Assembly: GCA_902521615.1 (NCBI GenBank)
Contig: CABYSJ010000001.1
Location: 124,732-188,731, forward strand
Origin: an uncultured Pelagibacteraceae bacterium
Lineage (GTDB): Bacteria > Pseudomonadota > Alphaproteobacteria > Pelagibacterales > Pelagibacteraceae
Length of the DNA stretch: 64,000 nt
Reading direction: 5' to 3'
The notes under the pieces are model-generated. The model saw nothing but the letters and a program-made list of their open reading frames with translations, had not been told where the DNA came from and ran no database searches. Positions within the stretch are counted from its first letter, which is position 1. Every line of letters begins with the position of its first letter. A program made the translations under genes and the position numbers. This document shows positions 1-64,000 of the stretch, in pieces.

Positions 1-2050
1 TTGCCTCAATGTTTTGTGAATTTTCAAACAGTACCGGCAGAGTAGACTGAGCGCTAAATGCTGCAGCATAATTTCCACCTATAAAATCATTTCCGTCTTT
101 TGGTCCAACTTTCCCTTTCTCAAAGCCTCTTAACATTTTTGAAGATAAAAAAAGTCTTTCTGATAGTTTAATATCATCTCCACTTATAGAATTTGCACTC
201 TCAAGAAAAATAGATAAACTACTAATATTATTTTCATATAATGAGGTAAATTTTTTAAAATTATATGAATTTGTTAAAGTATTAGTGTCACTAATTAATG
301 GCAGATCTATTTTATATGTTGATCTAAAGCCATCGTCTGTTCTAAATTTCTGATTACGTTTATCATAATCAAAACTTGTAGCTATAAATGTATCCCAATA
401 GTCCCCTTCTTGTGATTTTTGTCTAGCCGATGCCGTTGAGTCAGTGTCTATTTTCTCATAATATGATCTAGTCGACATACCCAAATAAAAATCTTCGTAA
501 TATTCGAATCGAGTTCCAACATCAAAACCTGTTTTATTAGTTTTATATCCATTAGTATCCATTCGGTTAATCTCAATTGCCTCTATATTTGTATATAGTG
601 ATTTATCAGAGTTATTAAAATTTGGATTTATTACACCAAAAGATCCTTTAAAAGATTCGGAATTGATCGTAGCTGAAACATTAACACCAAGACCTTTACC
701 TAGATAATTATTTTCCCTAACACCAAATTGAAAAACACCACCTGCGGTTCCAAAACCTGCACCTGCTGAAATTTCACCAGTAGGTTTTTCTTTAACAGTT
801 ATATTAACAATTTTAGAGTTTTGATTTTCTCCATCAACAATTTCTGTAGATATTTCTTTAAAAAAATTTAAACTCTTAAGATTATTTTCACTTTTCTTTT
901 GTAGTATTTGATTATAAGGGTCGCCCTCATCAATTTCTAAATTATTTCGAATTACACTTTCTCTTGTAATATTGTTTCCAAAAATATTAATTTTTTCTAC
1001 AAAATACTTCTCTGTTTCCTCAATATTAAATATCATATTAAGCTTTCCTTCTGCAATCGTTTCCTCAACATTTGCTTTAATAGATTTAAATTCTTCATTA
1101 AGTGTAATAAAATCTAATCTTTTTAAAATTTTATTTACTGTATTTATTGAATAGGGTTCGCCTTTTAGTTCTTTAAATAAAATATTTAGACTTTCAAAAT
1201 TATCAATTTCAAAATCATTTGGTATATTCAAAGATAAATTATTAAAAAAAATTTTTTCCTTAGGATTTATATTAAATATTAACTCAAATTCCTCATCGTT
1301 AATTAATCTTGCAAAAGAAGTATTTATTTCCGCATTATAGTAACCTTTATTTAAATAAAAGTTTTTAAGCAGTCTTTGATCTAGTTCTATGGTTTGCTCG
1401 TTGAGATATTTTCTCCCTGAAATTAATTTCCAAAACTTATATTCCTCACTTACAATTAAACTTCTTAATTTACTTTCTTTGTATATTTTATCACCAATGA
1501 AAGAAATTTTTCTTATTTTTGCTTTTGATCCTAATTCAATAATATGATCAACATTTACAAGATTGTTATCAAGATTTTTAACTACTGTTTCAACCTCAGC
1601 AAAATAATAACCTATAGATTTAAGATAAGACTTGATTAAATCTCTATCATTAGAAACTTGAAAATCATTATAGGAAGATCGAGATTTTAATGAAACAGTA
1701 TTCCTTAGAGCTTTTCTGATTTTTTCAGCCTTGATACCAACAAATTCTATTTTATCAATTATAGGTGATTCAGTTACTTTAATGACTAAATCATTTTCAT
1801 TTAAATTCACAGAGACATTTGAGAAAAAATTTGTTTCATACAAATTCTTTAGGATATCATTCAATATTTCTGTAGTTACATCATCTCCAAGTTCTACTTC
1901 AGAAAATATTTTTATAGTTTCTATAGAAATTCTATCATTGCCCTGGACTATTATTTTTTTAACTTCTTTAGCGTTAGAAACAGAAATCAGAAAAAAAATT
2001 ATTAAAGATAATGTTAGTGAAAAATATTTTAATATTTTTGATTTTATCAT
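1..2050 (-). CDS. bamA: Outer membrane protein assembly factor BamA, partial (3' end runs off the window start; not in the ORF track)
   Basis: Manual translation from ATG at 2050: signal peptide MIKSKILKYFSLTLSLIIFF, POTRA motifs (VQGNDRIS, IFGNNITRESVIR) and barrel entry KEKPTGEISAGAGFG. Sits downstream of dxr as expected. Confidence 0.93.
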   Translation of the reverse strand, partial: MIKSKILKYFSLTLSLIIFFLISVSNAKEVKKIIVQGNDRISIETIKIFSEVELGDDVTTEILNDILKNLYETNFFSNVSVNLNENDLVIKVTESPIIDKIEFVGIKAEKIRKALRNTVSLKSRSSYNDFQVSNDRDLIKSYLKSIGYYFAEVETVVKNLDNNLVNVDHIIELGSKAKIRKISFIGDKIYKESKLRSLIVSEEYKFWKLISGRKYLNEQTIELDQRLLKNFYLNKGYYNAEINTSFARLINDEEFELIFNINPKEKIFFNNLSLNIPNDFEIDNFESLNILFKELKGEPYSINTVNKILKRLDFITLNEEFKSIKANVEETIAEGKLNMIFNIEETEKYFVEKINIFGNNITRESVIRNNLEIDEGDPYNQILQKKSENNLKSLNFFKEISTEIVDGENQNSKIVNITVKEKPTGEISAGAGFGTAGGVFQFGVRENNYLGKGLGVNVSATINSESFKGSFGVINPNFNNSDKSLYTNIEAIEINRMDTNGYKTNKTGFDVGTRFEYYEDFYLGMSTRSYYEKIDTDSTASARQKSQEGDYWDTFIATSFDYDKRNQKFRTDDGFRSTYKIDLPLISDTNTLTNSYNFKKFTSLYENNISSLSIFLESANSISGDDIKLSERLFLSSKMLRGFEKGKVGPKDGNDFIGGNYAAAFSAQSTLPVLFENSQNIEA

Positions 2051-2052
2051 TG

Positions 2053-3210
2053 TTAAAATTTTGAGTTAATCTTTGACCTTACATATTTATTAAGCGTCAA
2101 TATATCAGTAATTTTGTTTGGTTCTATTAGTTTGTACTTATAAAATTCTTTTTTAGAAACAAAATTTCTTAGTTTTGTTAATAATTCAGTGTATGAAATT
2201 TTGCTCTTTAAATACTGATTAACATATTCATCATTTGCTGAAACCAGAACAGTTTCAAATAGAGAGTCCTTTAGTGGTAGTTTTTTTATTAAATTAACTA
2301 GAGGAAATTTTTTATTATCAATTTTTTTAAAGTTTAAATTATTTAAAATCTTAAAATTTATTTTTTTGGTGTTTTTAATATTCATTCTGCCAAATTTAAA
2401 AGTATTAAATATTGGAATTTCCATAGTGGTTTCATGAGCAATTAATTTAATAATTCCATCATTAAATTTGATTATAGCATGAATATATGATTTTGGATGA
2501 ACTATAATAGAAATATTTTTATAATTAACATTAAATAATTTTTTAGCCTCTATAACTTCAAACACTTTGTTCATCATTGTAGATGAATCAACGCTTATTT
2601 TTTTTCCCATGGACCAGTTTGGATGTTTGATAATTTGTTTTATGCTTAACTTATTAAATTTTTTTTGGGATATTTTTAATAATGGTCCTCCTGAAGCTGT
2701 AATAAAAATTTGATCTATATTAGAGTGTTGATTTTTAATTCCATACCAAATTGAAAAATGTTCAGAGTCTACAGGAACAAATTCAGTATTATATTTTTTA
2801 ATTTCAGCATAAATTAAATTCCATGCACATATAATTGCCTCTTTATTTGCAATTGCAATTTTTTTTGTAAATTTGATGATATCCATAGTAGGTTTAAGTC
2901 CATTGATCCCAATTATTGAGCTCATTGTATAATCTACTTTTGTAGTAAAAATTTTTTTAAATGAATCAAAGTTACGATAGATTTTTAGTTTTTTATTTTT
3001 ATTGTACTTTTTAAATTTATTATAACTATTTTCGTTATTAATAATCACATTTTTAACTTTAAATTGTTTAGTTTGATTTAATAACTCATTATAATTTTTG
3101 TTTGCCGTTAGAAGAAAAATTTCAATATTTCTTTTATCTGATGAAATAATTTTTAGTAAAGATTTACCAATTGATCCTGTTGATCCTAAAATAGCAATTT
3201 TTTTTTTCAT
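2053..3210 (-). CDS. dxr: 1-deoxy-D-xylulose 5-phosphate reductoisomerase
   Basis: ILGSTGSIG, IANKE, PVDSEH, HPNWSMGKKISVDSSTMMNK motifs. Confidence 0.97.
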   Translation of the reverse strand: MKKKIAILGSTGSIGKSLLKIISSDKRNIEIFLLTANKNYNELLNQTKQFKVKNVIINNENSYNKFKKYNKNKKLKIYRNFDSFKKIFTTKVDYTMSSIIGINGLKPTMDIIKFTKKIAIANKEAIICAWNLIYAEIKKYNTEFVPVDSEHFSIWYGIKNQHSNIDQIFITASGGPLLKISQKKFNKLSIKQIIKHPNWSMGKKISVDSSTMMNKVFEVIEAKKLFNVNYKNISIIVHPKSYIHAIIKFNDGIIKLIAHETTMEIPIFNTFKFGRMNIKNTKKINFKILNNLNFKKIDNKKFPLVNLIKKLPLKDSLFETVLVSANDEYVNQYLKSKISYTELLTKLRNFVSKKEFYKYKLIEPNKITDILTLNKYVRSKINSKF

Positions 3211-3870
3211 TTAAAAATATTGAAATGTATTCATTTTAAAAGTTAAATATGCAAATGGATAGGCAAAAATCATTCCATCAATTCTATCAAGTAAACCACC
3301 ATGCCCTGGTATAATTTTTCCTGTATCTTTTATTTTTGATAATCTTTTAAAATAAGAAATAATAATATCACCTAATTGACTAACCGTAGAAATCAGCAAA
3401 ATAAATAAAAAAATATCAAATGTTATTTTTATAGGTTCGTTTAAAAAATAATTAGAATTTAAAACTAAATTAAAAAAAATAATTGATAACAAGTACCCAC
3501 CTATTGCACCTGAAAAAGTTTTTTTTGGACTAATCTTGGTTAATTTTGGTCCTTTAAAAATCTTGCCAAAGAAATATCCACCAATATCAGTAGAAATACA
3601 AATTAATAGAATAATTATAAAATACTCATAACCATCAGACATGTGTGTCCTTATTTCATATGCTGAATAAAAAGAAAAAAATAGAAAGATTAATCCTAAT
3701 AAATAATAGGATTTTCTCCTACTCATCTTATGCCATTCATATGATGTTATAAAAAAACAAATTAGTATAAAAAAATTAAATAAAAAATTACCCTTAATAA
3801 CAAAAAATATAGCTAAAGGTATTAATATCAATGAGCTTAATATTCTTTTAGTTACTTCTTTGTTAATCAT
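3211..3870 (-). CDS. cdsA: Phosphatidate cytidylyltransferase
   Basis: STDIGGYFFG, ISPKKT, PGHGGLLDRIDG motifs; hydrophobic. Confidence 0.96.
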   Translation of the reverse strand: MINKEVTKRILSSLILIPLAIFFVIKGNFLFNFFILICFFITSYEWHKMSRRKSYYLLGLIFLFFSFYSAYEIRTHMSDGYEYFIIILLICISTDIGGYFFGKIFKGPKLTKISPKKTFSGAIGGYLLSIIFFNLVLNSNYFLNEPIKITFDIFLFILLISTVSQLGDIIISYFKRLSKIKDTGKIIPGHGGLLDRIDGMIFAYPFAYLTFKMNTFQYF

Positions 3871-4541
3871 ATTTTACCAAAGTTTCTTTTAATATTTCTG
3901 TATTCTTTTATTATTCTATTATAGTCTTTTGAATTAAAAGCAGGCCATAACTTTTTTTCAAAAAAAATTTCAGAATAAGCTAGTTGCCACAGTAAAAAGT
4001 TACTGAGTCTTTTAGTATTACCTGTTCTTATTAATAAATCAGGATCAGGCATATTTTGTGTTTGTAAGTTTTTTATTATATTTTTTTCATTTATATTTAT
4101 GTTCTTAATCTTTATTCTTTTAAATGCGCCAATTAATTCAGATTTAGACCCGTAATTTAAAGCAAGATTAATTTGCAATCTTGAGTTCTTTGAGGTTTTT
4201 TTTTCACAATTATTTAATAACTTATTAAGTCTAGGTGAAAATTTTTTTGAACCTAAAATTTTTAATTTAATATTTTTTTTATGAAGGTCTTCAATTTTAT
4301 TTATTAAAAAATTTTCTAATAAATTAAATAAATAATTCACTTCTTTTTTTGGTCTTTTCCAATTTTCAGTTGAAAATGCAAATAGAGTTAAAAATTTTAT
4401 TTTATTTTTAATTGTTTCTCTAATAATTTTTTCTACTGACTTTAATCCTGCTTTGTGACCTGCATTTCTTGATTTCTTATATTTTATACCCCATCTTCCA
4501 TTACCATCCATGATAATGGCTACATGATTTAATGGGTTCAT
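3867..4541 (-). CDS. uppS: Undecaprenyl diphosphate synthase
   Basis: HVAIIMDGNGRW, FAFSTENWKRP, LLIRTG, RLSNFLLWQLAYSE. Confidence 0.97.
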   Translation of the reverse strand: MNPLNHVAIIMDGNGRWGIKYKKSRNAGHKAGLKSVEKIIRETIKNKIKFLTLFAFSTENWKRPKKEVNYLFNLLENFLINKIEDLHKKNIKLKILGSKKFSPRLNKLLNNCEKKTSKNSRLQINLALNYGSKSELIGAFKRIKIKNININEKNIIKNLQTQNMPDPDLLIRTGNTKRLSNFLLWQLAYSEIFFEKKLWPAFNSKDYNRIIKEYRNIKRNFGKI

Positions 4542-5089
4542 ATCGTCATTATTTCTTTTTCTTTGGAAGAAACTTTTTCGTCAACTGATTTGATATGTTC
4601 ATCTGTAATTATTTGAACTTTTTTTTCATGAGATTTTTCTTCATCTTCTCCTATATCTTTTGATTTAAGAAGTTTTTTTAAATCTTCATTAGCTTCTCTT
4701 CTAATATTTCTTATAGATACTTTGCATTTCTCACCAATAGATTTTATCAATTTTTTAAGCTCATTTCTTCTTTCTTCATTTAGTTCTGGGACTGGCAGTC
4801 TTACTAGTTGTCCATCAATTTGAGGGTTTAATCCTAAATCTGATTTTTTTATAGCAGCATCTACTAACGGGACGTTATTTGAGTCCCAAACCTGAATATT
4901 GATTGTTCTTGGTTCTGGAGTTGTAATACTGCCAATCTGATTAATTGGCATTTGTTGACCGTAAACATCTACTTTTACCAAGTCGAGCATTGAAGCGTTC
5001 GCTCTACCAGTTCTTAATGAAGATAGCTCTTTAGAGAAAACCTCAATGGCTTTATCCATTTTAAGGCTGTATGATTTCTCATCAAACAT
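4538..5089 (-). CDS. frr: Ribosome recycling factor
   Basis: LRTGRANASMLD, GLNPQIDG, LNEERRNEL, IRNIRREAN. Confidence 0.97.
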   Translation of the reverse strand: MFDEKSYSLKMDKAIEVFSKELSSLRTGRANASMLDLVKVDVYGQQMPINQIGSITTPEPRTINIQVWDSNNVPLVDAAIKKSDLGLNPQIDGQLVRLPVPELNEERRNELKKLIKSIGEKCKVSIRNIRREANEDLKKLLKSKDIGEDEEKSHEKKVQIITDEHIKSVDEKVSSKEKEIMTI

Positions 5090-5941
5090 TTATTCTCCAA
5101 TCTTAATTCTATAAAAGTCTTTAATCTTTAAATCAGCTATAGATAACTCTTTTAATACATCTTGTACTTTTTTCTTTGGCTCCATAACCCAAGCTTGTGT
5201 TAAAAGAGCATTCTCTTCTCTAAACTTATTCATCTTACCTAAGCTTATTTTTTTTGCAATATCCTCAGATTTACCTAAATTTTTTAACTCTTCGGTAACA
5301 AGTTCTTGCTCTTTATCGATTATTGATTGATCTATTGAAGCAGACTCTAGAGCCAAAGGATTTGATGCTGCTATATGCATTGATAATTGTTTGCTAAATG
5401 TTTTAACAGTTTCCGAATTATCTTTAGTGACTAACGAAACCACAACCGCTAATTTTGCAACATTATCTTTTACTACTGTATGAAGATAATGGTTATTTAC
5501 TCCAGCGGAGTTTTGAATTGTTTTAACTTTACCGATTGTAATCTTTTCTCCAATTTTTGCAATCAGAGCAACTAAATTATCATCAACTGTTTGACCATTT
5601 TTCATTTTTGCTAGTTTCAATGCTTCAAGGTTTGAATTATTTTCATTATTCAATTCACTTAATTCTTTAACAAAAGAAATAAAATCATCATTTTTCGCAA
5701 CAAAATCTGTTTCACAGTTTACCTCAATCACTGAAGTTTTTATATTATCTCCACTAACTACTACTACTCCCTCTTTTGCATCTCTAGACATTTTTTTTGA
5801 TGCCTTAGAAATTCCTTTAACTCTCAAAATTTCTATTGCCTTATCTAAATCTCCATTTGATTCTTTAATAGCTAAGTTGCAATCTTTAAAACCAGCTCCA
5901 GTAGCTTCTCTGAGTTTTTTGACTTTTTCTATATCACTCAT
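5090..5941 (-). CDS. tsf: Elongation factor Ts
   Basis: [35 protein letters not shown]. Confidence 0.98.
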
Positions 5942-6765
5942 TAATTTAATTTCTCCTTATCTCCTTTAGAAAATTTATTTGCTAATTTTTCTCTATCTAA
6001 TTCATGAATAGTTTTTGCTTTATCCTCATCATTTACATTTTTAACTTTATCTTTATTTGTTTTTGTATCCACTACAGGTGTAGAACTTTTAGCACTATTA
6101 ATTGTCTCTTTGATTAAATTACAATAAAGATCAATAGCTCTTCGTGCATCATCATTACCTGGAATTGGGTAATCAATGTTATCTGGATTGGAATTACTAT
6201 CTAATATAGCTATAATAGGTATTCCTAATTTTGCAGATTCAGCAATAGCTAAAGACTCATAATTTGTATCTATTACAAACAATAAATCTGGAATTTTCTT
6301 CATATCTGATATACCACCTAAAGATCTTTGAAGTTTATCTTTTTTCACGCTCATTTTTAAAAGTTCTTTTTTAGTAAAACCTCTATTTTCTGCTACTAAA
6401 TCAGTTTCTAGCTTTTTTAATTTTTTTATTGAATTAGAAATAGTTCCCCAATTAGTCAACATACCTCCTAACCATCTGTAATTTACAAAATATTGATCTG
6501 TCTCTTTTGCAACTTCAGCTATGGCTTCTGATGCTTGTTTTTTTGTAGATACAAATAAAATTTTTCCATTATTTGAAATAGTTTCATAGACTTTTTCTAA
6601 AGCTATTTTGGTAAGCTCTAGCGTTTGTGTTAAGTCTATAATGTGAATTGAATCTCTTTTTCCAAAAATGTATTTTTTCATTTTTGGATTCCATCTCAAG
6701 GTCTTATGACCAAGGTGAACGCCTGCCTCTAATAATTGCTGAATTGTTACGTTAGGTATTTTCAT
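5941..6765 (-). CDS. rpsB: 30S ribosomal protein S2
   Basis: [30 protein letters not shown]. Confidence 0.98.
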
Positions 6766-6772
6766 ATTTATT

Positions 6773-6840
6773 CCCGGTTAAGCCACCACAGTAATTTCCA
6801 CATAAGGACCGGAGGTATAAAACCAAAAACTGTGTGCGTA
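6773..6840 (-). promoter_or_regulatory. rpsB 5' leader (t44 / S2 autoregulatory RNA-like)
   Basis: GC-richer leader directly upstream of rpsB. mRNA has CACAG pairing with CUGUG, UCCGG able to pair with CCGGG next to the start (pseudoknot-like), and GGCUUAACC resembling the conserved t44 3' motif. Confidence 0.7.
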
Positions 6841-6895
6841 TTTGTTTAATTTAGGGATTATTTACAAATATTTACTATATTTAACAAGTTATTAT

Positions 6896-9800
6896 TTAGT
6901 TAATTAATGCGTGAATTTCCTCATTTCTTAAGAGATTTAGATCTTTTCTGTCTAATTTACGTGTATTTTTTAATTTAAATTTAAGAATATTATGTTCAGT
7001 AACTAAATTAATATTTATGACCGTTTCACCCTCATCATTCAAAAATTTAGATATTTTTTTAATCTGTTTTTCAGAATTTAGCTCAAATAAAACCTCGTTT
7101 ATAGGACTGTTAAATAAATCTTTAAGTGAAGCTATTTTTTGAACATTAATTCTAGTTAATCGATTTTCATCATTAGAAATATTTTTAAATAACGTCAAAA
7201 TAAGAGAGCTACCCTCTTTTAAAATTCCTCTATTTAATTCTAAAACGTCTGAGAAAATGAATAATTCAAATACACTTGATAAATCAGTTAATTTTAAAAC
7301 AGCATAAGAATTTCCTTTTGCAGTTTTTCTCTCTTGAACCTTTAATAATGTTGCAGCAATGTTAGAGTCTTTCAAGTCTTCTTTTGAAATAAAACTTGAA
7401 TAATCTGTTATTTTATAATCATTAAAAATTTCTGTAAATTGATTTAATGGATGATCTGAAATAAAGAATCCTACTGCTTCAAATTCTTTTGATAATCTTT
7501 CTTCAAATTTCCAATCTTCGGTATTAGTTAAAATATCATCCTTAGATATTTCATCATCTGAAAATAAATCAATCTGATTAGCAGATTTATTATCAAATAT
7601 ATTTTTACTTTTAGCTATCATGGATGGAATTGAATCATGCAAAGATTGTCTATTTGTGTTTAATTTATCAAAAGCACCTGCTTTAACTAAACCTTCTAAT
7701 TGAAGTTTGTTTATATCTTTAGGATTTACTCTAGCAATAAAATCATGAATAGATTTAAATTTTCCATTTAAAATTCTTTCTTCAACTATATTTGATATAG
7801 CCTCGTAACCTACGGCTTTAATACCACCTAAAGCATAATAAAATTTATCATCAATTGTTCTAAAGTCAGCAAAACAGTTATTTATATCAGGGCGAATAAC
7901 TTCAATTTTTAATCTTTTTAATTCTTCATAAAACTCACTTAATTTATTTTGATTTGAAATATCCATTGTCATTGAGGCTGCAATAAATTCTTTTGGATAA
8001 TATGTTTTTAAAAAGGCTGTCTGATACGAAATAATTGCATATGCTGCAGCATGGCTTTTATTAAAACCATATTCAGCAAAAGGTTCTATTTTTAAAAAAA
8101 TTCCGGCAGCAACATCTTTTGTTATCCCATTTTTAACAGCTCCCTCAATGAAACCTTGTTTTTGTTTTTCAAGTTCTGCTCTTTTCTTCTTACCCATTGC
8201 TCTTCTTAAAAGATCTGCTTGTCCTGCAGTAAATCCAGATAATTTCTGTGCAATTTGCATTACTTGTTCTTGATAAATAATTACACCGTAAGTTGGTTTT
8301 AATATATCTTCTAAAAGTGGATGAAGATAATCTGGCTCTTTTTTTCCATGTTTGCAATCATTATATATTGGAATATTGCTCATAGGCCCTGGTCTGTATA
8401 AAGCTACTAAAGCAATAATATCTTCAATGTGATTAGGCTTCATTTGAATTAAGGCCTCTCGCATTCCTGCACTTTCAATTTGAAACAATCCAACAGTTTT
8501 ACCCGAAGACAATAAATTGAAAACTTTTTGATCTTCATAATTAATTTTTTCTATATCAAAGTCTTTAATTTTTTTTCTTACAAGTTTTTGAGTATTATTA
8601 ATTACTGTAAGAGTTTTTAAACCCAAAAAGTCAAATTTAACTAAACCTGCGTTCTCTGCTGAATACATGTCAAATTGAGTTGATGGCAACAATAAATCAG
8701 CTGACGCATCTTTATATAGTGGAACGACCTCTGTAAGTTTTTTATCAGCGATTACTACACCAGCAGCATGAGTTGCTACATTCCTGTTGAGACCTTCTAG
8801 TTTTAGAGATAAATCTGTTAGTTTTTTAACTCTAGGATCTTCGTTAATAAGTTTCTGTAATCTAGGTTCACCAGCAATACATTGAGTTAAATTTTGAGGT
8901 CTAGACGGGTCAAATGGTATCATTTTTGAGATACTATCTACAAAACCATAGGCTAAACCAAGAACACGTCCGACATCTCTAATTACCATTCTGGCTTTCA
9001 ATTTACCAAAAGTAATAATGTGAGCTACACTATCTTTATATTTTGTTGTTAAATATTCAAACACTTGATCTCTTTTTTCCTCACAAAAATCTATATCAAA
9101 ATCAGGCATAGAAATTCTATCTGGATTTAAAAATCTCTCAAAAATTAAATTAAATTTAATTGGGTCAACATCAGTAATAGACAAACACCATGCTACTAAT
9201 GAGCCGGCTCCAGATCCTCTGCCTGGTCCTACGGGAATATCATTATTTTTAGCCCATTTAATATAATCTGAGACAATCAAGAAATAACTAGAATATTTCA
9301 TTTCAATAATTATAGAAAGCTCATGATTAAGTCTTTGCTTGTATTCTAAATAAGTAGAATTTTTTTCTAATTCTTCATTTTTTATTTTAAATACTTTATT
9401 AAATTTTAGCTTTAGTCCCTCTAAAGAATCTTTTTTTAAAATTTCATCTGCATTCCCATCTTTATCACTGCTAATATTAGGTAGAATAGGATTTGAAAAT
9501 GTAGGTCTAAAATTACATCTATAAGGAAAATTATGATTATTTTCTAAAGCCTCTGGTAAATCAGCAAACAATTCTGACATTTCAGAATTTGATTTTAAAT
9601 AATGTTGATCAGTAAATTTTAGTCTATTCTTCTCGTTTACATAAGTTTTATGTCCAATGCATATTAATGCATCGTGTGCTTCATACATGTCTTTACTTAT
9701 ATAAAATACTTCGTTTGTAGCAATAATTGGTATTTCTAATTCTAAGGATTGTTTTAAATTAAACTTTTCAAATCCAACTTCATTTAGATCATTATGACGT

Positions 9801-10312
9801 TGAATTTCTATATAAAATCTATTACCAAATGATTTTTTAATTTGATCATAAAGATTATAAATTTCAGTAAACTTTCCTTTCTCAAATAATTTACCAAATA
9901 ATCCAAAAACAGTTCCAGAAAAAATAGCAACACCTTCTGAATTTAGCAATAGATCTTTAAATTCTACATGAGGATCAGATAATTCATCATTTTTAAGATA
10001 AGATGAGGATGAAAGATTAATTATATTTTTATAGCCAACTTCATTTAAGGCAAATAAGGGAAGTAATCCTGTTGTGTCGCCATTTTTAAAATTAATTTGT
10101 GTACCAATTATTGGTTGTGTGCCTGATTTAGAAATTTTTTCAGCAAACTCTAGTGCTCCACATAAATTTGAAGTATCACATAAACCTAAAGATTTTAACT
10201 TGGTATTTTTAGAATAATCTTGCAAATCGTCAATTTTAGCAGCACCTTCACAAATTGAATATTGAGTATGGATTTTGAGATGATTAAAGTTTTGAGATTG
10301 AGACTCAGGCAT
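6896..10312 (-). CDS. dnaE: DNA polymerase III alpha subunit
   Basis: PHP start HLKIHTQYS, GPGRGSGAGS, PDFDIDF, KFDFLGL, YGFNKSHAAAY. Confidence 0.98.
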   Translation of the reverse strand: MPESQSQNFNHLKIHTQYSICEGAAKIDDLQDYSKNTKLKSLGLCDTSNLCGALEFAEKISKSGTQPIIGTQINFKNGDTTGLLPLFALNEVGYKNIINLSSSSYLKNDELSDPHVEFKDLLLNSEGVAIFSGTVFGLFGKLFEKGKFTEIYNLYDQIKKSFGNRFYIEIQRHNDLNEVGFEKFNLKQSLELEIPIIATNEVFYISKDMYEAHDALICIGHKTYVNEKNRLKFTDQHYLKSNSEMSELFADLPEALENNHNFPYRCNFRPTFSNPILPNISSDKDGNADEILKKDSLEGLKLKFNKVFKIKNEELEKNSTYLEYKQRLNHELSIIIEMKYSSYFLIVSDYIKWAKNNDIPVGPGRGSGAGSLVAWCLSITDVDPIKFNLIFERFLNPDRISMPDFDIDFCEEKRDQVFEYLTTKYKDSVAHIITFGKLKARMVIRDVGRVLGLAYGFVDSISKMIPFDPSRPQNLTQCIAGEPRLQKLINEDPRVKKLTDLSLKLEGLNRNVATHAAGVVIADKKLTEVVPLYKDASADLLLPSTQFDMYSAENAGLVKFDFLGLKTLTVINNTQKLVRKKIKDFDIEKINYEDQKVFNLLSSGKTVGLFQIESAGMREALIQMKPNHIEDIIALVALYRPGPMSNIPIYNDCKHGKKEPDYLHPLLEDILKPTYGVIIYQEQVMQIAQKLSGFTAGQADLLRRAMGKKKRAELEKQKQGFIEGAVKNGITKDVAAGIFLKIEPFAEYGFNKSHAAAYAIISYQTAFLKTYYPKEFIAASMTMDISNQNKLSEFYEELKRLKIEVIRPDINNCFADFRTIDDKFYYALGGIKAVGYEAISNIVEERILNGKFKSIHDFIARVNPKDINKLQLEGLVKAGAFDKLNTNRQSLHDSIPSMIAKSKNIFDNKSANQIDLFSDDEISKDDILTNTEDWKFEERLSKEFEAVGFFISDHPLNQFTEIFNDYKITDYSSFISKEDLKDSNIAATLLKVQERKTAKGNSYAVLKLTDLSSVFELFIFSDVLELNRGILKEGSSLILTLFKNISNDENRLTRINVQKIASLKDLFNSPINEVLFELNSEKQIKKISKFLNDEGETVININLVTEHNILKFKLKNTRKLDRKDLNLLRNEEIHALIN

Positions 10313-10982
10313 AAGATGATTTTATACCACCATCGCTCATCTCCAATAGGTAATCTGCTTTTTTTGCAAAAAATCTATTATGAGTTGCAAATATAATTAT
10401 TCTATCTGATCTTTTTTGATTGTTTAAAAGTTTAAAAATATCTTTAGCCGTATTCATATCTAAACTACCAGTTGGTTCATCAGCTAATATAATTTGGGGA
10501 TCGTTAATAATTGCTCTTGCTATTGCCACCCTTTGGGCTTCACCGCCAGACAGTTGTGAAGGAAAATGATTTAATCTGTTTGAAAGTCCAATTTTTTTTA
10601 ATAATTTTTCAGCTTTAGAAATTGCTAATTTTTTGTCGTTATTGATGGATAAAGAAGCAAAATAAACATTTTCTAGCGCTGTAAAATCAGAAAGGAGATT
10701 ATTTTCTTGATAAACAATACCTATTTTTTTTGCTCTAAATAAATCATTTTTTTCATTTTGATCGAAATTAATCTCAACTTTATCATACTTAACCGTACCA
10801 GATGTTGGTTTATCAATTAAAGAAATTAAATTTAATAAAGTTGATTTTCCTGAACCAGATGGGCCCATTATTGCATAAATTTTACCTAACTTAAATTTTC
10901 TAGATAGACCTCTTAGTACATTAATTTTTTTTACAGTAGTAAAACTTTTTCTTATATTGTTTAATTCTAAAAAATTATTCAT
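10305..10982 (-). CDS. lolD: Lipoprotein-releasing ABC transporter ATPase
   Basis: GPSGSGKST, LSGGEAQRVAIARA, ILADEPTG; adjacent to lolE. Confidence 0.9.
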   Translation of the reverse strand: MNNFLELNNIRKSFTTVKKINVLRGLSRKFKLGKIYAIMGPSGSGKSTLLNLISLIDKPTSGTVKYDKVEINFDQNEKNDLFRAKKIGIVYQENNLLSDFTALENVYFASLSINNDKKLAISKAEKLLKKIGLSNRLNHFPSQLSGGEAQRVAIARAIINDPQIILADEPTGSLDMNTAKDIFKLLNNQKRSDRIIIFATHNRFFAKKADYLLEMSDGGIKSSYA

Positions 10983-12186
10983 ATTTTAGTGATTTTATTG
11001 GATCCATTTTTGCAGCTTTAAAAGCTGGAAAGATTGAAACTATTATTGTTATTAATATTGAACAAATTGTTATTAATACTATAGATTTAATGTTTATTTC
11101 TGATGGCATTTTACTTAAAAAATATATTTCTTCAGGAAATAAACTAATATTAAAAGTTGAGCTTAAAAATTGCCTAAAATTTTCAATGTAAAGTGAAAAA
11201 GTAACACCTAAAAAAATTCCAAAAATTGTTGCTGAGGTTCCAATTATAAATCCAACTAAAAAAAATATTTTAATTATAGATTTATTCAAAACTCCTATAG
11301 ATTTTAAAATTGCAATATCTCTAGTTTTGTTTTTTACTAAAATTGTTAATCCAGAAATTATATTAAAAGCAGCTACAATTATTATTAATGATAGAATAAT
11401 AAACATTACATTTCTCTCTACTTTTAGTGCAGAAAATAATGAACTATTCATATCAGCCCAAGTGAATACAAAAGCATCTGGATAAAGACGCATTAAAGTT
11501 TCTTTATGATCCTCAATATTTTTTGGATCTTCGAAATAATATTCAGAAAATCTTTCATCAACATCTTTATCAAAAAACTCTTCTAAGGTTTTTAAATTTA
11601 TATAAGCAATATTCTCATCATATTCCGATAATCCACTTTCAAAAATTGAGATAATTAAGAAAGATGTTTGTTTTGGCAAAGAACCAATCAATGTCTGAAC
11701 ACCTGTAGGTGATGTAATTGAAACTTCATCGCCTATATCTAATCCTAAGGTATTACTTAAATCTCTACCAATAGAAATTGTATTTTTACTTAAATTTTTA
11801 GAACCAAAGAATTTATTATTATTCGTAATTTTAAGTTCTTTAAAATCTTTTTCTAAATAACCTTTTAAAAAAACACCTTTAGTACTATTCTTATAAAAAA
11901 TAACCGCCTCTCCATCATTTGAAAAAACTCTCTTGGAGAAATTTTTATCTGACATAGCAACAAGTGGTTTATCATAAGTTTTGACAACTGCATGTGCATT
12001 AAAGCCAACAATCTTATCAATTAATTCAGATCTAAATCCATTCATAACTGACATAACAATAATAAGGACTGCAACTCCAAGGCTTATGCCAATAAAAGAA
12101 AAGATTGATATTACATTCAAAAAGCCATCTTTTTTTCTGGCTTTTAAAAATCTAAAAGTAATTTCTTTTTCTAATGTAGAAATCAA
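10975..12186 (-). CDS. lolE: Lipoprotein-releasing ABC transporter permease (LolC/E)
   Basis: GISLGVAVLIIVMSVMNGF, IIIVAAFNIISGL, IYFLSKMPS. Confidence 0.92.
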   Translation of the reverse strand: MISTLEKEITFRFLKARKKDGFLNVISIFSFIGISLGVAVLIIVMSVMNGFRSELIDKIVGFNAHAVVKTYDKPLVAMSDKNFSKRVFSNDGEAVIFYKNSTKGVFLKGYLEKDFKELKITNNNKFFGSKNLSKNTISIGRDLSNTLGLDIGDEVSITSPTGVQTLIGSLPKQTSFLIISIFESGLSEYDENIAYINLKTLEEFFDKDVDERFSEYYFEDPKNIEDHKETLMRLYPDAFVFTWADMNSSLFSALKVERNVMFIILSLIIIVAAFNIISGLTILVKNKTRDIAILKSIGVLNKSIIKIFFLVGFIIGTSATIFGIFLGVTFSLYIENFRQFLSSTFNISLFPEEIYFLSKMPSEINIKSIVLITICSILITIIVSIFPAFKAAKMDPIKSLKYE

Positions 12187-13517
12187 ATTGAATTTTTTTG
12201 TTTAGTTATAATTTCTATAATTTTACTTAGCGGTAAATTTTGAGTTTCTTCACCAGTTACTTTGAACTCTAATAAATCGCCTTCGCCTTTCTTACCGATA
12301 ATAATTTGATATGGAGCACCAATTAAATTCATTTTTTTAATTTTTGATGAAAAATTTTCTTCTGTGTTATCAATGATTGCATCAATATTATTTTTGAGCA
12401 ATTCTTTATTAATATTGTTTGCTTTATCTAAAGCTGAGGAATCATTTTTATTTATCATAGGTATTAAAGCAATATCATAAGGAGCAACAGACAGTGGCCA
12501 TTTCATGATTTCATTTTTATCATCATATTTAGCCTCAATTATAGCCCCTACTAGTCTTGATACACCAATTCCATAGGATCCCATTTTAACAAAGTCTTTT
12601 TTTCCTCCAGGCAAATCAACAGATGCTCCCATTGGTTTTGAATACTTATCACCAAAATAAAATATATGACCTACTTCGATACCTTTTGTAATTAATTGAT
12701 TTTCTTTAGATACGATTTTTTCAAATTCTTCTTTATTAAACTTTTCATCAGTTACAGCATAGAACTGTTCATATTTTTTTCTCATACTTTCTAATGATCC
12801 TTTTTCTAGTTGTGTATCATCGTTATCAAGATCAAATATTCTTTTATCAGTGAAAATTTTACTTTCTCCTGTATCAGCAAGAATAATAAATTCATGAGAT
12901 AAATTTCCTCCAATAGGTCCTGTATCGGCAGCCATTGGTATTGCTGTCAAAGATAATCTTTTAAATGTTTTTAAATATGAAAGAAAAAATTTATTATAGG
13001 AATAAAAAGCTTCTTCATCAGATACATCGAATGAATAGGCATCTTTCATATAAAATTCTCTACCACGCATAATTCCAAATCTAGGTCTAATTTCATCTCT
13101 GAACTTCCATTGTATATGATATAAAAGTTGTGGGAGGGATTTATAAGATTTTATTGAAGACCTAAAAATTTCGGTAACTTGCTCTTCATTGGTTGGTCCA
13201 TATAACATTTCTCTATTTTGACGATCAGTTATTCTGAGCATCTCTTCACCATAATCATCGTAACGACCACTTTCTTTCCAAATTTCACTAGATTGAATTG
13301 TTGGCATTAATATTTCTTGTGCTCCAATTTTATTTTGTTCTTGTCTGACAATGTCTTCAATTTTTTTCATTACCTTAAAACCTAAAGGTAACCATGAATA
13401 AATTCCTGCAGAGGCTTGCTTAATCATGCCTACTCTAAGCATTAATTGATGAGATTTAATTTTTGCTTCTGAAGGATTATTTTTTAATATTGGTATAAAT
13501 GAATTTGATAAAAGCAT
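12183..13517 (-). CDS. proS: Proline--tRNA ligase (short alphaproteobacterial form)
   Basis: GIYSWLP, LYGPTNEE, KFRDEIRPRFGIMRGREFYMKDAYSF, MGSYGIGVSR. Confidence 0.97.
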   Translation of the reverse strand: MLLSNSFIPILKNNPSEAKIKSHQLMLRVGMIKQASAGIYSWLPLGFKVMKKIEDIVRQEQNKIGAQEILMPTIQSSEIWKESGRYDDYGEEMLRITDRQNREMLYGPTNEEQVTEIFRSSIKSYKSLPQLLYHIQWKFRDEIRPRFGIMRGREFYMKDAYSFDVSDEEAFYSYNKFFLSYLKTFKRLSLTAIPMAADTGPIGGNLSHEFIILADTGESKIFTDKRIFDLDNDDTQLEKGSLESMRKKYEQFYAVTDEKFNKEEFEKIVSKENQLITKGIEVGHIFYFGDKYSKPMGASVDLPGGKKDFVKMGSYGIGVSRLVGAIIEAKYDDKNEIMKWPLSVAPYDIALIPMINKNDSSALDKANNINKELLKNNIDAIIDNTEENFSSKIKKMNLIGAPYQIIIGKKGEGDLLEFKVTGEETQNLPLSKIIEIITKQKNSI

Positions 13518-13518
13518 C

Positions 13519-13764
13519 TTAATTAATCATATTTCTTAAATTTAAATATTCAAATTTAATTAATAAGTAAATTATTATGAAAATGACAGTAGTAATTCCA
13601 GTACAATAAAGGAATTTTTTCAGCATTTTTGGATTTTCAGGTGAGCCAGGATCCTCTCCGTCAATTTTAACAGTCTTTGTTCGATTCACATCAATAGGTA
13701 GAATAGCAAAAAAAACTATCCACCATATAATTATATAGATAATAGCTAAGCCTGTTGCGCTCAT
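13519..13764 (-). CDS. DUF1467-like small membrane protein
   Basis: YIIIWWIVFFAILP and DPGSPENP pattern; usual position between rnj and proS. Confidence 0.75.
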   Translation of the reverse strand: MSATGLAIIYIIIWWIVFFAILPIDVNRTKTVKIDGEDPGSPENPKMLKKFLYCTGITTVIFIIIYLLIKFEYLNLRNMIN

Positions 13765-15422
13765 TAAATTCTTACTAAATTGATATTAGTAAAAGGTTTT
13801 TTCCCTGTTCTCTCTTTAGAAAATTTTCTACAAGCAATTTTTAATGCATCAATAAGATTGTGTTCTTGTTGTTTGCTTCCAATTTTAAAAGTTCTAGAGG
13901 TTTTCTCTATTTCTTCTTCTAATCCATAAACAAAATCATCTCGATCATCTACAGGTAAACCACGAAATGAAAAAATAGGGTTGTTGTGTATATTACCTTT
14001 AGGTGTAATCATAATTGTTACCTCGAGATATCCATTTGCACTTAAATTTTTCCTATCTTTTATAGATTGTGAATCTGGATCAACACTAACACTGCCATCT
14101 AAGTAGAGTCTGCCACTTGGAGCCTTGTCATATACTTCAGGTTTTTCACCTGGATATAACTTAACGATATCGCCATTTTCTACTTGAACTGGATATGGCA
14201 CTTGCATTTCTTTTGCAAAATTAATGTGTTCTATCATGTGCCTATGTTCACCGTGTACAGGTATTACACATCTAGGTTTTACCCATTGATACATTTCTTT
14301 AAGGTCTTCTCTATTTGGATGTCCAGAAACATGTACAAATTCAGTTTCTTCGGATATTACTTCAATTCCATCTTTAACAAGTTGATTGTGAAGTTTATAA
14401 AGTTTTTTTTCATTACCAGGTATAATTTTTGAAGAAAAAATTACAGCATCACCTTTTTCAATAAAAACATCTGGATGAACATAACTAGAAATTCTCATCA
14501 TTGCACCCATTGGTTCGCCTTGACTTCCAGTACATAAATACACAATTTTTTCTCTTGAAAAATTTTTAGCTTCTCTTGGATCAATTGGCTCAATTGTATT
14601 TTTTAAATATCCACATTGACGCGCAGCTTTATAAATACGATGCATTGATCTACCAACTAAAGAGATTTGTCTTCCTGTTTGTTCTGCACAATAAAAAGCT
14701 GTCTCCATTCTAGCTACGTTAGAAGCAAATGAAGTTATGATAATTCTTTTTTTTAATCGAGACATAACGTTTAACATATTTTTTCTTACATCTAATTCTG
14801 AACCTGATCTACCGGCGCTAAAAACATTTGTTGAATCGCAAATCATTGCTAGCACTCCTTCTTCACCAATTTCCTTTAATCTTTTTTCGTTTATATTGTC
14901 TCCAATCAAAGGATTTGGATCTACCTTCCAATCTCCAGTATGCAAAATAACGCCTGCAGGAGTTTTTATTCTAAGTCCATTTGGTTCTAATATAGAATGC
15001 GTTAAAGTAATGTATTCAATTTCAAATGGATCCAGAGAAACCTTTCCATTTAACTCAACAATTTGTAAATCATTAGTTATATCGATTTGTTTTTCTCTAA
15101 ATTTTTCTCGAATTAATACAGCTGTAAAAGGAGTTGCAAAAATTTTACATTGTAATTTTGGCCATAGATGAGCAATCGCACCAATGTGATCCTCGTGTGC
15201 GTGTGTTAAAACTATTCCTAATAAATTATCTTTTCTTTCTACTATAAACCCAGGATCTGGATAAATTAAATCAACACCTGGAATAGTATCATCCGCAAAT
15301 GTTACCCCTATGTCGACCATAATCCATTTATGATCACTAGGCTGCCCATAGCCAAACAAATTCATGTTCATGCCTATTTCGCCTGATCCACCTAATGGAC
15401 AAAATAATAATTCATCTTTCAT
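13764..15422 (-). CDS. rnj: Ribonuclease J
   Basis: PLGGSGEIGMN, THAHEDHIG, HTGDWK, HVSGH, PVHGE. Confidence 0.96.
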   Translation of the reverse strand: MKDELLFCPLGGSGEIGMNMNLFGYGQPSDHKWIMVDIGVTFADDTIPGVDLIYPDPGFIVERKDNLLGIVLTHAHEDHIGAIAHLWPKLQCKIFATPFTAVLIREKFREKQIDITNDLQIVELNGKVSLDPFEIEYITLTHSILEPNGLRIKTPAGVILHTGDWKVDPNPLIGDNINEKRLKEIGEEGVLAMICDSTNVFSAGRSGSELDVRKNMLNVMSRLKKRIIITSFASNVARMETAFYCAEQTGRQISLVGRSMHRIYKAARQCGYLKNTIEPIDPREAKNFSREKIVYLCTGSQGEPMGAMMRISSYVHPDVFIEKGDAVIFSSKIIPGNEKKLYKLHNQLVKDGIEVISEETEFVHVSGHPNREDLKEMYQWVKPRCVIPVHGEHRHMIEHINFAKEMQVPYPVQVENGDIVKLYPGEKPEVYDKAPSGRLYLDGSVSVDPDSQSIKDRKNLSANGYLEVTIMITPKGNIHNNPIFSFRGLPVDDRDDFVYGLEEEIEKTSRTFKIGSKQQEHNLIDALKIACRKFSKERTGKKPFTNINLVRI

Positions 15423-15423
15423 A

Positions 15424-16170
15424 TTATTTAATTAACTTTGAAATCTTTATTAAGCCTTTAATTGTAATATCTTGGTTGTGACTTGCTTTCGTTTTTATTG
15501 ATTTTTTAAATAAATCAGAAAATCCACCAGTAATAATTACTTTAAAAGATTTTCCAGTTTCCTTCTTAATTAAATTAATAATATTGTCAATTAAACCCGC
15601 ATAACCCCAAAAAAAACCTGATCTAACAGCAGATATTGTATTTTTGCCAATCACTTTATTAATCTTTTTTAAATCTATTTTTGGAATCAAAGTTGCTTTG
15701 TCAGACAAGGTATTAAGAGACAATCTCACACCCGGGGCAATAATTCCTCCAAAATAAGTATTTCTAATAAGTACATCGAAAGTTGTTGCTGTACCAAAAT
15801 CTAAAACTATAAAATTATTTTTGTTATTCATTAAACTTATAGCATTAGTAATTCTATCTGAGCCTACCTGTTTATAATCTACTTTGATTTTTATAAGTGA
15901 TTTTAGGTTTAATTTTTTAACCTCATAGCATTTTAGTTTAACTTTTTTCGATAAAAATTTATTAATTATAGAAAATGTTTTTGGAACGACACTACAAAAT
16001 AATATTTTTTCAATTTTATTTAATTGAATTTTATTTTTTTTAAATAAAATATTAAGCTGCCTTTTATTTATAGATTTTGATAAAAAAGTAATTTTTTTTG
16101 AAATTTTATTATTTTTAGAAACAATACATAATTTTGTTTCCGTATTACCAATATCACCTAGAATATACAT
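15424..16170 (-). CDS. coaX: Type III pantothenate kinase
   Basis: GDIGNTETK, VGSDR, VLDFGTATTFD, GGIIAPG, TGGF. Confidence 0.93.
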   Translation of the reverse strand: MYILGDIGNTETKLCIVSKNNKISKKITFLSKSINKRQLNILFKKNKIQLNKIEKILFCSVVPKTFSIINKFLSKKVKLKCYEVKKLNLKSLIKIKVDYKQVGSDRITNAISLMNNKNNFIVLDFGTATTFDVLIRNTYFGGIIAPGVRLSLNTLSDKATLIPKIDLKKINKVIGKNTISAVRSGFFWGYAGLIDNIINLIKKETGKSFKVIITGGFSDLFKKSIKTKASHNQDITIKGLIKISKLIK

Positions 16171-16173
16171 TAT

Positions 16174-16710
16174 TTAATTTTTATACAATTTCGATAAATT
16201 TTTTTCAAAAAGTTGTTTTAGTTTATTTTCTACAATCAATTTACTAATACTTTTTTTAGTTACCTCTTGCAAGTTTGTGGCAGGATAATTCCTTATAATT
16301 GGATTTTTTTTTATATTTATGCCTATGCCAGTAATTAAAAATTTTTTACCTCTTATAAATATGACTTCTTGTAAAATGCCACTAATCTTTTTTTTATCAA
16401 TTAATAAGTCATTTGGTTTTTTAAATAAAATTTTTTTACTTGTAAATAACGAGAGTAATTTTTTTACTAAAAGACAATTGATTTTTGTTATAGTGTTAAT
16501 CGATAGTTTTGTTTTATTAAGTTCATTGAAGAAAGATATAAACAAATTTCCTTTTGACGATATCCATTTTCTTCCATACTGTCCTCTACCATTCACTTGT
16601 GTTTCAGCAACAACCATACCTAATTTATATTTAGTTTCTTTGATAATTCTTATTGCAGTATTATTAGTGCTTTTAACTTTTTTAAATTTAAATTTTTTTA
16701 ATTTCATCAA
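16174..16710 (-). CDS. birA: Biotin--protein ligase, minimal catalytic domain
   Basis: STN, QVNGRGQYGRKW, KPND, KISGIL, GIGIN; follows nuoN. Confidence 0.88.
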   Translation of the reverse strand: MMKLKKFKFKKVKSTNNTAIRIIKETKYKLGMVVAETQVNGRGQYGRKWISSKGNLFISFFNELNKTKLSINTITKINCLLVKKLLSLFTSKKILFKKPNDLLIDKKKISGILQEVIFIRGKKFLITGIGINIKKNPIIRNYPATNLQEVTKKSISKLIVENKLKQLFEKNLSKLYKN

Positions 16711-18125
16711 ATAATATTAATTCTTGAAACAACTTCTATTAACTGACTTGGGAATATGAAGTATAAAAGAATTAATATCGTTGAAACTGTAAGTGAAAAT
16801 TTTAACCATAAACTATGGTCAGTATCGTATTTGTCTTTTTCTTTATCAAAGTAAATTATTTTTATAATTCTTAAATAATAAAAAGCTGCAACTACTGTAG
16901 ATAACAATCCTACTATAGCTAAGAAAAACATTGATTGTTCTAACACTGCTTTAAAAACATAAAACTTAGCAAAGAAACCAGCTAGAGGTGGTATTCCAGC
17001 TAAAGAAAAGAGTATTACAAGCAAACACAGAGATAATAGTGGATGGTTTTTTGATAATCCTGAGAGATCCTCAATATTCTCATAATATTGATCCTTTCTT
17101 CTTAACATCAATAGACATGAGAAAAAAGCTAAATTCATAACTACGTATATTGAAATATAGATTATTGAACTTTGAATTCCTTCATTCGAAGCTGTGGCTA
17201 GTCCTGCTAATGTGTAACCAATATGTCCAATAGAACTATAAGCAATTAGTCTTTTAATATTTGTTTGTCCTATTGCAGCAACAGCTCCAAAAACCATGGA
17301 AGCAATTGATAAGAAAATTATTATCATTTGCCATTGATCAATTAAATTTAGGAAAGGAACATATAAAAATCTTATAAATACAGTTAAAGCAGCGATCTTT
17401 GGTACTATTGTAAAAAATAAAGTTACAGTTGTTGGTGACCCCTCGTAAACATCAGGTGCCCACATATGAAATGGAACTGCAGAAATTTTAAATGCTAAAC
17501 CAACTAAGATAAATACAATTCCAAATGTTAAAACATATTCATTAGAATTTAATTGATTTGATATTATATCAAAATTAGTTGAGCCTGAAAAACCATAAAC
17601 TAAAGAACATCCATATAATAACAATCCTGAAGATAGTGCACTTAAAACAAAATATTTCAAACCAGCTTCGGATGATTTTAGTTGATCTCTATTATATGTT
17701 GCTAATACGTAAAGAGCTAATGATTGTAATTCTAATCCCATATAAAAAACAATTAAATCATTTGAACTAATCATCACCATCATACCAAGTATAGAGCTCA
17801 AAATAAGAACTGGGTATTCGATATTATATATTTTAAATGTTTTTAAATAGTTTGATGAAATAACTAAAACTAAAAAACCTCCAATTAAAGTTATAATTTT
17901 CATTAGTGAAGACATGCTGTCAATCACAACACTTTCATTAAACAATGTTTCCCTACTAACCGAGAACGTTTCGTTTATTGTTATTATTGCTGTAATTAAA
18001 ATTGTAAACAAAGATAGATTGAAAGTGATTTTTGAACTATTTTTTTTAAAAACACCCAAAATAAGTAAAAACATTATTGAAAGTGAAATAAATATTTCAG
18101 GTAATACTAAATTTAAATTTTCCAT
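16707..18125 (-). CDS. nuoN: NADH-quinone oxidoreductase subunit N
   Basis: EAGLKYF, FKISAVPFHMWAPDVYEG, GIPPLAGFFAK. Confidence 0.97.
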   Translation of the reverse strand: MENLNLVLPEIFISLSIMFLLILGVFKKNSSKITFNLSLFTILITAIITINETFSVSRETLFNESVVIDSMSSLMKIITLIGGFLVLVISSNYLKTFKIYNIEYPVLILSSILGMMVMISSNDLIVFYMGLELQSLALYVLATYNRDQLKSSEAGLKYFVLSALSSGLLLYGCSLVYGFSGSTNFDIISNQLNSNEYVLTFGIVFILVGLAFKISAVPFHMWAPDVYEGSPTTVTLFFTIVPKIAALTVFIRFLYVPFLNLIDQWQMIIIFLSIASMVFGAVAAIGQTNIKRLIAYSSIGHIGYTLAGLATASNEGIQSSIIYISIYVVMNLAFFSCLLMLRRKDQYYENIEDLSGLSKNHPLLSLCLLVILFSLAGIPPLAGFFAKFYVFKAVLEQSMFFLAIVGLLSTVVAAFYYLRIIKIIYFDKEKDKYDTDHSLWLKFSLTVSTILILLYFIFPSQLIEVVSRINII

Positions 18126-18126
18126 A

Positions 18127-19608
18127 TTATTTACTAGCTATATTTGTGTTATGCATATTAATTAGGTCAGTCACAGAAACTTCAATGGTGTTTATTAATG
18201 GATCAGGATAAAAACCAAAAAATAAGATTGGTGCAGCTAAACAACTTAATATAAAGTATTCAGATCTATTTAAATCTAAAATTGTTTTAAGATCTTTGTT
18301 TATTAATTTTCCAAATATTACTCTTTTATAAAGCCACAACATGTATGCAGCTCCTAAAATCACCCCAATACTTGCTATAACTGCCACTAAAAAATTATCT
18401 TTAAAAGCTCCCATTAATATTAAAAACTCACCGATAAAACCACTGGTTCCAGGTAAACCTAGAGATGCCAAAGCAAATAACATAAACAATATTGAATATT
18501 TTGGAATTACAGAAACTAGTCCTCCATATGTACTTATTAATCTAGAATGCATTCTGTCATAAACTACACCAACAGTTAAAAATAATGCTGCTGAAACTAA
18601 TCCGTGGCTAATCATTTGAATTATACTTCCTTCAATTCCCTGCTGTTGCAAAGTGAATATACCCAAAGTTACAAAACCCATATGCGCAACTGATGAATAA
18701 GCAATTAATTTTTTCATATCTTCCTGCATTAAAGCTATCAGTGAGGTAAATATGATTGCTATAACACTCAAGGTGTAAATTAATGGAGTAAATACCTCTG
18801 ATGCAATTGGGAAAAGGCCTAAAGAAAATCTTATAAAACCATATCCAGCCATCTTTAATAATATAGCAGCTAACAAAACAGATCCAGCAGTAGGAGCCTC
18901 GACATGTGCATCGGGTAACCAAGTATGAACTGGCCACATAGGTGTTTTAACGGCAAATGAGCTAAAAAATGCTAACCACAAAAGATTTTGATATTTAACA
19001 TCAATACCAATTTCGTAAAGTTGAACTACGTCAGTTGTTCCTGTAATCCAATAAATTGAAATTATTGCAACTAACATCAAAACAGATCCTAACAATGTGT
19101 ATAAAAAGAATTTGAATGCTGAATAAACTCTTCTTTCACCTCCCCAAATACCAATAATTAAAAACATTGGGATTAAGCCAGCTTCAAAAAATAAATAGAA
19201 TACAACTAAATCAAGTGCACAGAAAACACCTATCATGAAACTTTCCATGATTAAAATTGCAATTAAAAAATCTCTTAATCTATTTTTAACTGAATTATTT
19301 ACAGATATAATACAAATGGGAGTTATAAATGTAGTTAAAATAATAAATAAAATTGAAATACCATCTACTCCAACTTTATAATTAATAAATCCTTCAATCC
19401 ATACTCTATCTTCTACAAATTGAAAACTAGATGTTGATTGGTCAAAAGAAATCCATAGATAAATCGAAATTAAAAAGTTTACTACAGTTGTAAATAAAGC
19501 AACATATTTAGCAGTTAAATTATTTCCTTCTTTATCTTTAGTAAAAAATAAAAATAAAGCACCAACTATTGGCAATAATATTAAAGATGAAAGAATAGGA
19601 AAATTCAT
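18127..19608 (-). CDS. nuoM: NADH-quinone oxidoreductase subunit M
   Basis: VKTPMWPVHTWLPDAHVEAPT, LLKMAGYG, LGLPGTSGFIGEF. Confidence 0.97.
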   Translation of the reverse strand: MNFPILSSLILLPIVGALFLFFTKDKEGNNLTAKYVALFTTVVNFLISIYLWISFDQSTSSFQFVEDRVWIEGFINYKVGVDGISILFIILTTFITPICIISVNNSVKNRLRDFLIAILIMESFMIGVFCALDLVVFYLFFEAGLIPMFLIIGIWGGERRVYSAFKFFLYTLLGSVLMLVAIISIYWITGTTDVVQLYEIGIDVKYQNLLWLAFFSSFAVKTPMWPVHTWLPDAHVEAPTAGSVLLAAILLKMAGYGFIRFSLGLFPIASEVFTPLIYTLSVIAIIFTSLIALMQEDMKKLIAYSSVAHMGFVTLGIFTLQQQGIEGSIIQMISHGLVSAALFLTVGVVYDRMHSRLISTYGGLVSVIPKYSILFMLFALASLGLPGTSGFIGEFLILMGAFKDNFLVAVIASIGVILGAAYMLWLYKRVIFGKLINKDLKTILDLNRSEYFILSCLAAPILFFGFYPDPLINTIEVSVTDLINMHNTNIASK

Positions 19609-21518
19609 TATTTAACTATTAAAAAGGTTAGTAAAGCAGAGAAACCTAATAACATTACAAATGCATATTGATAGATAAAACCACTTTGAAATTTGGTTGC
19701 TTTAATTGAACATTTTTTTATAAAAGAAGAAATTCCATCAGGACCAAAACCATCAATTATGGTTCCATCACAAAATTTCCATAAAAATAAACCTAGTTTT
19801 TTTGAAGATTTAATAAACAACACATCATATAACTCATCAAAGTACCATTTATTTACTAAAAAATTATACAAAGGTTTGTTCATTGAAGCTATTGAGTAAG
19901 GTAATTCTTTGTTCTTAACAAATAAGTAATAAGCAATTGGAATAGATAATAAAACCAAACACGGTGTTAAAAGTAAAAACCATAAAGGTGGGTGCTCAGT
20001 GCTTAAAGGCTCTAAAAACTTAATAGACTCTGCCCAGAATAAATTCTCACCATGACCGATAAATAGTCCTTTAAATAGAAAACCAGCAAAAACAGCTCCT
20101 ATTGAAAGAATAAATAATGGAACAAGCATAACTAATGGAGACTCGTGTGTTTCCTCTATCTTGATCTCTTTGTTATTGTACTCACCATGGAAAGTTTTAA
20201 ATATCAATCTCCATGAATAAATAGATGTTAAAAATGCTGTAATTATTCCAATTCCAGCTGCATAATAACCAGTAGTATTACCTTTTAAATACGCAAATTC
20301 TATAATTGCGTCTTTAGAATAAAATCCTGATAAAAATGGAAAACCTGTCAAAGCAAGCGTTCCTATTATCATTAAAGCATAAGTATATGGTAACTTTTTC
20401 CATACACCTCCCATATTATTTATATTTTGCTCATCTTTAAATGCGTGGATTACTGAACCAGATCCTAAAAATAATAAAGCTTTGAAAAAAGCATGAGTAA
20501 ATAAGTGAAACATAGCAACATTGTATGCACCTACTCCAGCTGCAAAAAACATATAACCAAGTTGACTGCATGTAGAATAAGCAATGATTTTTTTTATATC
20601 TGTTTGAACTAGAGCGACAGTTGCTGCAAAGAATGCTGTAGTCATTCCAACGATAGTTATAAAATTAAGTATTAATGGTGAATATTCATAAATTGGAGAG
20701 CATCTTACTACTAAAAAAACACCAGCTGTTACCATCGTTGCTGCGTGAATCAATGCAGAAACTGGAGTTGGACCTTCCATAGCATCAGGTAGCCAAGTAT
20801 GTAGTAATATCTGTGCAGATTTACCCATTGCCCCTATAAATAAAAGCAAACAAACTAAATCTATTGCATTAACTTCAAAACCTAAAAAGGATAAACTTTT
20901 ATCTACAACTGTTGGAATCTGTTGAAAAACTTCTGAATAATTAACTGTTCCGAATAAATAAAATATTAAGAAAATTCCTAAAGCAAAACCAAAATCACCT
21001 ACTCTATTTATAACAAATGCTTTTATGGCTGCAGCATTTGCACTTTCTTTTTTAAACCAAAAACCAATTAGGAAATATGAACAAAGACCCACACCTTCCC
21101 AGCCAAAAAATAGTTGAATAAAATTATCTGATGTTACAAGCATCAACATTGCAAATGTGAATAATGATAAATAAGCCATAAATCTTGGTTTATGAGGATC
21201 ATGAGACATGTAACCAATTGAATAGATGTGTACTAAGGCAGATACAGATGTTACAACTACTAACATCACTGCTGATAAAGGATCAATTAACATTGACCAA
21301 TTTACATCAAGTGAACCTGAGCTTATCCAGGTGGCTATAACAATATTTTCTTCGTATTGGTTTACGATTACTTGATAAAGAACATAAATTGATAAGAGTG
21401 CAGAAATTGAAACTAGAACACTTGTTACAATTTCAGAATTTCTATCACCGATATATCTCCCAAAAAAACCTGATATAATTGAAGCAATAAGTGGAAGGAA
21501 TATAATTGATAGTTCCAT
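19608..21518 (-). CDS. nuoL: NADH-quinone oxidoreductase subunit L
   Basis: GWEGVGLCSYFLIGFW, WLPDAMEGPTPVSALIHAATMV, HAFFKALLFL. Confidence 0.98.
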   Translation of the reverse strand: MELSIIFLPLIASIISGFFGRYIGDRNSEIVTSVLVSISALLSIYVLYQVIVNQYEENIVIATWISSGSLDVNWSMLIDPLSAVMLVVVTSVSALVHIYSIGYMSHDPHKPRFMAYLSLFTFAMLMLVTSDNFIQLFFGWEGVGLCSYFLIGFWFKKESANAAAIKAFVINRVGDFGFALGIFLIFYLFGTVNYSEVFQQIPTVVDKSLSFLGFEVNAIDLVCLLLFIGAMGKSAQILLHTWLPDAMEGPTPVSALIHAATMVTAGVFLVVRCSPIYEYSPLILNFITIVGMTTAFFAATVALVQTDIKKIIAYSTCSQLGYMFFAAGVGAYNVAMFHLFTHAFFKALLFLGSGSVIHAFKDEQNINNMGGVWKKLPYTYALMIIGTLALTGFPFLSGFYSKDAIIEFAYLKGNTTGYYAAGIGIITAFLTSIYSWRLIFKTFHGEYNNKEIKIEETHESPLVMLVPLFILSIGAVFAGFLFKGLFIGHGENLFWAESIKFLEPLSTEHPPLWFLLLTPCLVLLSIPIAYYLFVKNKELPYSIASMNKPLYNFLVNKWYFDELYDVLFIKSSKKLGLFLWKFCDGTIIDGFGPDGISSFIKKCSIKATKFQSGFIYQYAFVMLLGFSALLTFLIVK

Positions 21519-21520
21519 GG

Positions 21521-21832
21521 TTATCCTTTTAACTTATCTATTTCTTCAACTCGTATTGTTCCTGAGTTTCTGAAATATACAACAATGATTGCTAATCCTA
21601 TGGCCGCTTCTGCTGCTGCAACAGTGAGAATAAATAAAGTAAAGACTTGTCCTGCCAAATCTCCCAAATAAATAGAAAAGGCAACTAAGTTGATATTTAC
21701 TGCAAGTAATATCAGTTCAATACTCATTAATATAACAATGATGTTCTTTCTATTAAGAAAAATACCAATTACTCCAATTGAGAAAATAACAGCTCCTAAA
21801 GTCAAATAATGTCCTAAACCTATATCAATCAT
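21521..21832 (-). CDS. nuoK: NADH-quinone oxidoreductase subunit K
   Basis: [24 protein letters not shown]. Confidence 0.97.
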
Positions 21833-22457
21833 CTATTTTAACTCCCTTGTTACTCTGAACTTCTAACACCTCAACACCTTCTACTCTTTCTCTAGATATT
21901 TGTTTGATATAACTTTGTCTTTTGACTCCAGATCTTTGTCTAAAGGTTAATACTATGGCTCCAATCATAGCTACGAGCAGGATCATTCCACTTATTTGAA
22001 AAATATGAATATAATCAGTGTATAAAATTTGGCCCAATGAATGAGTGTTGCTTACACTTGTATTAGCAAGTGAATTGTTAATATCAAAAATTTCAGGTTT
22101 ATATTTCCAGCCACCTATCACAATTATAATTTCAAAGAAAATTAATGTGCTTATAATTAAACCAATTGGAATGTGTTTAGAGGTTGATTGACCTGCAAAC
22201 CATTGATTTTTTTGTTGAGCTACGTTTAACATCATAACAACAAACAAAAATAAAACTGCTACAGCACCAACATAAACAATTAGCATTATCATTCCCAAAA
22301 ATTCAGCACCAATCATTATGAAAAGACAAGAGATACTTATGAAATCAAGAATTAAGAAAAATACCGAGTGAACAGTATTTTTAGAAGCTGTTACCATTAT
22401 AGCTGAAACGACAGCAATTATAGAAAATGTATAAAAAAAAATAGCGTGTGCAATCAT
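21825..22457 (-). CDS. nuoJ: NADH-quinone oxidoreductase subunit J
   Basis: [28 protein letters not shown]. Confidence 0.96.
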
Positions 22458-22459
22458 TT

Positions 22460-22945
22460 TTATCTATGGATATTGTCAGCTTTAATATTAGCCTCCAAAA
22501 CATTCTCCCATCTATCACCATTATCTAATAATTTTTCTTTTGTGTAATAAAGTTCTTCTCTAGTTTCCGTTGAAAACTCAAAATTTGGACCTTGTACTAT
22601 AGCATCTACTGGGCAAGATTCTTCACATAAACCACAATAAATACACTTCATCATATCAATATCATAACGTGTTGTTTTTCTACTTCCATCTTCTCTTTCG
22701 GCTGACTCGATTGTTATTGCCTGTGCTGGGCAAACTGCTTCACATAATTTACAAGCAATACATCTTTCTTCTCCATTTGGATACCTTCTCAAAGCATGCT
22801 CACCTCTAAAACGGGGACTAATTTTACCTTTTTCAAATGGATAATTAATTGTTTTTTTTGATTTAAATAATTCTTTTATAGCAATTAACAAACCACCAAT
22901 GAAGTCTATCATCAATATAGTTTTAAAAAATCTTGATATCCTCAT
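22460..22945 (-). CDS. nuoI: NADH-quinone oxidoreductase subunit I
   Basis: Two 4Fe-4S motifs, [12 protein letters not shown] and [12 protein letters not shown]. Confidence 0.98.
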
Positions 22946-22947
22946 TA

Positions 22948-23946
22948 TTAATTCACAGGTAAAAGGTTAAAATAAAACAAATAGCTAGCTGTTAATACCA
23001 CCCAAATTAAAGAAAGAGGAAGAAAAACTTTCCAACCAAGTCTCATTAATTGGTCATATCTATATCTAGGTACTATCGCCTTAACTAACGCAAAAAGAAT
23101 GAATAAAAGAAGAATTTTTAATATTAACCATAATGCACCTGGCACTAAAGTAAATGGATAAACATCAATTGGGGACATCCAGCCACCTAAAAATAATATT
23201 GCTCCCATCGCACACATCAATAAAATGTTTGCATACTCACCCAACCAAAACATTGCATACATCATTCCTGAATATTCTGTTTGGTAACCGGCAACCAGCT
23301 CTGCTTCTGCCTCAGGTAAATCAAAAGGAGGTCTATTCGTTTCAGCTAAAGCGGAAATAAAAAATATTACAAACATTGGAAATAATGGAATTACAAACCA
23401 CATATTTTGTTGAGCAATAACGATATCGTTTAAATTCAGTGAACCAACACAAAGTAAAACATTGATAATAATTACCCCAATTGAAACTTCATAAGATACC
23501 ATTTGAGCAGCAGAACGAATTGCTCCTAGAAAAGGATATTTAGAATTGGATGCCCAGCCTCCCATTATTATTCCATAAACACCGAGTGAAGAAACAGCAA
23601 ATAAGTAAAGAATTCCAACGTTGATATCAGCCAAAACTTGAGTTGCACTAAATGGAATTACAGCCCATGCGATCAAAGCTAAAGTCATCGTAACTATGGG
23701 AGCTAGTATGAAAATCACTTTATTTGAACTAGATGGAATAATAATTTCTTTAAATATATATTTTAAAGCATCAGCTAAAGATTGCAATAAACCGAACGGA
23801 CCAACAACATTAGGTCCTTGTCTTTTTTGAACAAAAGCCCAAACTCTTCTATCAAGCCAAACAATCATTGCTACAGAAACAAGAACAGGAATTAGTAAGA
23901 ATAAAATCTTATAAACTTCTTGAAAAACTATGTTTAAGTATTCCAT
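22948..23946 (-). CDS. nuoH: NADH-quinone oxidoreductase subunit H
   Basis: [42 protein letters not shown]. Confidence 0.98.
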
Positions 23947-23947
23947 A

Positions 23948-25975
23948 TTAACCTTCTGTACCTGTTGATTTTATATTTAATTTTGAATTATTACATTCAA
24001 CCATTGTTTTTGATGATCTAGCAATAACATTTGAAAAATAATAGTCTTTTACTTTGATTGTTAAAATTTCATTTTGAAACTCATTTGTAGAACTATTAAT
24101 GTCATTTACTTGTTTTTCCTTTTGTAAATTTAAATAATTAAACATGCTGCTTTCTAATTCATCTTTGTCATTAAATAATTTTCTATTATTCATAAATTCA
24201 GCAAGTTCGTTAATTATTTGCCAATCCTCTTTTGCCTCACCTGGTGGATATGACGCTTTAAAGGCTTTTTGAATTTTTCCTTCTAAATTAGTGAAATATC
24301 CGTCTTGTTCAGTATAAGCGGCGCCTGGTAAAATTATATCTGCTGACTCAGCACCCTTGTCACCATGGCTACCTTGATAAATTATGAATTCATTACTTTT
24401 ATCAAATTCTAAATTGTCTTGACCTACAAGATAAACAATATCAAATTTATGCTCTTTTAAATCACTTATTAAATTATTTTCATTATTAATTATTCCAAGA
24501 TCAAAATTTCCTACTGTCGCTGCATCGGTTGATAAAATATTTAAAGAATTCCATTCATCAGAAATTTTATTATTTTTTGATAAAAATTCTTTTGTTTTAT
24601 TAAATAAAAATTCTGAAGACTTTAATCTAAGTAGAGACTCGCCAATAATGATTATTGGTTTTTTTGAACCTATAATTTCTTTAGATATATCATGATTTCC
24701 TTCAAGAATATTATTTAAAGTTTGAGTTTGACCATCTAAACTTAGATAAGGATAAGTTAAATCACCAACATCATTAAGTGAAATTATTTTTGTATTGTTG
24801 CTTAAGTAAGCTTTTCTAATTCTAGCATTTAAAATAGTTGCTTCATATCTAGGGTTTGCGCCTGCTATAAAAATTAAATCTGCTTCTTCAATGCCATTTA
24901 TAGAAGAATTAAATAAATAGTTCTCTCTTTTTGAATTATTTATAAATCTGTTATCAGATCTTGAATCGTAATTTTTAGTATCAATTGTTCGATCAAAAAA
25001 TTCTTTAAAGATATAACTGGTCTCCATATTAGTTAAATCCCCAACAAAACCACATATTTTTTCTTTTGATGTGTTTTCAAATTTAGATTTAATAATTTTA
25101 TACACTTCATCCCATGAGGCTTTTTCAAACTTGCCGTTGTATTTAATTAATGGAGTATCTAATCTTTGATGTAAAAGACCATCACAAGCATATCTAGTTT
25201 TGTCTGAGATCCATTCCTCATTAATATCTTCATTTATAATTGGAAGCACTCTTTTGACTTCCCAATCATATGTATCTACTCTTACATTTGATCCAATTGC
25301 ATCCATTACATCAATTGTTTCTGTTTTCTTTAGTTCCCATGGTCTTGCTTCAAATACATAAGGTTTTGATGTTAGGGCCCCTACTGGACATAAATCTACA
25401 ACGTTAGCAGACAATTCAGATTGCATTGATTGTTCTAGATAAGTTGTAATTTGCATATCTTCACCTCTTCCAATAGCGCCAAGCTCTGGAACTCCCGCAA
25501 CTTCTGTTGCAAATCTCACACATCTCGTACAGTGAATACATCTTGTCATTTGAGTTTTAATCAATGGTCCCATATTTTTTTCAGGAACAGATCTTTTATT
25601 TTCTTTAAATCTTGATTTGTCTACCCCATAGTACATTGATTGATCTTGAAGATCACATTCACCACCTTGATCACATACTGGACAATCCAAGGGATGGTTT
25701 GCTAATAAAAATTCCATTACACCCTTACGAGCTTTTTCTACTACAGCAGTATTTGTTTTAATATTCATACCCTCTGCAGCTGGCATAGCGCATGAAGCAA
25801 TTGGTTTAGGAGATTTTTCCATTTCAACTAAACACATTCTACAATTACCTGCTATCGATAATTTTTCATGGTAACAAAATCTTGGAATTTCCACTCCAGC
25901 TTTTTCACAAGCTTGAAGGACAGTTAAACCTTCTTCAACTTCAACCTCGATTTCATTTACTTTTAATTTAAGCAT
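23948..25975 (-). CDS. nuoG: NADH-quinone oxidoreductase subunit G
   Basis: [43 protein letters not shown]. Confidence 0.98.
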
Positions 25976-27299
25976 TTTTTTTATCTAATAAATGTTGATC
26001 TACTAAATATGGAATATTGTTTTTCTTTTGAACAACAGGATCCAAATTATTTCTTTTCTCAATTTCTTTTTTAAAATGTCTAAGTAATCCTTGAACTGGC
26101 CAGGATGAACCTTCCCCAAATGCACAAATAGTGTGTCCTGCTATTTGATTTGTAACATCTCCTAGCATATCCACCTCATCTTTGGTTGCATCTCCATTTG
26201 CCATTCTCTCAAGCATTCTCCACATCCAACCGGAACCCTCTCTACATGGTGTACATTGTCCACAACTTTCATGTTTATAAAATCTTGCTATTCTTGCCAT
26301 GCATTTAATTATGTCCTGATCTTTATTAATAACAACTATGCCTGCTGTTCCTAAACCACTTTTCTCAGCCATAAGTGAGTCAAAATCCATAGTTAATGTT
26401 TCACATTTCTCTTTTGGAATTAGAGGCATTGAAGAACCTCCAGGTATTACAGCCTGTAAATTTTCCCATCCACCAATTACTCCACCAGCATGAACTTCAA
26501 TTAATTCTTTTAAAGGAATGTTCATTTCTTCCTCAACATTGCAGGGTGTATTTACATTTCCAGATATACAAAATATTTTTGTCCCTGTATTTTTTTCTCT
26601 TCCAAGAGAAGCAAACCATTTTCCACCTCTTCTAAGAATTGTTGGGACTACAGCTATAGTTTCTACGTTATTAATAATAGTTGGACATCCATAAAGTCCA
26701 ATCAAAGCAGGGAATGGTGGTTTTAATCTAGGTTGTCCTTTTTTACCTTCGATACTTTCTAATAAAGCTGTTTCCTCTCCACAAATATATGCACCAGCAC
26801 CATAATGAATATAAATATCTAAATCCCAACCAGTACCTGCTGCATTTTTACCTAAGAGTTTTTTCTCATAAGCTTCATCTATTGCTGCTTGAAGTTTTTG
26901 ACCATCAACAAAATATTCTCCTCTTATGTAAATATAACAAACATGTGCTTGCACTGCATAGGATGCTATTAAACAACCTTCTATCAACTTGTGAGGTTCA
27001 AATCTTAAAATATCTCTATCTTTACAAGTTCCTGGTTCAGACTCATCACCGTTAATAACTAAGTAATGTGGTCTGGATCCAACTTCTTTTGGTGCAAATG
27101 ACCATTTTAAACCTGTGGGAAATCCCGCCCCACCTCGACCTCTTAATTGAGATTCTTTAATTTCATTTATTATCCAATCTCTTCCTTTGTCAGTAATTTC
27201 TTTTGTATTTACCCAATCGCCTCTTTCTTTTGATGAAGATACATCTGAGCCTTTGTCATTATATAAATTTTGAAAAATTCTATCTTGATCTTTAAGCAT
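25968..27299 (-). CDS. nuoF: NADH-quinone oxidoreductase subunit F
   Basis: [40 protein letters not shown]. Confidence 0.98.
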
Positions 27300-27900
27300 T
27301 TTTTAAATCCATTAAGGTTTTCCTGTTATTTTCTGGTTCATTATTAACTCTTCCTCTATACGAGCCAGGTTTTGGAGTTTCTCCATTTAAAATTTTATCT
27401 AAAATATCTAAAGTTTTTTGTTTGTCTAAATCTTCATAATAGTCATCATTAATTTGCATCATTGGTGCATTGACACATGCACCTAAACATTCAACTTCCA
27501 TCCATGAGCAGCTTTTATCATTAGATAATTCACACTCATTTTCAGAAATTTTTTCCTTACAAGCCTCAACTAATTGATTTGCACCTCTTATCATACAAGG
27601 TGTTGTTGTGCATACTTGAACAAGATATTTACCCACAGGAGCTAAATTATACATTGTGTAAAAAGTAGCCACCTCATAAACTTTAATATAAGGCATATCT
27701 AAAAACTTAGCGATGTACTTCATTGCAGCTAATGGTATCCAATTATTATTTTGTTTTTGAGCTATATAAAGTAAAGACATAACAGCACTTTGCTGTTTAC
27801 CTTTAGGATATTTTGTAACAATAACATTTGCTGCTTCCAATGATGAAGCATTGAATTCAAAACTTTCTGGCTGATCTTTTGCAGGTCTTCTTAAACTCAT
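27292..27900 (-). CDS. nuoE: NADH-quinone oxidoreductase subunit E
   Basis: [18 protein letters not shown] (2Fe-2S). Confidence 0.97.
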
Positions 27901-29072
27901 CTGTCTACCTCTCCAAAAACAATATCCAAAGAACCTAATACCGCAGGAACATCGGCTAACATATGGCCTTTAATTAGATAATCCATTGATTGCAAATGTG
28001 AAAACCCTGGTGCCCTTATTTTACATTTGTAAGGTTTACTTGATCCGTCAGATATTAAGTAAACTCCAAATTCTCCTTTTGGCGCCTCAACAGCTGTATA
28101 AATTTCATCTTTTGGAACTCTGTATCCCTCTGTAAAAAGTTTAAAATGATGTATTAAAGCTTCCATTGATTGTTTGATTTCTGCCTTAGGTGGAGGGCTA
28201 ATCTTACCATCTAATGATTTAATTGGACCTTTTTCCATTTTAGCAAGACATTGTTTGATAATTGAAACACTTTCTTTCATTTCTTCAATTCTGCATAAAT
28301 ATCTGTCGTAACAATCTCCGTTTTTTCCAACTGGAATTTTAAAGTCTAAACTTTCATAGCAGTCATAAGGTTGAGATTTTCTTAAATCCCATGGAACACC
28401 TGAGCCTCTAATCATAACTCCTGAAAAAGAATAATTTAGTGCGTCTTCTTTTGTCACTACACCAATATCAACATTTCTTTGTTTAAAAATTCTATTATCG
28501 GTTAGTAAACTTTCTAAATCATTAATTATTTTCGGAAACGTTTCACAAAATTTTGCAATATCTTCCTCTAAACCTTTTGGCAAATCTTGATGAACACCTC
28601 CTGCTCTGAAATAATTTGCATGAAGTCTTGATCCTGATGCTCTTTCATAAAATGTCATTAACGTTTCTCTTTCCTCAAAACCCCAAAGAGAAGGTGTTAG
28701 TGCACCAACATCTAGAGCTTGAGTTGTAACATTTAAAATATGACTTAAGATTCTTCCAATTTCGCAAAATATTACTCTTATGTATTGTGCTCTAATTGGG
28801 ACATCTATTTTAAGTATTTTTTCAACAGCTAGTGCGAAAGCATGCTCTTGGTTCATTGGTGCTACATAATCTAAACGATCAAAATAAGGAACTGCCTGCA
28901 TATAGGTTTTGTTTTCTATAAGTTTTTCTGTTCCTCTATGAAGTAAACCAATATGTGGATCTGCCTTCTCAACCACCTCTCCATCAAGCTCAAGGATTAA
29001 TCTAAGCACACCATGGGCTGCAGGGTGTTGTGGTCCAAAATTTAAATTTAAATTTTTAATTTTTTTTGTCAT
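27897..29072 (-). CDS. nuoD: NADH-quinone oxidoreductase subunit D (start moved to ATG 29072, MTKKIKN)
   Basis: [33 protein letters not shown]; the track's extra N-terminus overlaps nuoC. Confidence 0.96.
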
Positions 29073-29661
29073 TACTCTCAATTTCTTCTTTAATGTATTT
29101 TGTTCCTTCCCAAGGACTTTCGTAATCGAAATTTCTATAATTTTGCTCAAGCTTCACTGGTTCGCTAATTACTTTTTTTTGATCTTCGCTATATCTGACT
29201 TCTGAGTGACCCGTTAATGGAAAATCTTTTCTTAATGGGTGACCTTCAAATCCATAATCAGTTAGTATTCTTCTTAAATCTGGATGATCCTTAAAAGATA
29301 CGCCATACATATCAAATACTTCTCTTTCCATCCAGTTTGCTGATGGAAAAATACTAGTTAATGATGGAATAACTTCGTTTTCAGAAATTAAATATTTTAC
29401 AATTAATCTTTGATTAAATTCATGACTTAAAAAAAGGTATATTACTTCAAACCTTTGATTTTGTTCAGGATAATCAACAACTGTTATATCTATTAGTTGT
29501 CTAAATTTAGTATCTTGATTAGTTTTTAAAAATATAGCAACATCAATAAAGTCTTCTTTATCTGTTTCAATATATATTTGATTATGTTTTATTTTTGTAT
29601 TGTTAATTTTGGTAGTTAACTCAGAATTAATTTTTTTTTCTAAATCCTCTAAATTTTTCAT
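29056..29661 (-). CDS. nuoC: NADH-quinone oxidoreductase subunit C
   Basis: [36 protein letters not shown]. Confidence 0.97.
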
Positions 29662-29663
29662 AA

Positions 29664-30179
29664 CTATCTAATAAAAGATCCTTTTTTTCTAATTTTTTTT
29701 TGTAATTGAAGTATTCCATACAACAGCGCCTCTGCTGATGGAGGACATCCTGGTACGTAAACATCTACAGGAACAATTCGATCACAACCTCTTACAACTG
29801 AATATGAATAATGGTAATACCCACCTCCATTTGCGCAGCTACCCATTGAAATCACATATCTTGGTTCAGGCATCTGGTCATAAACTTTTCTTAAAGCAGG
29901 CGCCATTTTATTTGTCAAGGTTCCTGCAACTATCATTACATCTGATTGTCTTGGGGAACCTCTTGGAGCAGCTCCAAATCTTTCTAAATCATATCTTGGC
30001 ATAGCTGTTTGCATCATTTCAACAGCACAACAAGCTAAACCAAAGGTCATCCAATGAAGTGATCCTGATCTTGACCAGTTAATCAAATTATCAAAAGAGG
30101 TTGTTATAAAACCATTCTTACTAAAATCCTCTGCAAGTTGTTTAAATTCCTCAGGAACTTGATCTATTTTATTATTCAT
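29664..30179 (-). CDS. nuoB: NADH-quinone oxidoreductase subunit B
   Basis: [26 protein letters not shown]. Confidence 0.98.
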
Positions 30180-30194
30180 TGTGATTTATAATTT

Positions 30195-30563
30195 TTATTC
30201 CCAGTCTAAAGCGCCTTTTTTCCATTCATAAATAAAACCTATTGTAAGTATGAACAAAAAAATCATCATTGATGAAAAACCTAATAATCCAATATTTCCA
30301 AGAGATATTGCCCATGGAAATAAAAATGCTATCTCTAAATCAAAAATAATAAATAGAATTGCAACTAAATAAAATCTCACATCAAATTCCATTCTTGAAT
30401 CCTCGAAAGGTTCAAAACCACACTCATAAGCTGAAAGTTTTTCAGGATCAGGTTTTTTTGGTGAAAGAATAAAGTTTACAACCACAAAAGCACAACTTAA
30501 TCCGAGAGCTAATACTAAAAATATTATTATTGGTAAGTAATCTTTTAAAAAATCAGATAACAT
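30195..30563 (-). CDS. nuoA: NADH-quinone oxidoreductase subunit A
   Basis: [37 protein letters not shown]. Confidence 0.98.
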
Positions 30564-30650
30564 GAAAATCTATATATCAGTTTTTATCTGTTGTTGAAGG
30601 GCTGATACGTCACATTTTTATTAATATTAACATAAAAAAATGCGAAAAAG

Positions 30651-30727
30651 TGGCGGGAGTGAAGGGACTCGAACCCTCGACCTATCGCGTGACAGGCGAT
30701 CGCTCTAACCAACTGAGCTACACCCCC
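30651..30727 (-). tRNA. tRNA-Asp(GUC), CCA encoded
   Basis: GGGGGTG/CACTCCC acceptor stem, TAGCTCAGTTGG D arm, anticodon loop CT-GTC-AC, GGTTCGAGTCC T arm; 77 nt. Confidence 0.97.
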
Positions 30728-30739
30728 ACTTTGTTGTTT

Positions 30740-30815
30740 TGGTGGGCAGTAAAGGACTCGAACCTTTGACCCCCTCGGTGTAAACGAGATGCTCTACCAA
30801 CTGAGCTAACCGCCC
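30740..30815 (-). tRNA. tRNA-Val(UAC), CCA encoded
   Basis: GGGCGGT/ACTGCCC acceptor stem, anticodon loop TT-TAC-AC, GGTTCGAGTCC; 76 nt. Confidence 0.97.
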
Positions 30816-30864
30816 AAAACAAGGCTACTTATTACATCAACACTTAAATAATGTAAATTAATTA

Positions 30865-33243
30865 TTATTGAATACTAGCTTGTGATTTATCGTCTTTTTT
30901 AGATATATCGACCTCAACCCACTCTGTAGGTTTAAGTTCTTTTGTTAAAGCTATTTTTACAACCTGATCTGCATATTCAACTGGTGTAATTTTTATATCG
31001 TCTATAATTTTTTTAGGCATATCCACTAGATCTTTTTCATTCTCTTTAGGAATTAAAACTTCTTTTATTCCAGCTCTGTGTGCTGCTAATAATTTTTCTT
31101 TCAAACCACCAATTGGTAATACTTGGCCTGTTAAAGTTACTTCACCAGTCATAGCAACATCTCTTCTTACAGGTATGTTGGTAATTGATGAGACGATAGA
31201 TGTTACCATTCCTATACCAGCTGACGGTCCATCTTTTGGCGTTGCTCCTTCAGGAACATGAATATGAAAATCTTTTTTTTCAAAAATAGGGGGAATAATT
31301 CCATATTCTAAACATTTTGATCTTACAAAAGATTTTGCAGCTTTTACTGACTCTTGCATAACATCACCTAATTTACCAGTAATTTGCATTCTTCCTTTTC
31401 CTGGCATTGTAACTGTCTCTATTTTTAAAATTTCTCCACCATATTCAGTCCAAGCAAGTCCAGTTACTATACCTACTCTATTCTCAGTCTCTAATTCTCC
31501 AAACTTAAACTTAGGAACACCTAAAAAATCAGATAAATTTTTATTATTAATTCCAACTTCTTTTTCTTCACCAGCTACAATTTTTTTAACAACTTTTCTT
31601 GCAAGTTTAGAAATTTCTCTTTCAAGATTTCTTACACCTGACTCTTTTGTATATCCTCTTATAACTTCTTTAATAATTTCATCGTCCAGCTTCATCTCTT
31701 TTTCTTTTACACCGTTATCTTTGATTTGTTTTGGCAATAAATACTTGTTTGCGATACTAATTTTTTCATCCTCAGTGTAACCTGCTAATCTAATTACTTC
31801 CATTCTATCTAATAAAGGAGGTAAAATATTTAAGGTATTTGCAGTCGTTACAAACATCACATCAGATAAATCATAATCAACTTCTAGATAATGATCATTA
31901 AATGTTGTGTTCTGTTCAGGATCTAGAGCTTCTAATAATGCTGAAGACGGGTCTCCCCTATAATCATTTCCAATTTTATCAATTTCATCTAATAAAATTA
32001 ATGGATTTTTTGTTCCAGCTTTTTTCATCATCTGAATAATTTTTCCTGGCAAAGATCCTATATAAGTTCTTCTGTGACCCCGTATTTCCGCCTCATCTCT
32101 CATACCACCAACCGACATTCTAACAAATTCCCTGTTTGTAGCTTTTGCAATTGATTTTCCTAATGAGGTTTTTCCTACACCTGGAGGTCCAACTAAACAT
32201 AAGATTGGACCTTTAATTTTTTCCATTCTTTTTTGAACAGCTAAAAATTCTATTATTCTCTCTTTTACTTTTTCTAATCCAAAATGGTCTTTATCAAGAA
32301 TATCTAGAGCTTTCTTTAAATCTATATCTACTTCGCTTTTTTTATGCCAAGGAAGTTCAGTCATCCAATCTAAATAATTTCTCACAACTGTTGCCTCAGC
32401 AGACATAGGACTCATATTTTTTAATTTCTTTAATTCTTGTAAGCATTTCTTCTCTACCTCTTTTGGCATCTTCGCTTTTGTAATTGCTTTATTCAGACTG
32501 GTTGTTTCATCTTTACCATCTTCAATTTCACCAAGTTCTTTTTGAATAGCTTTTAGTTGCTCATTTAAATAATACTCTCTCTGTGTTTTTTCCATTTGAG
32601 TTTTAACTCTGCCTCTAATTCTTTTTTCAACACCAATAATACTTGTTTCATTTTCCATTATTTTAATAATGGCGTTTAATCTTTTCTTTACATCAACAGT
32701 TTCAAAAATTTGTTGTTTTTCAGAAATAGTGGCCGTTATATGAGATGCAATATTATCTGCAATTTGTGACGGATCTTTTAATTGTTTAATTGTGTTTATG
32801 GTTTCATTAGAAATTTTTTTATTTATAGATGTTAATTTTTCTAGTCTTCTTAAAGCTGTAGCAGCTAAAGGAAATAAATCCTCATCTTTAGGTGAAACAT
32901 CGTTATAGTGTGTGTAATCACATGTTATAAACTTTTCATTATCCTTAAAGTCTAAAATTTTTACTCTTTTAATACCTTCAACTAAAACTTTAACAGTTCC
33001 ATCAGGAAGCTTTAATAGTTGTAAAATACTTCCTTCACAACCATACATAAATACATCTGTTTTTTTAGGATCGTCAATTTCTGAATTTTTTTGCGTTACT
33101 AAAATAATTTTTTTATCTTTTTTCATCACTTCATTAAGTGCTGAAATAGATTTATCTCTACCTACAAACAGAGGAATTACCATGCTTGGAAAGACTACTA
33201 TGTCTCTCAATGGAAGTAAGGGTAGTGAAATTTTGACGTCCAT
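30865..33243 (-). CDS. lon: ATP-dependent protease Lon
   Basis: PLRDIVVFP, GPPGVGKTS, PKDGPSAG catalytic Ser, GGLKEK. Confidence 0.98.
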   Translation of the reverse strand: MDVKISLPLLPLRDIVVFPSMVIPLFVGRDKSISALNEVMKKDKKIILVTQKNSEIDDPKKTDVFMYGCEGSILQLLKLPDGTVKVLVEGIKRVKILDFKDNEKFITCDYTHYNDVSPKDEDLFPLAATALRRLEKLTSINKKISNETINTIKQLKDPSQIADNIASHITATISEKQQIFETVDVKKRLNAIIKIMENETSIIGVEKRIRGRVKTQMEKTQREYYLNEQLKAIQKELGEIEDGKDETTSLNKAITKAKMPKEVEKKCLQELKKLKNMSPMSAEATVVRNYLDWMTELPWHKKSEVDIDLKKALDILDKDHFGLEKVKERIIEFLAVQKRMEKIKGPILCLVGPPGVGKTSLGKSIAKATNREFVRMSVGGMRDEAEIRGHRRTYIGSLPGKIIQMMKKAGTKNPLILLDEIDKIGNDYRGDPSSALLEALDPEQNTTFNDHYLEVDYDLSDVMFVTTANTLNILPPLLDRMEVIRLAGYTEDEKISIANKYLLPKQIKDNGVKEKEMKLDDEIIKEVIRGYTKESGVRNLEREISKLARKVVKKIVAGEEKEVGINNKNLSDFLGVPKFKFGELETENRVGIVTGLAWTEYGGEILKIETVTMPGKGRMQITGKLGDVMQESVKAAKSFVRSKCLEYGIIPPIFEKKDFHIHVPEGATPKDGPSAGIGMVTSIVSSITNIPVRRDVAMTGEVTLTGQVLPIGGLKEKLLAAHRAGIKEVLIPKENEKDLVDMPKKIIDDIKITPVEYADQVVKIALTKELKPTEWVEVDISKKDDKSQASIQ

Positions 33244-33303
33244 ACGAACAATATGGATATTATATTTTATATTGCAATAGGTATTTGTTACTTATTAAGG
33301 ATA

Positions 33304-34572
33304 TTAAGCCGCTGTGGTCTTATTTGACTTAGTTTTATTGTCACCTTTAGAATGAACTAAGATTGGTTGTGATTGTCCTTTTGCTGCACCAGCATCAACA
33401 ATTACCTCTTCAATATTATCTTGACTAGGAAGGTCATACATTGTTTTAAGCAAAATATTTTCTAGAATTGATCTCAAACCTCTTGCTCCAGTTTTTTTAC
33501 TAATTGCTTTTTGCGCTATTTCTTTTAGTGCATTTTCCTTAAATGTTAGTTTAGCACCATCTAATTTAAACAACTCTTGATATTGCTTTGTTAAAGAATT
33601 TTTTGGTTCTTGTAATATTTTTATTAAAGATTTTTCATCTAAATCCTCAAGTGTTGCTATCATTGGGAGTCTTCCAATAAATTCTGGTATCAATCCAAAT
33701 TTTAATAAATCTTCTGGCTCTAAACCTTTCATCCATTCACCAGTTTTCTTATCTTGTGTATTTTTTACATCTGCACCAAAACCAATTGAAGTACCTTTAT
33801 CTCTTTGAGAAATTATTTTATCAAGCCCTGCAAAAGCTCCTCCGCAAATAAATAAAATATTTGTTGTATCAACTTGTAAAAATTCTTGTTGAGGGTGTTT
33901 TCTACCGCCCTGAGGAGGAACACTTGCAACTGTTCCCTCCATTATTTTAAGAAGAGCTTGCTGAACACCTTCACCAGATACATCTCTAGTGATTGATGGA
34001 TTTTCAGATTTTCTACTAATTTTATCAACCTCATCAATATAAACTATACCTCTTTGAGCTTTTTCAACGTTATAGTCAGATGCTTGTAACAATTTTAAAA
34101 TAATATTTTCAACATCTTCTCCAACATAACCTGCTTCTGTTAGAGTGGTTGCATCTGCCATAGTAAATGGAACATCAAGAATTCTAGCTAAGGTTTGTGC
34201 AAGCAATGTTTTTCCACAACCTGTGGGACCCACCAAAAGTATATTGGATTTTGATAGCTCAACATTTTTGCTTGTTTTGCTTTCGTAATTTAATCTTTTG
34301 TAATGATTATGAACTGCAACTGATAAAACTTTCTTAGCGTGAGATTGACCAATCACATAATCATCTAATACTGAACAAATTTCTTTTGGCGAAGGAAGGC
34401 CATCTTGATGTTTTACAAAAGTATCTTTACTTTCTTCTTTTATAATGTCCATACACAGCTCAACACATTCATCACAGATGAAAACAGTTGGACCAGCAAT
34501 CAACTTTCTTACTTCGTGTTGGCTCTTGCCGCAGAAAGAACAATAAAGAATATTTTTATTATTTGTTGACAT
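33304..34572 (-). CDS. clpX: Clp protease ATPase subunit
   Basis: CSFCGKSQ zinc finger, [19 protein letters not shown]. Confidence 0.98.
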
Positions 34573-34664
34573 TTTAATTTTTATAACGAATCAATTTAAT
34601 TACTTTATTATAGAAGACTCACCCTAATCAAGTTTCGATTAATAATGATTCAATATATAGTATA

Positions 34665-35276
34665 TTAAGATCTTTTTTCTACTACTTCGTCAATTAGACC
34701 AAATGATTGTGCGACATCTGCAGTCATAAAATTATCTCTTTCAAGAGCAGATTTTATTTCTTCAACACTTTTTCCAGTATGCTTTGAATAAATTTCATTG
34801 AGCCTTTTCTTTAAAGACAAAACTTCATTAGCGTGAATTTCAATATCAGTTGCTTGACCTTGAAAACCTGCTGATGGTTGGTGAACCATTATTCTTGAAT
34901 TTGGTAACGAAAATCTTTTCCCTTTTGTGCCAGCTGCAAGCAAAAAAGAACCCATGGAAGCTGCTTGGCCAATACATAAAGTAGATATGTCTGGCTTCAC
35001 ATATTGCATTGTATCATAGATACCAAGTCCTGCTGTAACCAAACCTCCAGGACTATTGATGTATAAATAAATTTCTTTTTTTGGGTCTTCAGCCTCTAAA
35101 AATAATAATTGAGCAGTAACTAGTGATGCAACATTGTCATTGATTTGACCTGTTAAAAAAATAATTCTTTCTTTTAATAATCTTGAATAAATATCATAAG
35201 CTCTTTCACCTTTGCTTGATTGCTCAACAACCATTGGTACTAGATTGCTCATATTTTCTGATAATTTTGTTGTCAT
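34665..35276 (-). CDS. clpP: Clp protease proteolytic subunit
   Basis: [29 protein letters not shown]. Confidence 0.98.
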
Positions 35277-35308
35277 AAGTTGATTCGTTCTACTTATACA
35301 ACTTGAGA

Positions 35309-36745
35309 TTACTTTTTGCTAACTTTTTTTGTTTTTTTCGCTACTGGCTTTGATTTTGCCTTTTTAGTTGCTGGTTTTTTTTCTTTCTCAGATTTTGCGG
35401 GAGATTTTCTCTTAGTTTCTTTTTTTTCTTCTCCTTGGCTATGGTCATGATCATGCTTATGAGATTCTTTTAAGATTTTTTCGGCTTCTTCTTTTGAAAT
35501 TTCTTTCTTATTTGCTTTACCTTTTTCTTTAATTAAATTTAAAATTTTTTCTTCATATACAGTCCCTCTTAAACTCGCTAATGCAGATGGATTTTTTTGA
35601 TAAAATTCCATTACCATTTTTTCTTGTCCTGGCATCATTCTTAATTGTTTTTGCACTTCAGCTTGAACTTCTTGTTCTGTTACTTTAATTTGATTTTTTT
35701 CACCAAATTCATTTAAAATTAATCCAGTTTTAATTCTTATTTTTGCTTTTTCTTCAAAGTTTTTTTTATTTTTCTTTGCTTCCTCTTCAGACATACCCTG
35801 AGATAGAATTTTTACTTCTTCTTCAACTAAATTCTCAGGAACTTCGTCTACTTTGATTTTCTCTATTTCTTTTAAAATTTGATTTTTAGATAACTGATCT
35901 AGGGAATTTTTATATTCATCATTAATTTGTTTTGAAATTAATATTTTTAAATCATTTAAATCTTTTGCTCCTAAATTTTTTGCAAAATTATCATCAATTT
36001 TTACTTCCTCTGATTGTTTAACACTTATAATTTTACAATTAAATTTAGCTTTTTTATTTACTAATTCTTTTTCTGGGAAATTTTCTGGCAAAGTTGCTTC
36101 TACAATTTTTTCATCATCTTTCTTAACTCCAATCAATTGATCGTCGAAACCTTTTAAAAATAAATCTTTACCTAACGTAAGCTGAGTGTTCTTTCCCTCG
36201 CTTCCTTTAAAGTCTTTGCCATCAATTGTTGCTTTGTAGTCTAAAGAGACTAAATCACCTTTTTTAGCTATTGTATCAGCGCTTACTTCCTTAAAATTTG
36301 GTTGGTTTTTTGCTATTTCTTTTATTCTTTTATCAGTTTCATTCTCCTCAATTTTAACAGTGTAGTCGTCAAATTTAATATTTTCTAAAGATTTAATTTC
36401 TACTTTTGGTAGCTCTGTAACTGACAAAACATATTCTAAATCTTTGTCTTCACCGTATGTCTTTAAGTCAAGTTTTGGTTGACCCGCTGGTTTAATCTTT
36501 TTTTCTTCCAGTGCTTTAGTTGATGTTTCTTTTAAAACTTTATCTAAGACTTCTCCAAAAACTGCTTTACCAAATTGTCTTTTTAAAATTTCTTTTGGAA
36601 CTTTACCCGGTCTAAATCCTTTAAGATTTACACTACCTTTGATCTCTTCATATTTTTCATCCATATAAGAGTTAATTGTCTCTTTATCGATAAAAATTTT
36701 AAGATCTTTATTTAAACCTTTTTTATTTTCTACTGTAACTTTCAT
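35309..36745 (-). CDS. tig: Trigger factor with His-rich and Lys-rich C-terminal tail
   Basis: GFRPGKVP ribosome-binding motif, FKBP domain; between tRNA-Leu and clpP. Confidence 0.97.
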
Positions 36746-36755
36746 AATATCTTAG

Positions 36756-36840
36756 TGGTAGGGCGAAAAGGACTCGAACCTTCACATGTTGCCATATTGG
36801 TTCCTAAGACCAACGCGTCTACCAATTCCGCCATCGCCCC
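36756..36840 (-). tRNA. tRNA-Leu(UAG), CCA encoded
   Basis: GGGGCGA/TCGCCCT acceptor stem, GGCGGAATTGGTAGACGC D arm, anticodon loop CT-TAG-GA, long variable arm; 85 nt. Confidence 0.97.
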
Positions 36841-36941
36841 ACAAATTACGAGGTTTTATATATTATTGAAACTATTTGTCCAATGACAATTCTTAAAAAA
36901 TTATCTATTTATCTAATAAAATTTATACTAATTTATAAAAA

Positions 36942-37193
36942 ATGATTATTTCACCTTGCATAAGCATTTGCAAAACTGATCCATCAACAGGCTATTGTTA
37001 TGGTTGTGGAAGAAGTAATGAGGAAAAAAGACTTTGGAAGCTTGAAGAAACAACTGATGATTGGAAAAAAGAAAATATAATTCAAATTGAAAAAAGGCTG
37101 ACTGGTTGGCAACTTGAAAGTTTTAAAGAATCGTACTCTTACAAAATCAAGAATGGCATGTCTCTTTTCAAGAAAAACTTAATCAAAGAGTAA
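36942..37193 (+). CDS. DUF1289-like Cys-containing small protein
   Basis: SPCISIC...GYCYGCGRS.EE...W pattern. Confidence 0.8.
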   Translation: MIISPCISICKTDPSTGYCYGCGRSNEEKRLWKLEETTDDWKKENIIQIEKRLTGWQLESFKESYSYKIKNGMSLFKKNLIKE

Positions 37194-37201
37194 TATAAAA
37201 T

Positions 37202-37375
37202 ATGAGTAAAGTTAAAATTGTAAGTATTATCTACGCTATAGGTATAATTATTGGTGCTTTATTTTTTGATGTTTGGGGAGCAGATACCACCCCTTTTAAA
37301 ACATTGTCTGTATTTGCATGGACTGTAATATTTATTATAGCTTTATTTTTTGTAGATAAGAATGAGAGAAAATAA
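37202..37375 (+). CDS. Small two-TM membrane protein, 57 aa (below ORF-track cutoff)
   Basis: Manual translation MSKVKIVSIIYAIGIIIGALFFDVWGADTTPFKTLSVFAWTVIFIIALFFVDKNERK; fills the gap between two co-oriented genes. Confidence 0.7.
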   Translation: MSKVKIVSIIYAIGIIIGALFFDVWGADTTPFKTLSVFAWTVIFIIALFFVDKNERK

Positions 37376-37784
37376 TTTTTTAATATTTTTTTTATCATTT
37401 TTTTTAATATCCTTTAATTCCCACTCAGAAATAATTGTGTTAAGCAAATGTGATCATAAAGAGGACGTTTTTTTAAAAAATGAATATATTTTAAATCTTA
37501 ATGAGCTAATTATGACACGTAATTACGTTTATAATGAAAAAACTTATCAAAAATATAAGGTCACTGATTTAAGCGTTAAAAAGAAAAACTCCTATGTGAG
37601 AAATATTTATGAGGAAAATGGAAAAATACTTACATTAAAACATGGGTATCCTCAGTTTTATACTCAAATTTTATTTGAAAAAGATAAACTAGAAATATTT
37701 GTTAAGGCTGTTTTGAATGATGTCGAAAGTTTATCTAAAATCTCTGATTGTAAAAAAATAGAGAAATTTGATCAAGAAAGTTAG
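37362..37784 (+). CDS. Hypothetical exported protein
   Basis: 140 aa, N-terminal hydrophobic signal-like segment, two Cys near the termini. Confidence 0.7.
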   Translation: MRENNFLIFFLSFFLISFNSHSEIIVLSKCDHKEDVFLKNEYILNLNELIMTRNYVYNEKTYQKYKVTDLSVKKKNSYVRNIYEENGKILTLKHGYPQFYTQILFEKDKLEIFVKAVLNDVESLSKISDCKKIEKFDQES

Positions 37785-37918
37785 TTTTTATTTTTTTTTT
37801 CTTCTTTGTTTTTAGTAATAAATTTTTTCTTAAGTTCAAATCTACTATTTGTAATATTTGAACGGTGCTTTGCATATGCTTGTTTTTGTGCTTGTCTCAT
37901 TGCTCTTTTAGATGACAT
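37781..37918 (-). CDS. Small basic protein, 45 aa (below cutoff)
   Basis: Manual translation MSSKRAMRQAQKQAYAKHRSNITNSRFELKKKFITKNKEEKKNKN; stop overlaps the convergent gene by 4 nt, start 11 nt after the upstream stop. Confidence 0.55.
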   Translation of the reverse strand: MSSKRAMRQAQKQAYAKHRSNITNSRFELKKKFITKNKEEKKNKN

Positions 37919-37929
37919 GATAATTTACT

Positions 37930-38487
37930 TTAATATTCAATTTCTAAAGTATCAATAACTTTTAAACTTTTATCCGAAACAACTATCTCTCCAGATGATG
38001 GTGCATAATTTAAAATTTCAGAAATCACTACATAATGTGTAACAAAAACTAAATTTTGATCTTTGTCCCAAGTACTAATAAATTTATCAAAATCGATAAT
38101 TTGCTTTTTTCTATTATTGGCAAATTTTGTACTAAAAAATGAGTTTAGAAAATTTTTAGTTTCATATTCTTCAAAGGCAATAGATGCTGTTTCTTTACAT
38201 CGACACCATTCACTAGAATAAACTTTTCCAATTGAAATTTTATTTTTCTTAAAAAAATTGCCAATTTTTTGTGATTGAACTCTACCACTATCACTTAAAT
38301 TTCTTTGAGTTGTACAATCTTTAATATCGAAATTATCTGGATCGCCGCCACCAGGGGCATAAGCATGTCTTATGAAAATTAATTTTCCACCCTTTTGCAA
38401 TTCATCAATAAAATTTTTTTTTGAATCTGCTTTAACTGAGGGATTAATGCATATAAATATTATGACTAAATAATTTAAAATTTTCAT
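37930..38487 (-). CDS. Histidine phosphatase (phosphoglycerate mutase-like) family protein, probably exported
   Basis: IFIRHAYAPG, QRNLS, YSSEWCRCKETA, LVFVTH; signal-like N-terminus. Confidence 0.85.
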   Translation of the reverse strand: MKILNYLVIIFICINPSVKADSKKNFIDELQKGGKLIFIRHAYAPGGGDPDNFDIKDCTTQRNLSDSGRVQSQKIGNFFKKNKISIGKVYSSEWCRCKETASIAFEEYETKNFLNSFFSTKFANNRKKQIIDFDKFISTWDKDQNLVFVTHYVVISEILNYAPSSGEIVVSDKSLKVIDTLEIEY

Positions 38488-38489
38488 TT

Positions 38490-39170
38490 ATGAATATTAA
38501 AATAGATAGTTTAAATAAAACAATTCTTAAATGTAAAAAATGTCCAAGGCTTGTTAATTTTGTAAAAAAAATTTCAACAGAAAAAAGAAAACAAAACATA
38601 AATGAAACTTACTGGGGAAAACCAGTTACAGGTTTTGGCGAAATTGATGCAAAAATTTTAATAATAGGATTGGCCCCAGCAGCACATGGAGGCACACGAA
38701 CAGGAAGAGCATTCACAGGTGATAAATCTGGAGATTTTTTATTTAAATGTTTATTTAAAGCTAAAATTTCAAACCAACCAAATTCAGAAAATCTAAATGA
38801 TGGTCTCAAATTAAAATCGACATATATAACTAATATTTTAAAATGTGTTCCTCCTGGAGACAAACCTAAAATAGAAGAGCTTAATAATTGTTCAAAATAC
38901 TTTGATAGCGAGATTTATAATTTAAAAAAATTAAAAACTATTATTGCATTAGGAAAAGTGGCATTTGATAATTGTATTAAATTTTATAAAAAAAAACACA
39001 ATTTAAAAGAAAAGATAAAATTTATTCACGGAAAATCATATTTACTACCAGGAAATATTAAGTTAATTGCCTGTTATCACCCTAGCCCTAGAAATGTAAA
39101 TACTAAACTTATATCTGAAAGAATGATTGTAGACTTATTTAAAAAAGCTAGAAAAATATCTATGAACTAG
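38490..39170 (+). CDS. Uracil-DNA glycosylase, family 5 (UdgB-type, Fe-S)
   Basis: CKKCPRL, YWGKPV, GLAPAAHGGTRTGRAFTGD, YHPSPRN. Confidence 0.9.
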   Translation: MNIKIDSLNKTILKCKKCPRLVNFVKKISTEKRKQNINETYWGKPVTGFGEIDAKILIIGLAPAAHGGTRTGRAFTGDKSGDFLFKCLFKAKISNQPNSENLNDGLKLKSTYITNILKCVPPGDKPKIEELNNCSKYFDSEIYNLKKLKTIIALGKVAFDNCIKFYKKKHNLKEKIKFIHGKSYLLPGNIKLIACYHPSPRNVNTKLISERMIVDLFKKARKISMN

Positions 39171-39573
39171 AAGTATAGGGTTGAAAGTTTGATAAGATTT
39201 TTTCTGGAATTTTAATTGGCTTAAATTTTTCATTTATAAATACTAGATGAATTTTAGCTTCTACGATCAATTCCTCATCTTTAAATATTGATTGATTCAT
39301 TAAAAAAGAAGTTTTTGATGTAGAGTCTACAAAAGATTTAATTTGTAAATCATCCTCTAAATATGCAGATTTTTTATATTCAATATTGCACGATTTAACA
39401 ATTATAAGAGCACCAAAATCATTTTTTATTTTTGTATTGCTTAATCCAATAGTTGATAACGCTTCAGTTCTGGCTCTTTCTAAATATTTTAAATAATTCG
39501 CATAGTACACGACTCCACCTGCGTCTGTGTCCTCATAATACACTTTAACATTATGAGTAAAGTTTTTATGCAT
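39160..39573 (-). CDS. ybgC: YbgC/FadM family acyl-CoA thioesterase
   Basis: VYYEDTDAGGVVYYANYLKYLERART. Confidence 0.88.
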   Translation of the reverse strand: MHKNFTHNVKVYYEDTDAGGVVYYANYLKYLERARTEALSTIGLSNTKIKNDFGALIIVKSCNIEYKKSAYLEDDLQIKSFVDSTSKTSFLMNQSIFKDEELIVEAKIHLVFINEKFKPIKIPEKILSNFQPYTSSS

Positions 39574-39630
39574 AAATTAATAATATCAAATAAATAAAAA
39601 TTTAATAGAAACTAAGATACAATATCTAAG

Positions 39631-39768
39631 ATGAAAATTTATATAATTTGGTTAATCGGAGTAATTATATGGAACTTTGGATTTCCAAATGCAATTCCAA
39701 TTGCTGATGTTATCGCAGCTATTTTATTATCGTTTTTAAGTATTGGATTAAAAAAGTATATAAAATGA
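39631..39768 (+). CDS. Small membrane protein, 45 aa (below cutoff)
   Basis: Manual translation MKIYIIWLIGVIIWNFGFPNAIPIADVIAAILLSFLSIGLKKYIK; hairpin of two hydrophobic helices with a WNFGFPNA.P..D loop. Confidence 0.7.
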   Translation: MKIYIIWLIGVIIWNFGFPNAIPIADVIAAILLSFLSIGLKKYIK

Positions 39769-39771
39769 TAA

Positions 39772-40422
39772 TTAATCTGCTGAAAAATAAATATTCTGAA
39801 AATAAGAAATTGATTTCATTTTAGAATTATCAGTATCAGACATTATAGCCAGACCATCTAGTTCATTCACATCTAGATCATGAAATTTTTTAAAATCTTC
39901 TTTAACATTGGCTTTCACTGTTACCCAAACATTCAGATTATCTTTTGTAGTTGCTAATACATTATCTATTGATTTTTTTGTATAAGGGCTTGGCCAACTC
40001 TGGCCAACTACACTATTGCTTGAAAAAACGTAATTAATTGCTCTATTTGAAAGTGGTGTTGCTCCTGTTTTTTTTACAGCAAAGACTCTAGCTGCAAAAT
40101 CATGACCTTTTTTTGAATTCTCATTAATGCCTTGCAAATCTTTCTCAATTTTCCAGGTAATATTAATAAAAGGTGTTTTATTTAGATCGATTTTAACCTC
40201 TTTTCCAAGGCCAGAAGCAGCGTTATCAGCTACGGCTTTTAAAAAATTACCATTCTCATTTGATCCAACAGTATAAACTGTTTTATTATCTGCTCCTCTA
40301 ACCTTACGAACATCGAGTTCTGAAAGCTCTTGCTCTGTAAATTTAAAAATATTCACATTTTCAGCTAGTGCAGAATTAAGAAAAATTAATGATGTAATAA
40401 AAATATAAAAAAATTTAAACAT
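39772..40422 (-). CDS. DUF3047-like exported protein
   Basis: Signal peptide; INITWKIEK, DFAARVF, AINYVFSS, IMSDTDNS. Confidence 0.78.
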   Translation of the reverse strand: MFKFFYIFITSLIFLNSALAENVNIFKFTEQELSELDVRKVRGADNKTVYTVGSNENGNFLKAVADNAASGLGKEVKIDLNKTPFINITWKIEKDLQGINENSKKGHDFAARVFAVKKTGATPLSNRAINYVFSSNSVVGQSWPSPYTKKSIDNVLATTKDNLNVWVTVKANVKEDFKKFHDLDVNELDGLAIMSDTDNSKMKSISYFQNIYFSAD

Positions 40423-40502
40423 GACCTTCTTATAGATAAATTATTTATAAATTCAATATTCAGTCACAATTTAAACATTCTAAATACAAGATTGATTGCT
40501 AA

Positions 40503-40634
40503 ATGAATAATATGAAAATAATTTCTGTTTTTATACTTCTTATCTATTGGTCAATAATAATCACAGCGCCTGTTATGAGTAAAAATTCTATTAAAAATCA
40601 AAATAAAGATATAAAAATAGTTTCAAATTTTTGA
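40503..40634 (+). CDS. Small signal-peptide or single-TM ORF, 43 aa (below cutoff)
   Basis: Manual translation MNNMKIISVFILLIYWSIIITAPVMSKNSIKNQNKDIKIVSNF; stop abuts the convergent SDR stop. Confidence 0.45.
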   Translation: MNNMKIISVFILLIYWSIIITAPVMSKNSIKNQNKDIKIVSNF

Positions 40635-40636
40635 GA

Positions 40637-41383
40637 CTAATATGTGGATCTACCACCACTGATATCAAATACCGCAGCTGTAGAAAAAGTGTTTTCTTGT
40701 GAAGAAAGCCAGCAAACTAGTGAAGTAAACTCATGTATTTCAAGAAATCTTCCTCTTGGCACCTTTGACAGCATTCTTTGTACATGCTCTTTACTCATTT
40801 GATCTAAAATTCTAGTTTTAGCACCTGCTGGGGTGACAGCGTTTACAGCTATATCTTTGTCAGCTAATTCTTTACCCAAAGCTTTTGTCAACCCAATTGC
40901 GCCAGCTTTTCCTGAGCTATACGCGCTTGCATTTGCATTACCATCTTTGCCTGCAACGGAAGCAACATTAACAATTCTTCCATAGTTGTTTTTAATCATA
41001 TTTGGGACAATTGCTCGGCAGCAGTTGAAAGTACCCATTAAATTTATCTGGACTATTTTATTCCACATATCGACATCATACTCCCATAAAGGACCTGTAG
41101 GACCTGTTATCCCGGCATTATTGATTAAAATATCTACATTTGATTTTGAAGTTATGTCTGCAACGTTTTTCTCTACATCTTGATAATTTGATATATCAAC
41201 TATATTGTAAAATAAGTTAGGGTTTTTTACTTCATCAACTGCTGATTTAAGAAGCTTTTCATCGATATCCCATATAAACACTTTAGCACCAGACTCTAAA
41301 AATCTTTTTGCAACATCCAAACCAAACCCTTGAGCTCCACCAGTAACTACAGCTGTTCTATTTTTAAAATCAAATGTGTGCAT
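40637..41383 (-). CDS. SDR family oxidoreductase (start moved to MHTFDF); C-terminus resembles LRA5-like keto-deoxy sugar acid dehydrogenases
   Basis: TGGAQGFG, NNAGITG, YSSGK, terminal DISGGRSTY. Confidence 0.85.
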   Translation of the reverse strand: MHTFDFKNRTAVVTGGAQGFGLDVAKRFLESGAKVFIWDIDEKLLKSAVDEVKNPNLFYNIVDISNYQDVEKNVADITSKSNVDILINNAGITGPTGPLWEYDVDMWNKIVQINLMGTFNCCRAIVPNMIKNNYGRIVNVASVAGKDGNANASAYSSGKAGAIGLTKALGKELADKDIAVNAVTPAGAKTRILDQMSKEHVQRMLSKVPRGRFLEIHEFTSLVCWLSSQENTFSTAAVFDISGGRSTY

Positions 41384-41388
41384 TAAAA

Positions 41389-42846
41389 TTATTTTTTTGC
41401 TAACAAGTAGTATGTTATCCAGGCAACAAATGCACCTATTATCCAAGCATAAGATTGTAAAAACATTAAATTAGTATTCCAAATTGTTGACGCTGAAAAA
41501 ATAAATCCTAATATTAAAGAATAAACACCTTTTATATGCCAACCACCTGAATAATAATAAGCACTCTCTTTGTCTATAGAATATAGGTCTTTATTACTTA
41601 ATTCTTGATTTTTAATTAGATAATAATCAGCTGCCATCAATCCAAATAAAGGACCAAAGAAAGCACCAAAAGTATCAACAAATGATAAAATTCCTATTTG
41701 GCTCAATATAGTCAGCCAGAAGATTGCGATCAACAAACCAAAAAAAGCAATTAAATAACTGGCGCTTTTTAAACTTAATATTGAAGGAGCAAAATTTATT
41801 AGAGAGTATTGAGATGGAATGAAATTGGCAACTAAATTTGTAGAAGCTGAAGCAATTATAATAAAAAATAGAACGACTATTGTTATTTGTATATTATCAA
41901 ACTTTCCTACTATATCTGTTGGATTTGTAAAAATTCTGTCTATATCTGAAAATTTTTGATTAAGAAAAACATCAGACCCTATAACAATGAAAACAGATAA
42001 AAATGAAAAAATAATTAAATTCAAAATTAAACTTAAGTTTCCTTTTTTTAATTCTTGCTCATTTTTTACATATCTAGAAAAATCACCAAAACTAATTATT
42101 AAAATTGAAAAATAGGCAAATATTGTTCCAGCAACAGTCAATAAAGGTGCTAAATTATTAACATCTAAAAAATTATTTAAATTAAAAATATTTGAAAAAG
42201 CTTCAGTAGTTATTTTCACATCACTTAATAAAACAACAAAGAAAAAAATTAACAAACCAGCATAGACTGTCATTGCTGAAAAATTAATTATTTTCTTGTT
42301 GTACTGCATCCCAACAGTAAAAAACAAAGTCTGTAGAATAATTGTGATTATTATTGCAGACCAATCAATAATATTCATACCAAAATAATAAAAAATGAAT
42401 ATTTCCTGCTGCAATAAAGAATTGTCTATAGAAAAAATTGCTATTCTAATTAAGTAAACTAAAATTTTAGATAAAAAATAAGTTTGAATTCCAAATAAAA
42501 ATATTCCAACTAAACTTCTGATTAACCCAAAAAATTTAGCACCATTAAATCCTAGTGAGGATCTAAGCAATACTGCAAATGGTAAACCAAATTTTTGTGA
42601 AGGTTTTCCGATAATGTTTGAAAATAAATAAACAAATAAAGATCCTAATATGATTCCAAAAAAAACTACAAAAATATTTAAACTATACATTAAGTATAAG
42701 GAGGATATTAAAGAAAAACCAATTAAACTTTGTACATTAGCACCCCAAAAACAAAATAGATCTTTCCAATTCCAAGTTTTATAATTTGGATTAACTGTGA
42801 CTAAGTCCCAATTAGATAGAGAGTATTTTACTTTAGGTTGATTCAC
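41389..42846 (-). CDS. NCS1 family nucleobase:cation symporter
   Basis: About 12 TM; LRSSLGFNGA, DFSRY, STNLVANFIP, GPLFGLMAADYYL. Confidence 0.85.
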   Translation of the reverse strand: MNQPKVKYSLSNWDLVTVNPNYKTWNWKDLFCFWGANVQSLIGFSLISSLYLMYSLNIFVVFFGIILGSLFVYLFSNIIGKPSQKFGLPFAVLLRSSLGFNGAKFFGLIRSLVGIFLFGIQTYFLSKILVYLIRIAIFSIDNSLLQQEIFIFYYFGMNIIDWSAIIITIILQTLFFTVGMQYNKKIINFSAMTVYAGLLIFFFVVLLSDVKITTEAFSNIFNLNNFLDVNNLAPLLTVAGTIFAYFSILIISFGDFSRYVKNEQELKKGNLSLILNLIIFSFLSVFIVIGSDVFLNQKFSDIDRIFTNPTDIVGKFDNIQITIVVLFFIIIASASTNLVANFIPSQYSLINFAPSILSLKSASYLIAFFGLLIAIFWLTILSQIGILSFVDTFGAFFGPLFGLMAADYYLIKNQELSNKDLYSIDKESAYYYSGGWHIKGVYSLILGFIFSASTIWNTNLMFLQSYAWIIGAFVAWITYYLLAKK

Positions 42847-42871
42847 TTAATTTATTTTAAACTAATAAATT

Positions 42872-44206
42872 CTACTGTCCATATAAGAGAGTTGGTAGCC
42901 ATAAGGCAATTTTAGGAAATATGATTATTAAAATTAAGCCTATAACTTGTAGAACCATAAATTGCATCATTCCATAATAAATATCTTTTAAATCCCATTC
43001 AGGTACTACACCTTTTAAAAAATAAGCAGACAAGGCTACAGGTGGAGATAGCCAGGCGGTCTGGAGATTTACAGCGACCAATATTGCAAACCAAGTTAAA
43101 TTAAAACCTAAAGCCTCAATTAATGGTAAAAGAATTGGGACAATAATCATCACAATTGGTACCCATTCTAATGGCCAACCTAATAAAAATATTGCAACCA
43201 TAACAATTCCTAGGATTAAATATTTATTCATTTCTAATCCTAACAAAAATTCAGTTAATAAGGTTGGAGTACCAAGTCTTGCAAATACAGCCCCGAAAAA
43301 GTTTGAAGCAGCAACTAAAACCATAATTAAAGCTGTAATTTCTAAAGTTTTAACAAGTGCCTCTTGAAGTTTAGATAGAGTTAATTTTTTATATGCTAAT
43401 GAAAGCAATAAAGCTCCCATAGCACCACAACCAGCTGCTTCTGTTGGGGTTGCAAAACCAAACAATATACTACCTAATGCAGCAAAAACGAGAGCTGCAG
43501 GTGGAACTAAACCTAAGAAAAATTCAATCCAAACTTCTTTCATGCTCGCTGCCCTCATTTCCTCTGGAATTACAGGACCTAGTTTAGGATTTATCATGCA
43601 TCTTATTGTTGTGTAGCCAGCGTATAAACTTGCAAGAAGAATTCCAGGAATTATAGCTGCAGCAAATAAGTCAATTACAGGAATTTCCATAATTGGACCC
43701 ATCACAACAAGCATAATACTTGGTGGAATTAAAATTCCTAAAGTACCACCAGCTGTAATTGTGCCAGCTGCAAGTCTTACATCATAACCAGATCTATTCA
43801 TTGATTTTGCAGCCATGATTCCCAGTATGGTTACTGAGGCACCAACAATTCCTGTTGCTGCAGCAAAGATAACTGAAACAAACAATACAGCATAATACAA
43901 TGCACCTCTTACTCTAGCCAACATCATTTGAAATGATGAGAACAATCTTTCCATCAGTCCTGCTTGTTCCATCATAATGCCCATAAAGACAAAGAGCGGG
44001 ACGGCGGCGAGGGTTTGTTCAGTCATGACCATCGAGAACTGGAGGGTCATTAAATAAAAGACTAATTTTCCAAATCCTAGATACCCAAATACAAAACCTA
44101 AGAAAATTAATGTAAATGAAATTGGAAATCCGACAAAAATTGCAAAAAGCATTACTCCAACTAAAATAAAACCTAAAATGGCCGGATCAATTAATTCTGC
44201 TATCAT
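42872..44206 (-). CDS. TRAP transporter large permease (DctM)
   Basis: LAAVPLFVFMG, AAATGIVGAS, GTLGILIPPS, ATPTEAA, WLSPPVA. Confidence 0.95.
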   Translation of the reverse strand: MIAELIDPAILGFILVGVMLFAIFVGFPISFTLIFLGFVFGYLGFGKLVFYLMTLQFSMVMTEQTLAAVPLFVFMGIMMEQAGLMERLFSSFQMMLARVRGALYYAVLFVSVIFAAATGIVGASVTILGIMAAKSMNRSGYDVRLAAGTITAGGTLGILIPPSIMLVVMGPIMEIPVIDLFAAAIIPGILLASLYAGYTTIRCMINPKLGPVIPEEMRAASMKEVWIEFFLGLVPPAALVFAALGSILFGFATPTEAAGCGAMGALLLSLAYKKLTLSKLQEALVKTLEITALIMVLVAASNFFGAVFARLGTPTLLTEFLLGLEMNKYLILGIVMVAIFLLGWPLEWVPIVMIIVPILLPLIEALGFNLTWFAILVAVNLQTAWLSPPVALSAYFLKGVVPEWDLKDIYYGMMQFMVLQVIGLILIIIFPKIALWLPTLLYGQ

Positions 44207-44817
44207 TCATCTTCTCCTGGCCATTTTCCTCTTGTGGCAGCCCAATAACTTTTAAATAATTCTGAAATACCTTGGATTAGTAAAAATATTATTCCAATAA
44301 GTAGGCAACTTTTAATTGGCCACATATAGGGCATCCAGGTTGTATCCATTCCTCTTTCACCTCTTTGAATAGACTCACCTACATATCCAATAGTCATGTA
44401 AAGAAATACTATTAAGCCTGGAAAATAAAATAAAATATATAACCAAAAATCAATTGTTCCTTGATTTTTAGTTTTAAAATTTCTGTATAAAAAATCAGCT
44501 CTGATATGAACACCTTTAGAAAGTGCATAACCAGCACCCAACATAAAAAGTGCACCATATAAAAAGCGACTTATATCATAAGCCCAAATTGTTGGGGAAT
44601 GAAATAATTTTCTAGCAAGAACTTCATAAGTCATTGCAAGAATTAATGGCATTAATATCCAGCAAACAATGTTACCAACCCATTTGCTAAATTTATCTAT
44701 ATTTACAATTGAACTTGCCATCCATGGTGGCATATCACTTGGCATTTTTCCTGAACCACCTCGCCTTTCGGCAATCATTTCATCTGATATATCTAATTTA
44801 CCTGGTTCGTCTGCCAT
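44203..44817 (-). CDS. TRAP transporter small permease (DctQ)
   Basis: 4 TM; YEVLARKLF, PTIWAYD, HIRADFLY. Confidence 0.93.
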   Translation of the reverse strand: MADEPGKLDISDEMIAERRGGSGKMPSDMPPWMASSIVNIDKFSKWVGNIVCWILMPLILAMTYEVLARKLFHSPTIWAYDISRFLYGALFMLGAGYALSKGVHIRADFLYRNFKTKNQGTIDFWLYILFYFPGLIVFLYMTIGYVGESIQRGERGMDTTWMPYMWPIKSCLLIGIIFLLIQGISELFKSYWAATRGKWPGEDE

Positions 44818-44835
44818 AAAATTTTATATAAAAAA

Positions 44836-44863
44836 TTAGAGCGGACTATTAAGTCCGCTCTAA
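44836..44863 (-). terminator. Intrinsic terminator or stabilising hairpin between dctP and dctQ
   Basis: Perfect 12-bp stem ttagagcggact / agtccgctctaa with a 4-nt loop, followed by TTTTT on the minus strand. Confidence 0.85.
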
Positions 44864-44882
44864 CGTAAAAATTATTTAATGA

Positions 44883-45977
44883 TTACTTTAATGTTGCTGC
44901 GTGAGCCATTCCTAGCTTCGCATTAGACATTTGAGCACCACTCCAGAAAGGAACTGCGATATCAGCAAATTCTTTCATAGAGTCCCAAACTTCAGCAAAG
45001 AATGCATTTTTAGCTGCGTTTGTTTCCAAACTTTTCTTAGCAGCTGCCATGTATTCTGTGAAGTAATCAGAAGGTGTATCTTCTAATTTTACACCATGAA
45101 CTTCTGTAAGCTCTTTTAAAGCTTTTCCATTTTCATAGATTCTGTAACTTAGAGATTTCGCTAGAGATGCATTTGCTGCAACTTCTAAAGACTTCTTCTC
45201 ATGAGCGCTCATAGCTTCATATGTTTTTCCAGTAATATAAAAATCAGCATTTACGACTACTTGGTGTAAACCTTGTAGGTAGTAGTGCTTTAATACTTTT
45301 TGGAAACCAAACGTTAAGTCTGGTTTTGGACAACACCATTCAGCAGCATCAATAGTTCCTGCTTCTAAAGCTGGTAGAATATCTCCACCACCCATAGCAA
45401 CAGATGCTATACCGATATCTTTATATGTTTGTCCTGGAATTCCTGGAGGAGTTCTGAACTTATATTTTCTAAAGTCAGCCATATCTTTAATTGGTTTTGG
45501 AAACCAACCTAAAGCTTCAGGACCAACTGGTTGAATCATAAATCCTTTAATATCTCTTCCCATTTCTTTCCATAGTCTGTCGTATAGCTCTTTTCCTCCA
45601 CCATACTGAAACCATGATAAGAATGCGATGTTGTCAATACCAACACCACCACCTGCTACTGGCGAACCAAATAACATAGCGGCAGGGTGATCACCTGACC
45701 AATAGTGCGTCCAAGCAAATCCACAATCGATAAGTCCTTTATCAACTGCATCTAAAGTTTCTTTAACACCAACAACAGCTCCTGCAGGCATAATTTCAAA
45801 CTTAAGAGATCCACCTGTCAAAGTTGTAACAGTGTCAGTAAAGTCTTTTAACATTTTAACTTCATCAGCTTTAGTGTTAAGAACTGTCTGACATTTTAGT
45901 GTTTTTGCAGCATTAGCATTTGAAATAAATCCAAACACCATCGCAACTGCAAATAACATTGAAATGATTTTTTTCAT
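44883..45977 (-). CDS. TRAP substrate-binding protein (DctP; lactate / alpha-ketoacid-binding subfamily)
   Basis: Signal peptide, AWTHYWSG, KFRTPPG, LEAGTIDAAEW, GLHQ; strong SD AGAGAGGGA. Confidence 0.92.
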   Translation of the reverse strand: MKKIISMLFAVAMVFGFISNANAAKTLKCQTVLNTKADEVKMLKDFTDTVTTLTGGSLKFEIMPAGAVVGVKETLDAVDKGLIDCGFAWTHYWSGDHPAAMLFGSPVAGGGVGIDNIAFLSWFQYGGGKELYDRLWKEMGRDIKGFMIQPVGPEALGWFPKPIKDMADFRKYKFRTPPGIPGQTYKDIGIASVAMGGGDILPALEAGTIDAAEWCCPKPDLTFGFQKVLKHYYLQGLHQVVVNADFYITGKTYEAMSAHEKKSLEVAANASLAKSLSYRIYENGKALKELTEVHGVKLEDTPSDYFTEYMAAAKKSLETNAAKNAFFAEVWDSMKEFADIAVPFWSGAQMSNAKLGMAHAATLK

Positions 45978-46120
45978 TTGTTTCCCTCTCTTTATTTTTA
46001 AAAACGAAAGCTTGTCAAAGAATGAAATCTAAAACAAGTGTTAATATTGGATTATTTGGATATTTTTGTGTACAGAAATATTACAAATAAAAAAAATTTA
46101 ATTTATAAGAGTTCTAAGTA

Positions 46121-47716
46121 ATGGATAATTTTGATTATATTATAATTGGTGCTGGATCAGCTGGATGTGTTCTTGCTAACAGAATTTCATCTAATCCTAG
46201 GAATAAAGTCTTGCTTTTAGAGGCAGGTGGTAAAGATACTAATCCATGGATACATATTCCTGGAGGGTATTTTAAAACAATGCATAATCCTGAGACAGAT
46301 TGGTGTTTTAACACTGAGGAAGAGCCTTTCTGTGATAATAGAAAGATGACTTACCCAAGAGGAAAAACACTTGGAGGAAGTTCTTCTATTAATGGAATGC
46401 TTTATATTCGAGGACAATCAAATGATTATAATTATTGGAGACAATTAGGAAATGTAGGATGGTCATGGGATGATGTGCTTCCTTATTTTAAGAAATCTGA
46501 AGATTTCCAATTTGGAGAAAATGAATTTCACGGTTCTGGCGGACCTTTAAAGGTAGAAAAAATTAGATCTACATTCAAAGTTTTAGACTTGTTTTTAGAA
46601 GCTGCAGAGGAATTTGGATATAAAAAAACTGATGATTTTAATAACGGCAATAATGAGGGAATGGGATATTTCCCTTTAACAGTAAAAAATGGTTTTAGAT
46701 GTAGCACAGCAGTTGGCTATTTAAATCCAGTAAAAAGTAGAAGTAATTTAAAAATTATAACTAAAGCTCATATCAAAAATATTGAATTCGATAATAAAAT
46801 TGCCAAAAAAGTTAATTTTTGGACTGGTGACAAGTTAAATACTGTTGAAGCAAACAGTGAAATCATTTTAAGTGCTGGTACTATTGGATCTCCACATATT
46901 CTTCAAGCTTCAGGTTTGGGGCCAGCTAAATTATTAAAACATAACGGTATTGAAGTTTTAATGGATAATAAAAATATAGGCCAAAACTTAACTGACCATC
47001 TAATGTTAAGACCTGTATATAAGATAAAAAATTTAGAAACATTAAATGACATTTATTATAGCTTTACTAAAAAAATATTTACTGGATTAAAATTTTTTTT
47101 AACACGAACTGGTCCTCTTACTGTTGGTGCTAGTTATTTGTGCGGTTTCATAAAGAGTGATCCACATTTAGAAACTCCTAACTTACAATTTCATGTTTCT
47201 CCTGCTAGTACAGATTTCTTAGGAAAATCATCGTTACACAAATTTCCTGCTTTCACACCAACCATTACTAATGTAAGACCTACTAGCAGAGGATCTATTG
47301 AACTTAAATCTTCCGATACAAGAATTCCTCCAAAGATTAAAATGAATTATCTATCTACAGATGAAGATAGAGAAATAGCAGGTAAGTCTCTTAAAATAGT
47401 AAGAAAAATAGTTATGGAGTCCAATGCCTATAAAGATTATGGACCTGAAGAATTGAGGCCAGGTATAAATATTACTGACAATGAGCAGTTAGCTGTTGAA
47501 GCGGGAAAATATGCTAATACAATTTTCCATCCTGTCAGTACTTGCAGAATGGGCAAAGATGAAAATGCAGTAGTGTCTGATCAGTTAAAGGTTCATGGAG
47601 TCAAAAACTTAAGAGTGATTGATGCATCAGTAATGCCTTATATCACCTCAGGAAATACTAATGCTCCAACAATAATGATTGCGGAAAAAGGTGCAGACAT
47701 GATACTACAGCAGTAA
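46121..47716 (+). CDS. GMC family FAD oxidoreductase (IseJ/BetA-like)
   Basis: GAGSAGC, RGKTLGGSSSING, IFHPVSTCRMG, SGNTNAPTIMIAEKG. Confidence 0.92.
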   Translation: MDNFDYIIIGAGSAGCVLANRISSNPRNKVLLLEAGGKDTNPWIHIPGGYFKTMHNPETDWCFNTEEEPFCDNRKMTYPRGKTLGGSSSINGMLYIRGQSNDYNYWRQLGNVGWSWDDVLPYFKKSEDFQFGENEFHGSGGPLKVEKIRSTFKVLDLFLEAAEEFGYKKTDDFNNGNNEGMGYFPLTVKNGFRCSTAVGYLNPVKSRSNLKIITKAHIKNIEFDNKIAKKVNFWTGDKLNTVEANSEIILSAGTIGSPHILQASGLGPAKLLKHNGIEVLMDNKNIGQNLTDHLMLRPVYKIKNLETLNDIYYSFTKKIFTGLKFFLTRTGPLTVGASYLCGFIKSDPHLETPNLQFHVSPASTDFLGKSSLHKFPAFTPTITNVRPTSRGSIELKSSDTRIPPKIKMNYLSTDEDREIAGKSLKIVRKIVMESNAYKDYGPEELRPGINITDNEQLAVEAGKYANTIFHPVSTCRMGKDENAVVSDQLKVHGVKNLRVIDASVMPYITSGNTNAPTIMIAEKGADMILQQ

Positions 47717-48309
47717 TGTTTGCAGAATTTTTTACACCTGAACAAATAGCAATAGTAACTCAAATTATTCTTATTGATTTAGTTTTAGCGGGTGACAATG
47801 CAATTATAATTGGAATGGTTGCATCTAAATTTCCAGTCGAACAAAGAAAAAAAGTAATTTTTTGGGGTATCGGTGGTGCTGTAATTTTAAGAATAATACT
47901 GACCCTACTTACAGCTTATCTGCTACAAATCACGGGTTTAAGATTAATTGGGGGATTATTATTACTTTATATTGTTTACAAGCTTTATGTAGATGTGATC
48001 AAAGGTTCAGAAACAGAAGAGGATGTAAAAGTAGACAATTCAAGTTTTCTTAAAGCAATTTGGACTGTTTTACTGGCTGATTTTACAATGAGTTTAGATA
48101 ATGTTTTGGGTGTAGCCGGTGCAGCTGGTGATCACTATGGACTTCTTGTTTTTGGGTTAGTTTTATCAATTATTTTAATGGCAACTGCAGCAACTCTAAT
48201 TTCTGAATGGATTAAAAAATATAGATGGATAGCTTGGCTTGGATTATTAGCTATTTTAATTGTAGCTGTTGAGTTGATTTACACAGATATTAAAATATTA
48301 TTCTTTTAA
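47716..48309 (+). CDS. TerC/YjbE family membrane protein
   Basis: DLVLAGDNAIII, ADFTMSLDNVLGVAGAA; coupled to the GMC stop (TAATG). Confidence 0.9.
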   Translation: MFAEFFTPEQIAIVTQIILIDLVLAGDNAIIIGMVASKFPVEQRKKVIFWGIGGAVILRIILTLLTAYLLQITGLRLIGGLLLLYIVYKLYVDVIKGSETEEDVKVDNSSFLKAIWTVLLADFTMSLDNVLGVAGAAGDHYGLLVFGLVLSIILMATAATLISEWIKKYRWIAWLGLLAILIVAVELIYTDIKILFF

Positions 48310-49067
48310 TGTATCTTCAAAAAATAAATCTAAAAAACAAATATGCTTTAGTTACAGGTGCAGGTAAAGGACTAGGAAGAGCATGTTCAATTGCATTAGC
48401 TGAGGCAGGTGCAACGGTTATAGCTTTAAGCAGAACATCTTCAGACCTAAATAAATTAGAAAAGGATATCAGAAAAGTTAAAGGTAAAATTATAAAGGTT
48501 TTATGTGATGTAATGAACTATGAGGATTTAAAACAAAAATTAGATAAAATTAAAATTATTGATGTTTTGGTAAATAATGCTGGAACTAATATTCCAGAGC
48601 CCTTTGAAAAAATTAAACAAAAAAATATGAATTACCTTGTAGATTTAAATCTTAAAGCAGCATTTAACGTGGCTCAACTTGTAGTAAAAAAGATGCTTAA
48701 AAATAAACAAAGACCTGGTTCAATTATAAATATGTCATCACAGCTCGGTCATGTTGGTATGGGTGGAAGAAATGTATACAATATGACTAAATTTGGAATT
48801 GAGGGATTGACTAAAGGTATGGGTGTTGAATTAGCTAAAAAAAATATCAGAGTTAACACCGTAGCACCTACCTTTGTTGAAACACCAATGGTTAAAAAAT
48901 TTTTTAAAAACAAAAAATTTAAAAAATTAGCCCTTGGGAATATTCCTATGGGTAAAGCAGCTACTGAAAGCGATGTTGCTACAACTGTTTGTTTTTTAGC
49001 ATCATCAGCATCTTCAATGATAACTGGAACATCAATAATTATAGATGGTGGATGGACAGCTCAATAA
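48309..49067 (+). CDS. SDR oxidoreductase, HpsO-like
   Basis: TGAGKGLG, NNAGTNIPEPF, SSQLGHVG, YNMTK, VAPTFVETP, DGGWTAQ; these match the HpsO subfamily as I recall it. Confidence 0.8.
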   Translation: MYLQKINLKNKYALVTGAGKGLGRACSIALAEAGATVIALSRTSSDLNKLEKDIRKVKGKIIKVLCDVMNYEDLKQKLDKIKIIDVLVNNAGTNIPEPFEKIKQKNMNYLVDLNLKAAFNVAQLVVKKMLKNKQRPGSIINMSSQLGHVGMGGRNVYNMTKFGIEGLTKGMGVELAKKNIRVNTVAPTFVETPMVKKFFKNKKFKKLALGNIPMGKAATESDVATTVCFLASSASSMITGTSIIIDGGWTAQ

Positions 49068-49852
49068 TTTATAGATTTTTTTTTGTTTTTTTAATTTTTA
49101 TATCACCAGCAAAAGCTATTGAATTTCAAGGTAAATTTCTACAAGGTCATTTTATATTAGGTAAAACTGACCCAAATGCTAAAATTTTGGTTGGAAAAAA
49201 AGAGGTCAAAGTTTCAAAAGACGGTTTTTTTGTATTTGGTATAGACAGAGATCAAAAATATGACCTAACATTTACAAAAATTATTAATGGGAAAAAATCA
49301 ATAACTACAAAAAAAGTTTTGAAGAGGAAATATAATATACAAAGAATAGATGGTTTGGCAGAAAGTAAAGTTACCCCACCTGAGTCTGTTTATAAAAGAA
49401 TTAAAAAAGAAAATAATGCAATTGGAGAAGCAAGAGCAATTAATTCCGATTTACAATTTTTTAAGGAAAAATTTATTATGCCAGTTAAAGGTATAATCAG
49501 TGGTGTTTATGGTAGTCAAAGAATTTTAAATGGTAAACCAAGATGGCCTCACTACGGAATAGATATTGCAGCTAAACAAGGAACGATGATTAAATCTTCT
49601 GGTTCGGGTGTAGTTACTATGGCTGAGGATGATTTATATTATACTGGTGGTACAGTTATAATGGATCATGGTCATGGGATATCAACCATATATTCCCATT
49701 TAGAAAATGTTTTGGTTTCTGTTGGTGATCAAATAAATCAAGGAGACATAATAGGAACTGTAGGATCAACAGGAAGATCAACAGGACCACATTTAGATTT
49801 TAGAGTGAATTGGTTTCAAACAAGACTTGATCCCATGTCTATCTTAAACTAA
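49052..49852 (+). CDS. M23 family metallopeptidase (start moved to MDSSII at 49052)
   Basis: Signal peptide, HYGIDIA, YSHL, GSTGRSTGPHLDF. Confidence 0.88.
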   Translation: MDSSIIYRFFFVFLIFISPAKAIEFQGKFLQGHFILGKTDPNAKILVGKKEVKVSKDGFFVFGIDRDQKYDLTFTKIINGKKSITTKKVLKRKYNIQRIDGLAESKVTPPESVYKRIKKENNAIGEARAINSDLQFFKEKFIMPVKGIISGVYGSQRILNGKPRWPHYGIDIAAKQGTMIKSSGSGVVTMAEDDLYYTGGTVIMDHGHGISTIYSHLENVLVSVGDQINQGDIIGTVGSTGRSTGPHLDFRVNWFQTRLDPMSILN

Positions 49853-51153
49853 ATCTCAGATTTTGCTCTGAAACGTTCATAAATCAACCTAGCTCTAACT
49901 CCTAAACTTAAAATTGGATCAGGAGGAAGCCAAGTGGGTTTATTTCTTGCTTCAATAGTTTCTATCTCTTTTGTATTTTCATTACTTGCTTTAACCGCAA
50001 TTTGCTCTCCAAACAAAGTACCAACTCCAATACCAGAGCCATTATAACAACCTGCAACAAATACATTATCATCTATTTTTTCAAAAATTTGAGAACTATT
50101 TCTTGTTCTTGAAACAATACCTGACCAAGAAGATTGGATAATATCATCTGGTAATTCTGGAAATCTTTTTTTAATTCCAATCTTTTGTTTTAATGATCTT
50201 TTGGTTAATTCAGATTTGGACATTTGATAAGGATTAAAAACCTCTGCAGTATTTCTAATTAAAATTCTTTTATCTTTAGTCATCCTGATAGTGGCCCCCA
50301 TTGGTCTAACAGGTAATACCCCCCACTCTTTTGGTTCACCAATAGATACAAACTCTTCTTTTGTTAAAGATCTAGTCATGCTAGCTGTTAAAGTAATTGG
50401 AAAATTATAATTTGATTTTAGTCCTAAAGACTTCAGAAACCCATTTGTAGCAAAAATAATCTTTTTAGTTTTAATTGAACCATTTTTAAATTTACAAATG
50501 ACTGTATCATTTTTTTTTTTCCAATCTAATAACAAAGAATTTTCATAAAGATTTATGTTATCTGGTAATGTATCAATCATAGCTCTAACCAATTTACCTG
50601 GATGTAATAAAATCCCTCCCTTTGTATGAAGAGCAATATTGTAAAAATTGGTACCTAATCTTTTTTTAAGTTCTTTATTTGATAACAAATTGTGTTCAAA
50701 ACCTAGTTTTGACAAGGTTTCTGAAAAATTTTCTAATATTTTTTTATCTTCTTTCTTTGATGATGCAAAATATTTTCCGCATTCATTCCAATCACAATCT
50801 ACCTGATATTCTTTAATAAATTTTTTAATTACATCTATTCCCAATTTATAGATATCTGCTTTTTTTTTATAATTATCTAATTCTTTATTAGAGGTAAAAC
50901 CATCATTAAGTGTTGTATCCACTAAGTATCCTGAGTTTCTTGAGCTAGCACCCTCTCCTGCTAGCTGAGCATCAACTAATACTATTTTTTGACCAGGATA
51001 AAGTTGACCTAATTTTCTTGCTGCAGATAAACCTGTATAACCTGCTCCTATAATTAACCATTCACAATCTATATCAGATGAAAGTGTTAGAATGTTATTT
51101 CTTGGACTTAAATCATTAACCCAACTACAGCTATTATCGTTTACAACTTCCAT
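49849..51153 (-). CDS. DAO-family FAD-dependent oxidoreductase (PuuB/TauY-like)
   Basis: IIGAGYTGLSAA, GEGASSRNSG, QSSWSG, GCYNGSGI. Confidence 0.85.
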   Translation of the reverse strand: MEVVNDNSCSWVNDLSPRNNILTLSSDIDCEWLIIGAGYTGLSAARKLGQLYPGQKIVLVDAQLAGEGASSRNSGYLVDTTLNDGFTSNKELDNYKKKADIYKLGIDVIKKFIKEYQVDCDWNECGKYFASSKKEDKKILENFSETLSKLGFEHNLLSNKELKKRLGTNFYNIALHTKGGILLHPGKLVRAMIDTLPDNINLYENSLLLDWKKKNDTVICKFKNGSIKTKKIIFATNGFLKSLGLKSNYNFPITLTASMTRSLTKEEFVSIGEPKEWGVLPVRPMGATIRMTKDKRILIRNTAEVFNPYQMSKSELTKRSLKQKIGIKKRFPELPDDIIQSSWSGIVSRTRNSSQIFEKIDDNVFVAGCYNGSGIGVGTLFGEQIAVKASNENTKEIETIEARNKPTWLPPDPILSLGVRARLIYERFRAKSEI

Positions 51154-51192
51154 GAAAGAAGATTACGATAATTGGTTGTTATTTTAAAGATT

Positions 51193-52977
51193 TTAAGAAT
51201 TTAAAGAAGGCTGCTTCTTCATATCCTCTTTTTTAATACCAGCTACTCTTACTGGTTTTTTCATAGCATCTCTTCTAAACGGTTCCCCAAGCTCTTGGTT
51301 AAGAATTACCTCAATAAATGTTGTAATTCCTTTCTTCTGATCCTCACAAGATTGTTTGATTGCATTTGTGGTTTCTTCCATTGTTCTAACAGTTACACCT
51401 TTTAAACCACATGCGTCAGCAACTTTAGCATAACTTAATTCTGGGTCTAACTCTGTACCAACAAAGTTATTATCAAACCAAAGTGTTGTATTTCTTTTTT
51501 CTGCTCCCCATTGATAATTTCTGAAAATAACCATTGTTATTGCGGGCCACTCTTCTCTTGCACATGAGCTCATTTCATTCATACTTATTCCAAAAGCACC
51601 ATCGCCAGCAAATCCGATAACAGGAGTATTCGGACAACCAATTTTTGCTCCCAATATTGATGGAAAACCATAACCACAAGGACCAAATAAACCTGGTGCT
51701 AAATATTTTCTTGGCTTTTCGAATGTAGGGTAAGCATTACCTATTGCACAATTGTTTCCGATATCACTTGATATAATTACATCGTCAGGCATTCCTGCTT
51801 GAATTGCTCTCCAAGCTTGTCTTGGTGACATTCTATCTGCATCTCTTTCTCTTGCTTCTTTGTTCCAGACTGTTCCCTCATCATCATCTTCATGATCTAA
51901 ACTTGAAAGTTTTTGTAACCAAGCTGACTTAGTTTGATGAATTAAGTCTTTTCTAGCTTGTCTGTCAGTGTCACCAGCATTTGAAGATAATTTTTCAAAA
52001 ATTTGTTCGGCAACTAATTTTGCATCACCACTTATTCCTACAGTAACTTTTTTAGTCAAACCTATTCTATCAGGATTAATATCAACTTGAATAATGTTTG
52101 CATTCTTTGGCCAATAATCAATTCCATAACCAGGTAAAGTAGAAAATGGATTTAATCTAGTTCCCAATGCTAACACTACGTCAGCTTTTGAAATTAATTC
52201 CATTGCAGCTTTTGATCCATTATATCCTAGAGGACCAACAGCTAAAGGATGGCTTCCTGGAAAACTGTCATTATGTTGGTAACCCGAACAAACAGGTGAA
52301 TCTAATTTTTCTGCAAGTTTTTTTGTAGCTTCTATAGCTCCTCCAATAACAACACCTGCTCCTGATAATATTACTGGAAATTTTGCTTTAGATAGCAAGT
52401 CAGCTGCTTTAGCTACAGCATCATTCCCTCCTCCTTGTCTTTCAAGTCTTACAATTGGAGGAAGATCGATGTCAATTACTTGACACCAATAATCTCTTGG
52501 AACATTAATTTGTGCTGGCGCCGATCCTCTTATAGCCTTTTCTATAACTCTATTTAGTACTTCAGCCATTCTTGATGGGTCTCTTACTTCTTCTTGATAA
52601 CAAACCATGTCTTTGAATAAATTCATTTGCTCTACTTCTTGAAATCCACCTTGCCCCATTGTTTTGTTCGCTGCTTGCGGTGTAACTAATAAAAGAGGAG
52701 TATGATTCCAATAAGCTGTTTTGATTGGTGTAACTAATCCAGTAATTCCAGGTCCGTTCTGAGCAATAACCATTGACATTTTACCAGTAGCTCTTGTGTA
52801 ACCATCAGCAATTAAACCACCATTTGTTTCATGAGCGACATCCCAGAAAGTAATACCTGCATCTGGAAAAATATCTGAAATTGGCATAAAGGCTGAACCG
52901 ATAATTCCAAACGCATGTTCAATACCGTGCATTTGTAAAACTTTTACAAAAGCTTCTTCTGTTGTCATTTTTGTCAT
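51193..52977 (-). CDS. xsc: Sulfoacetaldehyde acetyltransferase (ThDP)
   Basis: MTTEEAFVKVLQMHGIEHAFGIIGSA, AQNGPGIT, GDGAFGISMNE, WGAEKRNTTLW. Confidence 0.95.
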   Translation of the reverse strand: MTKMTTEEAFVKVLQMHGIEHAFGIIGSAFMPISDIFPDAGITFWDVAHETNGGLIADGYTRATGKMSMVIAQNGPGITGLVTPIKTAYWNHTPLLLVTPQAANKTMGQGGFQEVEQMNLFKDMVCYQEEVRDPSRMAEVLNRVIEKAIRGSAPAQINVPRDYWCQVIDIDLPPIVRLERQGGGNDAVAKAADLLSKAKFPVILSGAGVVIGGAIEATKKLAEKLDSPVCSGYQHNDSFPGSHPLAVGPLGYNGSKAAMELISKADVVLALGTRLNPFSTLPGYGIDYWPKNANIIQVDINPDRIGLTKKVTVGISGDAKLVAEQIFEKLSSNAGDTDRQARKDLIHQTKSAWLQKLSSLDHEDDDEGTVWNKEARERDADRMSPRQAWRAIQAGMPDDVIISSDIGNNCAIGNAYPTFEKPRKYLAPGLFGPCGYGFPSILGAKIGCPNTPVIGFAGDGAFGISMNEMSSCAREEWPAITMVIFRNYQWGAEKRNTTLWFDNNFVGTELDPELSYAKVADACGLKGVTVRTMEETTNAIKQSCEDQKKGITTFIEVILNQELGEPFRRDAMKKPVRVAGIKKEDMKKQPSLNS

Positions 52978-53088
52978 AAAACTAGAACCTCTCTAAAGTG
53001 TAATTATACTATTTATAAAATTCGTTTGTTAATTTGTGCGATTAATATATAAGTTTTTACGAATTTCAAACAAACAAATCGACACGAT

Positions 53089-53373
53089 ATGGCAACAGAT
53101 ATAATCATACATGATAAAAAAGACAACGTAGGAGTAGTTGTTATTGAAAAAATCACTCCTAAACAAGACTGTGCTTGCTGGATAATGGAAGACGACAGTT
53201 CAACTAATATTCAATCCGTAGATGAAATACCTTTAGGTCATAAAATTGCAATGGTTGACCTTAAAGAGGGAGATACTATTTTAAAGTATGGTCACGATAT
53301 TGGTAAAGTTGTTAAATCAATCAAAAAAGGTGAGCATGTCCATGTTCACAATGTAAAAACAAAGAAGTGGTAA
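53089..53373 (+). CDS. suyA: (2R)-sulfolactate sulfo-lyase alpha subunit (SAF domain)
   Basis: [38 protein letters not shown]; precedes suyB. Confidence 0.88.
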
Positions 53374-53377
53374 TAGT

Positions 53378-54544
53378 ATGGAAATTCCAAAAAGCTTTTT
53401 AGGTTATAAAAGAGAAAACGGCAGAGCCGGAACAAGAAATCATGTAATTATTTTGCCAGTTGATGACATTTCAAACGCATGTGCAGAGGCAGTTGCAAAT
53501 AACATTAAAGGCACAATTGCTCTTCCTCATTCTTACGGAAGACTTCAGTTTGGTGCAGATTTAGAGCTTCATTTTAGAACAATGATAGGGACTGGATGTA
53601 ATCCAAACGTTGCAGCAGTAATTGTTATTGGTATTGAACCGAAATGGACAAAGAAAATTGTAGATGGAATTGCTAAAACTGGAAAACCTGTTGAAGGATT
53701 TCATATTGAGCGTACAGGTGACATTGGTACGACAATGAAAGCATCAAAAAAAGCACAAGAATTTGTGATGTGGGCTTCAGAAAAACAAAGAGAGGAATGT
53801 CCTTTAAGTGATTTATGGATCTCAGTTAAGTGTGGAGAATCAGATACTACTTCAGGATTAGCTGCAAACCCAACTGTTGGAAACTTAATGGACAAACTTG
53901 AGCCATTAGGTGTTCACTTATGTTTTGGTGAAACATCTGAATTAACTGGTGCAGAACAAGTTTGTGCAACTAGAGGGGCTACTAAAGAAGCTTCTGAAAA
54001 ATTTATGAAAACTTGGAGCTCTTATAATGATTTTATTTTAAAAGAAGCAACGGATGATCTTTCTGAAAGTCAACCAACAGCTGGAAATATAGCTGGAGGA
54101 CTTACAACAATTGAAGAAAAAGCTTTTGGTAATTTTCAAAAAATTGGAAATTGTAAATTTATTGATGTTCTTGAGCCAGCTGAAGAACCAACTAAAGGAA
54201 AAGGTTTATATTTTATGGACACATCATCTGCTGCTGCAGAATGTGTGACGCTTCAAGCTGCTGCTGGTTTTAATATTCATTTATTTCCAACTGGACAAGG
54301 TAATATCGTTGGAAATCCAATTGAACCTGTTGTTAAATTAACAGCTAATCCATTAACTGTAAAAGGTATGGGAGAGCATATTGATTGTGATGTTTCAAAA
54401 ATTCTTTCAAGAGAAATGAATTTATCTGAAGCAGGTGATGAATTAATTAAAACGACACTTAGAGTAGCAAACGGTAGATTAACTTGTGCTGAAGCTTTGG
54501 GTCATAAAGAATTTGTTATGACTAAACTTTACAGAAGTGCTTAA
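53378..54544 (+). CDS. suyB: (2R)-sulfolactate sulfo-lyase beta subunit
   Basis: [46 protein letters not shown], terminal TKLYRSA. Confidence 0.9.
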
Positions 54545-54560
54545 TTAACTTTAGTCTTTC

Positions 54561-55628
54561 ATGAATATTAAAAAATACCTGGTTGTATTACCAGGTATTA
54601 TATTGGCATTTGTTCTTTACACTTTATCTCAAGGTTTCAATAATATTCTTGGTATTGAACTATTAGGCTATGAAAAAAGTCCAATATCTACTGCAATGAT
54701 AGCTATTTTATTAGGAATGTTTTTCGGAAATATTTTTCAAATAAGAGAAATTTTTTTAAAAGGATTAGATTTTACACAAAAATATATTCTTAAACTAGGT
54801 ATTATTTGTCTAGGTATTCAATTGAAGCCATTTGAATTTTTAGAATTCGGAAAAATAGCAATTCCATTAATTATAATCTGTATAATCAGTGTGTTAATAG
54901 TAATTAAAGTTCTTATTAAAAGATTAAAAATACCAACAAGAATGGCTTACTTGATATCAATAGGGAGTACTGTCTGTGGTACTACTGCAATTATGGCTAC
55001 TGCTCCTGTCATCGGTGCAAAAAAAAACGAGGTGTCGTATGCAATTGCTAATATTACATTGTTTGGAATACTTTCGATGCTTATTTATCCTTATTTTGCT
55101 AACTTTTATTTTGAAAGTGAGCCTTTACTAATTGGATTGTTTTTAGGAACCTCAATCCATGAAACCTCTCAAGTTGCAGCTGCAGGATTGATTTATGATC
55201 AGCAGTTTAATAGTCCTGAAACTTTAAATATCGCAACAGTAACGAAATTAATAAGGAATACCTTTTTGATTATCATGATCCCTTTATTTGCATTTCTTTA
55301 TAATCGAGGAAAAACTACAGAAAAGAAATACTCAATAATAGATATTTTTCCTTACTTTGTATTAGGATTTGTAGCAATGATAATAATTAGAAATTTAGGT
55401 GATCTAATGTATTCAAATAATTACGAATGGTTGGTTATAATTGAGGGTATTAAATTGTCCTCAAAAATATTTTTAACAATGGCAATGGCAGCAATAGGGC
55501 TTTCAACTAACTTAAAAGAACTTAAAAATATGGGCTACAAACCTTTTATAGTTGGTTTTATAGGTATGGCAACGGTAGGATTGTTTAGTATTACAACTAT
55601 CGAATTATATTTAAATTTTTTTAATTAA
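54561..55628 (+). CDS. YeiH / putative sulfate exporter family (SuyZ-like)
   Basis: VCGTTAIMA, GTSIHETSQV, TKLIRN, AMAAIGL; directly follows suyB. Confidence 0.88.
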   Translation: MNIKKYLVVLPGIILAFVLYTLSQGFNNILGIELLGYEKSPISTAMIAILLGMFFGNIFQIREIFLKGLDFTQKYILKLGIICLGIQLKPFEFLEFGKIAIPLIIICIISVLIVIKVLIKRLKIPTRMAYLISIGSTVCGTTAIMATAPVIGAKKNEVSYAIANITLFGILSMLIYPYFANFYFESEPLLIGLFLGTSIHETSQVAAAGLIYDQQFNSPETLNIATVTKLIRNTFLIIMIPLFAFLYNRGKTTEKKYSIIDIFPYFVLGFVAMIIIRNLGDLMYSNNYEWLVIIEGIKLSSKIFLTMAMAAIGLSTNLKELKNMGYKPFIVGFIGMATVGLFSITTIELYLNFFN

Positions 55629-56704
55629 GATTTGACTAATAATTTTTTTCTAAAGTTTGAAATAAATCGTCTTATAAAAGCTGCTCCAACACCTAAAGTA
55701 ATTGCAAACATAATTGTAAATAGCCCATAAAAGAAAGGCATTTCTTTAGAAAAATCAATTATAAATTGAGAAAAGAAATTTAAATCTGAACTAGTTGCTT
55801 TAGCAGTTCCATTTATAATTTTGTCTGCAAAAAACGTGTCGTATGCTATCGCTATACCTACTATCAGTAATAAAATTGCTAATAAGGCTCTTAAACCGGA
55901 ACTATCGATTCTTTCTCCTAATTTTTGCCCAACCTGAACTCCTATTATAGATCCTACAACTAACATAAGAACTAGAAATAAATCTATAGACCCGTAATTA
56001 AATGAATGAAGAAAAGTAACAACCACACTTACAAAAATTGTTACAAATAAAGATGTACCAGGAACTAATTTAGTAGGCATTTTAATTATATAAATCATAG
56101 CAGGAACTAAAATAAAAGCACCTCCGATCCCCATAATGGCTGCAATAAATCCAACTAATAAACCAATTATAATTGGTGTAAAAATACTCTCATATAATTT
56201 TGACTTTGGAAATCTCATTCTTAATGGAAGACCATGTATCCAATAATGAACATGTAATTTTTTTTTAACTACAACGTTTCTTTTTGCTTTATCTATTTCA
56301 CCCAAACTCTCAACCAACATTAAAGTTCCGATTATTGCCAATATATACATATAAGCTAGAGAGATAACCGTATCAATTTTTCCGATACCTTTAAAATATG
56401 TAAAAGTGTAAATTCCTAAAGAAGTTCCAATTACACCTCCAATTACAATCATTGAACCCATTTTATAATCTAAAGTATTTTTTAAATAATGCGTAGTAGA
56501 TCCAGAAACTGAAGTAGCTAAGATATTATTTGCTTCATTTGCAACAGCGTATGCAGGAGGTATTCCTAAAAAAATTAAAAAAGGTGTCATCAAAAACCCA
56601 CCACCAACACCAAATAAACCTGAAAGTACTCCAACAATTGCGCTTAATAAAAGTATTTCGATAGGGTTAACAAAAACTTGAGCTATCGGTAAAAATACTT
56701 CCAT
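55625..56704 (-). CDS. TauE/SafE (TSUP) sulfite exporter family with C-terminal extension
   Basis: GLFGVGGGFLMTP, MGIGGAFILVP, GSIIGVQVG. Confidence 0.88.
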   Translation of the reverse strand: MEVFLPIAQVFVNPIEILLLSAIVGVLSGLFGVGGGFLMTPFLIFLGIPPAYAVANEANNILATSVSGSTTHYLKNTLDYKMGSMIVIGGVIGTSLGIYTFTYFKGIGKIDTVISLAYMYILAIIGTLMLVESLGEIDKAKRNVVVKKKLHVHYWIHGLPLRMRFPKSKLYESIFTPIIIGLLVGFIAAIMGIGGAFILVPAMIYIIKMPTKLVPGTSLFVTIFVSVVVTFLHSFNYGSIDLFLVLMLVVGSIIGVQVGQKLGERIDSSGLRALLAILLLIVGIAIAYDTFFADKIINGTAKATSSDLNFFSQFIIDFSKEMPFFYGLFTIMFAITLGVGAAFIRRFISNFRKKLLVKS

Positions 56705-56716
56705 AAAAAATTTAAA

Positions 56717-56736
56717 AAGTTGTTAAAAAACAACTT
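56717..56736 (-). terminator. Weak hairpin between the small ORF and tauE
   Basis: 8-bp inverted repeat aagttgtt / aacaactt with a 4-nt loop, followed by U-rich sequence on the minus strand. Confidence 0.35.
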
Positions 56737-56869
56737 AGTTAAAAGTGATAAAAGTTCCAACTAAAATCACTCCCCAGTAAGCTGTTAAGCTTGCTATAAT
56801 TCCTGCCTTAATAAATGTGGTTTTAAAATTTGAGAGTTTATTGATAATTTTTACGTTAGAAAGTAACAT
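56735..56869 (-). CDS. Small single-TM protein, 44 aa (below cutoff)
   Basis: Manual translation MLLSNVKIINKLSNFKTTFIKAGIIASLTAYWGVILVGTFITFN. Confidence 0.55.
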   Translation of the reverse strand: MLLSNVKIINKLSNFKTTFIKAGIIASLTAYWGVILVGTFITFN

Positions 56870-56877
56870 TTAATTCG

Positions 56878-56905
56878 TCAATACACCCACAACGAAATTT
56901 GTCAA
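56878..56905 (-). promoter_or_regulatory. Candidate sigma70 promoter for the small ORF and tauE
   Basis: Perfect TTGACA (56905-56900), 16-nt spacer, TATTGA (56883-56878). Confidence 0.35.
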
Positions 56906-56937
56906 ACAATAATTTATTATTAAGCAATTTTTTTTGC

Positions 56938-57288
56938 CTAGTAGATGGTAGCCCCAAAAACTTTAATTGTATCGTCCTCAACTCCTAACACCAACCTTCC
57001 AAGGAACTCTCCTGGGATCTCTTTATTTGTCTGTTTGATCAAAACAGTTATGTGATCTCCTCTTCTTAGGCATCCAAAAGGTTCGAAAGTCTCTTTAAGA
57101 TTAGTGATAAGCTTATTATTAGCCCACTGTTTACCAAGTTCTACTTCGTTAGCACCAAAAAGCATTTGGGTAGAGAAATCTCTAGTAAACCCTCCATAAT
57201 CTTTTAGATTAGATGATTTAACCAAGTTATCCCAAATAGGTTTGGCTAATTCATATATTTCATCATCTGATTTAGATAAAATATCCAT
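56938..57288 (-). CDS. Hypothetical protein downstream of aprA
   Basis: 116 aa, clean start and stop, 21 nt after the aprA stop. Confidence 0.8.
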   Translation of the reverse strand: MDILSKSDDEIYELAKPIWDNLVKSSNLKDYGGFTRDFSTQMLFGANEVELGKQWANNKLITNLKETFEPFGCLRRGDHITVLIKQTNKEIPGEFLGRLVLGVEDDTIKVFGATIY

Positions 57289-57309
57289 TTGATTTAATTA
57301 AATTATCTA

Positions 57310-59169
57310 CTACGAAGCTTTTTTCTTTTCGTTCTCATCCACTATATGGTAGACAGGAACTTTCTCCATACTAAACTTGCCAGTTTTAGGGTCACGTCTA
57401 GAAACTGTTAGACAATGCCAATTTTCATCATCAAGCTTCATATGATCACCTCTATAATAGTAGCCTGGCCACCTAGTCTCTTCTCTAAATAAAGTATGTT
57501 CCGTTACACACTGAGAAGTCAAAGCTCTATGTTTCAACTCCCAAGCTCTCATAAGCTGGTGATAATCTTCAGCTCCAACATGCTCCAAGTCCTCTTGTAG
57601 CCAATCTAATAACTCAAGTCCTCTTTTCAGCATATTACCATTAGTCATGTAATTTGAGGTAATTCCACCCACGTATTCATCCATGATTTTCTGTAATCTT
57701 TGAAGACCTTGGATTGGAGATATATAGCTAGGAGAAACTGTTCCACCAGTAATCTCATTTCTAGCAACTGTGTAGTTTTCTAGTGGTTTGTAAACTGCAC
57801 TTTTGAAATCCTCACACTGTTTATCTGAAACTTTAACCCCCTCGGCTTTTTTGTCTTCAATGTATTTAACAGCAGCTTTTGCAGCTAATCTACCCTCTGT
57901 AAAAGATCCAGAGGAAAACTTATGGGCACTTCCACCAACTGTATCTCCTGCACCAAATAAACCATCAATAGTTAGCATTCTGTTATAACCCCAAAAATAT
58001 TCTGGTGGTGATAAATCCTCAGGGCCGCTCACCCATGCGCCAGAACAAGTAGCATGTGAACCCATTACATAAGGTTCAGATGTAGTTAATTCTGGATTTG
58101 TGTATTTTGGATCAATATTTTGAGATGCCCAAACAACAGCTTGACCAACAGTCATTCCTAAAAAATTTTCCCAACCTACTGTTTCTAAATGCGGATCTTG
58201 GAAAGCCTCAGTAGTTACCATATGGATTGGTCCACCGCCTGCGGCTACTTCCTGAATAAACGCATGATTTCTCAAACAAGTTGGTGTTGGATGATGATCA
58301 ATGTATTCACCAACTAATTCTTTAGTTTGGTCATACCATTTTTTCTCATAGTTTTCACCATTTGCATTTTGTGTGTATGTTTTTAAATGAAGGAAATATG
58401 CTCCAACTGGTCCATATCCATCTTTAAATCTACATAATACAATTCTGTTTTCCATTTGAGTCATCTTTGCACCTGCTGCAATAGGCAATGCATATGCAGA
58501 TCCATTACTCCATGGTGCATACCAAGTTCTACCCATTCCTTCTCCAACCGCTCTTGGTTTAAAGATGTGTGAAGCTCCACCAGCAGCAACAATTACTGCT
58601 TTTGCTCTAAATACATGAAAATCACCTGTTCTCATATTAAACCCAACTGCTCCACCAATTCTATTGCCTTGAGACTCGTCCATTAAAAGATGAGTAATCA
58701 TTATTCTGTTATAAATTTTATCTGCAGATTTTTTTGCTGCCTCTGCTACAATCGGTTTGTAACTTTCACCATGGATCATAATCTGCCATTTTCCCTCTCT
58801 TAAGTATCTTCCAGTTTCTTCGTTCTTCATCATAGGTAAGCCCCATTCATCAAACATATGAACTGTAGAGTCTACGTGACGAGCCATGTCATAACCTAAA
58901 TCTTCTCTTACCATTCCCATTAAATCATTTCTTGCATATCTAACATGATCTTCTGGTTGGTTTTCACCCCACTGCATTCCCATGTAACAGTTAATCGCAT
59001 AAAGTCCCTGAGCAACAGCTCCACTTCTATCAATGTTAGCTTTTTCAACACAAACAATTTTCATGTCTCTACCCCAGTGTCTTGCTTCAAAGGTAGCACC
59101 AGTACCGGCCATACCTCCACCAACAACTAATATATCACAATCTTCGTAATGAGTTTTATGACTAGCCAT
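57310..59169 (-). CDS. aprA: Adenylylsulfate reductase alpha subunit
   Basis: EKANIDRSGAVAQGL, WQIMIHGESYKP, WYAPWSNGSAY, RFKDGYGPVGA, HKFSSGS. Confidence 0.97.
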   Translation of the reverse strand: MASHKTHYEDCDILVVGGGMAGTGATFEARHWGRDMKIVCVEKANIDRSGAVAQGLYAINCYMGMQWGENQPEDHVRYARNDLMGMVREDLGYDMARHVDSTVHMFDEWGLPMMKNEETGRYLREGKWQIMIHGESYKPIVAEAAKKSADKIYNRIMITHLLMDESQGNRIGGAVGFNMRTGDFHVFRAKAVIVAAGGASHIFKPRAVGEGMGRTWYAPWSNGSAYALPIAAGAKMTQMENRIVLCRFKDGYGPVGAYFLHLKTYTQNANGENYEKKWYDQTKELVGEYIDHHPTPTCLRNHAFIQEVAAGGGPIHMVTTEAFQDPHLETVGWENFLGMTVGQAVVWASQNIDPKYTNPELTTSEPYVMGSHATCSGAWVSGPEDLSPPEYFWGYNRMLTIDGLFGAGDTVGGSAHKFSSGSFTEGRLAAKAAVKYIEDKKAEGVKVSDKQCEDFKSAVYKPLENYTVARNEITGGTVSPSYISPIQGLQRLQKIMDEYVGGITSNYMTNGNMLKRGLELLDWLQEDLEHVGAEDYHQLMRAWELKHRALTSQCVTEHTLFREETRWPGYYYRGDHMKLDDENWHCLTVSRRDPKTGKFSMEKVPVYHIVDENEKKKAS

Positions 59170-59639
59170 TAATAATAAACTCCTTTTTTAAAGGACTCCT
59201 TAGGAACACTCGGAAGCTCTCCATCTATATTTAAACCTTCTGGTTCAGTATATAATCTTTGTGAATTTATCTCTCCTTGATTAGGTTTGTCCCCATCTGC
59301 TAATTTTGGAATAAATTTTCCCCAAGGCTTAGTTGTAATTGGAGATACGAAATTTTTTTCAGTTCCATTTCTAAATTTAATTTTCCAAGAGATTGTTCCT
59401 TTTTCTTCTTCCCTTCTTACCCTAACGCTGTGTCCCATTGGAGCAAAGTCTGCATATCCTCTAACATCAATAGCGTGGTTAGGACAAGCTTTGACACAAG
59501 AATAACATTCCCAACAAAAGTTAGGTTCTATATTTTTTGCACGTCTAATGTTTTCATCAATGTGCATTATATCTGATGGGCAAATATCTACACAATGACC
59601 ACAGCCATCACATCTTGTCATATATACAAATGTTGACAT
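59169..59639 (-). CDS. aprB: Adenylylsulfate reductase beta subunit
   Basis: CDGCGHCVDICPSDIM, CWECYSCVKACP; SD AAGGAGAGAG. Confidence 0.97.
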   Translation of the reverse strand: MSTFVYMTRCDGCGHCVDICPSDIMHIDENIRRAKNIEPNFCWECYSCVKACPNHAIDVRGYADFAPMGHSVRVRREEEKGTISWKIKFRNGTEKNFVSPITTKPWGKFIPKLADGDKPNQGEINSQRLYTEPEGLNIDGELPSVPKESFKKGVYY

Positions 59640-59672
59640 ATTATTCTCTCTCCTTTTTAAATTTTATCATAA

Positions 59673-60473
59673 TTAATAATGTTTAGGTTGTTCTCTTTTA
59701 ATACCCAAACCAAATTGTTCAGGTGCATCAGCAGGTGGTGGTAAATTATCTCTTGAACCATCTGCTTCAGCTAAATTCTTTTGTATTGCTGCGCCAGGTT
59801 TATAAAACATGTGTGCAAACTTAGACCAATAAACTCCTCCAAATAAAACTAGGTTTGAAACCACAAATAATACTAAAAATAAATTTGCATCCCATCTTCC
59901 TTCTAAATTTAAACCTTGAAGATATGACCAAATAAATCCGGTTAAGGAAGTTGCAATCAGAGCTAATACAAATAAATCTGCTTTAATAATTCTGTACCAA
60001 GGTTGCGCTTCAGAATAAACATCAACTCTTAAGAAGAACCAAAACCATGATCCACCCAAGATCGTCATCAAAGCACCAATATGCCAAATCATTGGCCAAA
60101 TAGCCGGAGTTTCTGAATTTGCTGATGAATAACAAAATATCATCACAACAGAGCCAACCCAAAACAATATAGTACCGTACATTCCAAGAACATGTGCTAC
60201 TCTTCTTTTACCAGCCCCTAATTCTGATGTAGTTCCGATGTCGTATGCAATTGTTTTTGAAACAACTGCAATTCTTTCACCAGTTGACAGTTCTTTGGTC
60301 GCATTTTTTTTTGCTTTCTTGGCATTTTCAAAAAAGTATTTCACATTCTTTTTATGAATTATGTCTAAAAGAGTTCCTCCAACAATTAATAAAACCATTA
60401 ACACCACAAAACCTTGCATAACTATAGATGGAACTGTTTCAGCTAGAATTGAAAAAGGATTTGTTGCAAACAT
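59673..60473 (-). CDS. aprM: Adenylylsulfate reductase membrane anchor
   Basis: Multi-TM protein before aprB; RRVAHVLGMYG, WSKFAHMFYKPGAA, EADGSRDNLP. Confidence 0.9.
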   Translation of the reverse strand: MFATNPFSILAETVPSIVMQGFVVLMVLLIVGGTLLDIIHKKNVKYFFENAKKAKKNATKELSTGERIAVVSKTIAYDIGTTSELGAGKRRVAHVLGMYGTILFWVGSVVMIFCYSSANSETPAIWPMIWHIGALMTILGGSWFWFFLRVDVYSEAQPWYRIIKADLFVLALIATSLTGFIWSYLQGLNLEGRWDANLFLVLFVVSNLVLFGGVYWSKFAHMFYKPGAAIQKNLAEADGSRDNLPPPADAPEQFGLGIKREQPKHY

Positions 60474-60578
60474 TTTTAATACACTTGTAAAATAAAATTG
60501 AATTAATTTAAGGTTTTCTATTCTAGAAATTTATATAGTTCAACCAAAAGTATTGGTCAATTTGTCTTTAATAACAAC

Positions 60579-60977
60579 TCAGAGTTTACGTTTGTAGTGT
60601 TGTTTGTTGGGAATCACTGACCTAACACCGCCCTGAGGATTCTCGACATCCCCTTTTCTTCTTGGAATTAAATGAATGTGGCAATGCATAATTGATTGTC
60701 CTGCAGATTTTCCTGCATTTGTGCCTATATTAAAACCTTTAACACTAGAATCTTGTTTTAAAATTTTTTCTTTAGTTTTTAAAATTAACTCGTTACATGC
60801 CTGAATTTCTTCTTTAGTAAGCTCAAAGTATGTCTCTACATGTCTTTTAGGAACGATAAGACTATGAAATTCTGAGACTGGATAGCTATCTATGGATGAG
60901 TAAGCCAATTGATTTTCAAACTGCAGCTCTTCTTTTCTAATTTTGCAAAATATACAAGGGTTGTTTGGATCTCTCAT
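60579..60977 (-). CDS. HIT family nucleotide hydrolase/transferase
   Basis: CIFC, YPVSEFHSLIVPKRH, GFNIG.NAGKSAGQ, HCHIH histidine triad. Confidence 0.93.
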   Translation of the reverse strand: MRDPNNPCIFCKIRKEELQFENQLAYSSIDSYPVSEFHSLIVPKRHVETYFELTKEEIQACNELILKTKEKILKQDSSVKGFNIGTNAGKSAGQSIMHCHIHLIPRRKGDVENPQGGVRSVIPNKQHYKRKL

Positions 60978-61723
60978 GTTTTAACAAGAGAATTGTATAT
61001 TTTATTTAAATTAGTGTAGCAACCAGTCTTTCTTCTCTTCCATTTAAGATCATTTATTTTTGAAACTGATGTTACTCCTTTACCAGATCCAATAAGAATT
61101 ATTTCATCATAATCATTAATAGATTCAATAGAAATATCTTTAAAATTAATTTTAATTTTCTTGCTTATAAATTTAAGCGTGTTTCCAATATAACAATTTT
61201 TTTTAGGTGAAAAAATTTTTCCCTTTTTCACAAAAACTAAATTTGAAGTACCAGTTTCTAAAATTTTATCATTAGCGACTAGAGCAATATCAAATTTAGT
61301 TGAGTCAACTTTACTTAATTTTGCTAATATTTTTTTATAATAGAGATTTTTATAATTTGGTTCTACTCTTTTATATCTAAATAATAACAGATTAAAATTA
61401 CTCTTTGGTTTTGGTCTTTTTCTAATTGAGACTGATATCAGTTTTTTATTTAAAGCTATACGAAATAAATTATCAGGACCTTTGTATAGAGTATTTTTGT
61501 CAATTAAATCTTTAATAATGCTTTTTAAATTTTTTTTTCTTATTCCATATTTTTTTGTAGATTTTATTAAGTTCTCTAAATGCGGTTTTAAAAGTATTAA
61601 CTTAGGAGGTTTTCCAACCATTCGCATTGTAGTGAATACACCTCTAGATCCCCAAAGATCATTGAAATTAACTTCTTTAAGATTACTAAGCTGATAAGAT
61701 TTTTTTAATAAGAGTGTTGCCAT
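60974..61723 (-). CDS. pabC: Aminotransferase class IV, probable aminodeoxychorismate lyase
   Basis: GVFTTMR, NYKNLYY (PLP Lys), ILETGTSNL; follows pabA/pabB. Confidence 0.72.
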   Translation of the reverse strand: MATLLLKKSYQLSNLKEVNFNDLWGSRGVFTTMRMVGKPPKLILLKPHLENLIKSTKKYGIRKKNLKSIIKDLIDKNTLYKGPDNLFRIALNKKLISVSIRKRPKPKSNFNLLLFRYKRVEPNYKNLYYKKILAKLSKVDSTKFDIALVANDKILETGTSNLVFVKKGKIFSPKKNCYIGNTLKFISKKIKINFKDISIESINDYDEIILIGSGKGVTSVSKINDLKWKRRKTGCYTNLNKIYNSLVKT

Positions 61724-62243
61724 TTTCTGTTAAAAAAGATTCTGGATGAAATTGAAATCCATATATTTTATTTTGATTATCTTCAAGGCCCATAGGTATT
61801 TTTGTTTTACTACATCTCATAGTTATTTTAATTGAAGTCGATTTGAATGGCTCCATTAATTTTAATGAATGATATCTACCAACTTTAAATTGTTGATTAT
61901 TTTTAAAGATTTTACTTTGATTATTTATTTTTATTTTGGATTGAAATCCATGATATATTCTTTTTTGCTGTATGATTTTACCTCCTTCATTATACAAAAT
62001 CATTTGATAACCAAGACAAATACCAATAATTTTTTTCTTTCCTTTATATTTTTTATAAATTTTCGATGTTATTGGATAATCTTTTGGTGATCCAGGTCCT
62101 GGTGATAAAACGATCGCATCACTTTTATCAAGCGATTTATCATTTACTTCATAATAGTTTGCACAAATTACTTTATCAAATTTTGCAAATTGATGAACCA
62201 CATTCCAAGTAAAAGAGTCTTGATGATCAATTATGTAAATCAT
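61686..62243 (-). CDS. pabA: Glutamine amidotransferase component (PabA/TrpG)
   Basis: IDHQDSFTWN, LSPGPG, GICLG, GRYHSL, FQFHPES. Confidence 0.85.
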   Translation of the reverse strand: MIYIIDHQDSFTWNVVHQFAKFDKVICANYYEVNDKSLDKSDAIVLSPGPGSPKDYPITSKIYKKYKGKKKIIGICLGYQMILYNEGGKIIQQKRIYHGFQSKIKINNQSKIFKNNQQFKVGRYHSLKLMEPFKSTSIKITMRCSKTKIPMGLEDNQNKIYGFQFHPESFLTENGNTLIKKILSA

Positions 62244-63454
62244 TTAAATAACTCCAGTAAAGATTTTGCTTTAATATAATTTTCATTGAACTCTTTCTTT
62301 GGTGAGCTATCTAATACTACTCCAGATGCAGCAGATATCTCTGATTGATTTTTATAATTTAATATAGATCTAATAATAATATTAAACTTCATATCTTGAT
62401 TAAATTTAATAAATCCAAAACTACCTGTAAAAATATTTCTACTTTCTTTTTCTTGATTATTTAAAAGTTCTAATGTTCTAATTTTAGGGCAACCAATTAC
62501 GGATCCTCCCGGCATCATTGCTTTAATGATATCAATCAATTTTGTATTTTTATTTATTATTCCACCTATTGAAGTCACATAATGAAAAAGATGCTTGTAT
62601 TCCTCAACATATTTTTTTTTGATTATTTTAACACTTCCAGGTTTACAAATTTTAGATAAATCACTTCTTTCCATATCAACTATCATGTTGTGTTCTTTGG
62701 TTTCTTTCTCATTATTTTTAAAATATTTAAGAGCTATATTTTTATTAGAAGAGTATTTTTTCTTAAATGTACCAGCAATTGGTTTTGTAATTATTTTGTT
62801 TTTTTTCTTATCTATCAATGTTTCTGGGGAGCAACTTACTATAGAATAATCCTTGTCTTTTATCATAAATGACTCTGGGGAAGCATTAACACGCATTAAT
62901 TTCCAAAAAAAATTAATAGGATTAATTAATGATTTATTCTCATATTTTGTACAAATTTTTATTTGATAAGTCTCACCTTGTCTTATTTTTTTTGAAAATA
63001 ATTCAAATATTTTTTTATATTTTTCATAAGAAATATTAATCTTAAAGGGACTTAATATTTGAGTTTTGCTGAATTGATAATTGAAAGTATGTTTTTTTAT
63101 ATTAGATATAACTTTAATATCTTTTCTAATTTTAATTATCGTCTCAGGTTTATAAAAAACCCCTTTATAAAAATTTATCCTTTTTTTATTTTTTAAATTA
63201 ATACCAATTAAATTACATAAAATTTCGTAACCAAAAAAACCAAGATATAAATCTGTTTCTTTTTTGTATTTTTTATTCTCTAATGAGTTAAGAAAATTAT
63301 GTATATTTTTTTTTGTTAAAACAATTTTTTTTGAAAAATCAGTGTAAATATTATACCCGTTATCTACTTTATAAATAATTAAAGGTTTATCTGATTGATA
63401 CAGATCCTCTAGATAAGGGTTAAATTTAAACTTATGCTGGTTGAGTTCTTTCAA
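62240..63454 (-). CDS. pabB: Chorismate-binding enzyme, probable aminodeoxychorismate synthase component I (TTG start)
   Basis: GETYQIK, SCSPE, KPIAGT, EHNMIVDMERSDL, PGGSVIGCPKIR. Confidence 0.82.
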   Translation of the reverse strand: MKELNQHKFKFNPYLEDLYQSDKPLIIYKVDNGYNIYTDFSKKIVLTKKNIHNFLNSLENKKYKKETDLYLGFFGYEILCNLIGINLKNKKRINFYKGVFYKPETIIKIRKDIKVISNIKKHTFNYQFSKTQILSPFKINISYEKYKKIFELFSKKIRQGETYQIKICTKYENKSLINPINFFWKLMRVNASPESFMIKDKDYSIVSCSPETLIDKKKNKIITKPIAGTFKKKYSSNKNIALKYFKNNEKETKEHNMIVDMERSDLSKICKPGSVKIIKKKYVEEYKHLFHYVTSIGGIINKNTKLIDIIKAMMPGGSVIGCPKIRTLELLNNQEKESRNIFTGSFGFIKFNQDMKFNIIIRSILNYKNQSEISAASGVVLDSSPKKEFNENYIKAKSLLELFK

Positions 63455-64000
63455 TTGCTTTCTCTACTATAGGTAAATGTATCAGACCTGCAAAAATTGA
63501 TAATGCGATAGATCCGTACCATGCATAATCAAAATTTCCATTTAATTCATAAAATACACCACCTAGATATGCTCCTAGGAAAGAACCAATTTGATGGCTT
63601 ACGAAAACTATTCCATATAAAAGACCAACGTATTTTGTTCCAAAAATATGGGCAACAATTCCATTTGTTGGAGGAACTGTGGATAGCCACAAAAAACCAA
63701 AAGTAACTCCAAAAACTACAGAGTTAAAAATACTCGGTGGTAAGAAAATAAAATAAATTATAGAAACACCTCTTAAAAGATAAATAGCACTTAAAATTTT
63801 TTTCTTACTATACCTTGTTGCTAAATAACCGCTTGTAATAGTACCAGCCATATTAAATACACCAATCAAAGCTAAAACCATTGCAGGTGTCCAGTCAGGC
63901 AAACCCTTGTCTGCCATATAAGTAGGAATGTGTGTTGCTACTAAAGCAATATGCCAACCACAAACAAAAAATCCCAAAGTTAGATATATAAAACTTTTAT
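63432..64000 (-). CDS. MFS transporter, partial (5' end beyond the window)
   Basis: GFFVCGWHIA, LWLSTVPPT, FVSHQIGSFLGAYLGG; frame is open to 64000. Confidence 0.88.
   Translation of the reverse strand, partial: KSFIYLTLGFFVCGWHIALVATHIPTYMADKGLPDWTPAMVLALIGVFNMAGTITSGYLATRYSKKKILSAIYLLRGVSIIYFIFLPPSIFNSVVFGVTFGFLWLSTVPPTNGIVAHIFGTKYVGLLYGIVFVSHQIGSFLGAYLGGVFYELNGNFDYAWYGSIALSIFAGLIHLPIVEKAIERTQPA

Follow-up and report, generated by a model that had tools for sequence, protein, structure and literature searches.

A probable organosulfonate desulfonation and sulfite-disposal locus with conserved gene order in an uncultured SAR11 genome

An interval of about 20 kb in an uncultured Pelagibacteraceae genome is, with a probability of roughly 80%, a locus for organosulfonate desulfonation and sulfite disposal that is conserved in SAR11 (Pelagibacteraceae). 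The locus is ordinary for SAR11 and was largely known before, and the genes missing from it, regulators included, are no evidence of a new pathway; in published work on Pelagibacteraceae, aprAB, suyAB and xsc belong to the core or near-core gene set, and sulfite removal has been proposed as the role of AprAB (PMC12636525, PMC5069961). We analyzed the interval within a window of 64,000 nucleotides (the whole stretch of DNA studied, to which all positions refer), with a GC content of about 30% overall and a range of 22-37%. Family identities, synteny and in situ transcription were established in this analysis. The Xsc protein of the window is 100% identical to that of SAR11 single-cell genomes, and DNA identity to the nearest of these genomes is 90-94%. 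The gene order is shared with 76 SAR11 loci centred on xsc, in which the recurrent arrangement is pabBAC-HIT-aprMBA-u116-tauE-(yeiH)-suyBA-xsc-(DAO)-[variable insert]-M23-SDR2-TerC-GMC-dctPQM. Profile searches with Pfam and NCBIfam recovered every gene family named in the original prediction at its predicted place, but the gene list had omitted an NCS1 permease, a TerC/YjbE protein, an M23 peptidase, the conserved protein u116 and a 44-aa ORF.

The locus is made of two parts. The core, consisting of xsc, suyAB, tauE, aprMBA and two small unnamed genes, is invariant and highly transcribed: Xsc, SuyAB, TauE, u116 and AprMBA are each present in 47-48 of the 48 full-length SAR11 loci, and in four marine metatranscriptomes xsc, suyAB and aprMBA have contig depths in the hundreds to thousands, against tens to hundreds for tauE. 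The second part is a flexible uptake and oxidation block with a TRAP transporter, a GMC flavoprotein, a short-chain dehydrogenase (SDR) and strain-variable extras. RNA depth was low over the genes for GMC, SDR2, DAO and YeiH, which allele divergence may partly explain at the mapping threshold of 92%.

Both desulfonation reactions are represented in the core. For the C2 branch, sulfoacetaldehyde acetyltransferase Xsc (51193-52977, minus strand) scored 963 bits against TIGR03457 (cut-off 676) and is 78% identical to xsc of Sinorhizobium meliloti. For the C3 branch, the small subunit of (2R)-sulfolactate sulfo-lyase, SuyA (53089-53373, plus strand), is 46-49% identical to the cluster SuyA of C. 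pinatubonensis and P. versutus, and the large subunit SuyB (53378-54544, plus strand; Pfam GD_AH_C, 284 bits) is 65% and 68% identical, respectively, to the SuyB of these two species, both encoded in hpsNOP-suyAB clusters. SAR11 SuyAB proteins have been found in metaproteomes (10.1101/2024.12.10.627767). In the 111-nt divergent gap between xsc and suyA, a consensus scan found a promoter-like site upstream of xsc (53003-53032, minus strand; TTAACA, 18-nt spacer, TATAAT; 11 of 12 matches). This is no more than a match to the consensus, as shuffled sequence yields no fewer such sites than the region does in total.

Two exporter families and two small conserved genes accompany these enzymes. The TauE/SafE-family sulfite exporter (55625-56704, minus strand; Pfam TauE, 154 bits, cut-off 33) is present in 47 of the 48 full-length loci, and the YeiH-family putative sulfate exporter (54561-55628, plus strand; Pfam Cons_hypoth698, 228 bits) is strain-variable (17 of 48). 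YeiH shares 26% identity with both P. versutus SuyZ and S. meliloti TauZ; its position after suyAB reproduces the canonical suyAB-suyZ layout (L087; Paracoccus) and has a parallel in the xsc-yeiH-pta layout of Sinorhizobium and Limimaricola. Immediately downstream of aprA, u116 (56938-57288, minus strand) encodes a conserved 116-aa protein that had no match in Pfam or NCBIfam. It is present in 47 of the 48 full-length SAR11 loci, a non-SAR11 locus (L080) carries a 64%-identical copy beside aprA, and an alignment of 26 copies contains 46 invariant columns. Its AF2 model (pLDDT 66) gave weak NTF2-like matches, so that the fold is possibly NTF2-like. Between u116 and tauE, an ORF without annotation (56735-56869, minus strand) encodes 44 aa with one transmembrane helix and returned no family match. 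This ORF, with the motif WGVIL(V/F)GTF, is conserved in place in over 40 SAR11 loci and is covered by RNA contigs.

The original prediction placed hpsN, hpsP and pta outside the window, which was borne out by tblastn with the canonical reference proteins. In the surveyed ORFs outside the nuo block, we found no Histidinol_dh, Zn-ADH, PTA, class-III aminotransferase, ATP-sulfurylase or DNA-binding domain; the survey covered ORFs of at least 100 aa (at least 80-90 aa from 36 kb onward), within the nuoA-N block it covered nuoN and nuoG, and the identities of the remaining twelve ORFs were taken from their size and order. Apart from three tRNAs, the window gave no Rfam match, riboswitches included, and the intergenic gaps, of 105-233 nt, are too small for a regulator. 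The predicted absence of regulators agrees with the domain survey, but zero regulators in about 60 genes is not beyond chance, since SAR11 genomes contain very few of them (PMC12636525). Both the lack of sat, which is missing from most SAR11 (PMC5069961, PMC10356861), and the low number of regulators have been published as traits of SAR11 (PMC5069961, PMC10356861, PMC12636525).

As to whether the missing steps are encoded elsewhere or filled by orphan genes of the locus, the first option is favoured and the second has no positive support. In five SAR11 loci of a sister subclade (L035, L036, L042, L057, L075), an hpsN-like gene of the Histidinol_dh family lies right after dctM, its proteins sharing 55-56% identity with the HpsN proteins from the Cupriavidus and Paracoccus clusters; three of them (L035, L036, L042) also carry after dctM an hpsP-like Zn-ADH gene, 37-39% identical to HpsP. 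In HTCC1002 and HIMB5, hpsN and hpsP homologues are scattered elsewhere in the genome and have been reported as active on DHPS (PMC11131964). These homologues speak against the alternative of a non-canonical streamlined route, in which uncharacterised genes of the locus would replace the missing canonical enzymes, with GMC or SDR2 standing in for HpsN, HpsP or SlcC, a DAO-family protein for Tpa and a HIT-family protein for Sat. We regard this alternative as unlikely: several of the "orphan" genes proved canonical by comparison with other clusters, and the gaps are explained without a new route. SDR2 (48309-49067, plus strand; Pfam adh_short_C2, 188 bits) resembles gluconate 5-dehydrogenase and GolD and keeps its synteny with TerC and GMC across SAR11 loci. 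At 27% identity to Cupriavidus and Paracoccus HpsO it is no clear HpsO orthologue, and its substrate is possibly a hydroxy- or oxo-sulfonate.

The HIT-family nucleotide hydrolase or transferase (60579-60977, minus strand; Pfam HIT, 65 bits) would, in such a route, convert APS to sulfate and ADP or AMP. AMP-X compounds are substrates of HIT enzymes, some of which hydrolyse or phosphorolyse APS, and an Ap4A phosphorylase is among the PDB relatives of this protein. In 46 of the 58 SAR11 loci with enough flank, its gene is the immediate upstream neighbour of aprM, and in two loci without pabBAC (L057, L058) a HIT gene lies between tauE and suyB. However, it overlaps pabC by 4 nt and has a pabC-like RNA depth (0-5, against 500-7800 for aprMBA), which argues against its working with AprMBA; moreover, its sequence is generic and it is absent from 10 of the 58 loci, all of which retain aprMBA. 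In the L035 subclade the pabBAC-HIT block is swapped whole for a CADD-family pABA-related gene and a small nucleotidyltransferase-like gene, and this replacement as a unit suggests that HIT belongs to the folate module; we doubt that it is tied to the sulfite module.

The DAO-family FAD oxidoreductase (49849-51153, minus strand; Pfam DAO, 137 bits), a candidate amine or amino-sulfonate oxidoreductase, would deaminate taurine, or cysteate or cysteinolate, in the same route. It lies 40 nt downstream of xsc, an RNA contig covers the junction, and it is 35% identical to DAO proteins whose genes adjoin TRAP and RidA genes. One of these relatives lies inside the hpsNOP-suyAB-sulfite oxidase island of Paracoccus versutus pTAV3, and a more distant one (22% identity) is an FAD oxidoreductase encoded upstream of xsc in Limimaricola. 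Against a replacement of Tpa, DAO is strain-variable (17 of 48 full-length loci) and barely transcribed (RNA depth 0-7), and Tpa peptides and tpa/toa genes have been reported elsewhere in SAR11 genomes.

The uptake and oxidation block contains a TRAP transporter. On the minus strand are the solute-binding protein DctP (44883-45977; Pfam DctP, 97 bits), the small permease DctQ (44203-44817; Pfam DctQ, 81 bits) and the large permease DctM, of HpsM/IseM type (42872-44206; TIGR00786, 271 bits, cut-off 268), the last being 90-100% identical among SAR11 loci. A scan for terminator-like structures found, in the gap between dctP and dctQ (44835-44864, minus strand), a GC-containing 13-bp hairpin with a T-run after it. 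Its probable role is attenuation or mRNA stabilisation, by which binding-protein mRNA would far outnumber permease mRNA, contig depth being 7,000-117,000 for dctP and 15-480 for dctQM; the equivalent gap in HTCC1062 is a listed candidate structured-RNA region (PMC2704228). The order DctP-DctQ-DctM-NCS1 matches SAR11_0864, SAR11_0865 and SAR11_0868 of HTCC1062. By gene order, the NCS1-family permease (41389-42846, minus strand; Pfam Transp_cyt_pur, 134 bits) would be the counterpart of SAR11_0868 (PucI/CytX), a candidate HMP or nucleobase importer (PMC11452348), and it is probably outside sulfonate metabolism. Beside it, SDR1 (40637-41383, minus strand; Pfam adh_short, 181 bits) lies on the flank and varies among strains, 6 of the 48 full-length loci having a copy of at least 40% identity; it matches PDB 6D9Y (E=2e-77), a putative L-KDR 4-dehydrogenase (PMC11199699), and is just 25% identical to Cupriavidus HpsO.

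The GMC flavoprotein alcohol dehydrogenase (46121-47716, plus strand; Pfam GMC_oxred_N and GMC_oxred_C) is BetA-like, with 582 bits against NF002550, under the cut-off of 605. Its gene is divergent from dctP, and the alleles at this site in SAR11 loci fall into two classes, with 97% and about 62% identity. By analogy with IseJ, which we take to be a GMC enzyme, it is a candidate isethionate dehydrogenase. The TRAP genes adjoin GMC in the layout of iseKLM-iseJ of Ruegeria pomeroyi (PMC4334477), and GMC stands beside the binding-protein gene as iseJ stands beside iseK (iseR-iseMLK-iseJ). Two passengers follow on the plus strand: a TerC/YjbE-family membrane protein (47716-48309; TIGR03717, 207 bits, cut-off 135), a putative metal transporter, and an M23 peptidoglycan metallopeptidase (48989-49852; Pfam Peptidase_M23, 104 bits), which probably begins downstream of the TTG given as its start codon.

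Proximity is weak evidence of function here, because the genome is compact and the block includes TerC, M23 and NCS1, which have no evident sulfonate link. The xsc-suyAB-tauE-apr core and the TRAP-GMC-TerC-SDR2-M23 block could be neighbours by descent without functional coupling; the TRAP system would then import a different anion, and alcohols without a sulfonate group would be the substrates of GMC and SDR2. An insertion site of variable length (0-7.9 kb) separates the two halves in SAR11 loci, transcript levels of neighbouring genes are apart by orders of magnitude, and the nearest solved DctP relatives bind keto-acids or lactate; the closest plasmid homologues of GMC (50% identity) adjoin Liv-type, amino-acid-type ABC transporters, which is uninformative on sulfonates. 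However, gene order and published locus tags point to the window DctP as an orthologue of SAR11_0864, a protein that binds isethionate as well as R- and S-DHPS (PMC11485210, PMC13335735), the HpsN-like and HpsP-like genes of the sister subclade are attached to the TRAP genes, and the oxidation products of isethionate and DHPS are the exact substrates of Xsc and SuyAB. We consequently hold the uncoupled reading to be improbable. On the reading of TRAP-GMC and SAR11_0864 preferred here, isethionate to sulfoacetaldehyde to Xsc would be the canonical C2 route, with only pta missing.

Sulfite oxidation is represented by AprA (57310-59169; TIGR02061, 992 bits, cut-off 642) and AprB (59169-59639; TIGR02060, 188 bits, cut-off 136), the alpha and iron-sulfur beta subunits of APS reductase, and by the lineage-I membrane anchor AprM (59673-60473; 266 aa), all on the minus strand. 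The protein at the AprM position had no Pfam match and shows about 4-5 hydrophobic segments; it directly precedes aprBA, as aprM always does in the sulfur-oxidiser Apr lineage I, where P. ubique has been placed (PMC2211403). SAR11 cultures fed with taurine are not known to excrete sulfate (PMC10356861), so that the oxidative role of AprMBA is a putative one. A reductive, assimilatory direction from APS to sulfite, allowed by the reversibility of AprBA in vitro (PMC5069961), has a negligible probability, since sat, cysDN, cysH and cysIJ are all absent, SAR11 needs reduced sulfur, the enzyme is of the sulfur-oxidiser lineage I with AprM, its genomic place is fixed beside two sulfite-producing enzymes and a sulfite exporter, and apr transcripts drop under sulfur limitation.

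With the substrates of DctP, GMC, SDR2 and DAO, the direction of AprBA and the exporter specificities that we infer, the desulfonation and sulfite-disposal locus would work as follows. A very abundant periplasmic DctP would capture isethionate and DHPS at low concentration for import through DctQM. The GMC flavoprotein would most likely oxidise isethionate to sulfoacetaldehyde, and SDR2, together with the strain-variable DAO and SDR1, would probably channel other hydroxy- and amino-sulfonates into the same two intermediates. Xsc would then convert sulfoacetaldehyde to acetyl phosphate and sulfite, and SuyAB would convert (2R)-sulfolactate to pyruvate and sulfite. This sulfite, which is toxic, would either leave through TauE or be turned by AprBA, with AMP, into APS, in an oxidation whose electrons go through AprM to the membrane, and sulfate would leave through the SuyZ/TauZ-type YeiH exporter where its gene is present. 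Because SAR11 is almost without regulators, expression of the locus would be essentially constitutive.

The locus at about 40637-60977 of the window is an already known SAR11 region for sulfonate desulfonation and sulfite handling, and no new kind of system. The GC content of the window was 22-37% throughout, and its Xsc showed 100% protein identity to single-cell genomes of uncultured Pelagibacteraceae. In the xsc search, 567 of the 600 matched stretches encoded a relative of the query, and 76 of the best 80 came from SAR11-type genomes. At the DNA level, the locus showed 90-94% identity to the closest single-cell genomes of the reference set and full identity to none, which places the window in a SAR11 genome outside that set; an exact-protein look-up of the window Xsc returned no record. 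Using Pfam and NCBIfam, we confirmed in place every gene family named in the original prediction, which had described a regulator-free sulfonate-to-sulfate neighbourhood with missing canonical steps. The interval further holds an NCS1 permease, a TerC/YjbE protein, an M23 peptidase, u116 (a conserved 116-aa gene beside aprA) and a 44-aa membrane ORF. The remaining window consists of housekeeping genes (dxr, cdsA, uppS, frr, tsf, rpsB, dnaE, lolCD, proS, RNase J, coaX, birA, nuoA-N, lon, clpXP and tig); in the nuo block, nuoN and nuoG were scanned and the other ORFs were assigned from size and order. An Rfam scan of the region detected tRNAs only, with no riboswitch or other structured RNA, and the total counts in a promoter and terminator scan were not above those of shuffled sequence.

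We compared the window proteins with 80 xsc-centred loci, up to 10 kb on each side. The common order on the aprMBA side was pabB-pabA-pabC-HIT-aprM-aprB-aprA-u116-(44-aa ORF)-tauE-(yeiH)-suyB-suyA-xsc, followed beyond xsc by (DAO)-[variable insert]-M23-SDR2-TerC-GMC-dctP-dctQ-dctM-(NCS1-SDR1), where HIT, DAO, SDR1, SDR2 and GMC are named by protein family and dctP, dctQ and dctM encode the TRAP binding protein, small permease and large permease. Xsc, SuyAB, TauE, u116 and AprMBA were present in 47-48 of the 48 full-length loci, YeiH and DAO in 17 of 48 each. The TRAP-GMC block was found in at least half of the loci, a lower bound since inserts shift the block outside the 10-kb range. The locus is thus made of an invariant core and a flexible uptake/oxidation block, and the recurrence of this arrangement in SAR11 loci makes it a clade-wide structure rather than a quirk of the window genome.

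Two further features of this variability were observed. A variable insertion site lies between 49852 and 51193, from xsc/DAO to the M23 gene, and accommodates 0 to about 7.9 kb (loci L002, L005, L006, L030, L041 and others). In addition, among genomes with 99-100% identical Xsc (L001, L002, L003, L070), three genes are each represented at an unchanged position by one of two strongly differing allele classes, with identities of 97% versus 62% for GMC (46121-47716), 95% versus 64% for YeiH (54561-55628) and 97% versus 68% for AprM (59673-60473). Judged from sequence, these paired classes suggest recombination between deeply diverged alleles.

Both desulfonation enzymes were recognised from their sequences. 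Xsc passed its equivalog model (TIGR03457, 963 bits for a cut-off of 676), holds all three ThDP-enzyme domains (TPP_enzyme_N, TPP_enzyme_M and TPP_enzyme_C) and is 78% identical to the xsc product of Sinorhizobium meliloti; it is a predicted sulfoacetaldehyde acetyltransferase. SuyAB, a predicted sulfolactate sulfo-lyase, shows the UxaA/GarD dehydratase fold divided over two subunits, the small one preceding the large one: the 94-aa SuyA ORF is similar to the N-terminal region of galactarate dehydratase, and the 388-aa SuyB ORF contains GD_AH_second and GD_AH_C. SuyB was 65% identical to its counterpart in Cupriavidus pinatubonensis and 68% to that of Paracoccus versutus pTAV3, and SuyA 49% and 46%, respectively; these references belong to DHPS and sulfolactate clusters that have been studied experimentally, the Cupriavidus cluster having PGAP-named hpsN and hpsO and the Paracoccus cluster an equivalent gene set without those names. 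Two transporter genes belong to this part of the locus. TauE, a putative sulfite exporter, matched PF01925 with 154 bits (gathering score 32.6). YeiH, a putative sulfate exporter whose gene begins 17 nt past suyB, matched PF03601 with 228 bits (24.5) and is 26% identical to SuyZ of Paracoccus and TauZ of Sinorhizobium. The order xsc-yeiH-pta occurs in rhizobial and Limimaricola clusters, and in Paracoccus pTAV3 suyAB is followed by yeiH, as in the window.

Uptake and oxidation genes occupy the other side of xsc. The DctP, DctQ and DctM genes, each recognised by Pfam, form one operon. In HTCC1062, the binding protein SAR11_0864, the transporter SAR11_0865 and the NCS1 protein SAR11_0868 (PucI/CytX) stand in the same order as in the window (PMC5069961, PMC2704228, PMC11452348), and the reported ligands of SAR11_0864 are isethionate and DHPS in either enantiomeric form (PMC11485210, PMC13335735). 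DctP is a putative orthologue of SAR11_0864 by gene order, which agrees with the published locus tags and with synteny across SAR11. A PDB search with DctP was uninformative on sulfonates, the closest matches being keto-acid, lactate and sorbitol/mannitol binders (E about 1e-32), and in a plasmid tblastn the best matches to GMC (50% identity) and DctP (37%) were both in unrelated contexts. GMC is divergent from dctP over a 143-nt gap, and its position beside the binding-protein gene matches that of iseJ, the product of which we take to be a GMC-type enzyme. The isethionate genes of Ruegeria pomeroyi are ordered iseR-iseM-iseL-iseK-iseJ, with the dehydrogenase adjoining the binding-protein gene (PMC4334477). 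The window GMC allele belongs to the rarer class, 62% identical to the common one.

For the other oxidoreductases, PDB searches with SDR2, as with GMC, gave generic matches only. SDR2 and SDR1 were 27% and 25% identical to HpsO of C. pinatubonensis, which is the level of generic SDRs. SDR1 (40637-41383, minus strand) matched PDB 6D9Y at E=2e-77, with 9JVE and 9KQ1 also close; one paper describes 6D9Y as a putative L-2-keto-3-deoxyrhamnonate 4-dehydrogenase whose basic pocket accommodates an anionic group (PMC11199699). DAO, located 40 nt behind xsc, is optional and poorly transcribed, and its PDB search gave no match at E<1e-5. Its relatives (35% identity) adjoin TRAP and RidA genes and sit in the Paracoccus sulfonate island; these neighbourhoods and the position behind xsc make a role as an amino-sulfonate oxidoreductase plausible. 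In that island (P. versutus pTAV3, 670-698 kb; L087), we observed hpsP-hpsO-hpsN, an ABC transporter, suyAB-yeiH, pyruvate carboxylase, transhydrogenase and sulfite oxidase, followed by a cupin gene, the DAO gene (35% identical to that of the window) and a TRAP unit.

Of the words sampled from the region, 34-40% were found in marine metatranscriptomes. Contigs from four runs were mapped to the locus at ≥92% identity, and their depth was 7,000-117,000 for dctP, 15-480 for dctQM, hundreds to thousands for xsc, suyAB and aprMBA, tens to hundreds for tauE, and a few tens at most for GMC, SDR2, DAO, yeiH, HIT and pabC, bearing in mind that contig depth is a poor gauge of expression and that divergent alleles map badly (the window GMC is 62% identical to the common allele). 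The depth of dctP was 100 to 1000 times that of the permease genes, and the dctP-dctQ gap contains a 13-bp hairpin with a T-run behind it (44835-44864, minus strand); this hairpin is consistent with a large excess of binding-protein mRNA. HIT was transcribed like pabC and not like aprMBA, with a hundred-fold step between aprM and HIT, which is noteworthy because both genes diverge similarly between subclades.

The absences reported for the window were then borne out. With HpsN and HpsP of Cupriavidus and Paracoccus and Pta of S. meliloti as queries, tblastn found no hpsN, hpsP or pta in the window at E<1e-3; none of the surveyed window ORFs had a DNA-binding domain, so that no transcription factor was detected, and the ORF survey contained no ATP-sulfurylase domain that would indicate sat. 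Since regulators are scarce throughout SAR11 genomes (PMC12636525), their absence here is statistically unremarkable. In five loci of a sister subclade (L035, L036, L042, L057, L075), dctM is directly followed by a Histidinol_dh-family gene (446 bits with Pfam), the product of which shares 55-56% identity with the HpsN proteins of the Cupriavidus and Paracoccus clusters. In L035, L036 and L042 the next gene encodes a Zn-dependent alcohol dehydrogenase with 37-39% identity to HpsP (18729-21046 of L035 for the pair). The HpsN assignment depends on similarity and context, because NCBIfam calls the gene hisD-like only. In the window this site is occupied by NCS1 and SDR1; hps genes are gained or lost at one site between subclades. 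GMC was set aside as a substitute for HpsN, as the hpsN-bearing subclade retains GMC too. Liu et al. reported that in SAR11 the counterparts of hpsO, hpsP and hpsN lie dispersed instead of forming a cluster, and that the proteins from HTCC1002 and HIMB5 have activity on DHPS of the expected stereospecificity (PMC11131964); in other work, tpa/toa (PMC10356861) and Tpa peptides (10.1101/2024.12.10.627767) have been reported in SAR11, and sat is absent from HTCC1062 and most SAR11 (PMC5069961, PMC10356861). The original prediction had left two options, the canonical steps being encoded elsewhere or the uncharacterised genes of the window filling them. The hps genes of the sister loci and the published reports on hps, tpa and sat support the ordinary option, with steps elsewhere or absent clade-wide, and the observations on HIT, DAO, SDR2 and u116 gave no positive evidence for the non-canonical option.

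AprA (TIGR02061, 992 bits for a cut-off of 642) and AprB (TIGR02060, 188 for 136) both passed their equivalog models. The aprM candidate is a 266-aa ORF located 33 nt upstream of aprB, with about 4-5 hydrophobic segments and no Pfam match. A membrane-integral aprM directly before aprBA, without qmoABC, characterizes the sulfur-oxidiser Apr lineage I, in which Pelagibacter ubique has been placed (PMC2211403), and the ORF domain survey revealed no Qmo-like gene in the window. No companion Sat or APAT was found, ATP-sulfurylase and GalT-type APAT domains being absent from the window, which offers only the generic, poorly transcribed HIT protein; the plasmid tblastn with AprA gave one unannotated match only.

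We considered whether the small neighbours of aprMBA could take over the last step. By its chemistry, a HIT enzyme could conceivably cleave APS, and HIT adjoins aprM in 46 of 58 loci, standing between tauE and suyB in two loci without pabBAC. Against such a role, HIT overlaps pabC, follows pabC and not aprMBA in its transcription, and is absent from ten loci that retain aprMBA. A homologue search with HIT recovered near-identical SAR11 metagenome sequences only, without distant contexts, its PDB search gave generic Hint/Fhit-type matches only, and the literature search returned no paper tying a HIT protein or APAT to SAR11. In one SAR11 subclade (2632-3706 of L035; also L036, L037, L042, L044, L050, L057, L058 and L075), the place of the pabB-pabA-pabC-HIT block before aprM is taken by a putative folate/pABA gene of the CADD family (TIGR04305, 300 bits) and a 127-aa HxGH nucleotidyltransferase-like gene. 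From the gene content, this replacement looks like a non-orthologous swap of pABA synthesis at the same site, and the replacement as a block suggests that HIT moves with the folate module.

The two other small genes stand on the opposite flank of aprMBA. u116 (56938-57288, minus strand) encodes 116 aa without a family match, is directly downstream of aprA in 47 of the 48 full-length SAR11 loci and shows 46 invariant columns among 26 diverse copies; outside SAR11, an alphaproteobacterial locus (L080, 18566-18931) has a copy with 64% identity next to aprA. The u116 product may adopt an NTF2-like fold, as judged from a low-confidence single-sequence model (pLDDT 66) with weak NTF2-like matches. 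It showed no similarity to the NTF2-family gene of the Limimaricola tau cluster. The unannotated 44-aa ORF (56735-56869, minus strand), in the gap between u116 and tauE, has a single transmembrane helix, a variable N-terminus and a C-terminal motif WGVIL(V/F)GTF kept in place across more than 40 SAR11 loci; it is covered by RNA contigs and has no family match. We regard it as unlikely that at least one of HIT, the NTF2-like u116 and the 44-aa membrane ORF supplies sulfate release from APS without ATP sulfurylase, for example with HIT acting as an APS phosphorylase or sulfohydrolase. If true, the most abundant marine heterotroph would have a complete path from sulfite to sulfate that does without sat.

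The locus was compared with its closest described counterparts. HTCC1062 (Candidatus Pelagibacter ubique; Clifton et al. 2024; Meyer & Kuever 2008; Smith et al. 2016) shares with the window the lineage, the order of binding protein, permeases and NCS1, the lineage-I aprM-aprB-aprA, the lack of sat and of a local regulator, and xsc, suyAB and aprAB, which are reported as core. The window differs as another, uncultured genome with the rarer GMC allele class and optional DAO, YeiH, NCS1 and SDR1, HTCC1062 being compared by gene order and published reports. Isethionate dissimilation in R. pomeroyi, reportedly described by Weinitschke and colleagues in 2010, relies on iseR-iseMLK-iseJ and xsc-pta, and the window likewise has a TRAP unit adjoining a dehydrogenase gene and a predicted cleavage of sulfoacetaldehyde by Xsc. 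In contrast, it has no IseR regulator and no pta, and its type of TRAP binding protein falls into another sequence cluster (cluster 3 of PMC13335735) and probably also has DHPS as a ligand. The DHPS and sulfolactate degradation clusters of C. pinatubonensis (hpsR-hpsN-hpsO-hpsU/MFS-hpsP-suyAB) and P. versutus pTAV3 (hpsPON / suyAB-yeiH) resemble the locus in SuyA and SuyB, in the YeiH-family gene after suyB (Paracoccus) and in the hpsN- and hpsP-like genes beside TRAP in the sister SAR11 subclade, whereas the window lacks hpsN, hpsP and a LacI/GntR regulator, uses TRAP uptake instead of MFS or ABC, and would direct sulfite to AprMBA instead of a sulfite oxidase or dehydrogenase. Finally, the sat-aprMBA of Allochromatium vinosum and Thiobacillus denitrificans (Apr lineage I) has the same aprM-aprB-aprA order, and AprA and AprB of the window pass their equivalog models, but the window has no ATP sulfurylase gene and its host is a heterotroph deriving sulfite from sulfonates and not from reduced inorganic sulfur.

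Overall, import, isethionate oxidation, both desulfonations and both exporters appear to follow known layouts, relative to which only pta and the regulator of each canonical cluster are absent. What becomes of APS when sat is lacking and of acetyl phosphate, no pta having been found in the window, and whether sulfate is really released are questions already recognised for the clade as a whole and not specific to the window. In the surface ocean, SAR11 bacteria carry out much of the isethionate, DHPS and taurine turnover. The locus encodes the enzymes predicted to free sulfur from these three compounds, and dctP, xsc, suyAB and aprMBA were strongly represented, by contig depth only, in four marine metatranscriptomes; the conserved small genes beside aprA are among the clade-level questions that it raises.

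What the first reader, a model, noticed from the sequence alone, without database searches (positions are those of the whole stretch)
43979..44050. 72-bp high-GC3 codon tract inside dctM
The 24 codons for MTLQFSMVMTEQTLAAVPLFVFMG include 15 of 20 non-Met codons ending in G/C (ACC CTC CAG TTC TCG GTC ACC CTC GCC GCC GTC CCG CTC GTC GGC). By hand count 43981-44050 is 38/70 G+C (54%), against 14/60 in the next 60 nt and 22/60 in the previous 60 nt. The bias is synonymous, so amino-acid content does not explain it. It is the strongest such tract I saw in the window. Options: a micro-recombination patch from a high-GC homologue, an embedded RNA element or sRNA target, a rare-codon pause after the first TM helices, or an assembly chimera.
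Basis: seen in the sequence. Interest (0 to 1): 0.65.

Follow-up and report, generated by a model that had tools for sequence, protein, structure and literature searches.

The report
Conserved rare-codon cluster in SAR11 dctM
A short run of unusual G/C-ending (mostly C-ending) codons in a SAR11 nutrient-transporter gene is real and has been kept at the same protein position in about 50 related genomes and in a distant gene copy, so it is most likely held by selection on how the mRNA is read, not by an assembly error or a foreign DNA patch.

Summary
Codons 53-76 of dctM (window 43979-44050, minus strand) hold 15/20 G/C-ending non-Met codons in a genome with GC3 of 0.14 (expected 2.9; P about 1e-9 per window). 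It is the strongest such tract in a real gene of the 1.2-Mb assembly. It is not a chimera: contigs from four independent metagenome studies span both edges. It is not a recent patch: 50 Pelagibacteraceae orthologues keep the six-codon core L66-A-A-V-P-L71 at GC3 0.67 (background 0.16), although synonymous sites are saturated, change at the normal rate and flip both ways. A 43%-identical paralogue family peaks at the same position. The preference is codon-specific (GCC, ACC, GTC, CTC, CCG), which argues against GC-biased conversion and against copying typical GC-rich homologues (CTG, GTG). These codons are rare and are not preferred in ribosomal-protein genes. No RNA fold, Rfam hit, repeated motif or sRNA partner was found. 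Non-SAR11 homologues, including the sister clade, show no excess. Best reading: a SAR11-restricted rare-codon cluster maintained by selection at TM3a/3b. It probably acts during translation and membrane insertion, but that mechanism is inferred, not shown.

The parts
42872..44206 (-). dctM, the large permease (M subunit) of a TRAP transporter, 444 aa
   Evidence: ORF. Pfam PF06808 DctM, E 3.4e-72, covering 17-433. Matches solved TRAP M subunits 7qha_B, 8y4w, 7qe5 and 9pym.
43979..44050 (-). The reported tract: codons 53-76, a zone of raised G/C-ending codons that aligns to TM3a-TM3b of scaffold I
   Evidence: 15/20 in this genome. Mean GC3 is 0.456 over 50 SAR11 orthologues; the next best 24-codon window scores 0.25 and the background is 0.157. 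Topology comes from the alignment to PpSiaM and PMC9971032.
43994..44011 (-). Persistent core: codons 66-71, L-A-A-V-P-L = CTC GCC GCC GTC CCG CTC
   Evidence: Per-codon GC3 is 0.42-0.88 (mean 0.667) in 50 SAR11 genes. Third bases are C 160, G 40, A 54, T 46. In 47/50 genes it is among the rarest 5% of six-codon windows. No polymorphism at >=10% depth was listed here in four metagenomes.
43055..43060 (-). Second, smaller hot spot: codons T383-A384 (ACC GCC), just before the S-P-P twin-proline break
   Evidence: GC3 is 0.82/0.82 in 50 SAR11 genes and 0.89/0.78 in 18. A384 and S387 align to PpSiaM G366 and T369, the Na2 site at the TM11a-b break. Paralogue family B has its second-highest GC3 window at ref. 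386-392.
44203..44817 (-). dctQ (small membrane subunit); its stop overlaps the dctM start (ATGA)
   Evidence: Pfam PF04290, E 8.5e-23; sequence.
44883..45977 (-). dctP (periplasmic solute-binding subunit)
   Evidence: Pfam PF03480, E 1.5e-27.

Best explanation
The tract is a lineage-specific cluster of rare, mostly C-ending synonymous codons in the SAR11 (Pelagibacteraceae) TRAP permease gene dctM, and it is evolutionarily maintained. It is centred on codons 66-71 (L-A-A-V-P-L), which align to TM3a/TM3b of the scaffold domain, and a weaker halo covers codons 52-75. Shown: the bias is real, it is specific to this protein position, and it is shared by about 50 orthologues and by a 43%-identical paralogue family. 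It is kept as a shifted equilibrium while these sites turn over at the normal synonymous rate. Inferred: the force is natural selection on the transcript, because the preference is strand-specific and codon-specific (GCC, ACC, GTC, CTC, CCG). Its strength is roughly S = 2.7-3 per site, from the odds (0.67/0.33)/(0.12/0.88). Most likely mechanism, not shown: these non-preferred codons change local decoding or elongation while the ribosome reads TM3. At that moment TM1 has emerged and TM2 is still in or leaving the exit tunnel. This would tune co-translational membrane insertion or folding of the N-terminal scaffold helices, as a position-specific rare-codon cluster does. My estimate is about 0.8 that selection on the mRNA maintains the tract, and about 0.4 that the mechanism is translation kinetics; the confidence given here is for the whole statement, mechanism included.
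For: The tract is real and extreme. It is conserved in 17 same-genus orthologues and in 50 named Pelagibacteraceae genes: core GC3 0.667 and zone 0.456, against 0.157. Paralogue family B (10 genomes) has its top GC3 window at the same aligned position, 0.43-0.45 against 0.157. Among 98 polytopic membrane ORFs, DctM-family genes rank 1, 2 and 4 for GC3 at codons 53-82. Four-fold sites are saturated between lineages: identity 0.43-0.48 against 0.39-0.41 expected at random. Core third positions change as often as the others (10.4 against 11.9 changes per site) and in both directions (18 AT>GC, 24 GC>AT). The preference is specific to strand and codon: C 53% and G 13% in the core against 6.3% and 5.5% in the background; GCC 38:2 over GCG, CTC 40:4 over CTG, CCG 20:1 over CCC. 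The codons are rare genome-wide (CTC is 1.7% of Leu codons) and not preferred in tuf and ribosomal-protein genes (CTC 0.16x, TCG 0.37x, GGC 0.65x, ACC 0.70x, GTC 0.75x). In 47/50 SAR11 genes the core is among the rarest 5% of windows. Amino-acid content, the GC of codon positions 1-2, neighbouring Pro codons and deep conservation do not explain it. Position-specific conservation of rare codons, and pauses in membrane-protein synthesis, are described phenomena (PMC5438181; PMC6894576 abstract).
Against: No measurement of translation exists here. Non-SAR11 homologues show no excess G/C and no marked rarity at the motif. This includes the sister clade Arenicellales and an AT-rich gammaproteobacterial single-cell genome (core 0.60 against 0.54, and 0.89 against 0.84; rarity percentile median 0.28-0.30). 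A universal folding pause in DctM is therefore not supported. There is no significant general '+70' or post-TM1 bump in this genome's membrane proteins. Decoding is mixed: CTC, GTC, ACC and GGC have cognate G34 tRNAs in a complete relative, and only GCC and CCG rely on U34 wobble. 'Slow codons' is therefore an assumption. The preference for particular bases (a shared CCGCC) also fits a linear sequence element.
Confidence: 0.42

Rival explanations
1. The tract is an unstructured, C-rich cis-element in the mRNA (shared core CCGCC / CCGCCGUC). A trans-acting factor in SAR11 reads it, for example Rho (a rut-like site giving polarity when translation stalls), an RNA-binding protein, or a short sRNA seed. 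It sits at this motif because the codon skeleton there (ACN CTN GCN GCN GTN CCN CTN) is already C-rich.
For: The preference is for particular bases, not just G+C. Family A favours G-CCGCC-GTC, family B A-CCGCC-GTC, and the second hot spot is A-CCGCC-TGG. In-frame xCC-GCC occurs only 10 times in the genome, and 3 of these are in TRAP permease genes. The GC3 hot spots of dctM coincide with several of its most C-rich codon skeletons. Rho is encoded. The effect is restricted to SAR11, as expected for a lineage-specific factor.
Against: The tract (C 25, G 15) is not among the top C>G windows of the genome. No complementary RNA partner stands out. There is no Rfam hit or conserved structure. Individual sites still vary freely (55-88% consensus), which is loose for a recognition site. 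A rut site early in the last gene of the operon has no obvious role.
Confidence: 0.2
2. This is negative design. G/C-ending, mainly C-ending, codons are kept to avoid a harmful signal that the usual A/U-rich codons would create at this motif. One candidate is spurious internal initiation at the in-frame ATG cluster M75/M78/M79, which lies 10-27 nt downstream. Others are an RNase E site or a slippery U-run.
For: The core lies exactly where a ribosome-binding or standby region for ATG75 would be. C, rather than G, avoids Shine-Dalgarno-like purine runs. CTT is never used at L71 in the 18 same-genus orthologues and only 5 times in the 50 named genes, and GTC is frequent at V73; both break T-runs.
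Against: Genome-wide there is no rise in C3 upstream of internal ATGs or ATG clusters; it is flat at about 0.08. The second hot spot in family A has no downstream Met. TTA is also avoided at L71, and no slippage argument explains that.
Confidence: 0.1
3. The cause is neutral or DNA-level. The tract could be a remnant of a GC-richer donor gene, it could come from recurrent short recombination patches from GC-rich homologues, or it could reflect GC-biased gene conversion focused on the most conserved motif, including conversion between paralogues.
For: The gene family has clearly been transferred horizontally. The SAR11 clade is sister to gammaproteobacterial Arenicellales at 78-80% identity, and the distribution is patchy (16/251 class genomes). 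Unchecked earlier scan notes report mirror-image A/T-rich patches on conserved motifs in GC-rich genomes.
Against: Synonymous sites are saturated and the rest of the gene is at the SAR11 equilibrium. Core sites turn over at the normal rate with repeated AT>GC gains. C exceeds G four-fold, and the choices are codon-specific; these are asymmetries that a strand-symmetric DNA process does not give. GC-rich homologues use CTG and GTG, not CTC and GTC. A and B copies match at third positions no better within a genome than between genomes, 0.33 against 0.29. Equally conserved motifs such as GILIPPS stay A/T-ending. The sister clade shows no excess.
Confidence: 0.07
4. The tract is an assembly chimera, contamination of the single-cell or metagenome assembly, or a chance fluctuation.
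For: The window comes from a fragmented assembly (31 contigs). The tract covers a conserved motif, where cross-assembly is conceivable.
Against: A 985-nt contig in run X1, and overlapping contigs in X2, X4 and X13, cover both boundaries with 0-3 differences. The tract is present in complete Pelagibacter chromosomes and isolates. P is about 1e-9 per window.
Confidence: 0.01

Closest known systems
Position-specific conserved rare-codon clusters (Chaney et al. 2017, PMC5438181; the Sherlocc-type 'conserved rare codon clusters')
   Same: It is a cluster of codons that are rare in the organism's own usage. It lies inside a domain, between small structural elements (TM3a/TM3b). It is conserved at the same aligned position in many homologous genes although the individual codons drift.
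   Different: Rarity is conserved only within Pelagibacteraceae (50 genes plus one paralogue family). It is not conserved in the sister clade or in 29 other homologues. There is also a preference for particular codons (C-ending; CCG for Pro), not just for rarity.
Translational pauses that assist membrane-protein targeting or insertion (the '+70 pause' idea of Kepes 1996, recalled from memory; non-optimal codon pair in the UreA transporter, PMC6894576)
   Same: It is a polytopic membrane transporter. The rare codons lie about 66-71 codons from the start, that is, when TM1 is out of the ribosome and TM2 is in the tunnel.
   Different: There is no general bump at this distance in 98 membrane ORFs of this genome. 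A second hot spot at codon 383 cannot be a targeting pause. No functional test exists.
Horizontally acquired or recombinant compositional patches (mosaic genes)
   Same: It is a short segment of atypical composition, in a gene family with a clear history of horizontal transfer.
   Different: It is present in the whole SAR11 clade and is maintained against mutation pressure with two-way flux. Its codon choice differs from GC-rich homologues. There are no breakpoints or donor-like flanks.
Synonymous constraint elements that encode RNA structures or regulatory sites inside coding regions
   Same: It shows a departure from neutral synonymous evolution confined to a few tens of nucleotides.
   Different: The substitution rate is not reduced (10.4 against 11.9 changes per site). 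Only the equilibrium base composition is shifted. No fold or covariation was found.

Membership tests
DctM, TRAP transporter large permease (Pfam PF06808) | Profile match above the curated cut-off over the full domain | tested here: met
   244 bits against a cut-off of 23.8, residues 17-433; PDB relatives 7qha_B and others
DctM, TRAP transporter large permease (Pfam PF06808) | Encoded together with DctQ and DctP subunits | tested here: met
   dctP-dctQ-dctM lie on the same strand, and the dctQ stop overlaps the dctM start
DctM, TRAP transporter large permease (Pfam PF06808) | Twin-proline motifs at the TM5a-b and TM11a-b breaks (Na+ sites) | tested here: met
   I-P-P-S at 160-163 and S-P-P at 387-389 align with the PpSiaM motifs
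Conserved rare-codon cluster (sensu Chaney et al. 2017) | The codons of the cluster are rare in the organism's own usage | tested here: met
   CTC is 1.7% of Leu codons, GCC 5.8%, GTC 5.4%, CCG 4.0%. They are not preferred in ribosomal-protein genes. The core is among the rarest 5% of windows in 47/50 genes.
Conserved rare-codon cluster (sensu Chaney et al. 2017) | Rarity conserved at the same aligned position among homologues beyond what shared ancestry gives | tested here: met
   50 SAR11 orthologues with saturated synonymous sites, plus paralogue family B
Conserved rare-codon cluster (sensu Chaney et al. 2017) | Rarity, not codon identity, conserved across taxa with different codon usage | tested here: not met
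   In 29 non-SAR11 homologues the core equals the background. The rarity percentile has a median of 0.28-0.30, and only 3/29 fall below 0.05.
Conserved rare-codon cluster (sensu Chaney et al. 2017) | Local slowing of translation | not testable with these tools
   Needs ribosome profiling or in vitro kinetics. The tRNA set shows mixed decoding.
Foreign recombination patch / mosaic segment | Confined to one or a few lineages, with donor-like codon choice and breakpoints | tested here: not met
   Found across the whole clade. It uses CTC/GTC against CTG/GTG in GC-rich homologues. The flux runs both ways.
Structured cis-regulatory RNA / Rfam family | Folding energy below that of shuffled sequence, a conserved consensus structure, or a covariance-model hit | tested here: not met
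   z = +0.52. The consensus fold (alifold) is about -2 kcal/mol. Only two sub-threshold Rfam hits, both elsewhere.
Rho-utilisation (rut)-like site | A stretch of about 70-80 nt that is C-rich, G-poor and unstructured, in an organism with Rho | tested here: inconclusive
   C 25 and G 15 in 72 nt, unstructured, and Rho is present. It is not among the top C>G windows, and no 3'-end data exist.
'+70 pause' of membrane proteins | Rare-codon cluster about 70 codons from the start, as a general feature of the organism's membrane proteins | tested here: inconclusive
   The position fits (codons 66-71). The metagene of 98 membrane ORFs shows no significant bump.

The most novel reading that the evidence does not exclude
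The C-rich core (CCGCC within CUCGCCGCCGUCCCGCUC) is a SAR11-specific regulatory element that lies inside the coding sequence and is shared by TRAP permease paralogues. An as yet unknown factor (Rho, an RNA-binding protein, or an sRNA seed) would read it to couple permease synthesis to translation or membrane-insertion status. This would be post-transcriptional control in an organism known for having very few transcription factors.
Probability: 0.15. Interest if true: 0.75.

Novelty: new variant of a known kind. Interest (0 to 1): 0.5.

Why it matters
SAR11 is the most abundant heterotroph in the ocean, and its extreme A+T richness is usually treated as a uniform outcome of mutation pressure and streamlining. 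Here six to twenty synonymous sites in a nutrient-uptake gene are held against that pressure in at least 50 species-level genomes, with an apparent strength (S about 3) comparable, as I recall, to strong codon selection in fast-growing bacteria. That shows selection on synonymous sites can be efficient and highly local in SAR11. It marks TM3a/3b (the helix that docks the binding protein) and the Na2-site break of TRAP permeases as places where the way the mRNA is read seems to matter. It also gives a concrete target, small enough to recode, for testing codon-dependent membrane-protein biogenesis or a hidden regulatory site. For annotation practice, it shows that a compositional 'island' in a streamlined genome need not be foreign DNA or an artefact.

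Tried and rejected
- **Assembly chimera:** rejected; independent contigs span both edges.
- **Chance, amino-acid content or next-base context:** rejected; expected 2.9, observed 15.
- **GC-rich or C-rich codon skeleton (positions 1-2) driving GC3:** flat genome-wide.
- **General accuracy selection at conserved residues:** other invariant motifs (GGTLGILIPPS, TPTEAAG, the Na1 twin-proline) stay A/T-ending.
- **Preferred 'optimal' codons:** the tract codons are under-used in tuf and ribosomal-protein genes.
- **RNA secondary structure:** z between -0.8 and +0.5, with no consensus fold. Rfam gave nothing relevant.
- **Dispersed DNA motif (Chi, uptake sequence, repeat):** k-mers of 10 nt or more from the tract's GC-rich part are unique in the genome.
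- **Rut-like C>G island:** it is not a top window.
- **Proline or Pro-Pro neighbourhood effect:** small, 0.18 against 0.14 at position -1.
- **Conversion between A and B paralogues:** within-genome matching equals between-genome matching.
- **Suppression of internal initiation as a general rule:** no C3 rise upstream of internal ATGs.
- **sRNA partner:** no candidate stands out.
- **Antisense ORF in the codon-aligned frame:** it would need TTA, CTA and TCA to be avoided, but L55, S58 and L66 carry them in 7-16 of 50 genomes, so it is not conserved (codon counts).
- **Universal requirement of the DctM motif:** GC-rich, intermediate and AT-rich non-SAR11 homologues show no excess.
- **Replicate lineage around G199:** it has no close relatives in the collection.
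- **Paralogue family C as a replicate:** only 4 near-identical copies exist.
- **A general class of conserved GC3 islands:** the only other run of 7 or more codons (a photolyase-like gene) is not persistent in relatives.
- **Mutational cold spot or decaying HGT remnant:** the rate is normal and the flux runs both ways.
Full report
**1. Observation.** The finding lies on the minus strand, inside a 444-aa ORF (42872-44206). This ORF is a TRAP-transporter large permease: Pfam DctM, E 3e-72. It is the last gene of a dctP-dctQ-dctM operon. The window belongs to a 1.195-Mb, 31-contig assembly with 29.4% G+C and GC3 of 0.143. A null model that conditions on the amino acid and the next base expects 2.9 G/C-ending codons. 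The probability of 15 or more is 1.2e-9 per window, about 4e-4 after ~346,000 windows.

The genome-wide sliding scan that the finding named as its own refutation test gives only four tracts with 15 or more of 24. Two of the other three lie in an ORF with GC3 0.50 on contig C18, probably rRNA, and the third sits at the 5' extension of an ORF. Only two runs of seven or more consecutive G/C-ending codons exist in the genome, and this is one.

**2. Not an artefact.** At least 14 independent marine-metagenome studies (2014-2025) hold 75-82% of the 31-mers of 43700-44350. Contigs from four of them cross both boundaries. X1 has a single 985-nt contig with 3 differences, and X2, X4 and X13 have overlapping contigs. 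The environmental consensus has ACC rather than ACT at codon 62, so 16/20. Polymorphisms in the most diverse run fall in codons 55-57, and none reach 10% of depth in the core codons 66-71.

**3. Conservation.**
- Seventeen same-genus orthologues (78-99% amino-acid identity) all carry G/C-ending codons at the same place. The consensus is ACn CTC GCC GCC GTC CCG CTC.
- A scan of one genome per species returned 80 named loci. Fifty are Pelagibacteraceae-type genes (GC3 of 0.20 or less), from single-cell genomes, HIMB isolates and complete chromosomes.
- Over these 50, the six-codon core L66-A-A-V-P-L71 has GC3 of 0.667 and the 24-codon zone has 0.456. The next best 24-codon window scores 0.25 and the background is 0.157.
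- In 47 of 50 genes the core is among the rarest 5% of six-codon windows by the gene's own codon usage.
- A second small hot spot is T383-A384 (ACC GCC; 0.82 and 0.82).
- Paralogue family B (43% identity, ten genomes) has its highest GC3 window at the same aligned position (0.43-0.45 against 0.157). Its second highest is at ref. 386-392.
- Among 98 polytopic membrane ORFs of this genome, DctM-family genes rank 1, 2 and 4 for GC3 at codons 53-82.

**4. A maintained equilibrium, not inheritance.** Four-fold sites outside the tract are essentially saturated between lineages: identity is 0.43-0.48 against 0.39-0.41 expected at random. The exception is the nearest sibling. On a tree of the 50 SAR11 genes, core third positions change as often as other four-fold sites (10.4 against 11.9 parsimony changes per site). 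They change in both directions, with 18 AT>GC and 24 GC>AT changes. So the core is neither a cold spot nor a decaying remnant. Its equilibrium composition is shifted. Under a mutation-selection balance, the odds (0.67/0.33)/(0.12/0.88), about 15, correspond to S of about 2.7 per site (inference).

**5. What the bias looks like.** It is specific to strand and codon. In the core, C is 53% and G is 13% of third bases, against 6.3% and 5.5% in the background. GCC beats GCG 38:2 and 36:2, CTC beats CTG 40:4, GTC beats GTG 21:5, and ACC beats ACG. For Pro, CCG beats CCC 20:1; CCC would create a run of six C's.

GC-rich homologues use CTG (11-12 of 18) and GTG (16 of 18) at these positions. This argues against GC-biased gene conversion and against copying from typical GC-rich donors. 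It points to selection on the transcript.

The codons are rare: CTC is 1.7% of Leu codons. They are not preferred in tuf and 29 ribosomal-protein genes: CTC 0.16x, TCG 0.37x, GGC 0.65x, ACC 0.70x, GTC 0.75x, CCG 0.91x, GCC 1.09x. A complete relative has 32 tRNAs. Leu-GAG, Val-GAC, Thr-GGU and Gly-GCC exist, but Ala and Pro each have only a U34 tRNA. Decoding of the tract is therefore mixed.

**6. Explanations tested and not supported.**
- Amino-acid content, the GC or C richness of codon positions 1-2, neighbouring Pro codons and deep residue conservation do not predict GC3, in this gene or genome-wide.
- RNA structure: z = +0.52 against dinucleotide shuffles, a consensus fold of about -2 kcal/mol over 18 orthologues, and no Rfam family.
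- The tract's k-mers are unique in the genome.
- No complementary RNA partner stands out.
- The tract is not a top C>G window, although Rho is present.
- There is no general rise of C3 upstream of internal ATGs.
- There is no A-B paralogue conversion.
- There is no significant '+70' bump in membrane proteins generally.
- The only other long G/C-ending run in the genome lies in a photolyase-like core gene and is not persistent in relatives (mean GC3 0.32 over 11 genomes). This serves as a negative control for the conservation seen in dctM.

**7. Lineage restriction and history.** The 50 SAR11 genes form one clade (support 0.93), sister to gammaproteobacterial Arenicellales (0.96). Other close homologues (61-80% identity) are scattered over unrelated orders. 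The orthologue is absent from the second SAR11 family and occurs in only 16 of 251 genomes of the class. The family has therefore moved horizontally. Yet none of the 29 non-SAR11 homologues shows an excess at the motif. For genes with GC3 of 0.2-0.7 the core is 0.60 against a background of 0.54, and for GC-rich genes it is 0.89 against 0.84. An AT-rich gammaproteobacterial single-cell genome has 1/6, and rarity percentiles have medians of 0.28-0.30. The constraint is specific to SAR11. It is not a universal property of the DctM fold.

**8. Structural placement.** Aligned to PpSiaM (7qha_B) and read with the structure paper (PMC9971032):
- T62 corresponds to D50 on TM3a, the helix that contacts the binding protein and the Q subunit.
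- The core corresponds to residues 54-59. I infer that it lies near the Pro-containing TM3a/TM3b junction of scaffold I.
- R87 corresponds to the arm-helix R75.
- A384 and S387 correspond to G366 and T369 of the Na2 site, at the TM11a-b twin-proline break.

While codons 66-71 are decoded, TM1 should be outside the ribosome and TM2 in or leaving the tunnel. This is an inference from the usual 30-40-residue tunnel length.

**9. Interpretation.** The evidence supports a rare-codon cluster that is restricted to SAR11, mostly C-ending, and maintained by selection. The closest described kind is the position-specific conserved rare-codon cluster (PMC5438181) and the codon-dependent pauses of membrane-protein biogenesis (PMC6894576 abstract). 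It differs from these in two ways: rarity is not conserved outside the clade, and particular codons are preferred. I put about 0.8 on 'selection on the mRNA' and about 0.4 on translation kinetics or co-translational insertion as the mechanism. The main rival (0.2) is a linear C-rich element (shared CCGCC) read by a SAR11 factor. Negative design against an A/U-rich signal gets 0.1, DNA-level processes 0.07, and artefact or chance about 0.01.

**10. Earlier scan notes.** These notes are unchecked.
- They place this TRAP system next to a GMC oxidoreductase and sulfonate genes, so it may be an isethionate- or DHPS-type importer.
- They report mirror-image A/T-rich rare-codon patches on conserved motifs in GC-rich genomes.
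- I treated both as leads. The second suggests the phenomenon may be broader than this gene.

Noticed in passing
L164, L168-L170 (Arenicellales) against the SAR11 clade; window 42872-44206: The SAR11 dctM clade is sister to gammaproteobacterial Arenicellales genes at 78-80% amino-acid identity. The orthologue is patchy in Alphaproteobacteria (16/251 genomes) and absent from the second SAR11 family. This is clear inter-class horizontal transfer of the TRAP permease; the direction is unknown.
   Followed up: partly
G000 contig C4:10387-11877 (locus L099), codons 299-305: This is the only other run of 7 G/C-ending codons in the genome (GAG GGC TAC GTC CGC CAG GTG, including the very rare CGC). 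It lies on what I recall as the signature L-E-G-Y-V-R-Q-V-I-G-W-R-E-F motif of a cryptochrome/photolyase-like core gene. Relatives mostly use A/T-ending codons there (mean GC3 0.32), so it is not a persistent island.
   Followed up: yes
G000 contig C13:8743-10008 (L032) and L096-L098: DctM paralogue family C occurs in only 4 of 41 relatives, at 97-100% identity. One of them is a genome (G004) whose family-A copy is only 78% identical. This suggests recent exchange of that TRAP system among SAR11 lineages. It also has raised GC3 around the homologous S-V-P-L-F motif (10/29).
   Followed up: partly
window 44021: In all four metagenomes laid, the base here is G rather than A on the + strand. This makes codon 62 ACC instead of ACT, so the window's genome carries the minority allele and the population consensus is 16/20 G/C-ending.
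   Followed up: yes
window 44223-44310 (3' part of dctQ): One contig in metagenome X13 skips 86 nt here (depth 28). It may be a deletion variant or a contig from another organism. An 86-nt loss would shift the frame of dctQ.
   Followed up: no
G012 contig C13, both ends (L019, L023): The same dctM fragment, with in-frame stop codons, appears inverted at both ends of one 26-kb contig in a relative. It may be a pseudogene inside an inverted repeat or an assembly artefact of that single-cell genome.
   Followed up: no
G013 (complete relative), loci L063-L094: The genus has only 32 tRNA genes. Ala and Pro are each served by a single U34 tRNA (UGC, UGG), so GCC, GCG, CCC and CCG must all be read by wobble.
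   Followed up: yes
genome-wide; G000 contig C9:1944-4595, codon 63: In-frame xCC-GCC codon pairs are very rare, only 10 in the genome. Three are in TRAP permease genes: both dctM hot spots and the fused TRAP permease on C9.
   Followed up: partly
window 46121-47716 and downstream: A GMC-family oxidoreductase is divergently oriented next to the TRAP operon. Earlier scan notes list xsc and aprMBA genes further on. The transporter may import an organosulfonate; one PDB relative is an isethionate TRAP permease, 9pym.
   Followed up: no

What the first reader, a model, noticed from the sequence alone, without database searches (positions are those of the whole stretch)
57310..60977. aprMBA without sat, but with a HIT protein directly upstream: possible alternative APS exit
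Oxidative AprAB makes APS from sulfite and AMP and needs a way to remove it; sat normally sits beside aprMBA but is not here. The gene just upstream encodes an HxHxH HIT protein. HIT-superfamily members are known to act on APS: Hint and Fhit hydrolyse it, and APS:phosphate adenylyltransferase is GalT/HIT-related. This protein could regenerate AMP or form ADP, giving a Sat-free sulfite detoxification or energy cycle. Caveats: it overlaps the pabC stop by 4 nt, lies 105 nt from aprM, and this HIT subtype also occurs in unrelated contexts.
Basis: inference. Interest (0 to 1): 0.65.

Follow-up and report, generated by a model that had tools for sequence, protein, structure and literature searches.

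The report
HIT gene beside SAR11 APS reductase
A small HIT-family nucleotide hydrolase gene sits just upstream of the sulfite-oxidising APS reductase genes in a SAR11-type marine bacterium that lacks ATP sulfurylase; relatives of this HIT recur beside such reductase genes in other bacteria, so a link to APS is plausible, but it is barely expressed, often absent and not a stand-in for ATP sulfurylase.

Summary
On the minus strand lie pabB-pabA-pabC-HIT-aprM-aprB-aprA. HIT overlaps the pabC stop by 4 nt and ends 105 nt before aprM. No sat, cysDN, cysC or cysH was found in the 92%-complete genome. Sat-less aprBA in SAR11 is already published.

For it:
- This HIT subfamily (HxHxHxIPR...GGVR tail) is strongly enriched in genomes with AprM-type apr clusters (5/10 vs 6/390; 15/50 in a second set).
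- It lies 1-2 kb downstream of such clusters in several gammaproteobacteria.
- It was recruited separately in two SAR11 genera.
- It is under strong purifying selection (dN/dS 0.08).

Against it as a Sat substitute:
- All non-SAR11 carriers tested also have Sat.
- Many Sat-less apr+ Pelagibacterales lack the HIT.
- aprMBA appears to have its own promoter, and six metatranscriptomes show HIT and pabABC about 100-fold below aprM.
- The SAR11 HIT descends from the C-terminal domain of HNH-HIT restriction-like proteins.

A better candidate for the APS exit emerged: an APS-kinase-like plus HxGH adenylyltransferase-like gene pair. It tracks apr across the order, abuts the cluster in two lineages, and is well expressed. 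An NTF2-like 116-aa gene is the universal fourth apr gene.

The parts
60579..60977 (-). Stand-alone HIT protein, 132 aa. It has a CxxC N-terminus, a HCHIHLIPRRKGD triad and a C-terminal NPQGGVRSVIP tail.
   Evidence: PF01230 65 bits and phrog_19494 109 bits. The AF2 model has pLDDT 90.8; its best folds are Bacillus Hit, the Rv2613c Ap4A phosphorylase and Fhit. dN/dS is 0.08. In the tree it is nested among HNH-HIT fusions.
60532..60560 (-). Promoter-like element TTGACC-17 nt-TATATA in the HIT-aprM spacer. Predicted only.
   Evidence: Read from the sequence. TTGACC-17-TATAAA is also present upstream of aprM in G007 and in genus g5. Metatranscriptome depth falls to about 0 just upstream of the aprM start.
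59673..60473 (-). AprM-like membrane anchor, 266 aa.
   Evidence: Weak QmoC C-terminal hit. Conserved upstream of aprB in all loci examined.
59169..59639 (-). AprB, the APS reductase beta subunit.
   Evidence: TIGR02060 187.7 bits and PF12139.
57310..59169 (-). AprA, the APS reductase alpha subunit.
   Evidence: TIGR02061 992 bits.
56938..57288 (-). 116-aa NTF2-like protein of unknown function. It is the universal fourth gene of AprM-type apr clusters.
   Evidence: No Pfam, NCBIfam or PDB sequence hit. AF2 pLDDT is 92, with NTF2-like fold matches at TM about 0.6. It lies downstream of aprA in all SAR11 loci and in 78 of 80 non-SAR11 loci.
55625..56704 (-). TauE/SafE-family (sulfite exporter family) membrane protein.
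   Evidence: PF01925 154 bits.
54561..55628 (+). YeiH-type (PF03601) membrane protein. It occupies a variable slot that holds the HIT in genus g5.
   Evidence: PF03601 228 bits; synteny.
53378..54544 (+). Altronate/galactarate-dehydratase-family large subunit. I infer it is SuyB-like (sulfolactate sulfo-lyase); this was not tested.
   Evidence: PF20629 and PF04295. In g5 the HIT follows it by 2 nt.
60974..61723 (-). pabC-like class IV aminotransferase-fold gene. Its stop overlaps the HIT start.
   Evidence: PF01063 78.6 bits; weak PabC family hits.
61686..63454 (-). pabA (61686-62243) and pabB (62240-63454).
   Evidence: PF00117 and TIGR00566; PF00425 and TIGR00553-like.

Best explanation
The gene encodes an active Fhit/Hit-like HIT nucleotide hydrolase, or possibly a phosphorylase. 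In Pelagibacter it acts as a low-abundance, dispensable accessory to the APS-producing AprMBA system. I infer that it removes APS, or an APS-derived adenylate such as AMP-NH2, and returns AMP.

It is not part of the aprMBA transcription unit. It is not the replacement for Sat.

On its origin: it is the freed C-terminal domain of an HNH-HIT restriction-like gene that landed between pabC and aprM in an ancestor of the genus, and it has since been kept under strong purifying selection.

Shown: its position, conservation, phylogeny, expression contrast with aprMBA, and enrichment with AprM-type apr clusters. Inferred: the substrate and the physiological role.
For: 1. Intact catalytic motif and a confident HIT fold. 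dN/dS is 0.08, against 0.16 for pabC and aprM.
2. The subfamily is present in 5 of 10 Pseudomonadota genomes with AprM-type apr plus the NTF2 gene. It is present in 6 of 390 genomes without that cluster, and in 0 of 37 genomes with other aprA types (Fisher p = 1e-6 and 2e-4). In a second set it is in 15 of 50 genomes.
3. It sits 1-2 kb downstream in the same-strand array aprMBA-NTF2-p179-TPR-HIT in loci L118 and L123. It also lies near the cluster in L133, L095 (Thiococcus pfennigii) and L137, where it is paired with a GalT/APAT-like gene.
4. The tree places the gammaproteobacterial apr-linked HITs, the SAR11 g1 HIT and the SAR11 g5 HIT in different clades. That implies at least four separate recruitments.
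5. Fhit-type HITs have documented adenylylsulfate sulfohydrolase activity (PMC4613722).
6. In SAR11 the HIT stays inside the sulfite island in two different arrangements.
Against: - No biochemical data exist for this subfamily.
- Transcripts are about 100-fold rarer than aprM in six metatranscriptomes. This rests on contig depth, which is a crude measure.
- The HIT shares ancestry and low expression with pabABC rather than with aprM. There is a 4-nt overlap with pabC. There is a recombination break between HIT and aprM: HIT is 95-96% identical but aprM only 69% in G059, G077, G171 and G164. In G159 a sulfur-gene insert separates HIT from aprM.
- Its closest relatives are domains of nuclease fusions found next to R-M genes or integrases.
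- Stand-alone members in other apr+ genomes often sit in unrelated contexts.
- The enrichment counts are inflated by related genomes.
Confidence: 0.4

Rival explanations
1. The HIT is unrelated to sulfur metabolism. It is a domesticated or residual domain of a mobile HNH-HIT restriction-like gene, or a generic nucleotide housekeeping enzyme. It sits beside apr only because the sulfite island has permissive intergenic slots.
For: - The full-length 331-aa HNH-HIT occupies the same pabC|aprM slot in G196 and is sister to all stand-alone slot HITs.
- Paralogues 50-60% identical lie next to a C5-MTase plus an NgoFVII-like REase, or next to an integrase.
- Most close representatives in the 50%-identity-clustered protein library are 170-340-aa fusions.
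- The best profile hit is a phage family, phrog_19494.
- The slot is empty in G105, G111, G167 and G186, and is variable in g5.
- Expression is very low.
Against: - Strong purifying selection across about 100 species of a streamlined genome.
- Stand-alone members are enriched specifically in AprM-type apr genomes, and insertion next to apr has recurred in unrelated lineages.
- In the 201 Pelagibacterales sampled, a stand-alone copy was never found outside apr+ genomes.
Confidence: 0.3
2. One reading: the HIT is the principal Sat-free exit for APS in SAR11. It hydrolyses APS to AMP plus sulfate, or phosphorolyses it to ADP.
For: - The own genome has no Sat, CysDN, CysC (E. coli type), CysH or GalT-like APAT.
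- The HIT is adjacent to aprM in more than 95% of apr+ species of the genus.
- The HIT-apr association exists elsewhere.
- Its nearest structural neighbours include the Ap4A phosphorylase Rv2613c and Fhit.
Against: - Family f2 has aprMBA with neither Sat nor this HIT (13 of 13 apr+ genomes re-examined), and so do two g5 and four g1 species.
- Every non-SAR11 HIT carrier tested has Sat, and Sat+ Pelagibacter genomes keep the HIT. There is therefore no complementarity.
- Its transcript level is about 1% of aprM.
- A housekeeping Hint is present in every genome.
- The APS-kinase-like plus adenylyltransferase-like pair tracks apr better and is about 100-fold more expressed than the HIT.
Confidence: 0.15
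3. The HIT functions with the pabABC (p-aminobenzoate/folate) operon, to which it is translationally coupled.
For: 4-nt ATGA overlap with pabC. Low expression similar to pabABC. HIT co-inherits with the pab side across the recombination break.
Against: pabABC occurs without the HIT in G105, G111, G167 and G186. In g5 the HIT lies next to the suyB-like gene with no pab genes nearby. None of the other loci holding this subfamily has pab neighbours.
Confidence: 0.05

Closest known systems
Fhit and Hint4/DcpS-type HIT enzymes acting on adenosine 5'-phosphosulfate (adenylylsulfate sulfohydrolase EC 3.6.2.1; APS phosphorolysis)
   Same: Same superfamily, the same HxHxHxx nucleophile motif, and a single about 130-aa domain. 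Fhit is among the closest folds. APS hydrolysis by Fhit is documented in PMC4613722.
   Different: Sequence identity is only 21-24%. This protein carries a distinctive IPRRKGD...NPxGGVRxVIP tail. Its nearest relatives are C-terminal domains of HNH nuclease fusions. No activity has been measured.
APS:phosphate adenylyltransferase (ADP sulfurylase, APAT) of Thiobacillus denitrificans, GalT branch (from my own knowledge: Brueser et al. 2000)
   Same: It is proposed to remove APS after AprBA and can coexist with Sat. A GalT/APAT-like gene is paired with a HIT of this subfamily next to apr in the Piscirickettsiaceae MAG, locus L137.
   Different: APAT is a two-domain protein of about 360 aa with a GalT-type motif. 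The window protein is a single HxHxH domain. No GalT-like gene was found in the window's genome.
sat-aprMBA locus of Allochromatium vinosum and other Chromatiaceae (PMC3779200)
   Same: AprM-type (lineage I) aprMBA, the same cluster core as in the window.
   Different: There Sat is co-transcribed upstream of aprM. Here that position holds a weakly expressed HIT with a separate aprM promoter, and Sat is absent from the genome.
Rv2613c Ap4A phosphorylase (HIT family) of Mycobacterium tuberculosis
   Same: HIT fold with a C-terminal extension. It gives the longest structural alignment, 134 columns at TM 0.72. It uses phosphate instead of water.
   Different: NCBIfam ATP adenylyltransferase scores 53 bits against a cut-off of 290. 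Rv2613c also has an N-terminal domain that is missing here.
wH-HNH modification-dependent restriction endonucleases (PMC11037411)
   Same: The fused relatives carry an N-terminal domain that looks like a winged helix (not tested), followed by an HNH domain.
   Different: Those enzymes have no HIT domain. The window protein has lost everything except the HIT domain.

Membership tests
HIT superfamily (PF01230) | Score above Pfam's gathering threshold, and the HxHxHxx motif with the upstream conserved His | tested here: met
   65.3 bits against a cut-off of 21.5. H98, H100, H102 and H38 are invariant in the alignments.
HIT superfamily (PF01230) | HIT alpha+beta fold | tested here: met
   AF2 pLDDT 90.8. 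Foldseek matches to Hit, Fhit and Hint have E about 1e-8 and TM about 0.7.
Hint branch (purine nucleoside phosphoramidase HinT) | Equivalog-level score to the HinT models | tested here: not met
   NF007965 scores 29 bits against 206, and NF045834 scores 54 against 130. A separate canonical Hint (HLHFHLFGG) is encoded on contig C4 after hisF-hisE.
Ap4A phosphorylase / ATP adenylyltransferase | Equivalog-level score and the two-domain architecture | tested here: not met
   NF052622 scores 53 bits against a cut-off of 290. The protein is a single 132-aa domain.
GalT-type APS:phosphate adenylyltransferase | Two GalT half-domains (PF01087/PF02744), about 350 aa | tested here: not met
   No such Pfam hit for the window protein. 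tblastn with a GalT-like query finds nothing in the own genome.
APS-hydrolysing or APS-phosphorolysing enzyme (functional class) | Measured turnover of APS | not testable with these tools
   Needs an enzyme assay.
aprMBA operon member | Co-transcription with aprM-aprB-aprA | tested here: not met
   Contig depth is 100-5000 on aprM against 0-23 on HIT in six metatranscriptomes. No contig spans the spacer. A promoter-like element lies in the spacer.
Dissimilatory APS reductase AprBA (lineage I, AprM type) | AprA and AprB equivalog scores, with aprM upstream | tested here: met
   TIGR02061 992 bits against 642; TIGR02060 188 bits against 136. aprM is conserved.
ATP sulfurylase Sat (PF01747) in the genome | Any hit over the cut-off in the six-frame genome | tested here: not met
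   No hit in the own genome. The positive controls gave hits in 5 of 14 named control genomes.

The most novel reading that the evidence does not exclude
Pelagibacterales did not simply lose Sat. They replaced it with a minimal gene pair: an APS-kinase-like P-loop protein (136-165 aa) and a 124-130-aa HxGH/ISATKIR adenylyltransferase-like protein. This pair would act as a cryptic ATP-sulfurylase or PAPS-synthase analogue working downstream of AprMBA. The GGVR-tail HIT would act as an APS overflow or clean-up hydrolase, recruited repeatedly to AprM-type clusters. The NTF2-like 116-aa protein would be an unrecognised core component of all AprM-type APS reductases.
Probability: 0.3. Interest if true: 0.75.

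Novelty: new variant of a known kind. Interest (0 to 1): 0.55.

Why it matters
SAR11 is the most abundant heterotroph in the ocean, and it degrades organosulfonates that release sulfite. Its highly expressed AprMBA makes APS, yet no enzyme is known there to dispose of APS. That leaves a gap in marine sulfur-cycle models.

This work shows that the neighbouring HIT is a real but minor candidate for filling the gap. It also gives three concrete, testable leads:
- a HIT subfamily that recurs with AprM-type reductases;
- an APS-kinase-like plus adenylyltransferase-like pair that tracks apr in Sat-less lineages;
- a universal NTF2-like fourth apr gene.

Any of the three could change how sulfite oxidation through APS is annotated in thousands of genomes.

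Tried and rejected
- **Word-index protein searches.** The search for homologous proteins with the HIT and with the 116-aa ORF returned only near-identical marine metagenome copies. They gave no outgroups and no names beyond 'Ap4A HIT family hydrolase' or 'hypothetical protein'.
- **Co-absence of HIT and apr within the genus.** This looked informative but is not. The six apr-negative genomes also lack pabB or break at a contig end.
- **Complementarity between HIT and Sat.** Tested and rejected.
- **RNA elements.** Rfam found only tRNAs in the window, and no riboswitch upstream of aprM.
- **Consensus scan.** The promoter/terminator scan gave no more sites than shuffles and missed the spacer element because of its strict -10 rule.
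- **Published expression data.** The supplements of the S-limitation proteome paper hold no entry for the HIT.
- **Defence-system models.** PADLOC gives only a weak ThsC2 'HIT family' hit. I do not file the gene as a defence gene.
- **Function of the 116-aa protein.** No PDB or Pfam sequence hit, and only a generic NTF2 fold, so no function can be assigned.
- **Literature.** No paper in the library joins SAR11 with 'histidine triad', and the aprMBA papers do not mention the downstream genes.
Full report
**Anatomy**

The minus strand of window 55.6-63.5 kb carries, in order: pabB (62240-63454), pabA (61686-62243), a pabC-like class-IV aminotransferase-fold gene (60974-61723), a 132-aa HIT protein (60579-60977), an AprM-like membrane protein (59673-60473), AprB (59169-59639), AprA (57310-59169), a 116-aa ORF with no family (56938-57288) and a TauE-family protein (55625-56704). 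AprA and AprB pass the NCBIfam equivalog cut-offs. The HIT passes Pfam's cut-off and has the HCHIHLI triad. The HIT start overlaps the pabC stop (ATGA), and 105 nt separate HIT from aprM.

Notes by other first-stage readers place xsc, a TRAP transporter and other sulfonate genes in the same window. A UxaA-family, SuyB-like gene lies just beyond TauE. The region is therefore an organosulfonate and sulfite island.

**Is sat really missing?**

PF01747 finds nothing in the window's assembly, which is 1.195 Mb and 91.6% complete, while the control genomes give hits. Only 7 of 201 sampled Pelagibacterales genomes have it, and many of the negatives are closed genomes. E. coli CysC, CysD, CysH, CysI and CysJ find nothing. 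CysN hits only GTPase paralogues. A CysQ homologue lies 4 kb past the window end. A GalT/APAT-like query also finds nothing.

This gap is already in the literature. Smith et al. 2016 state that HTCC1062 lacks cysDNCHIJ, sat and phsABC, and that AprBA probably detoxifies sulfite. The AprM-type locus of Pelagibacter was described in 2008.

**HIT in Pelagibacterales**

In a 201-genome sample of the order, an orthologue of at least 60% identity is present in about 100 of 109 genomes of the same genus, g1. In 34 of 35 loci examined it lies on the same strand, about 108 nt upstream of aprM. There are several exceptions and variants.
- G105, G111, G167 and G186 have pabC directly followed by aprM.
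- G159 has a 3.2-kb insert between HIT and aprM encoding an MBL-fold (persulfide-dioxygenase-like) protein, a YeeE protein and a rhodanese.
- G196 has a full-length 331-aa HNH-HIT protein in the slot.
- In genus g5 there is no pabABC upstream of aprM. A 51%-identical HIT lies on the other side of the island, 2 nt after the SuyB-like gene, in four genomes, and is absent in two.
- The second family, f2, has aprMBA at 64-66% AprM identity but no orthologue of this HIT and no Sat.
- Genera g2-g4 have neither apr nor this HIT.
- The six apr-negative g1 genomes also lack pabB or break at a contig end, so their co-absence says nothing.

**Selection, ancestry and transcription**

HIT is under strong purifying selection. 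Median dN/dS is 0.08, against 0.16 for both pabC and aprM.

There is a recombination break between HIT and aprM. In G059, G077, G171 and G164 the HIT is 95-96% identical to the window's, but AprM is only 69% identical.

Six marine metatranscriptomes agree on expression. Summed contig depth is in the hundreds to thousands over aprA, aprB and aprM. It falls to 0-23 over HIT and pabABC. The edge is at the aprM start, and this holds at both 90% and 80% likeness. AprM and HIT are about equally conserved, so mapping bias cannot explain a 100-fold step. Contig depth remains a crude measure.

A TTGACC-17-TATATA element lies in the spacer at 60532-60560. The same TTGACC-17-TATAAA element is found upstream of aprM in G007 and in g5. 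I conclude that aprMBA, probably together with the 116-aa gene, is a separate and highly expressed unit. HIT belongs transcriptionally to the weakly expressed pab side.

**What kind of HIT is it?**

All members share GQ(S/T)IxHxHxHxIPR(R/Y)xGDxxxPxGGVRxVI.
- Its best profile hit is the unannotated phage family phrog_19494, at 109 bits.
- Streptomyces phage phiSASD1 gp4 is 43% identical and sits next to a PAPS-reductase-like gene.
- In the 50%-identity-clustered protein library, most close relatives are the C-terminal domain of 170-340-aa proteins, typically an N-terminal domain plus HNH plus HIT. Fusions to PLD/helicase, NUDIX, methyltransferase and GNAT domains also occur.
- In Pelagibacter such HNH-HIT genes lie next to a C5-methyltransferase plus an NgoFVII-like endonuclease, or next to an integrase.
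- The AF2 model is a standard HIT fold. It is closest to Bacillus Hit, the Ap4A phosphorylase Rv2613c and Fhit, and further from Hint.
- A canonical Hint is encoded elsewhere, after hisF-hisE.
- In the tree, all g1 slot HITs form one clade. The G196 full-length HNH-HIT is their sister, and HNH-HIT fusions are the next relatives. The g5 HIT is a separate lineage.

The simplest history is insertion of an HNH-HIT gene between pabC and aprM, followed by loss of the nuclease part.

**The association outside SAR11**

This result changed my reading. In a random sample of 400 Pseudomonadota, the HIT subfamily (E <= 1e-20) occurs in 11 genomes. The 116-aa gene occurs in 10, always directly after a high-scoring AprA. 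Five genomes have both, where 0.3 would be expected by chance. The four clearly stand-alone HITs are all in that group, and 0 of 37 genomes with other AprA types have the HIT (Fisher p between 1e-6 and 2e-4).

A scan of GTDB species genomes with the 116-aa protein returned 80 loci. They include Chromatiaceae, Thiobacillus denitrificans, Ca. Thiosymbion, and Rhodospirillaceae and Hyphomicrobiaceae MAGs. Of these, 78 have aprM-aprB-aprA-116aa.

In L118 and L123 the same-strand array aprMBA-116aa-p179-TPR-HIT has gaps of at most 45 nt, and HIT overlaps the TPR gene. L133, L095 (Thiococcus pfennigii), L137 and L161 also have the HIT within 2 kb. In L137 it is paired with a GalT/APAT-like gene. Fifteen of 50 of these genomes hold the HIT, ten of them within 18 kb of the cluster.

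The apr-linked gammaproteobacterial HITs fall in a different subclade (IPRY type) from the SAR11 HITs (IPRR type). The neighbourhood has therefore arisen at least four times.

Two caveats apply. Many of these genomes are related to each other. Stand-alone members in some apr+ genomes sit in unrelated contexts.

Crucially, 31 of 32 non-SAR11 apr genomes have Sat, including every HIT carrier tested. The HIT accompanies Apr; it does not replace Sat.

**A better candidate for the exit**

In all seven f2 loci, two genes converge on the 116-aa gene. One is a 164-165-aa P-loop protein whose best hits are APS kinases (PF01583 27-34 bits, above the cut-off of 21). The other is a 130-aa protein with GRWQPWHxGH and ISATKIR motifs and weak NMN-adenylyltransferase similarity.

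In g5 the 130-aa gene sits directly upstream of aprM, in the slot that holds HIT in g1. The window's own genome has the pair, overlapping by 4 nt, on contig C7:308-1089.

Across 72 chosen Pelagibacterales the 130-aa gene is distributed as follows:
- present in 13 of 13 apr+ f2 genomes and 0 of 7 apr- f2 genomes;
- absent from all 13 apr- genomes of g2, g3, g4 and g7;
- present in 6 of 6 apr+ g5 genomes;
- present in nearly all g1 genomes;
- overall, 42 of 43 apr+ genomes against 3 of 23 apr- genomes, leaving out the six apr-negative g1 assemblies.

The pair is absent from the 80 non-SAR11 apr loci. Its metatranscriptome depth is 90-520 in two of the four runs and lower (1-44) in the other two. 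In those two runs that is roughly a tenth to a third of aprM and about 100 times HIT.

The published Table 3 of Smith et al. shows cysC and aprA in exactly the same five strains. Whether the pair makes ATP, PAPS or something else is inference only.

**Verdict**

The Sat gap is known. The HIT is a real, constrained gene whose family has a genuine and previously unreported affinity for AprM-type APS reductase clusters. In SAR11 it is a peripheral, weakly expressed and dispensable accessory of nuclease-fusion ancestry, not the Sat replacement. The open question of the APS exit becomes directly testable with three named proteins.

Noticed in passing
window 56938-57288 (-): A 116-aa protein with an NTF2-like fold and no family assignment follows aprA in every AprM-type cluster examined: SAR11 families f1 and f2, and 78 of 80 loci from Chromatiaceae, Thiobacillus, Thiosymbion and Rhodospirillaceae. 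Several Arg and Lys residues are invariant. It may be an unrecognised Apr component.
   Followed up: partly
own genome contig C7:308-1089 (-), held as L175; also L030:3769-4648 and L025:6614-6970: A pair of an APS-kinase-like P-loop gene and a 124-130-aa HxGH/ISATKIR adenylyltransferase-like gene. The pair abuts the apr cluster in SAR11 family f2; in genus g5 the 130-aa gene lies directly upstream of aprM. It tracks apr across the order (42/43 vs 3/23) and is about 100-fold more expressed than the HIT. It is a candidate cryptic Sat or PAPS-synthase analogue.
   Followed up: partly
L118:2891-3430 and the homologous position in all 80 loci L084-L163: A 165-180-aa ORF with no Pfam hit follows the NTF2-like gene in 80 of 80 non-SAR11 AprM-type loci. 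It is absent from the window's genome.
   Followed up: partly
L024:7101-10140 (genome G159): A 3.2-kb insert between HIT and aprM encodes an MBL-fold (persulfide-dioxygenase-like) protein, a YeeE/YedE transporter and a rhodanese. A further sulfite-generating module has therefore landed in the same slot.
   Followed up: no
window 60474-60578 (HIT-aprM spacer) compared with G059, G077, G171 and G164: Recombination break. In these genomes HIT is 95-96% identical to the window's, but AprM is only 69% identical. The apr side and the pab-HIT side have different histories.
   Followed up: partly
L038:4452-7559, L040:3973-6200, L036:7456-8451: Three-domain proteins of about 330 aa (N-terminal domain with an IYQPxML motif, then HNH, then HIT) in Pelagibacter. 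They lie next to a C5 DNA methyltransferase plus an NgoFVII-like PLD endonuclease, or next to an integrase. This looks like an uncharacterised restriction-like architecture.
   Followed up: partly
L041:3060-4387 (Streptomyces phage phiSASD1 gp3-gp4): A phage HIT of the same subfamily, 43% identical, sits directly after a PAPS-reductase-like (AANH superfamily) gene in the replication module.
   Followed up: no
L137:1516-8973 (Piscirickettsiaceae MAG): sat-aprMBA-NTF2-p169 is followed by a convergent operon of a GalT/DUF4921/Ap4A-phosphorylase-like 364-aa gene plus the HIT. This may be an APAT-type APS exit next to apr.
   Followed up: partly
own genome C1:192787-193407 (about 4 kb beyond the window end): A CysQ-like 3'(2'),5'-bisphosphate nucleotidase homologue lies close to the sulfite island. 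This would fit a route from PAPS through PAP to AMP.
   Followed up: no
G162:C5:124907-125539: In one of the few Sat+ Pelagibacter genomes, Sat lies only about 10 kb from aprM on the same contig. All five Sat+ genomes of the genus keep the HIT.
   Followed up: no
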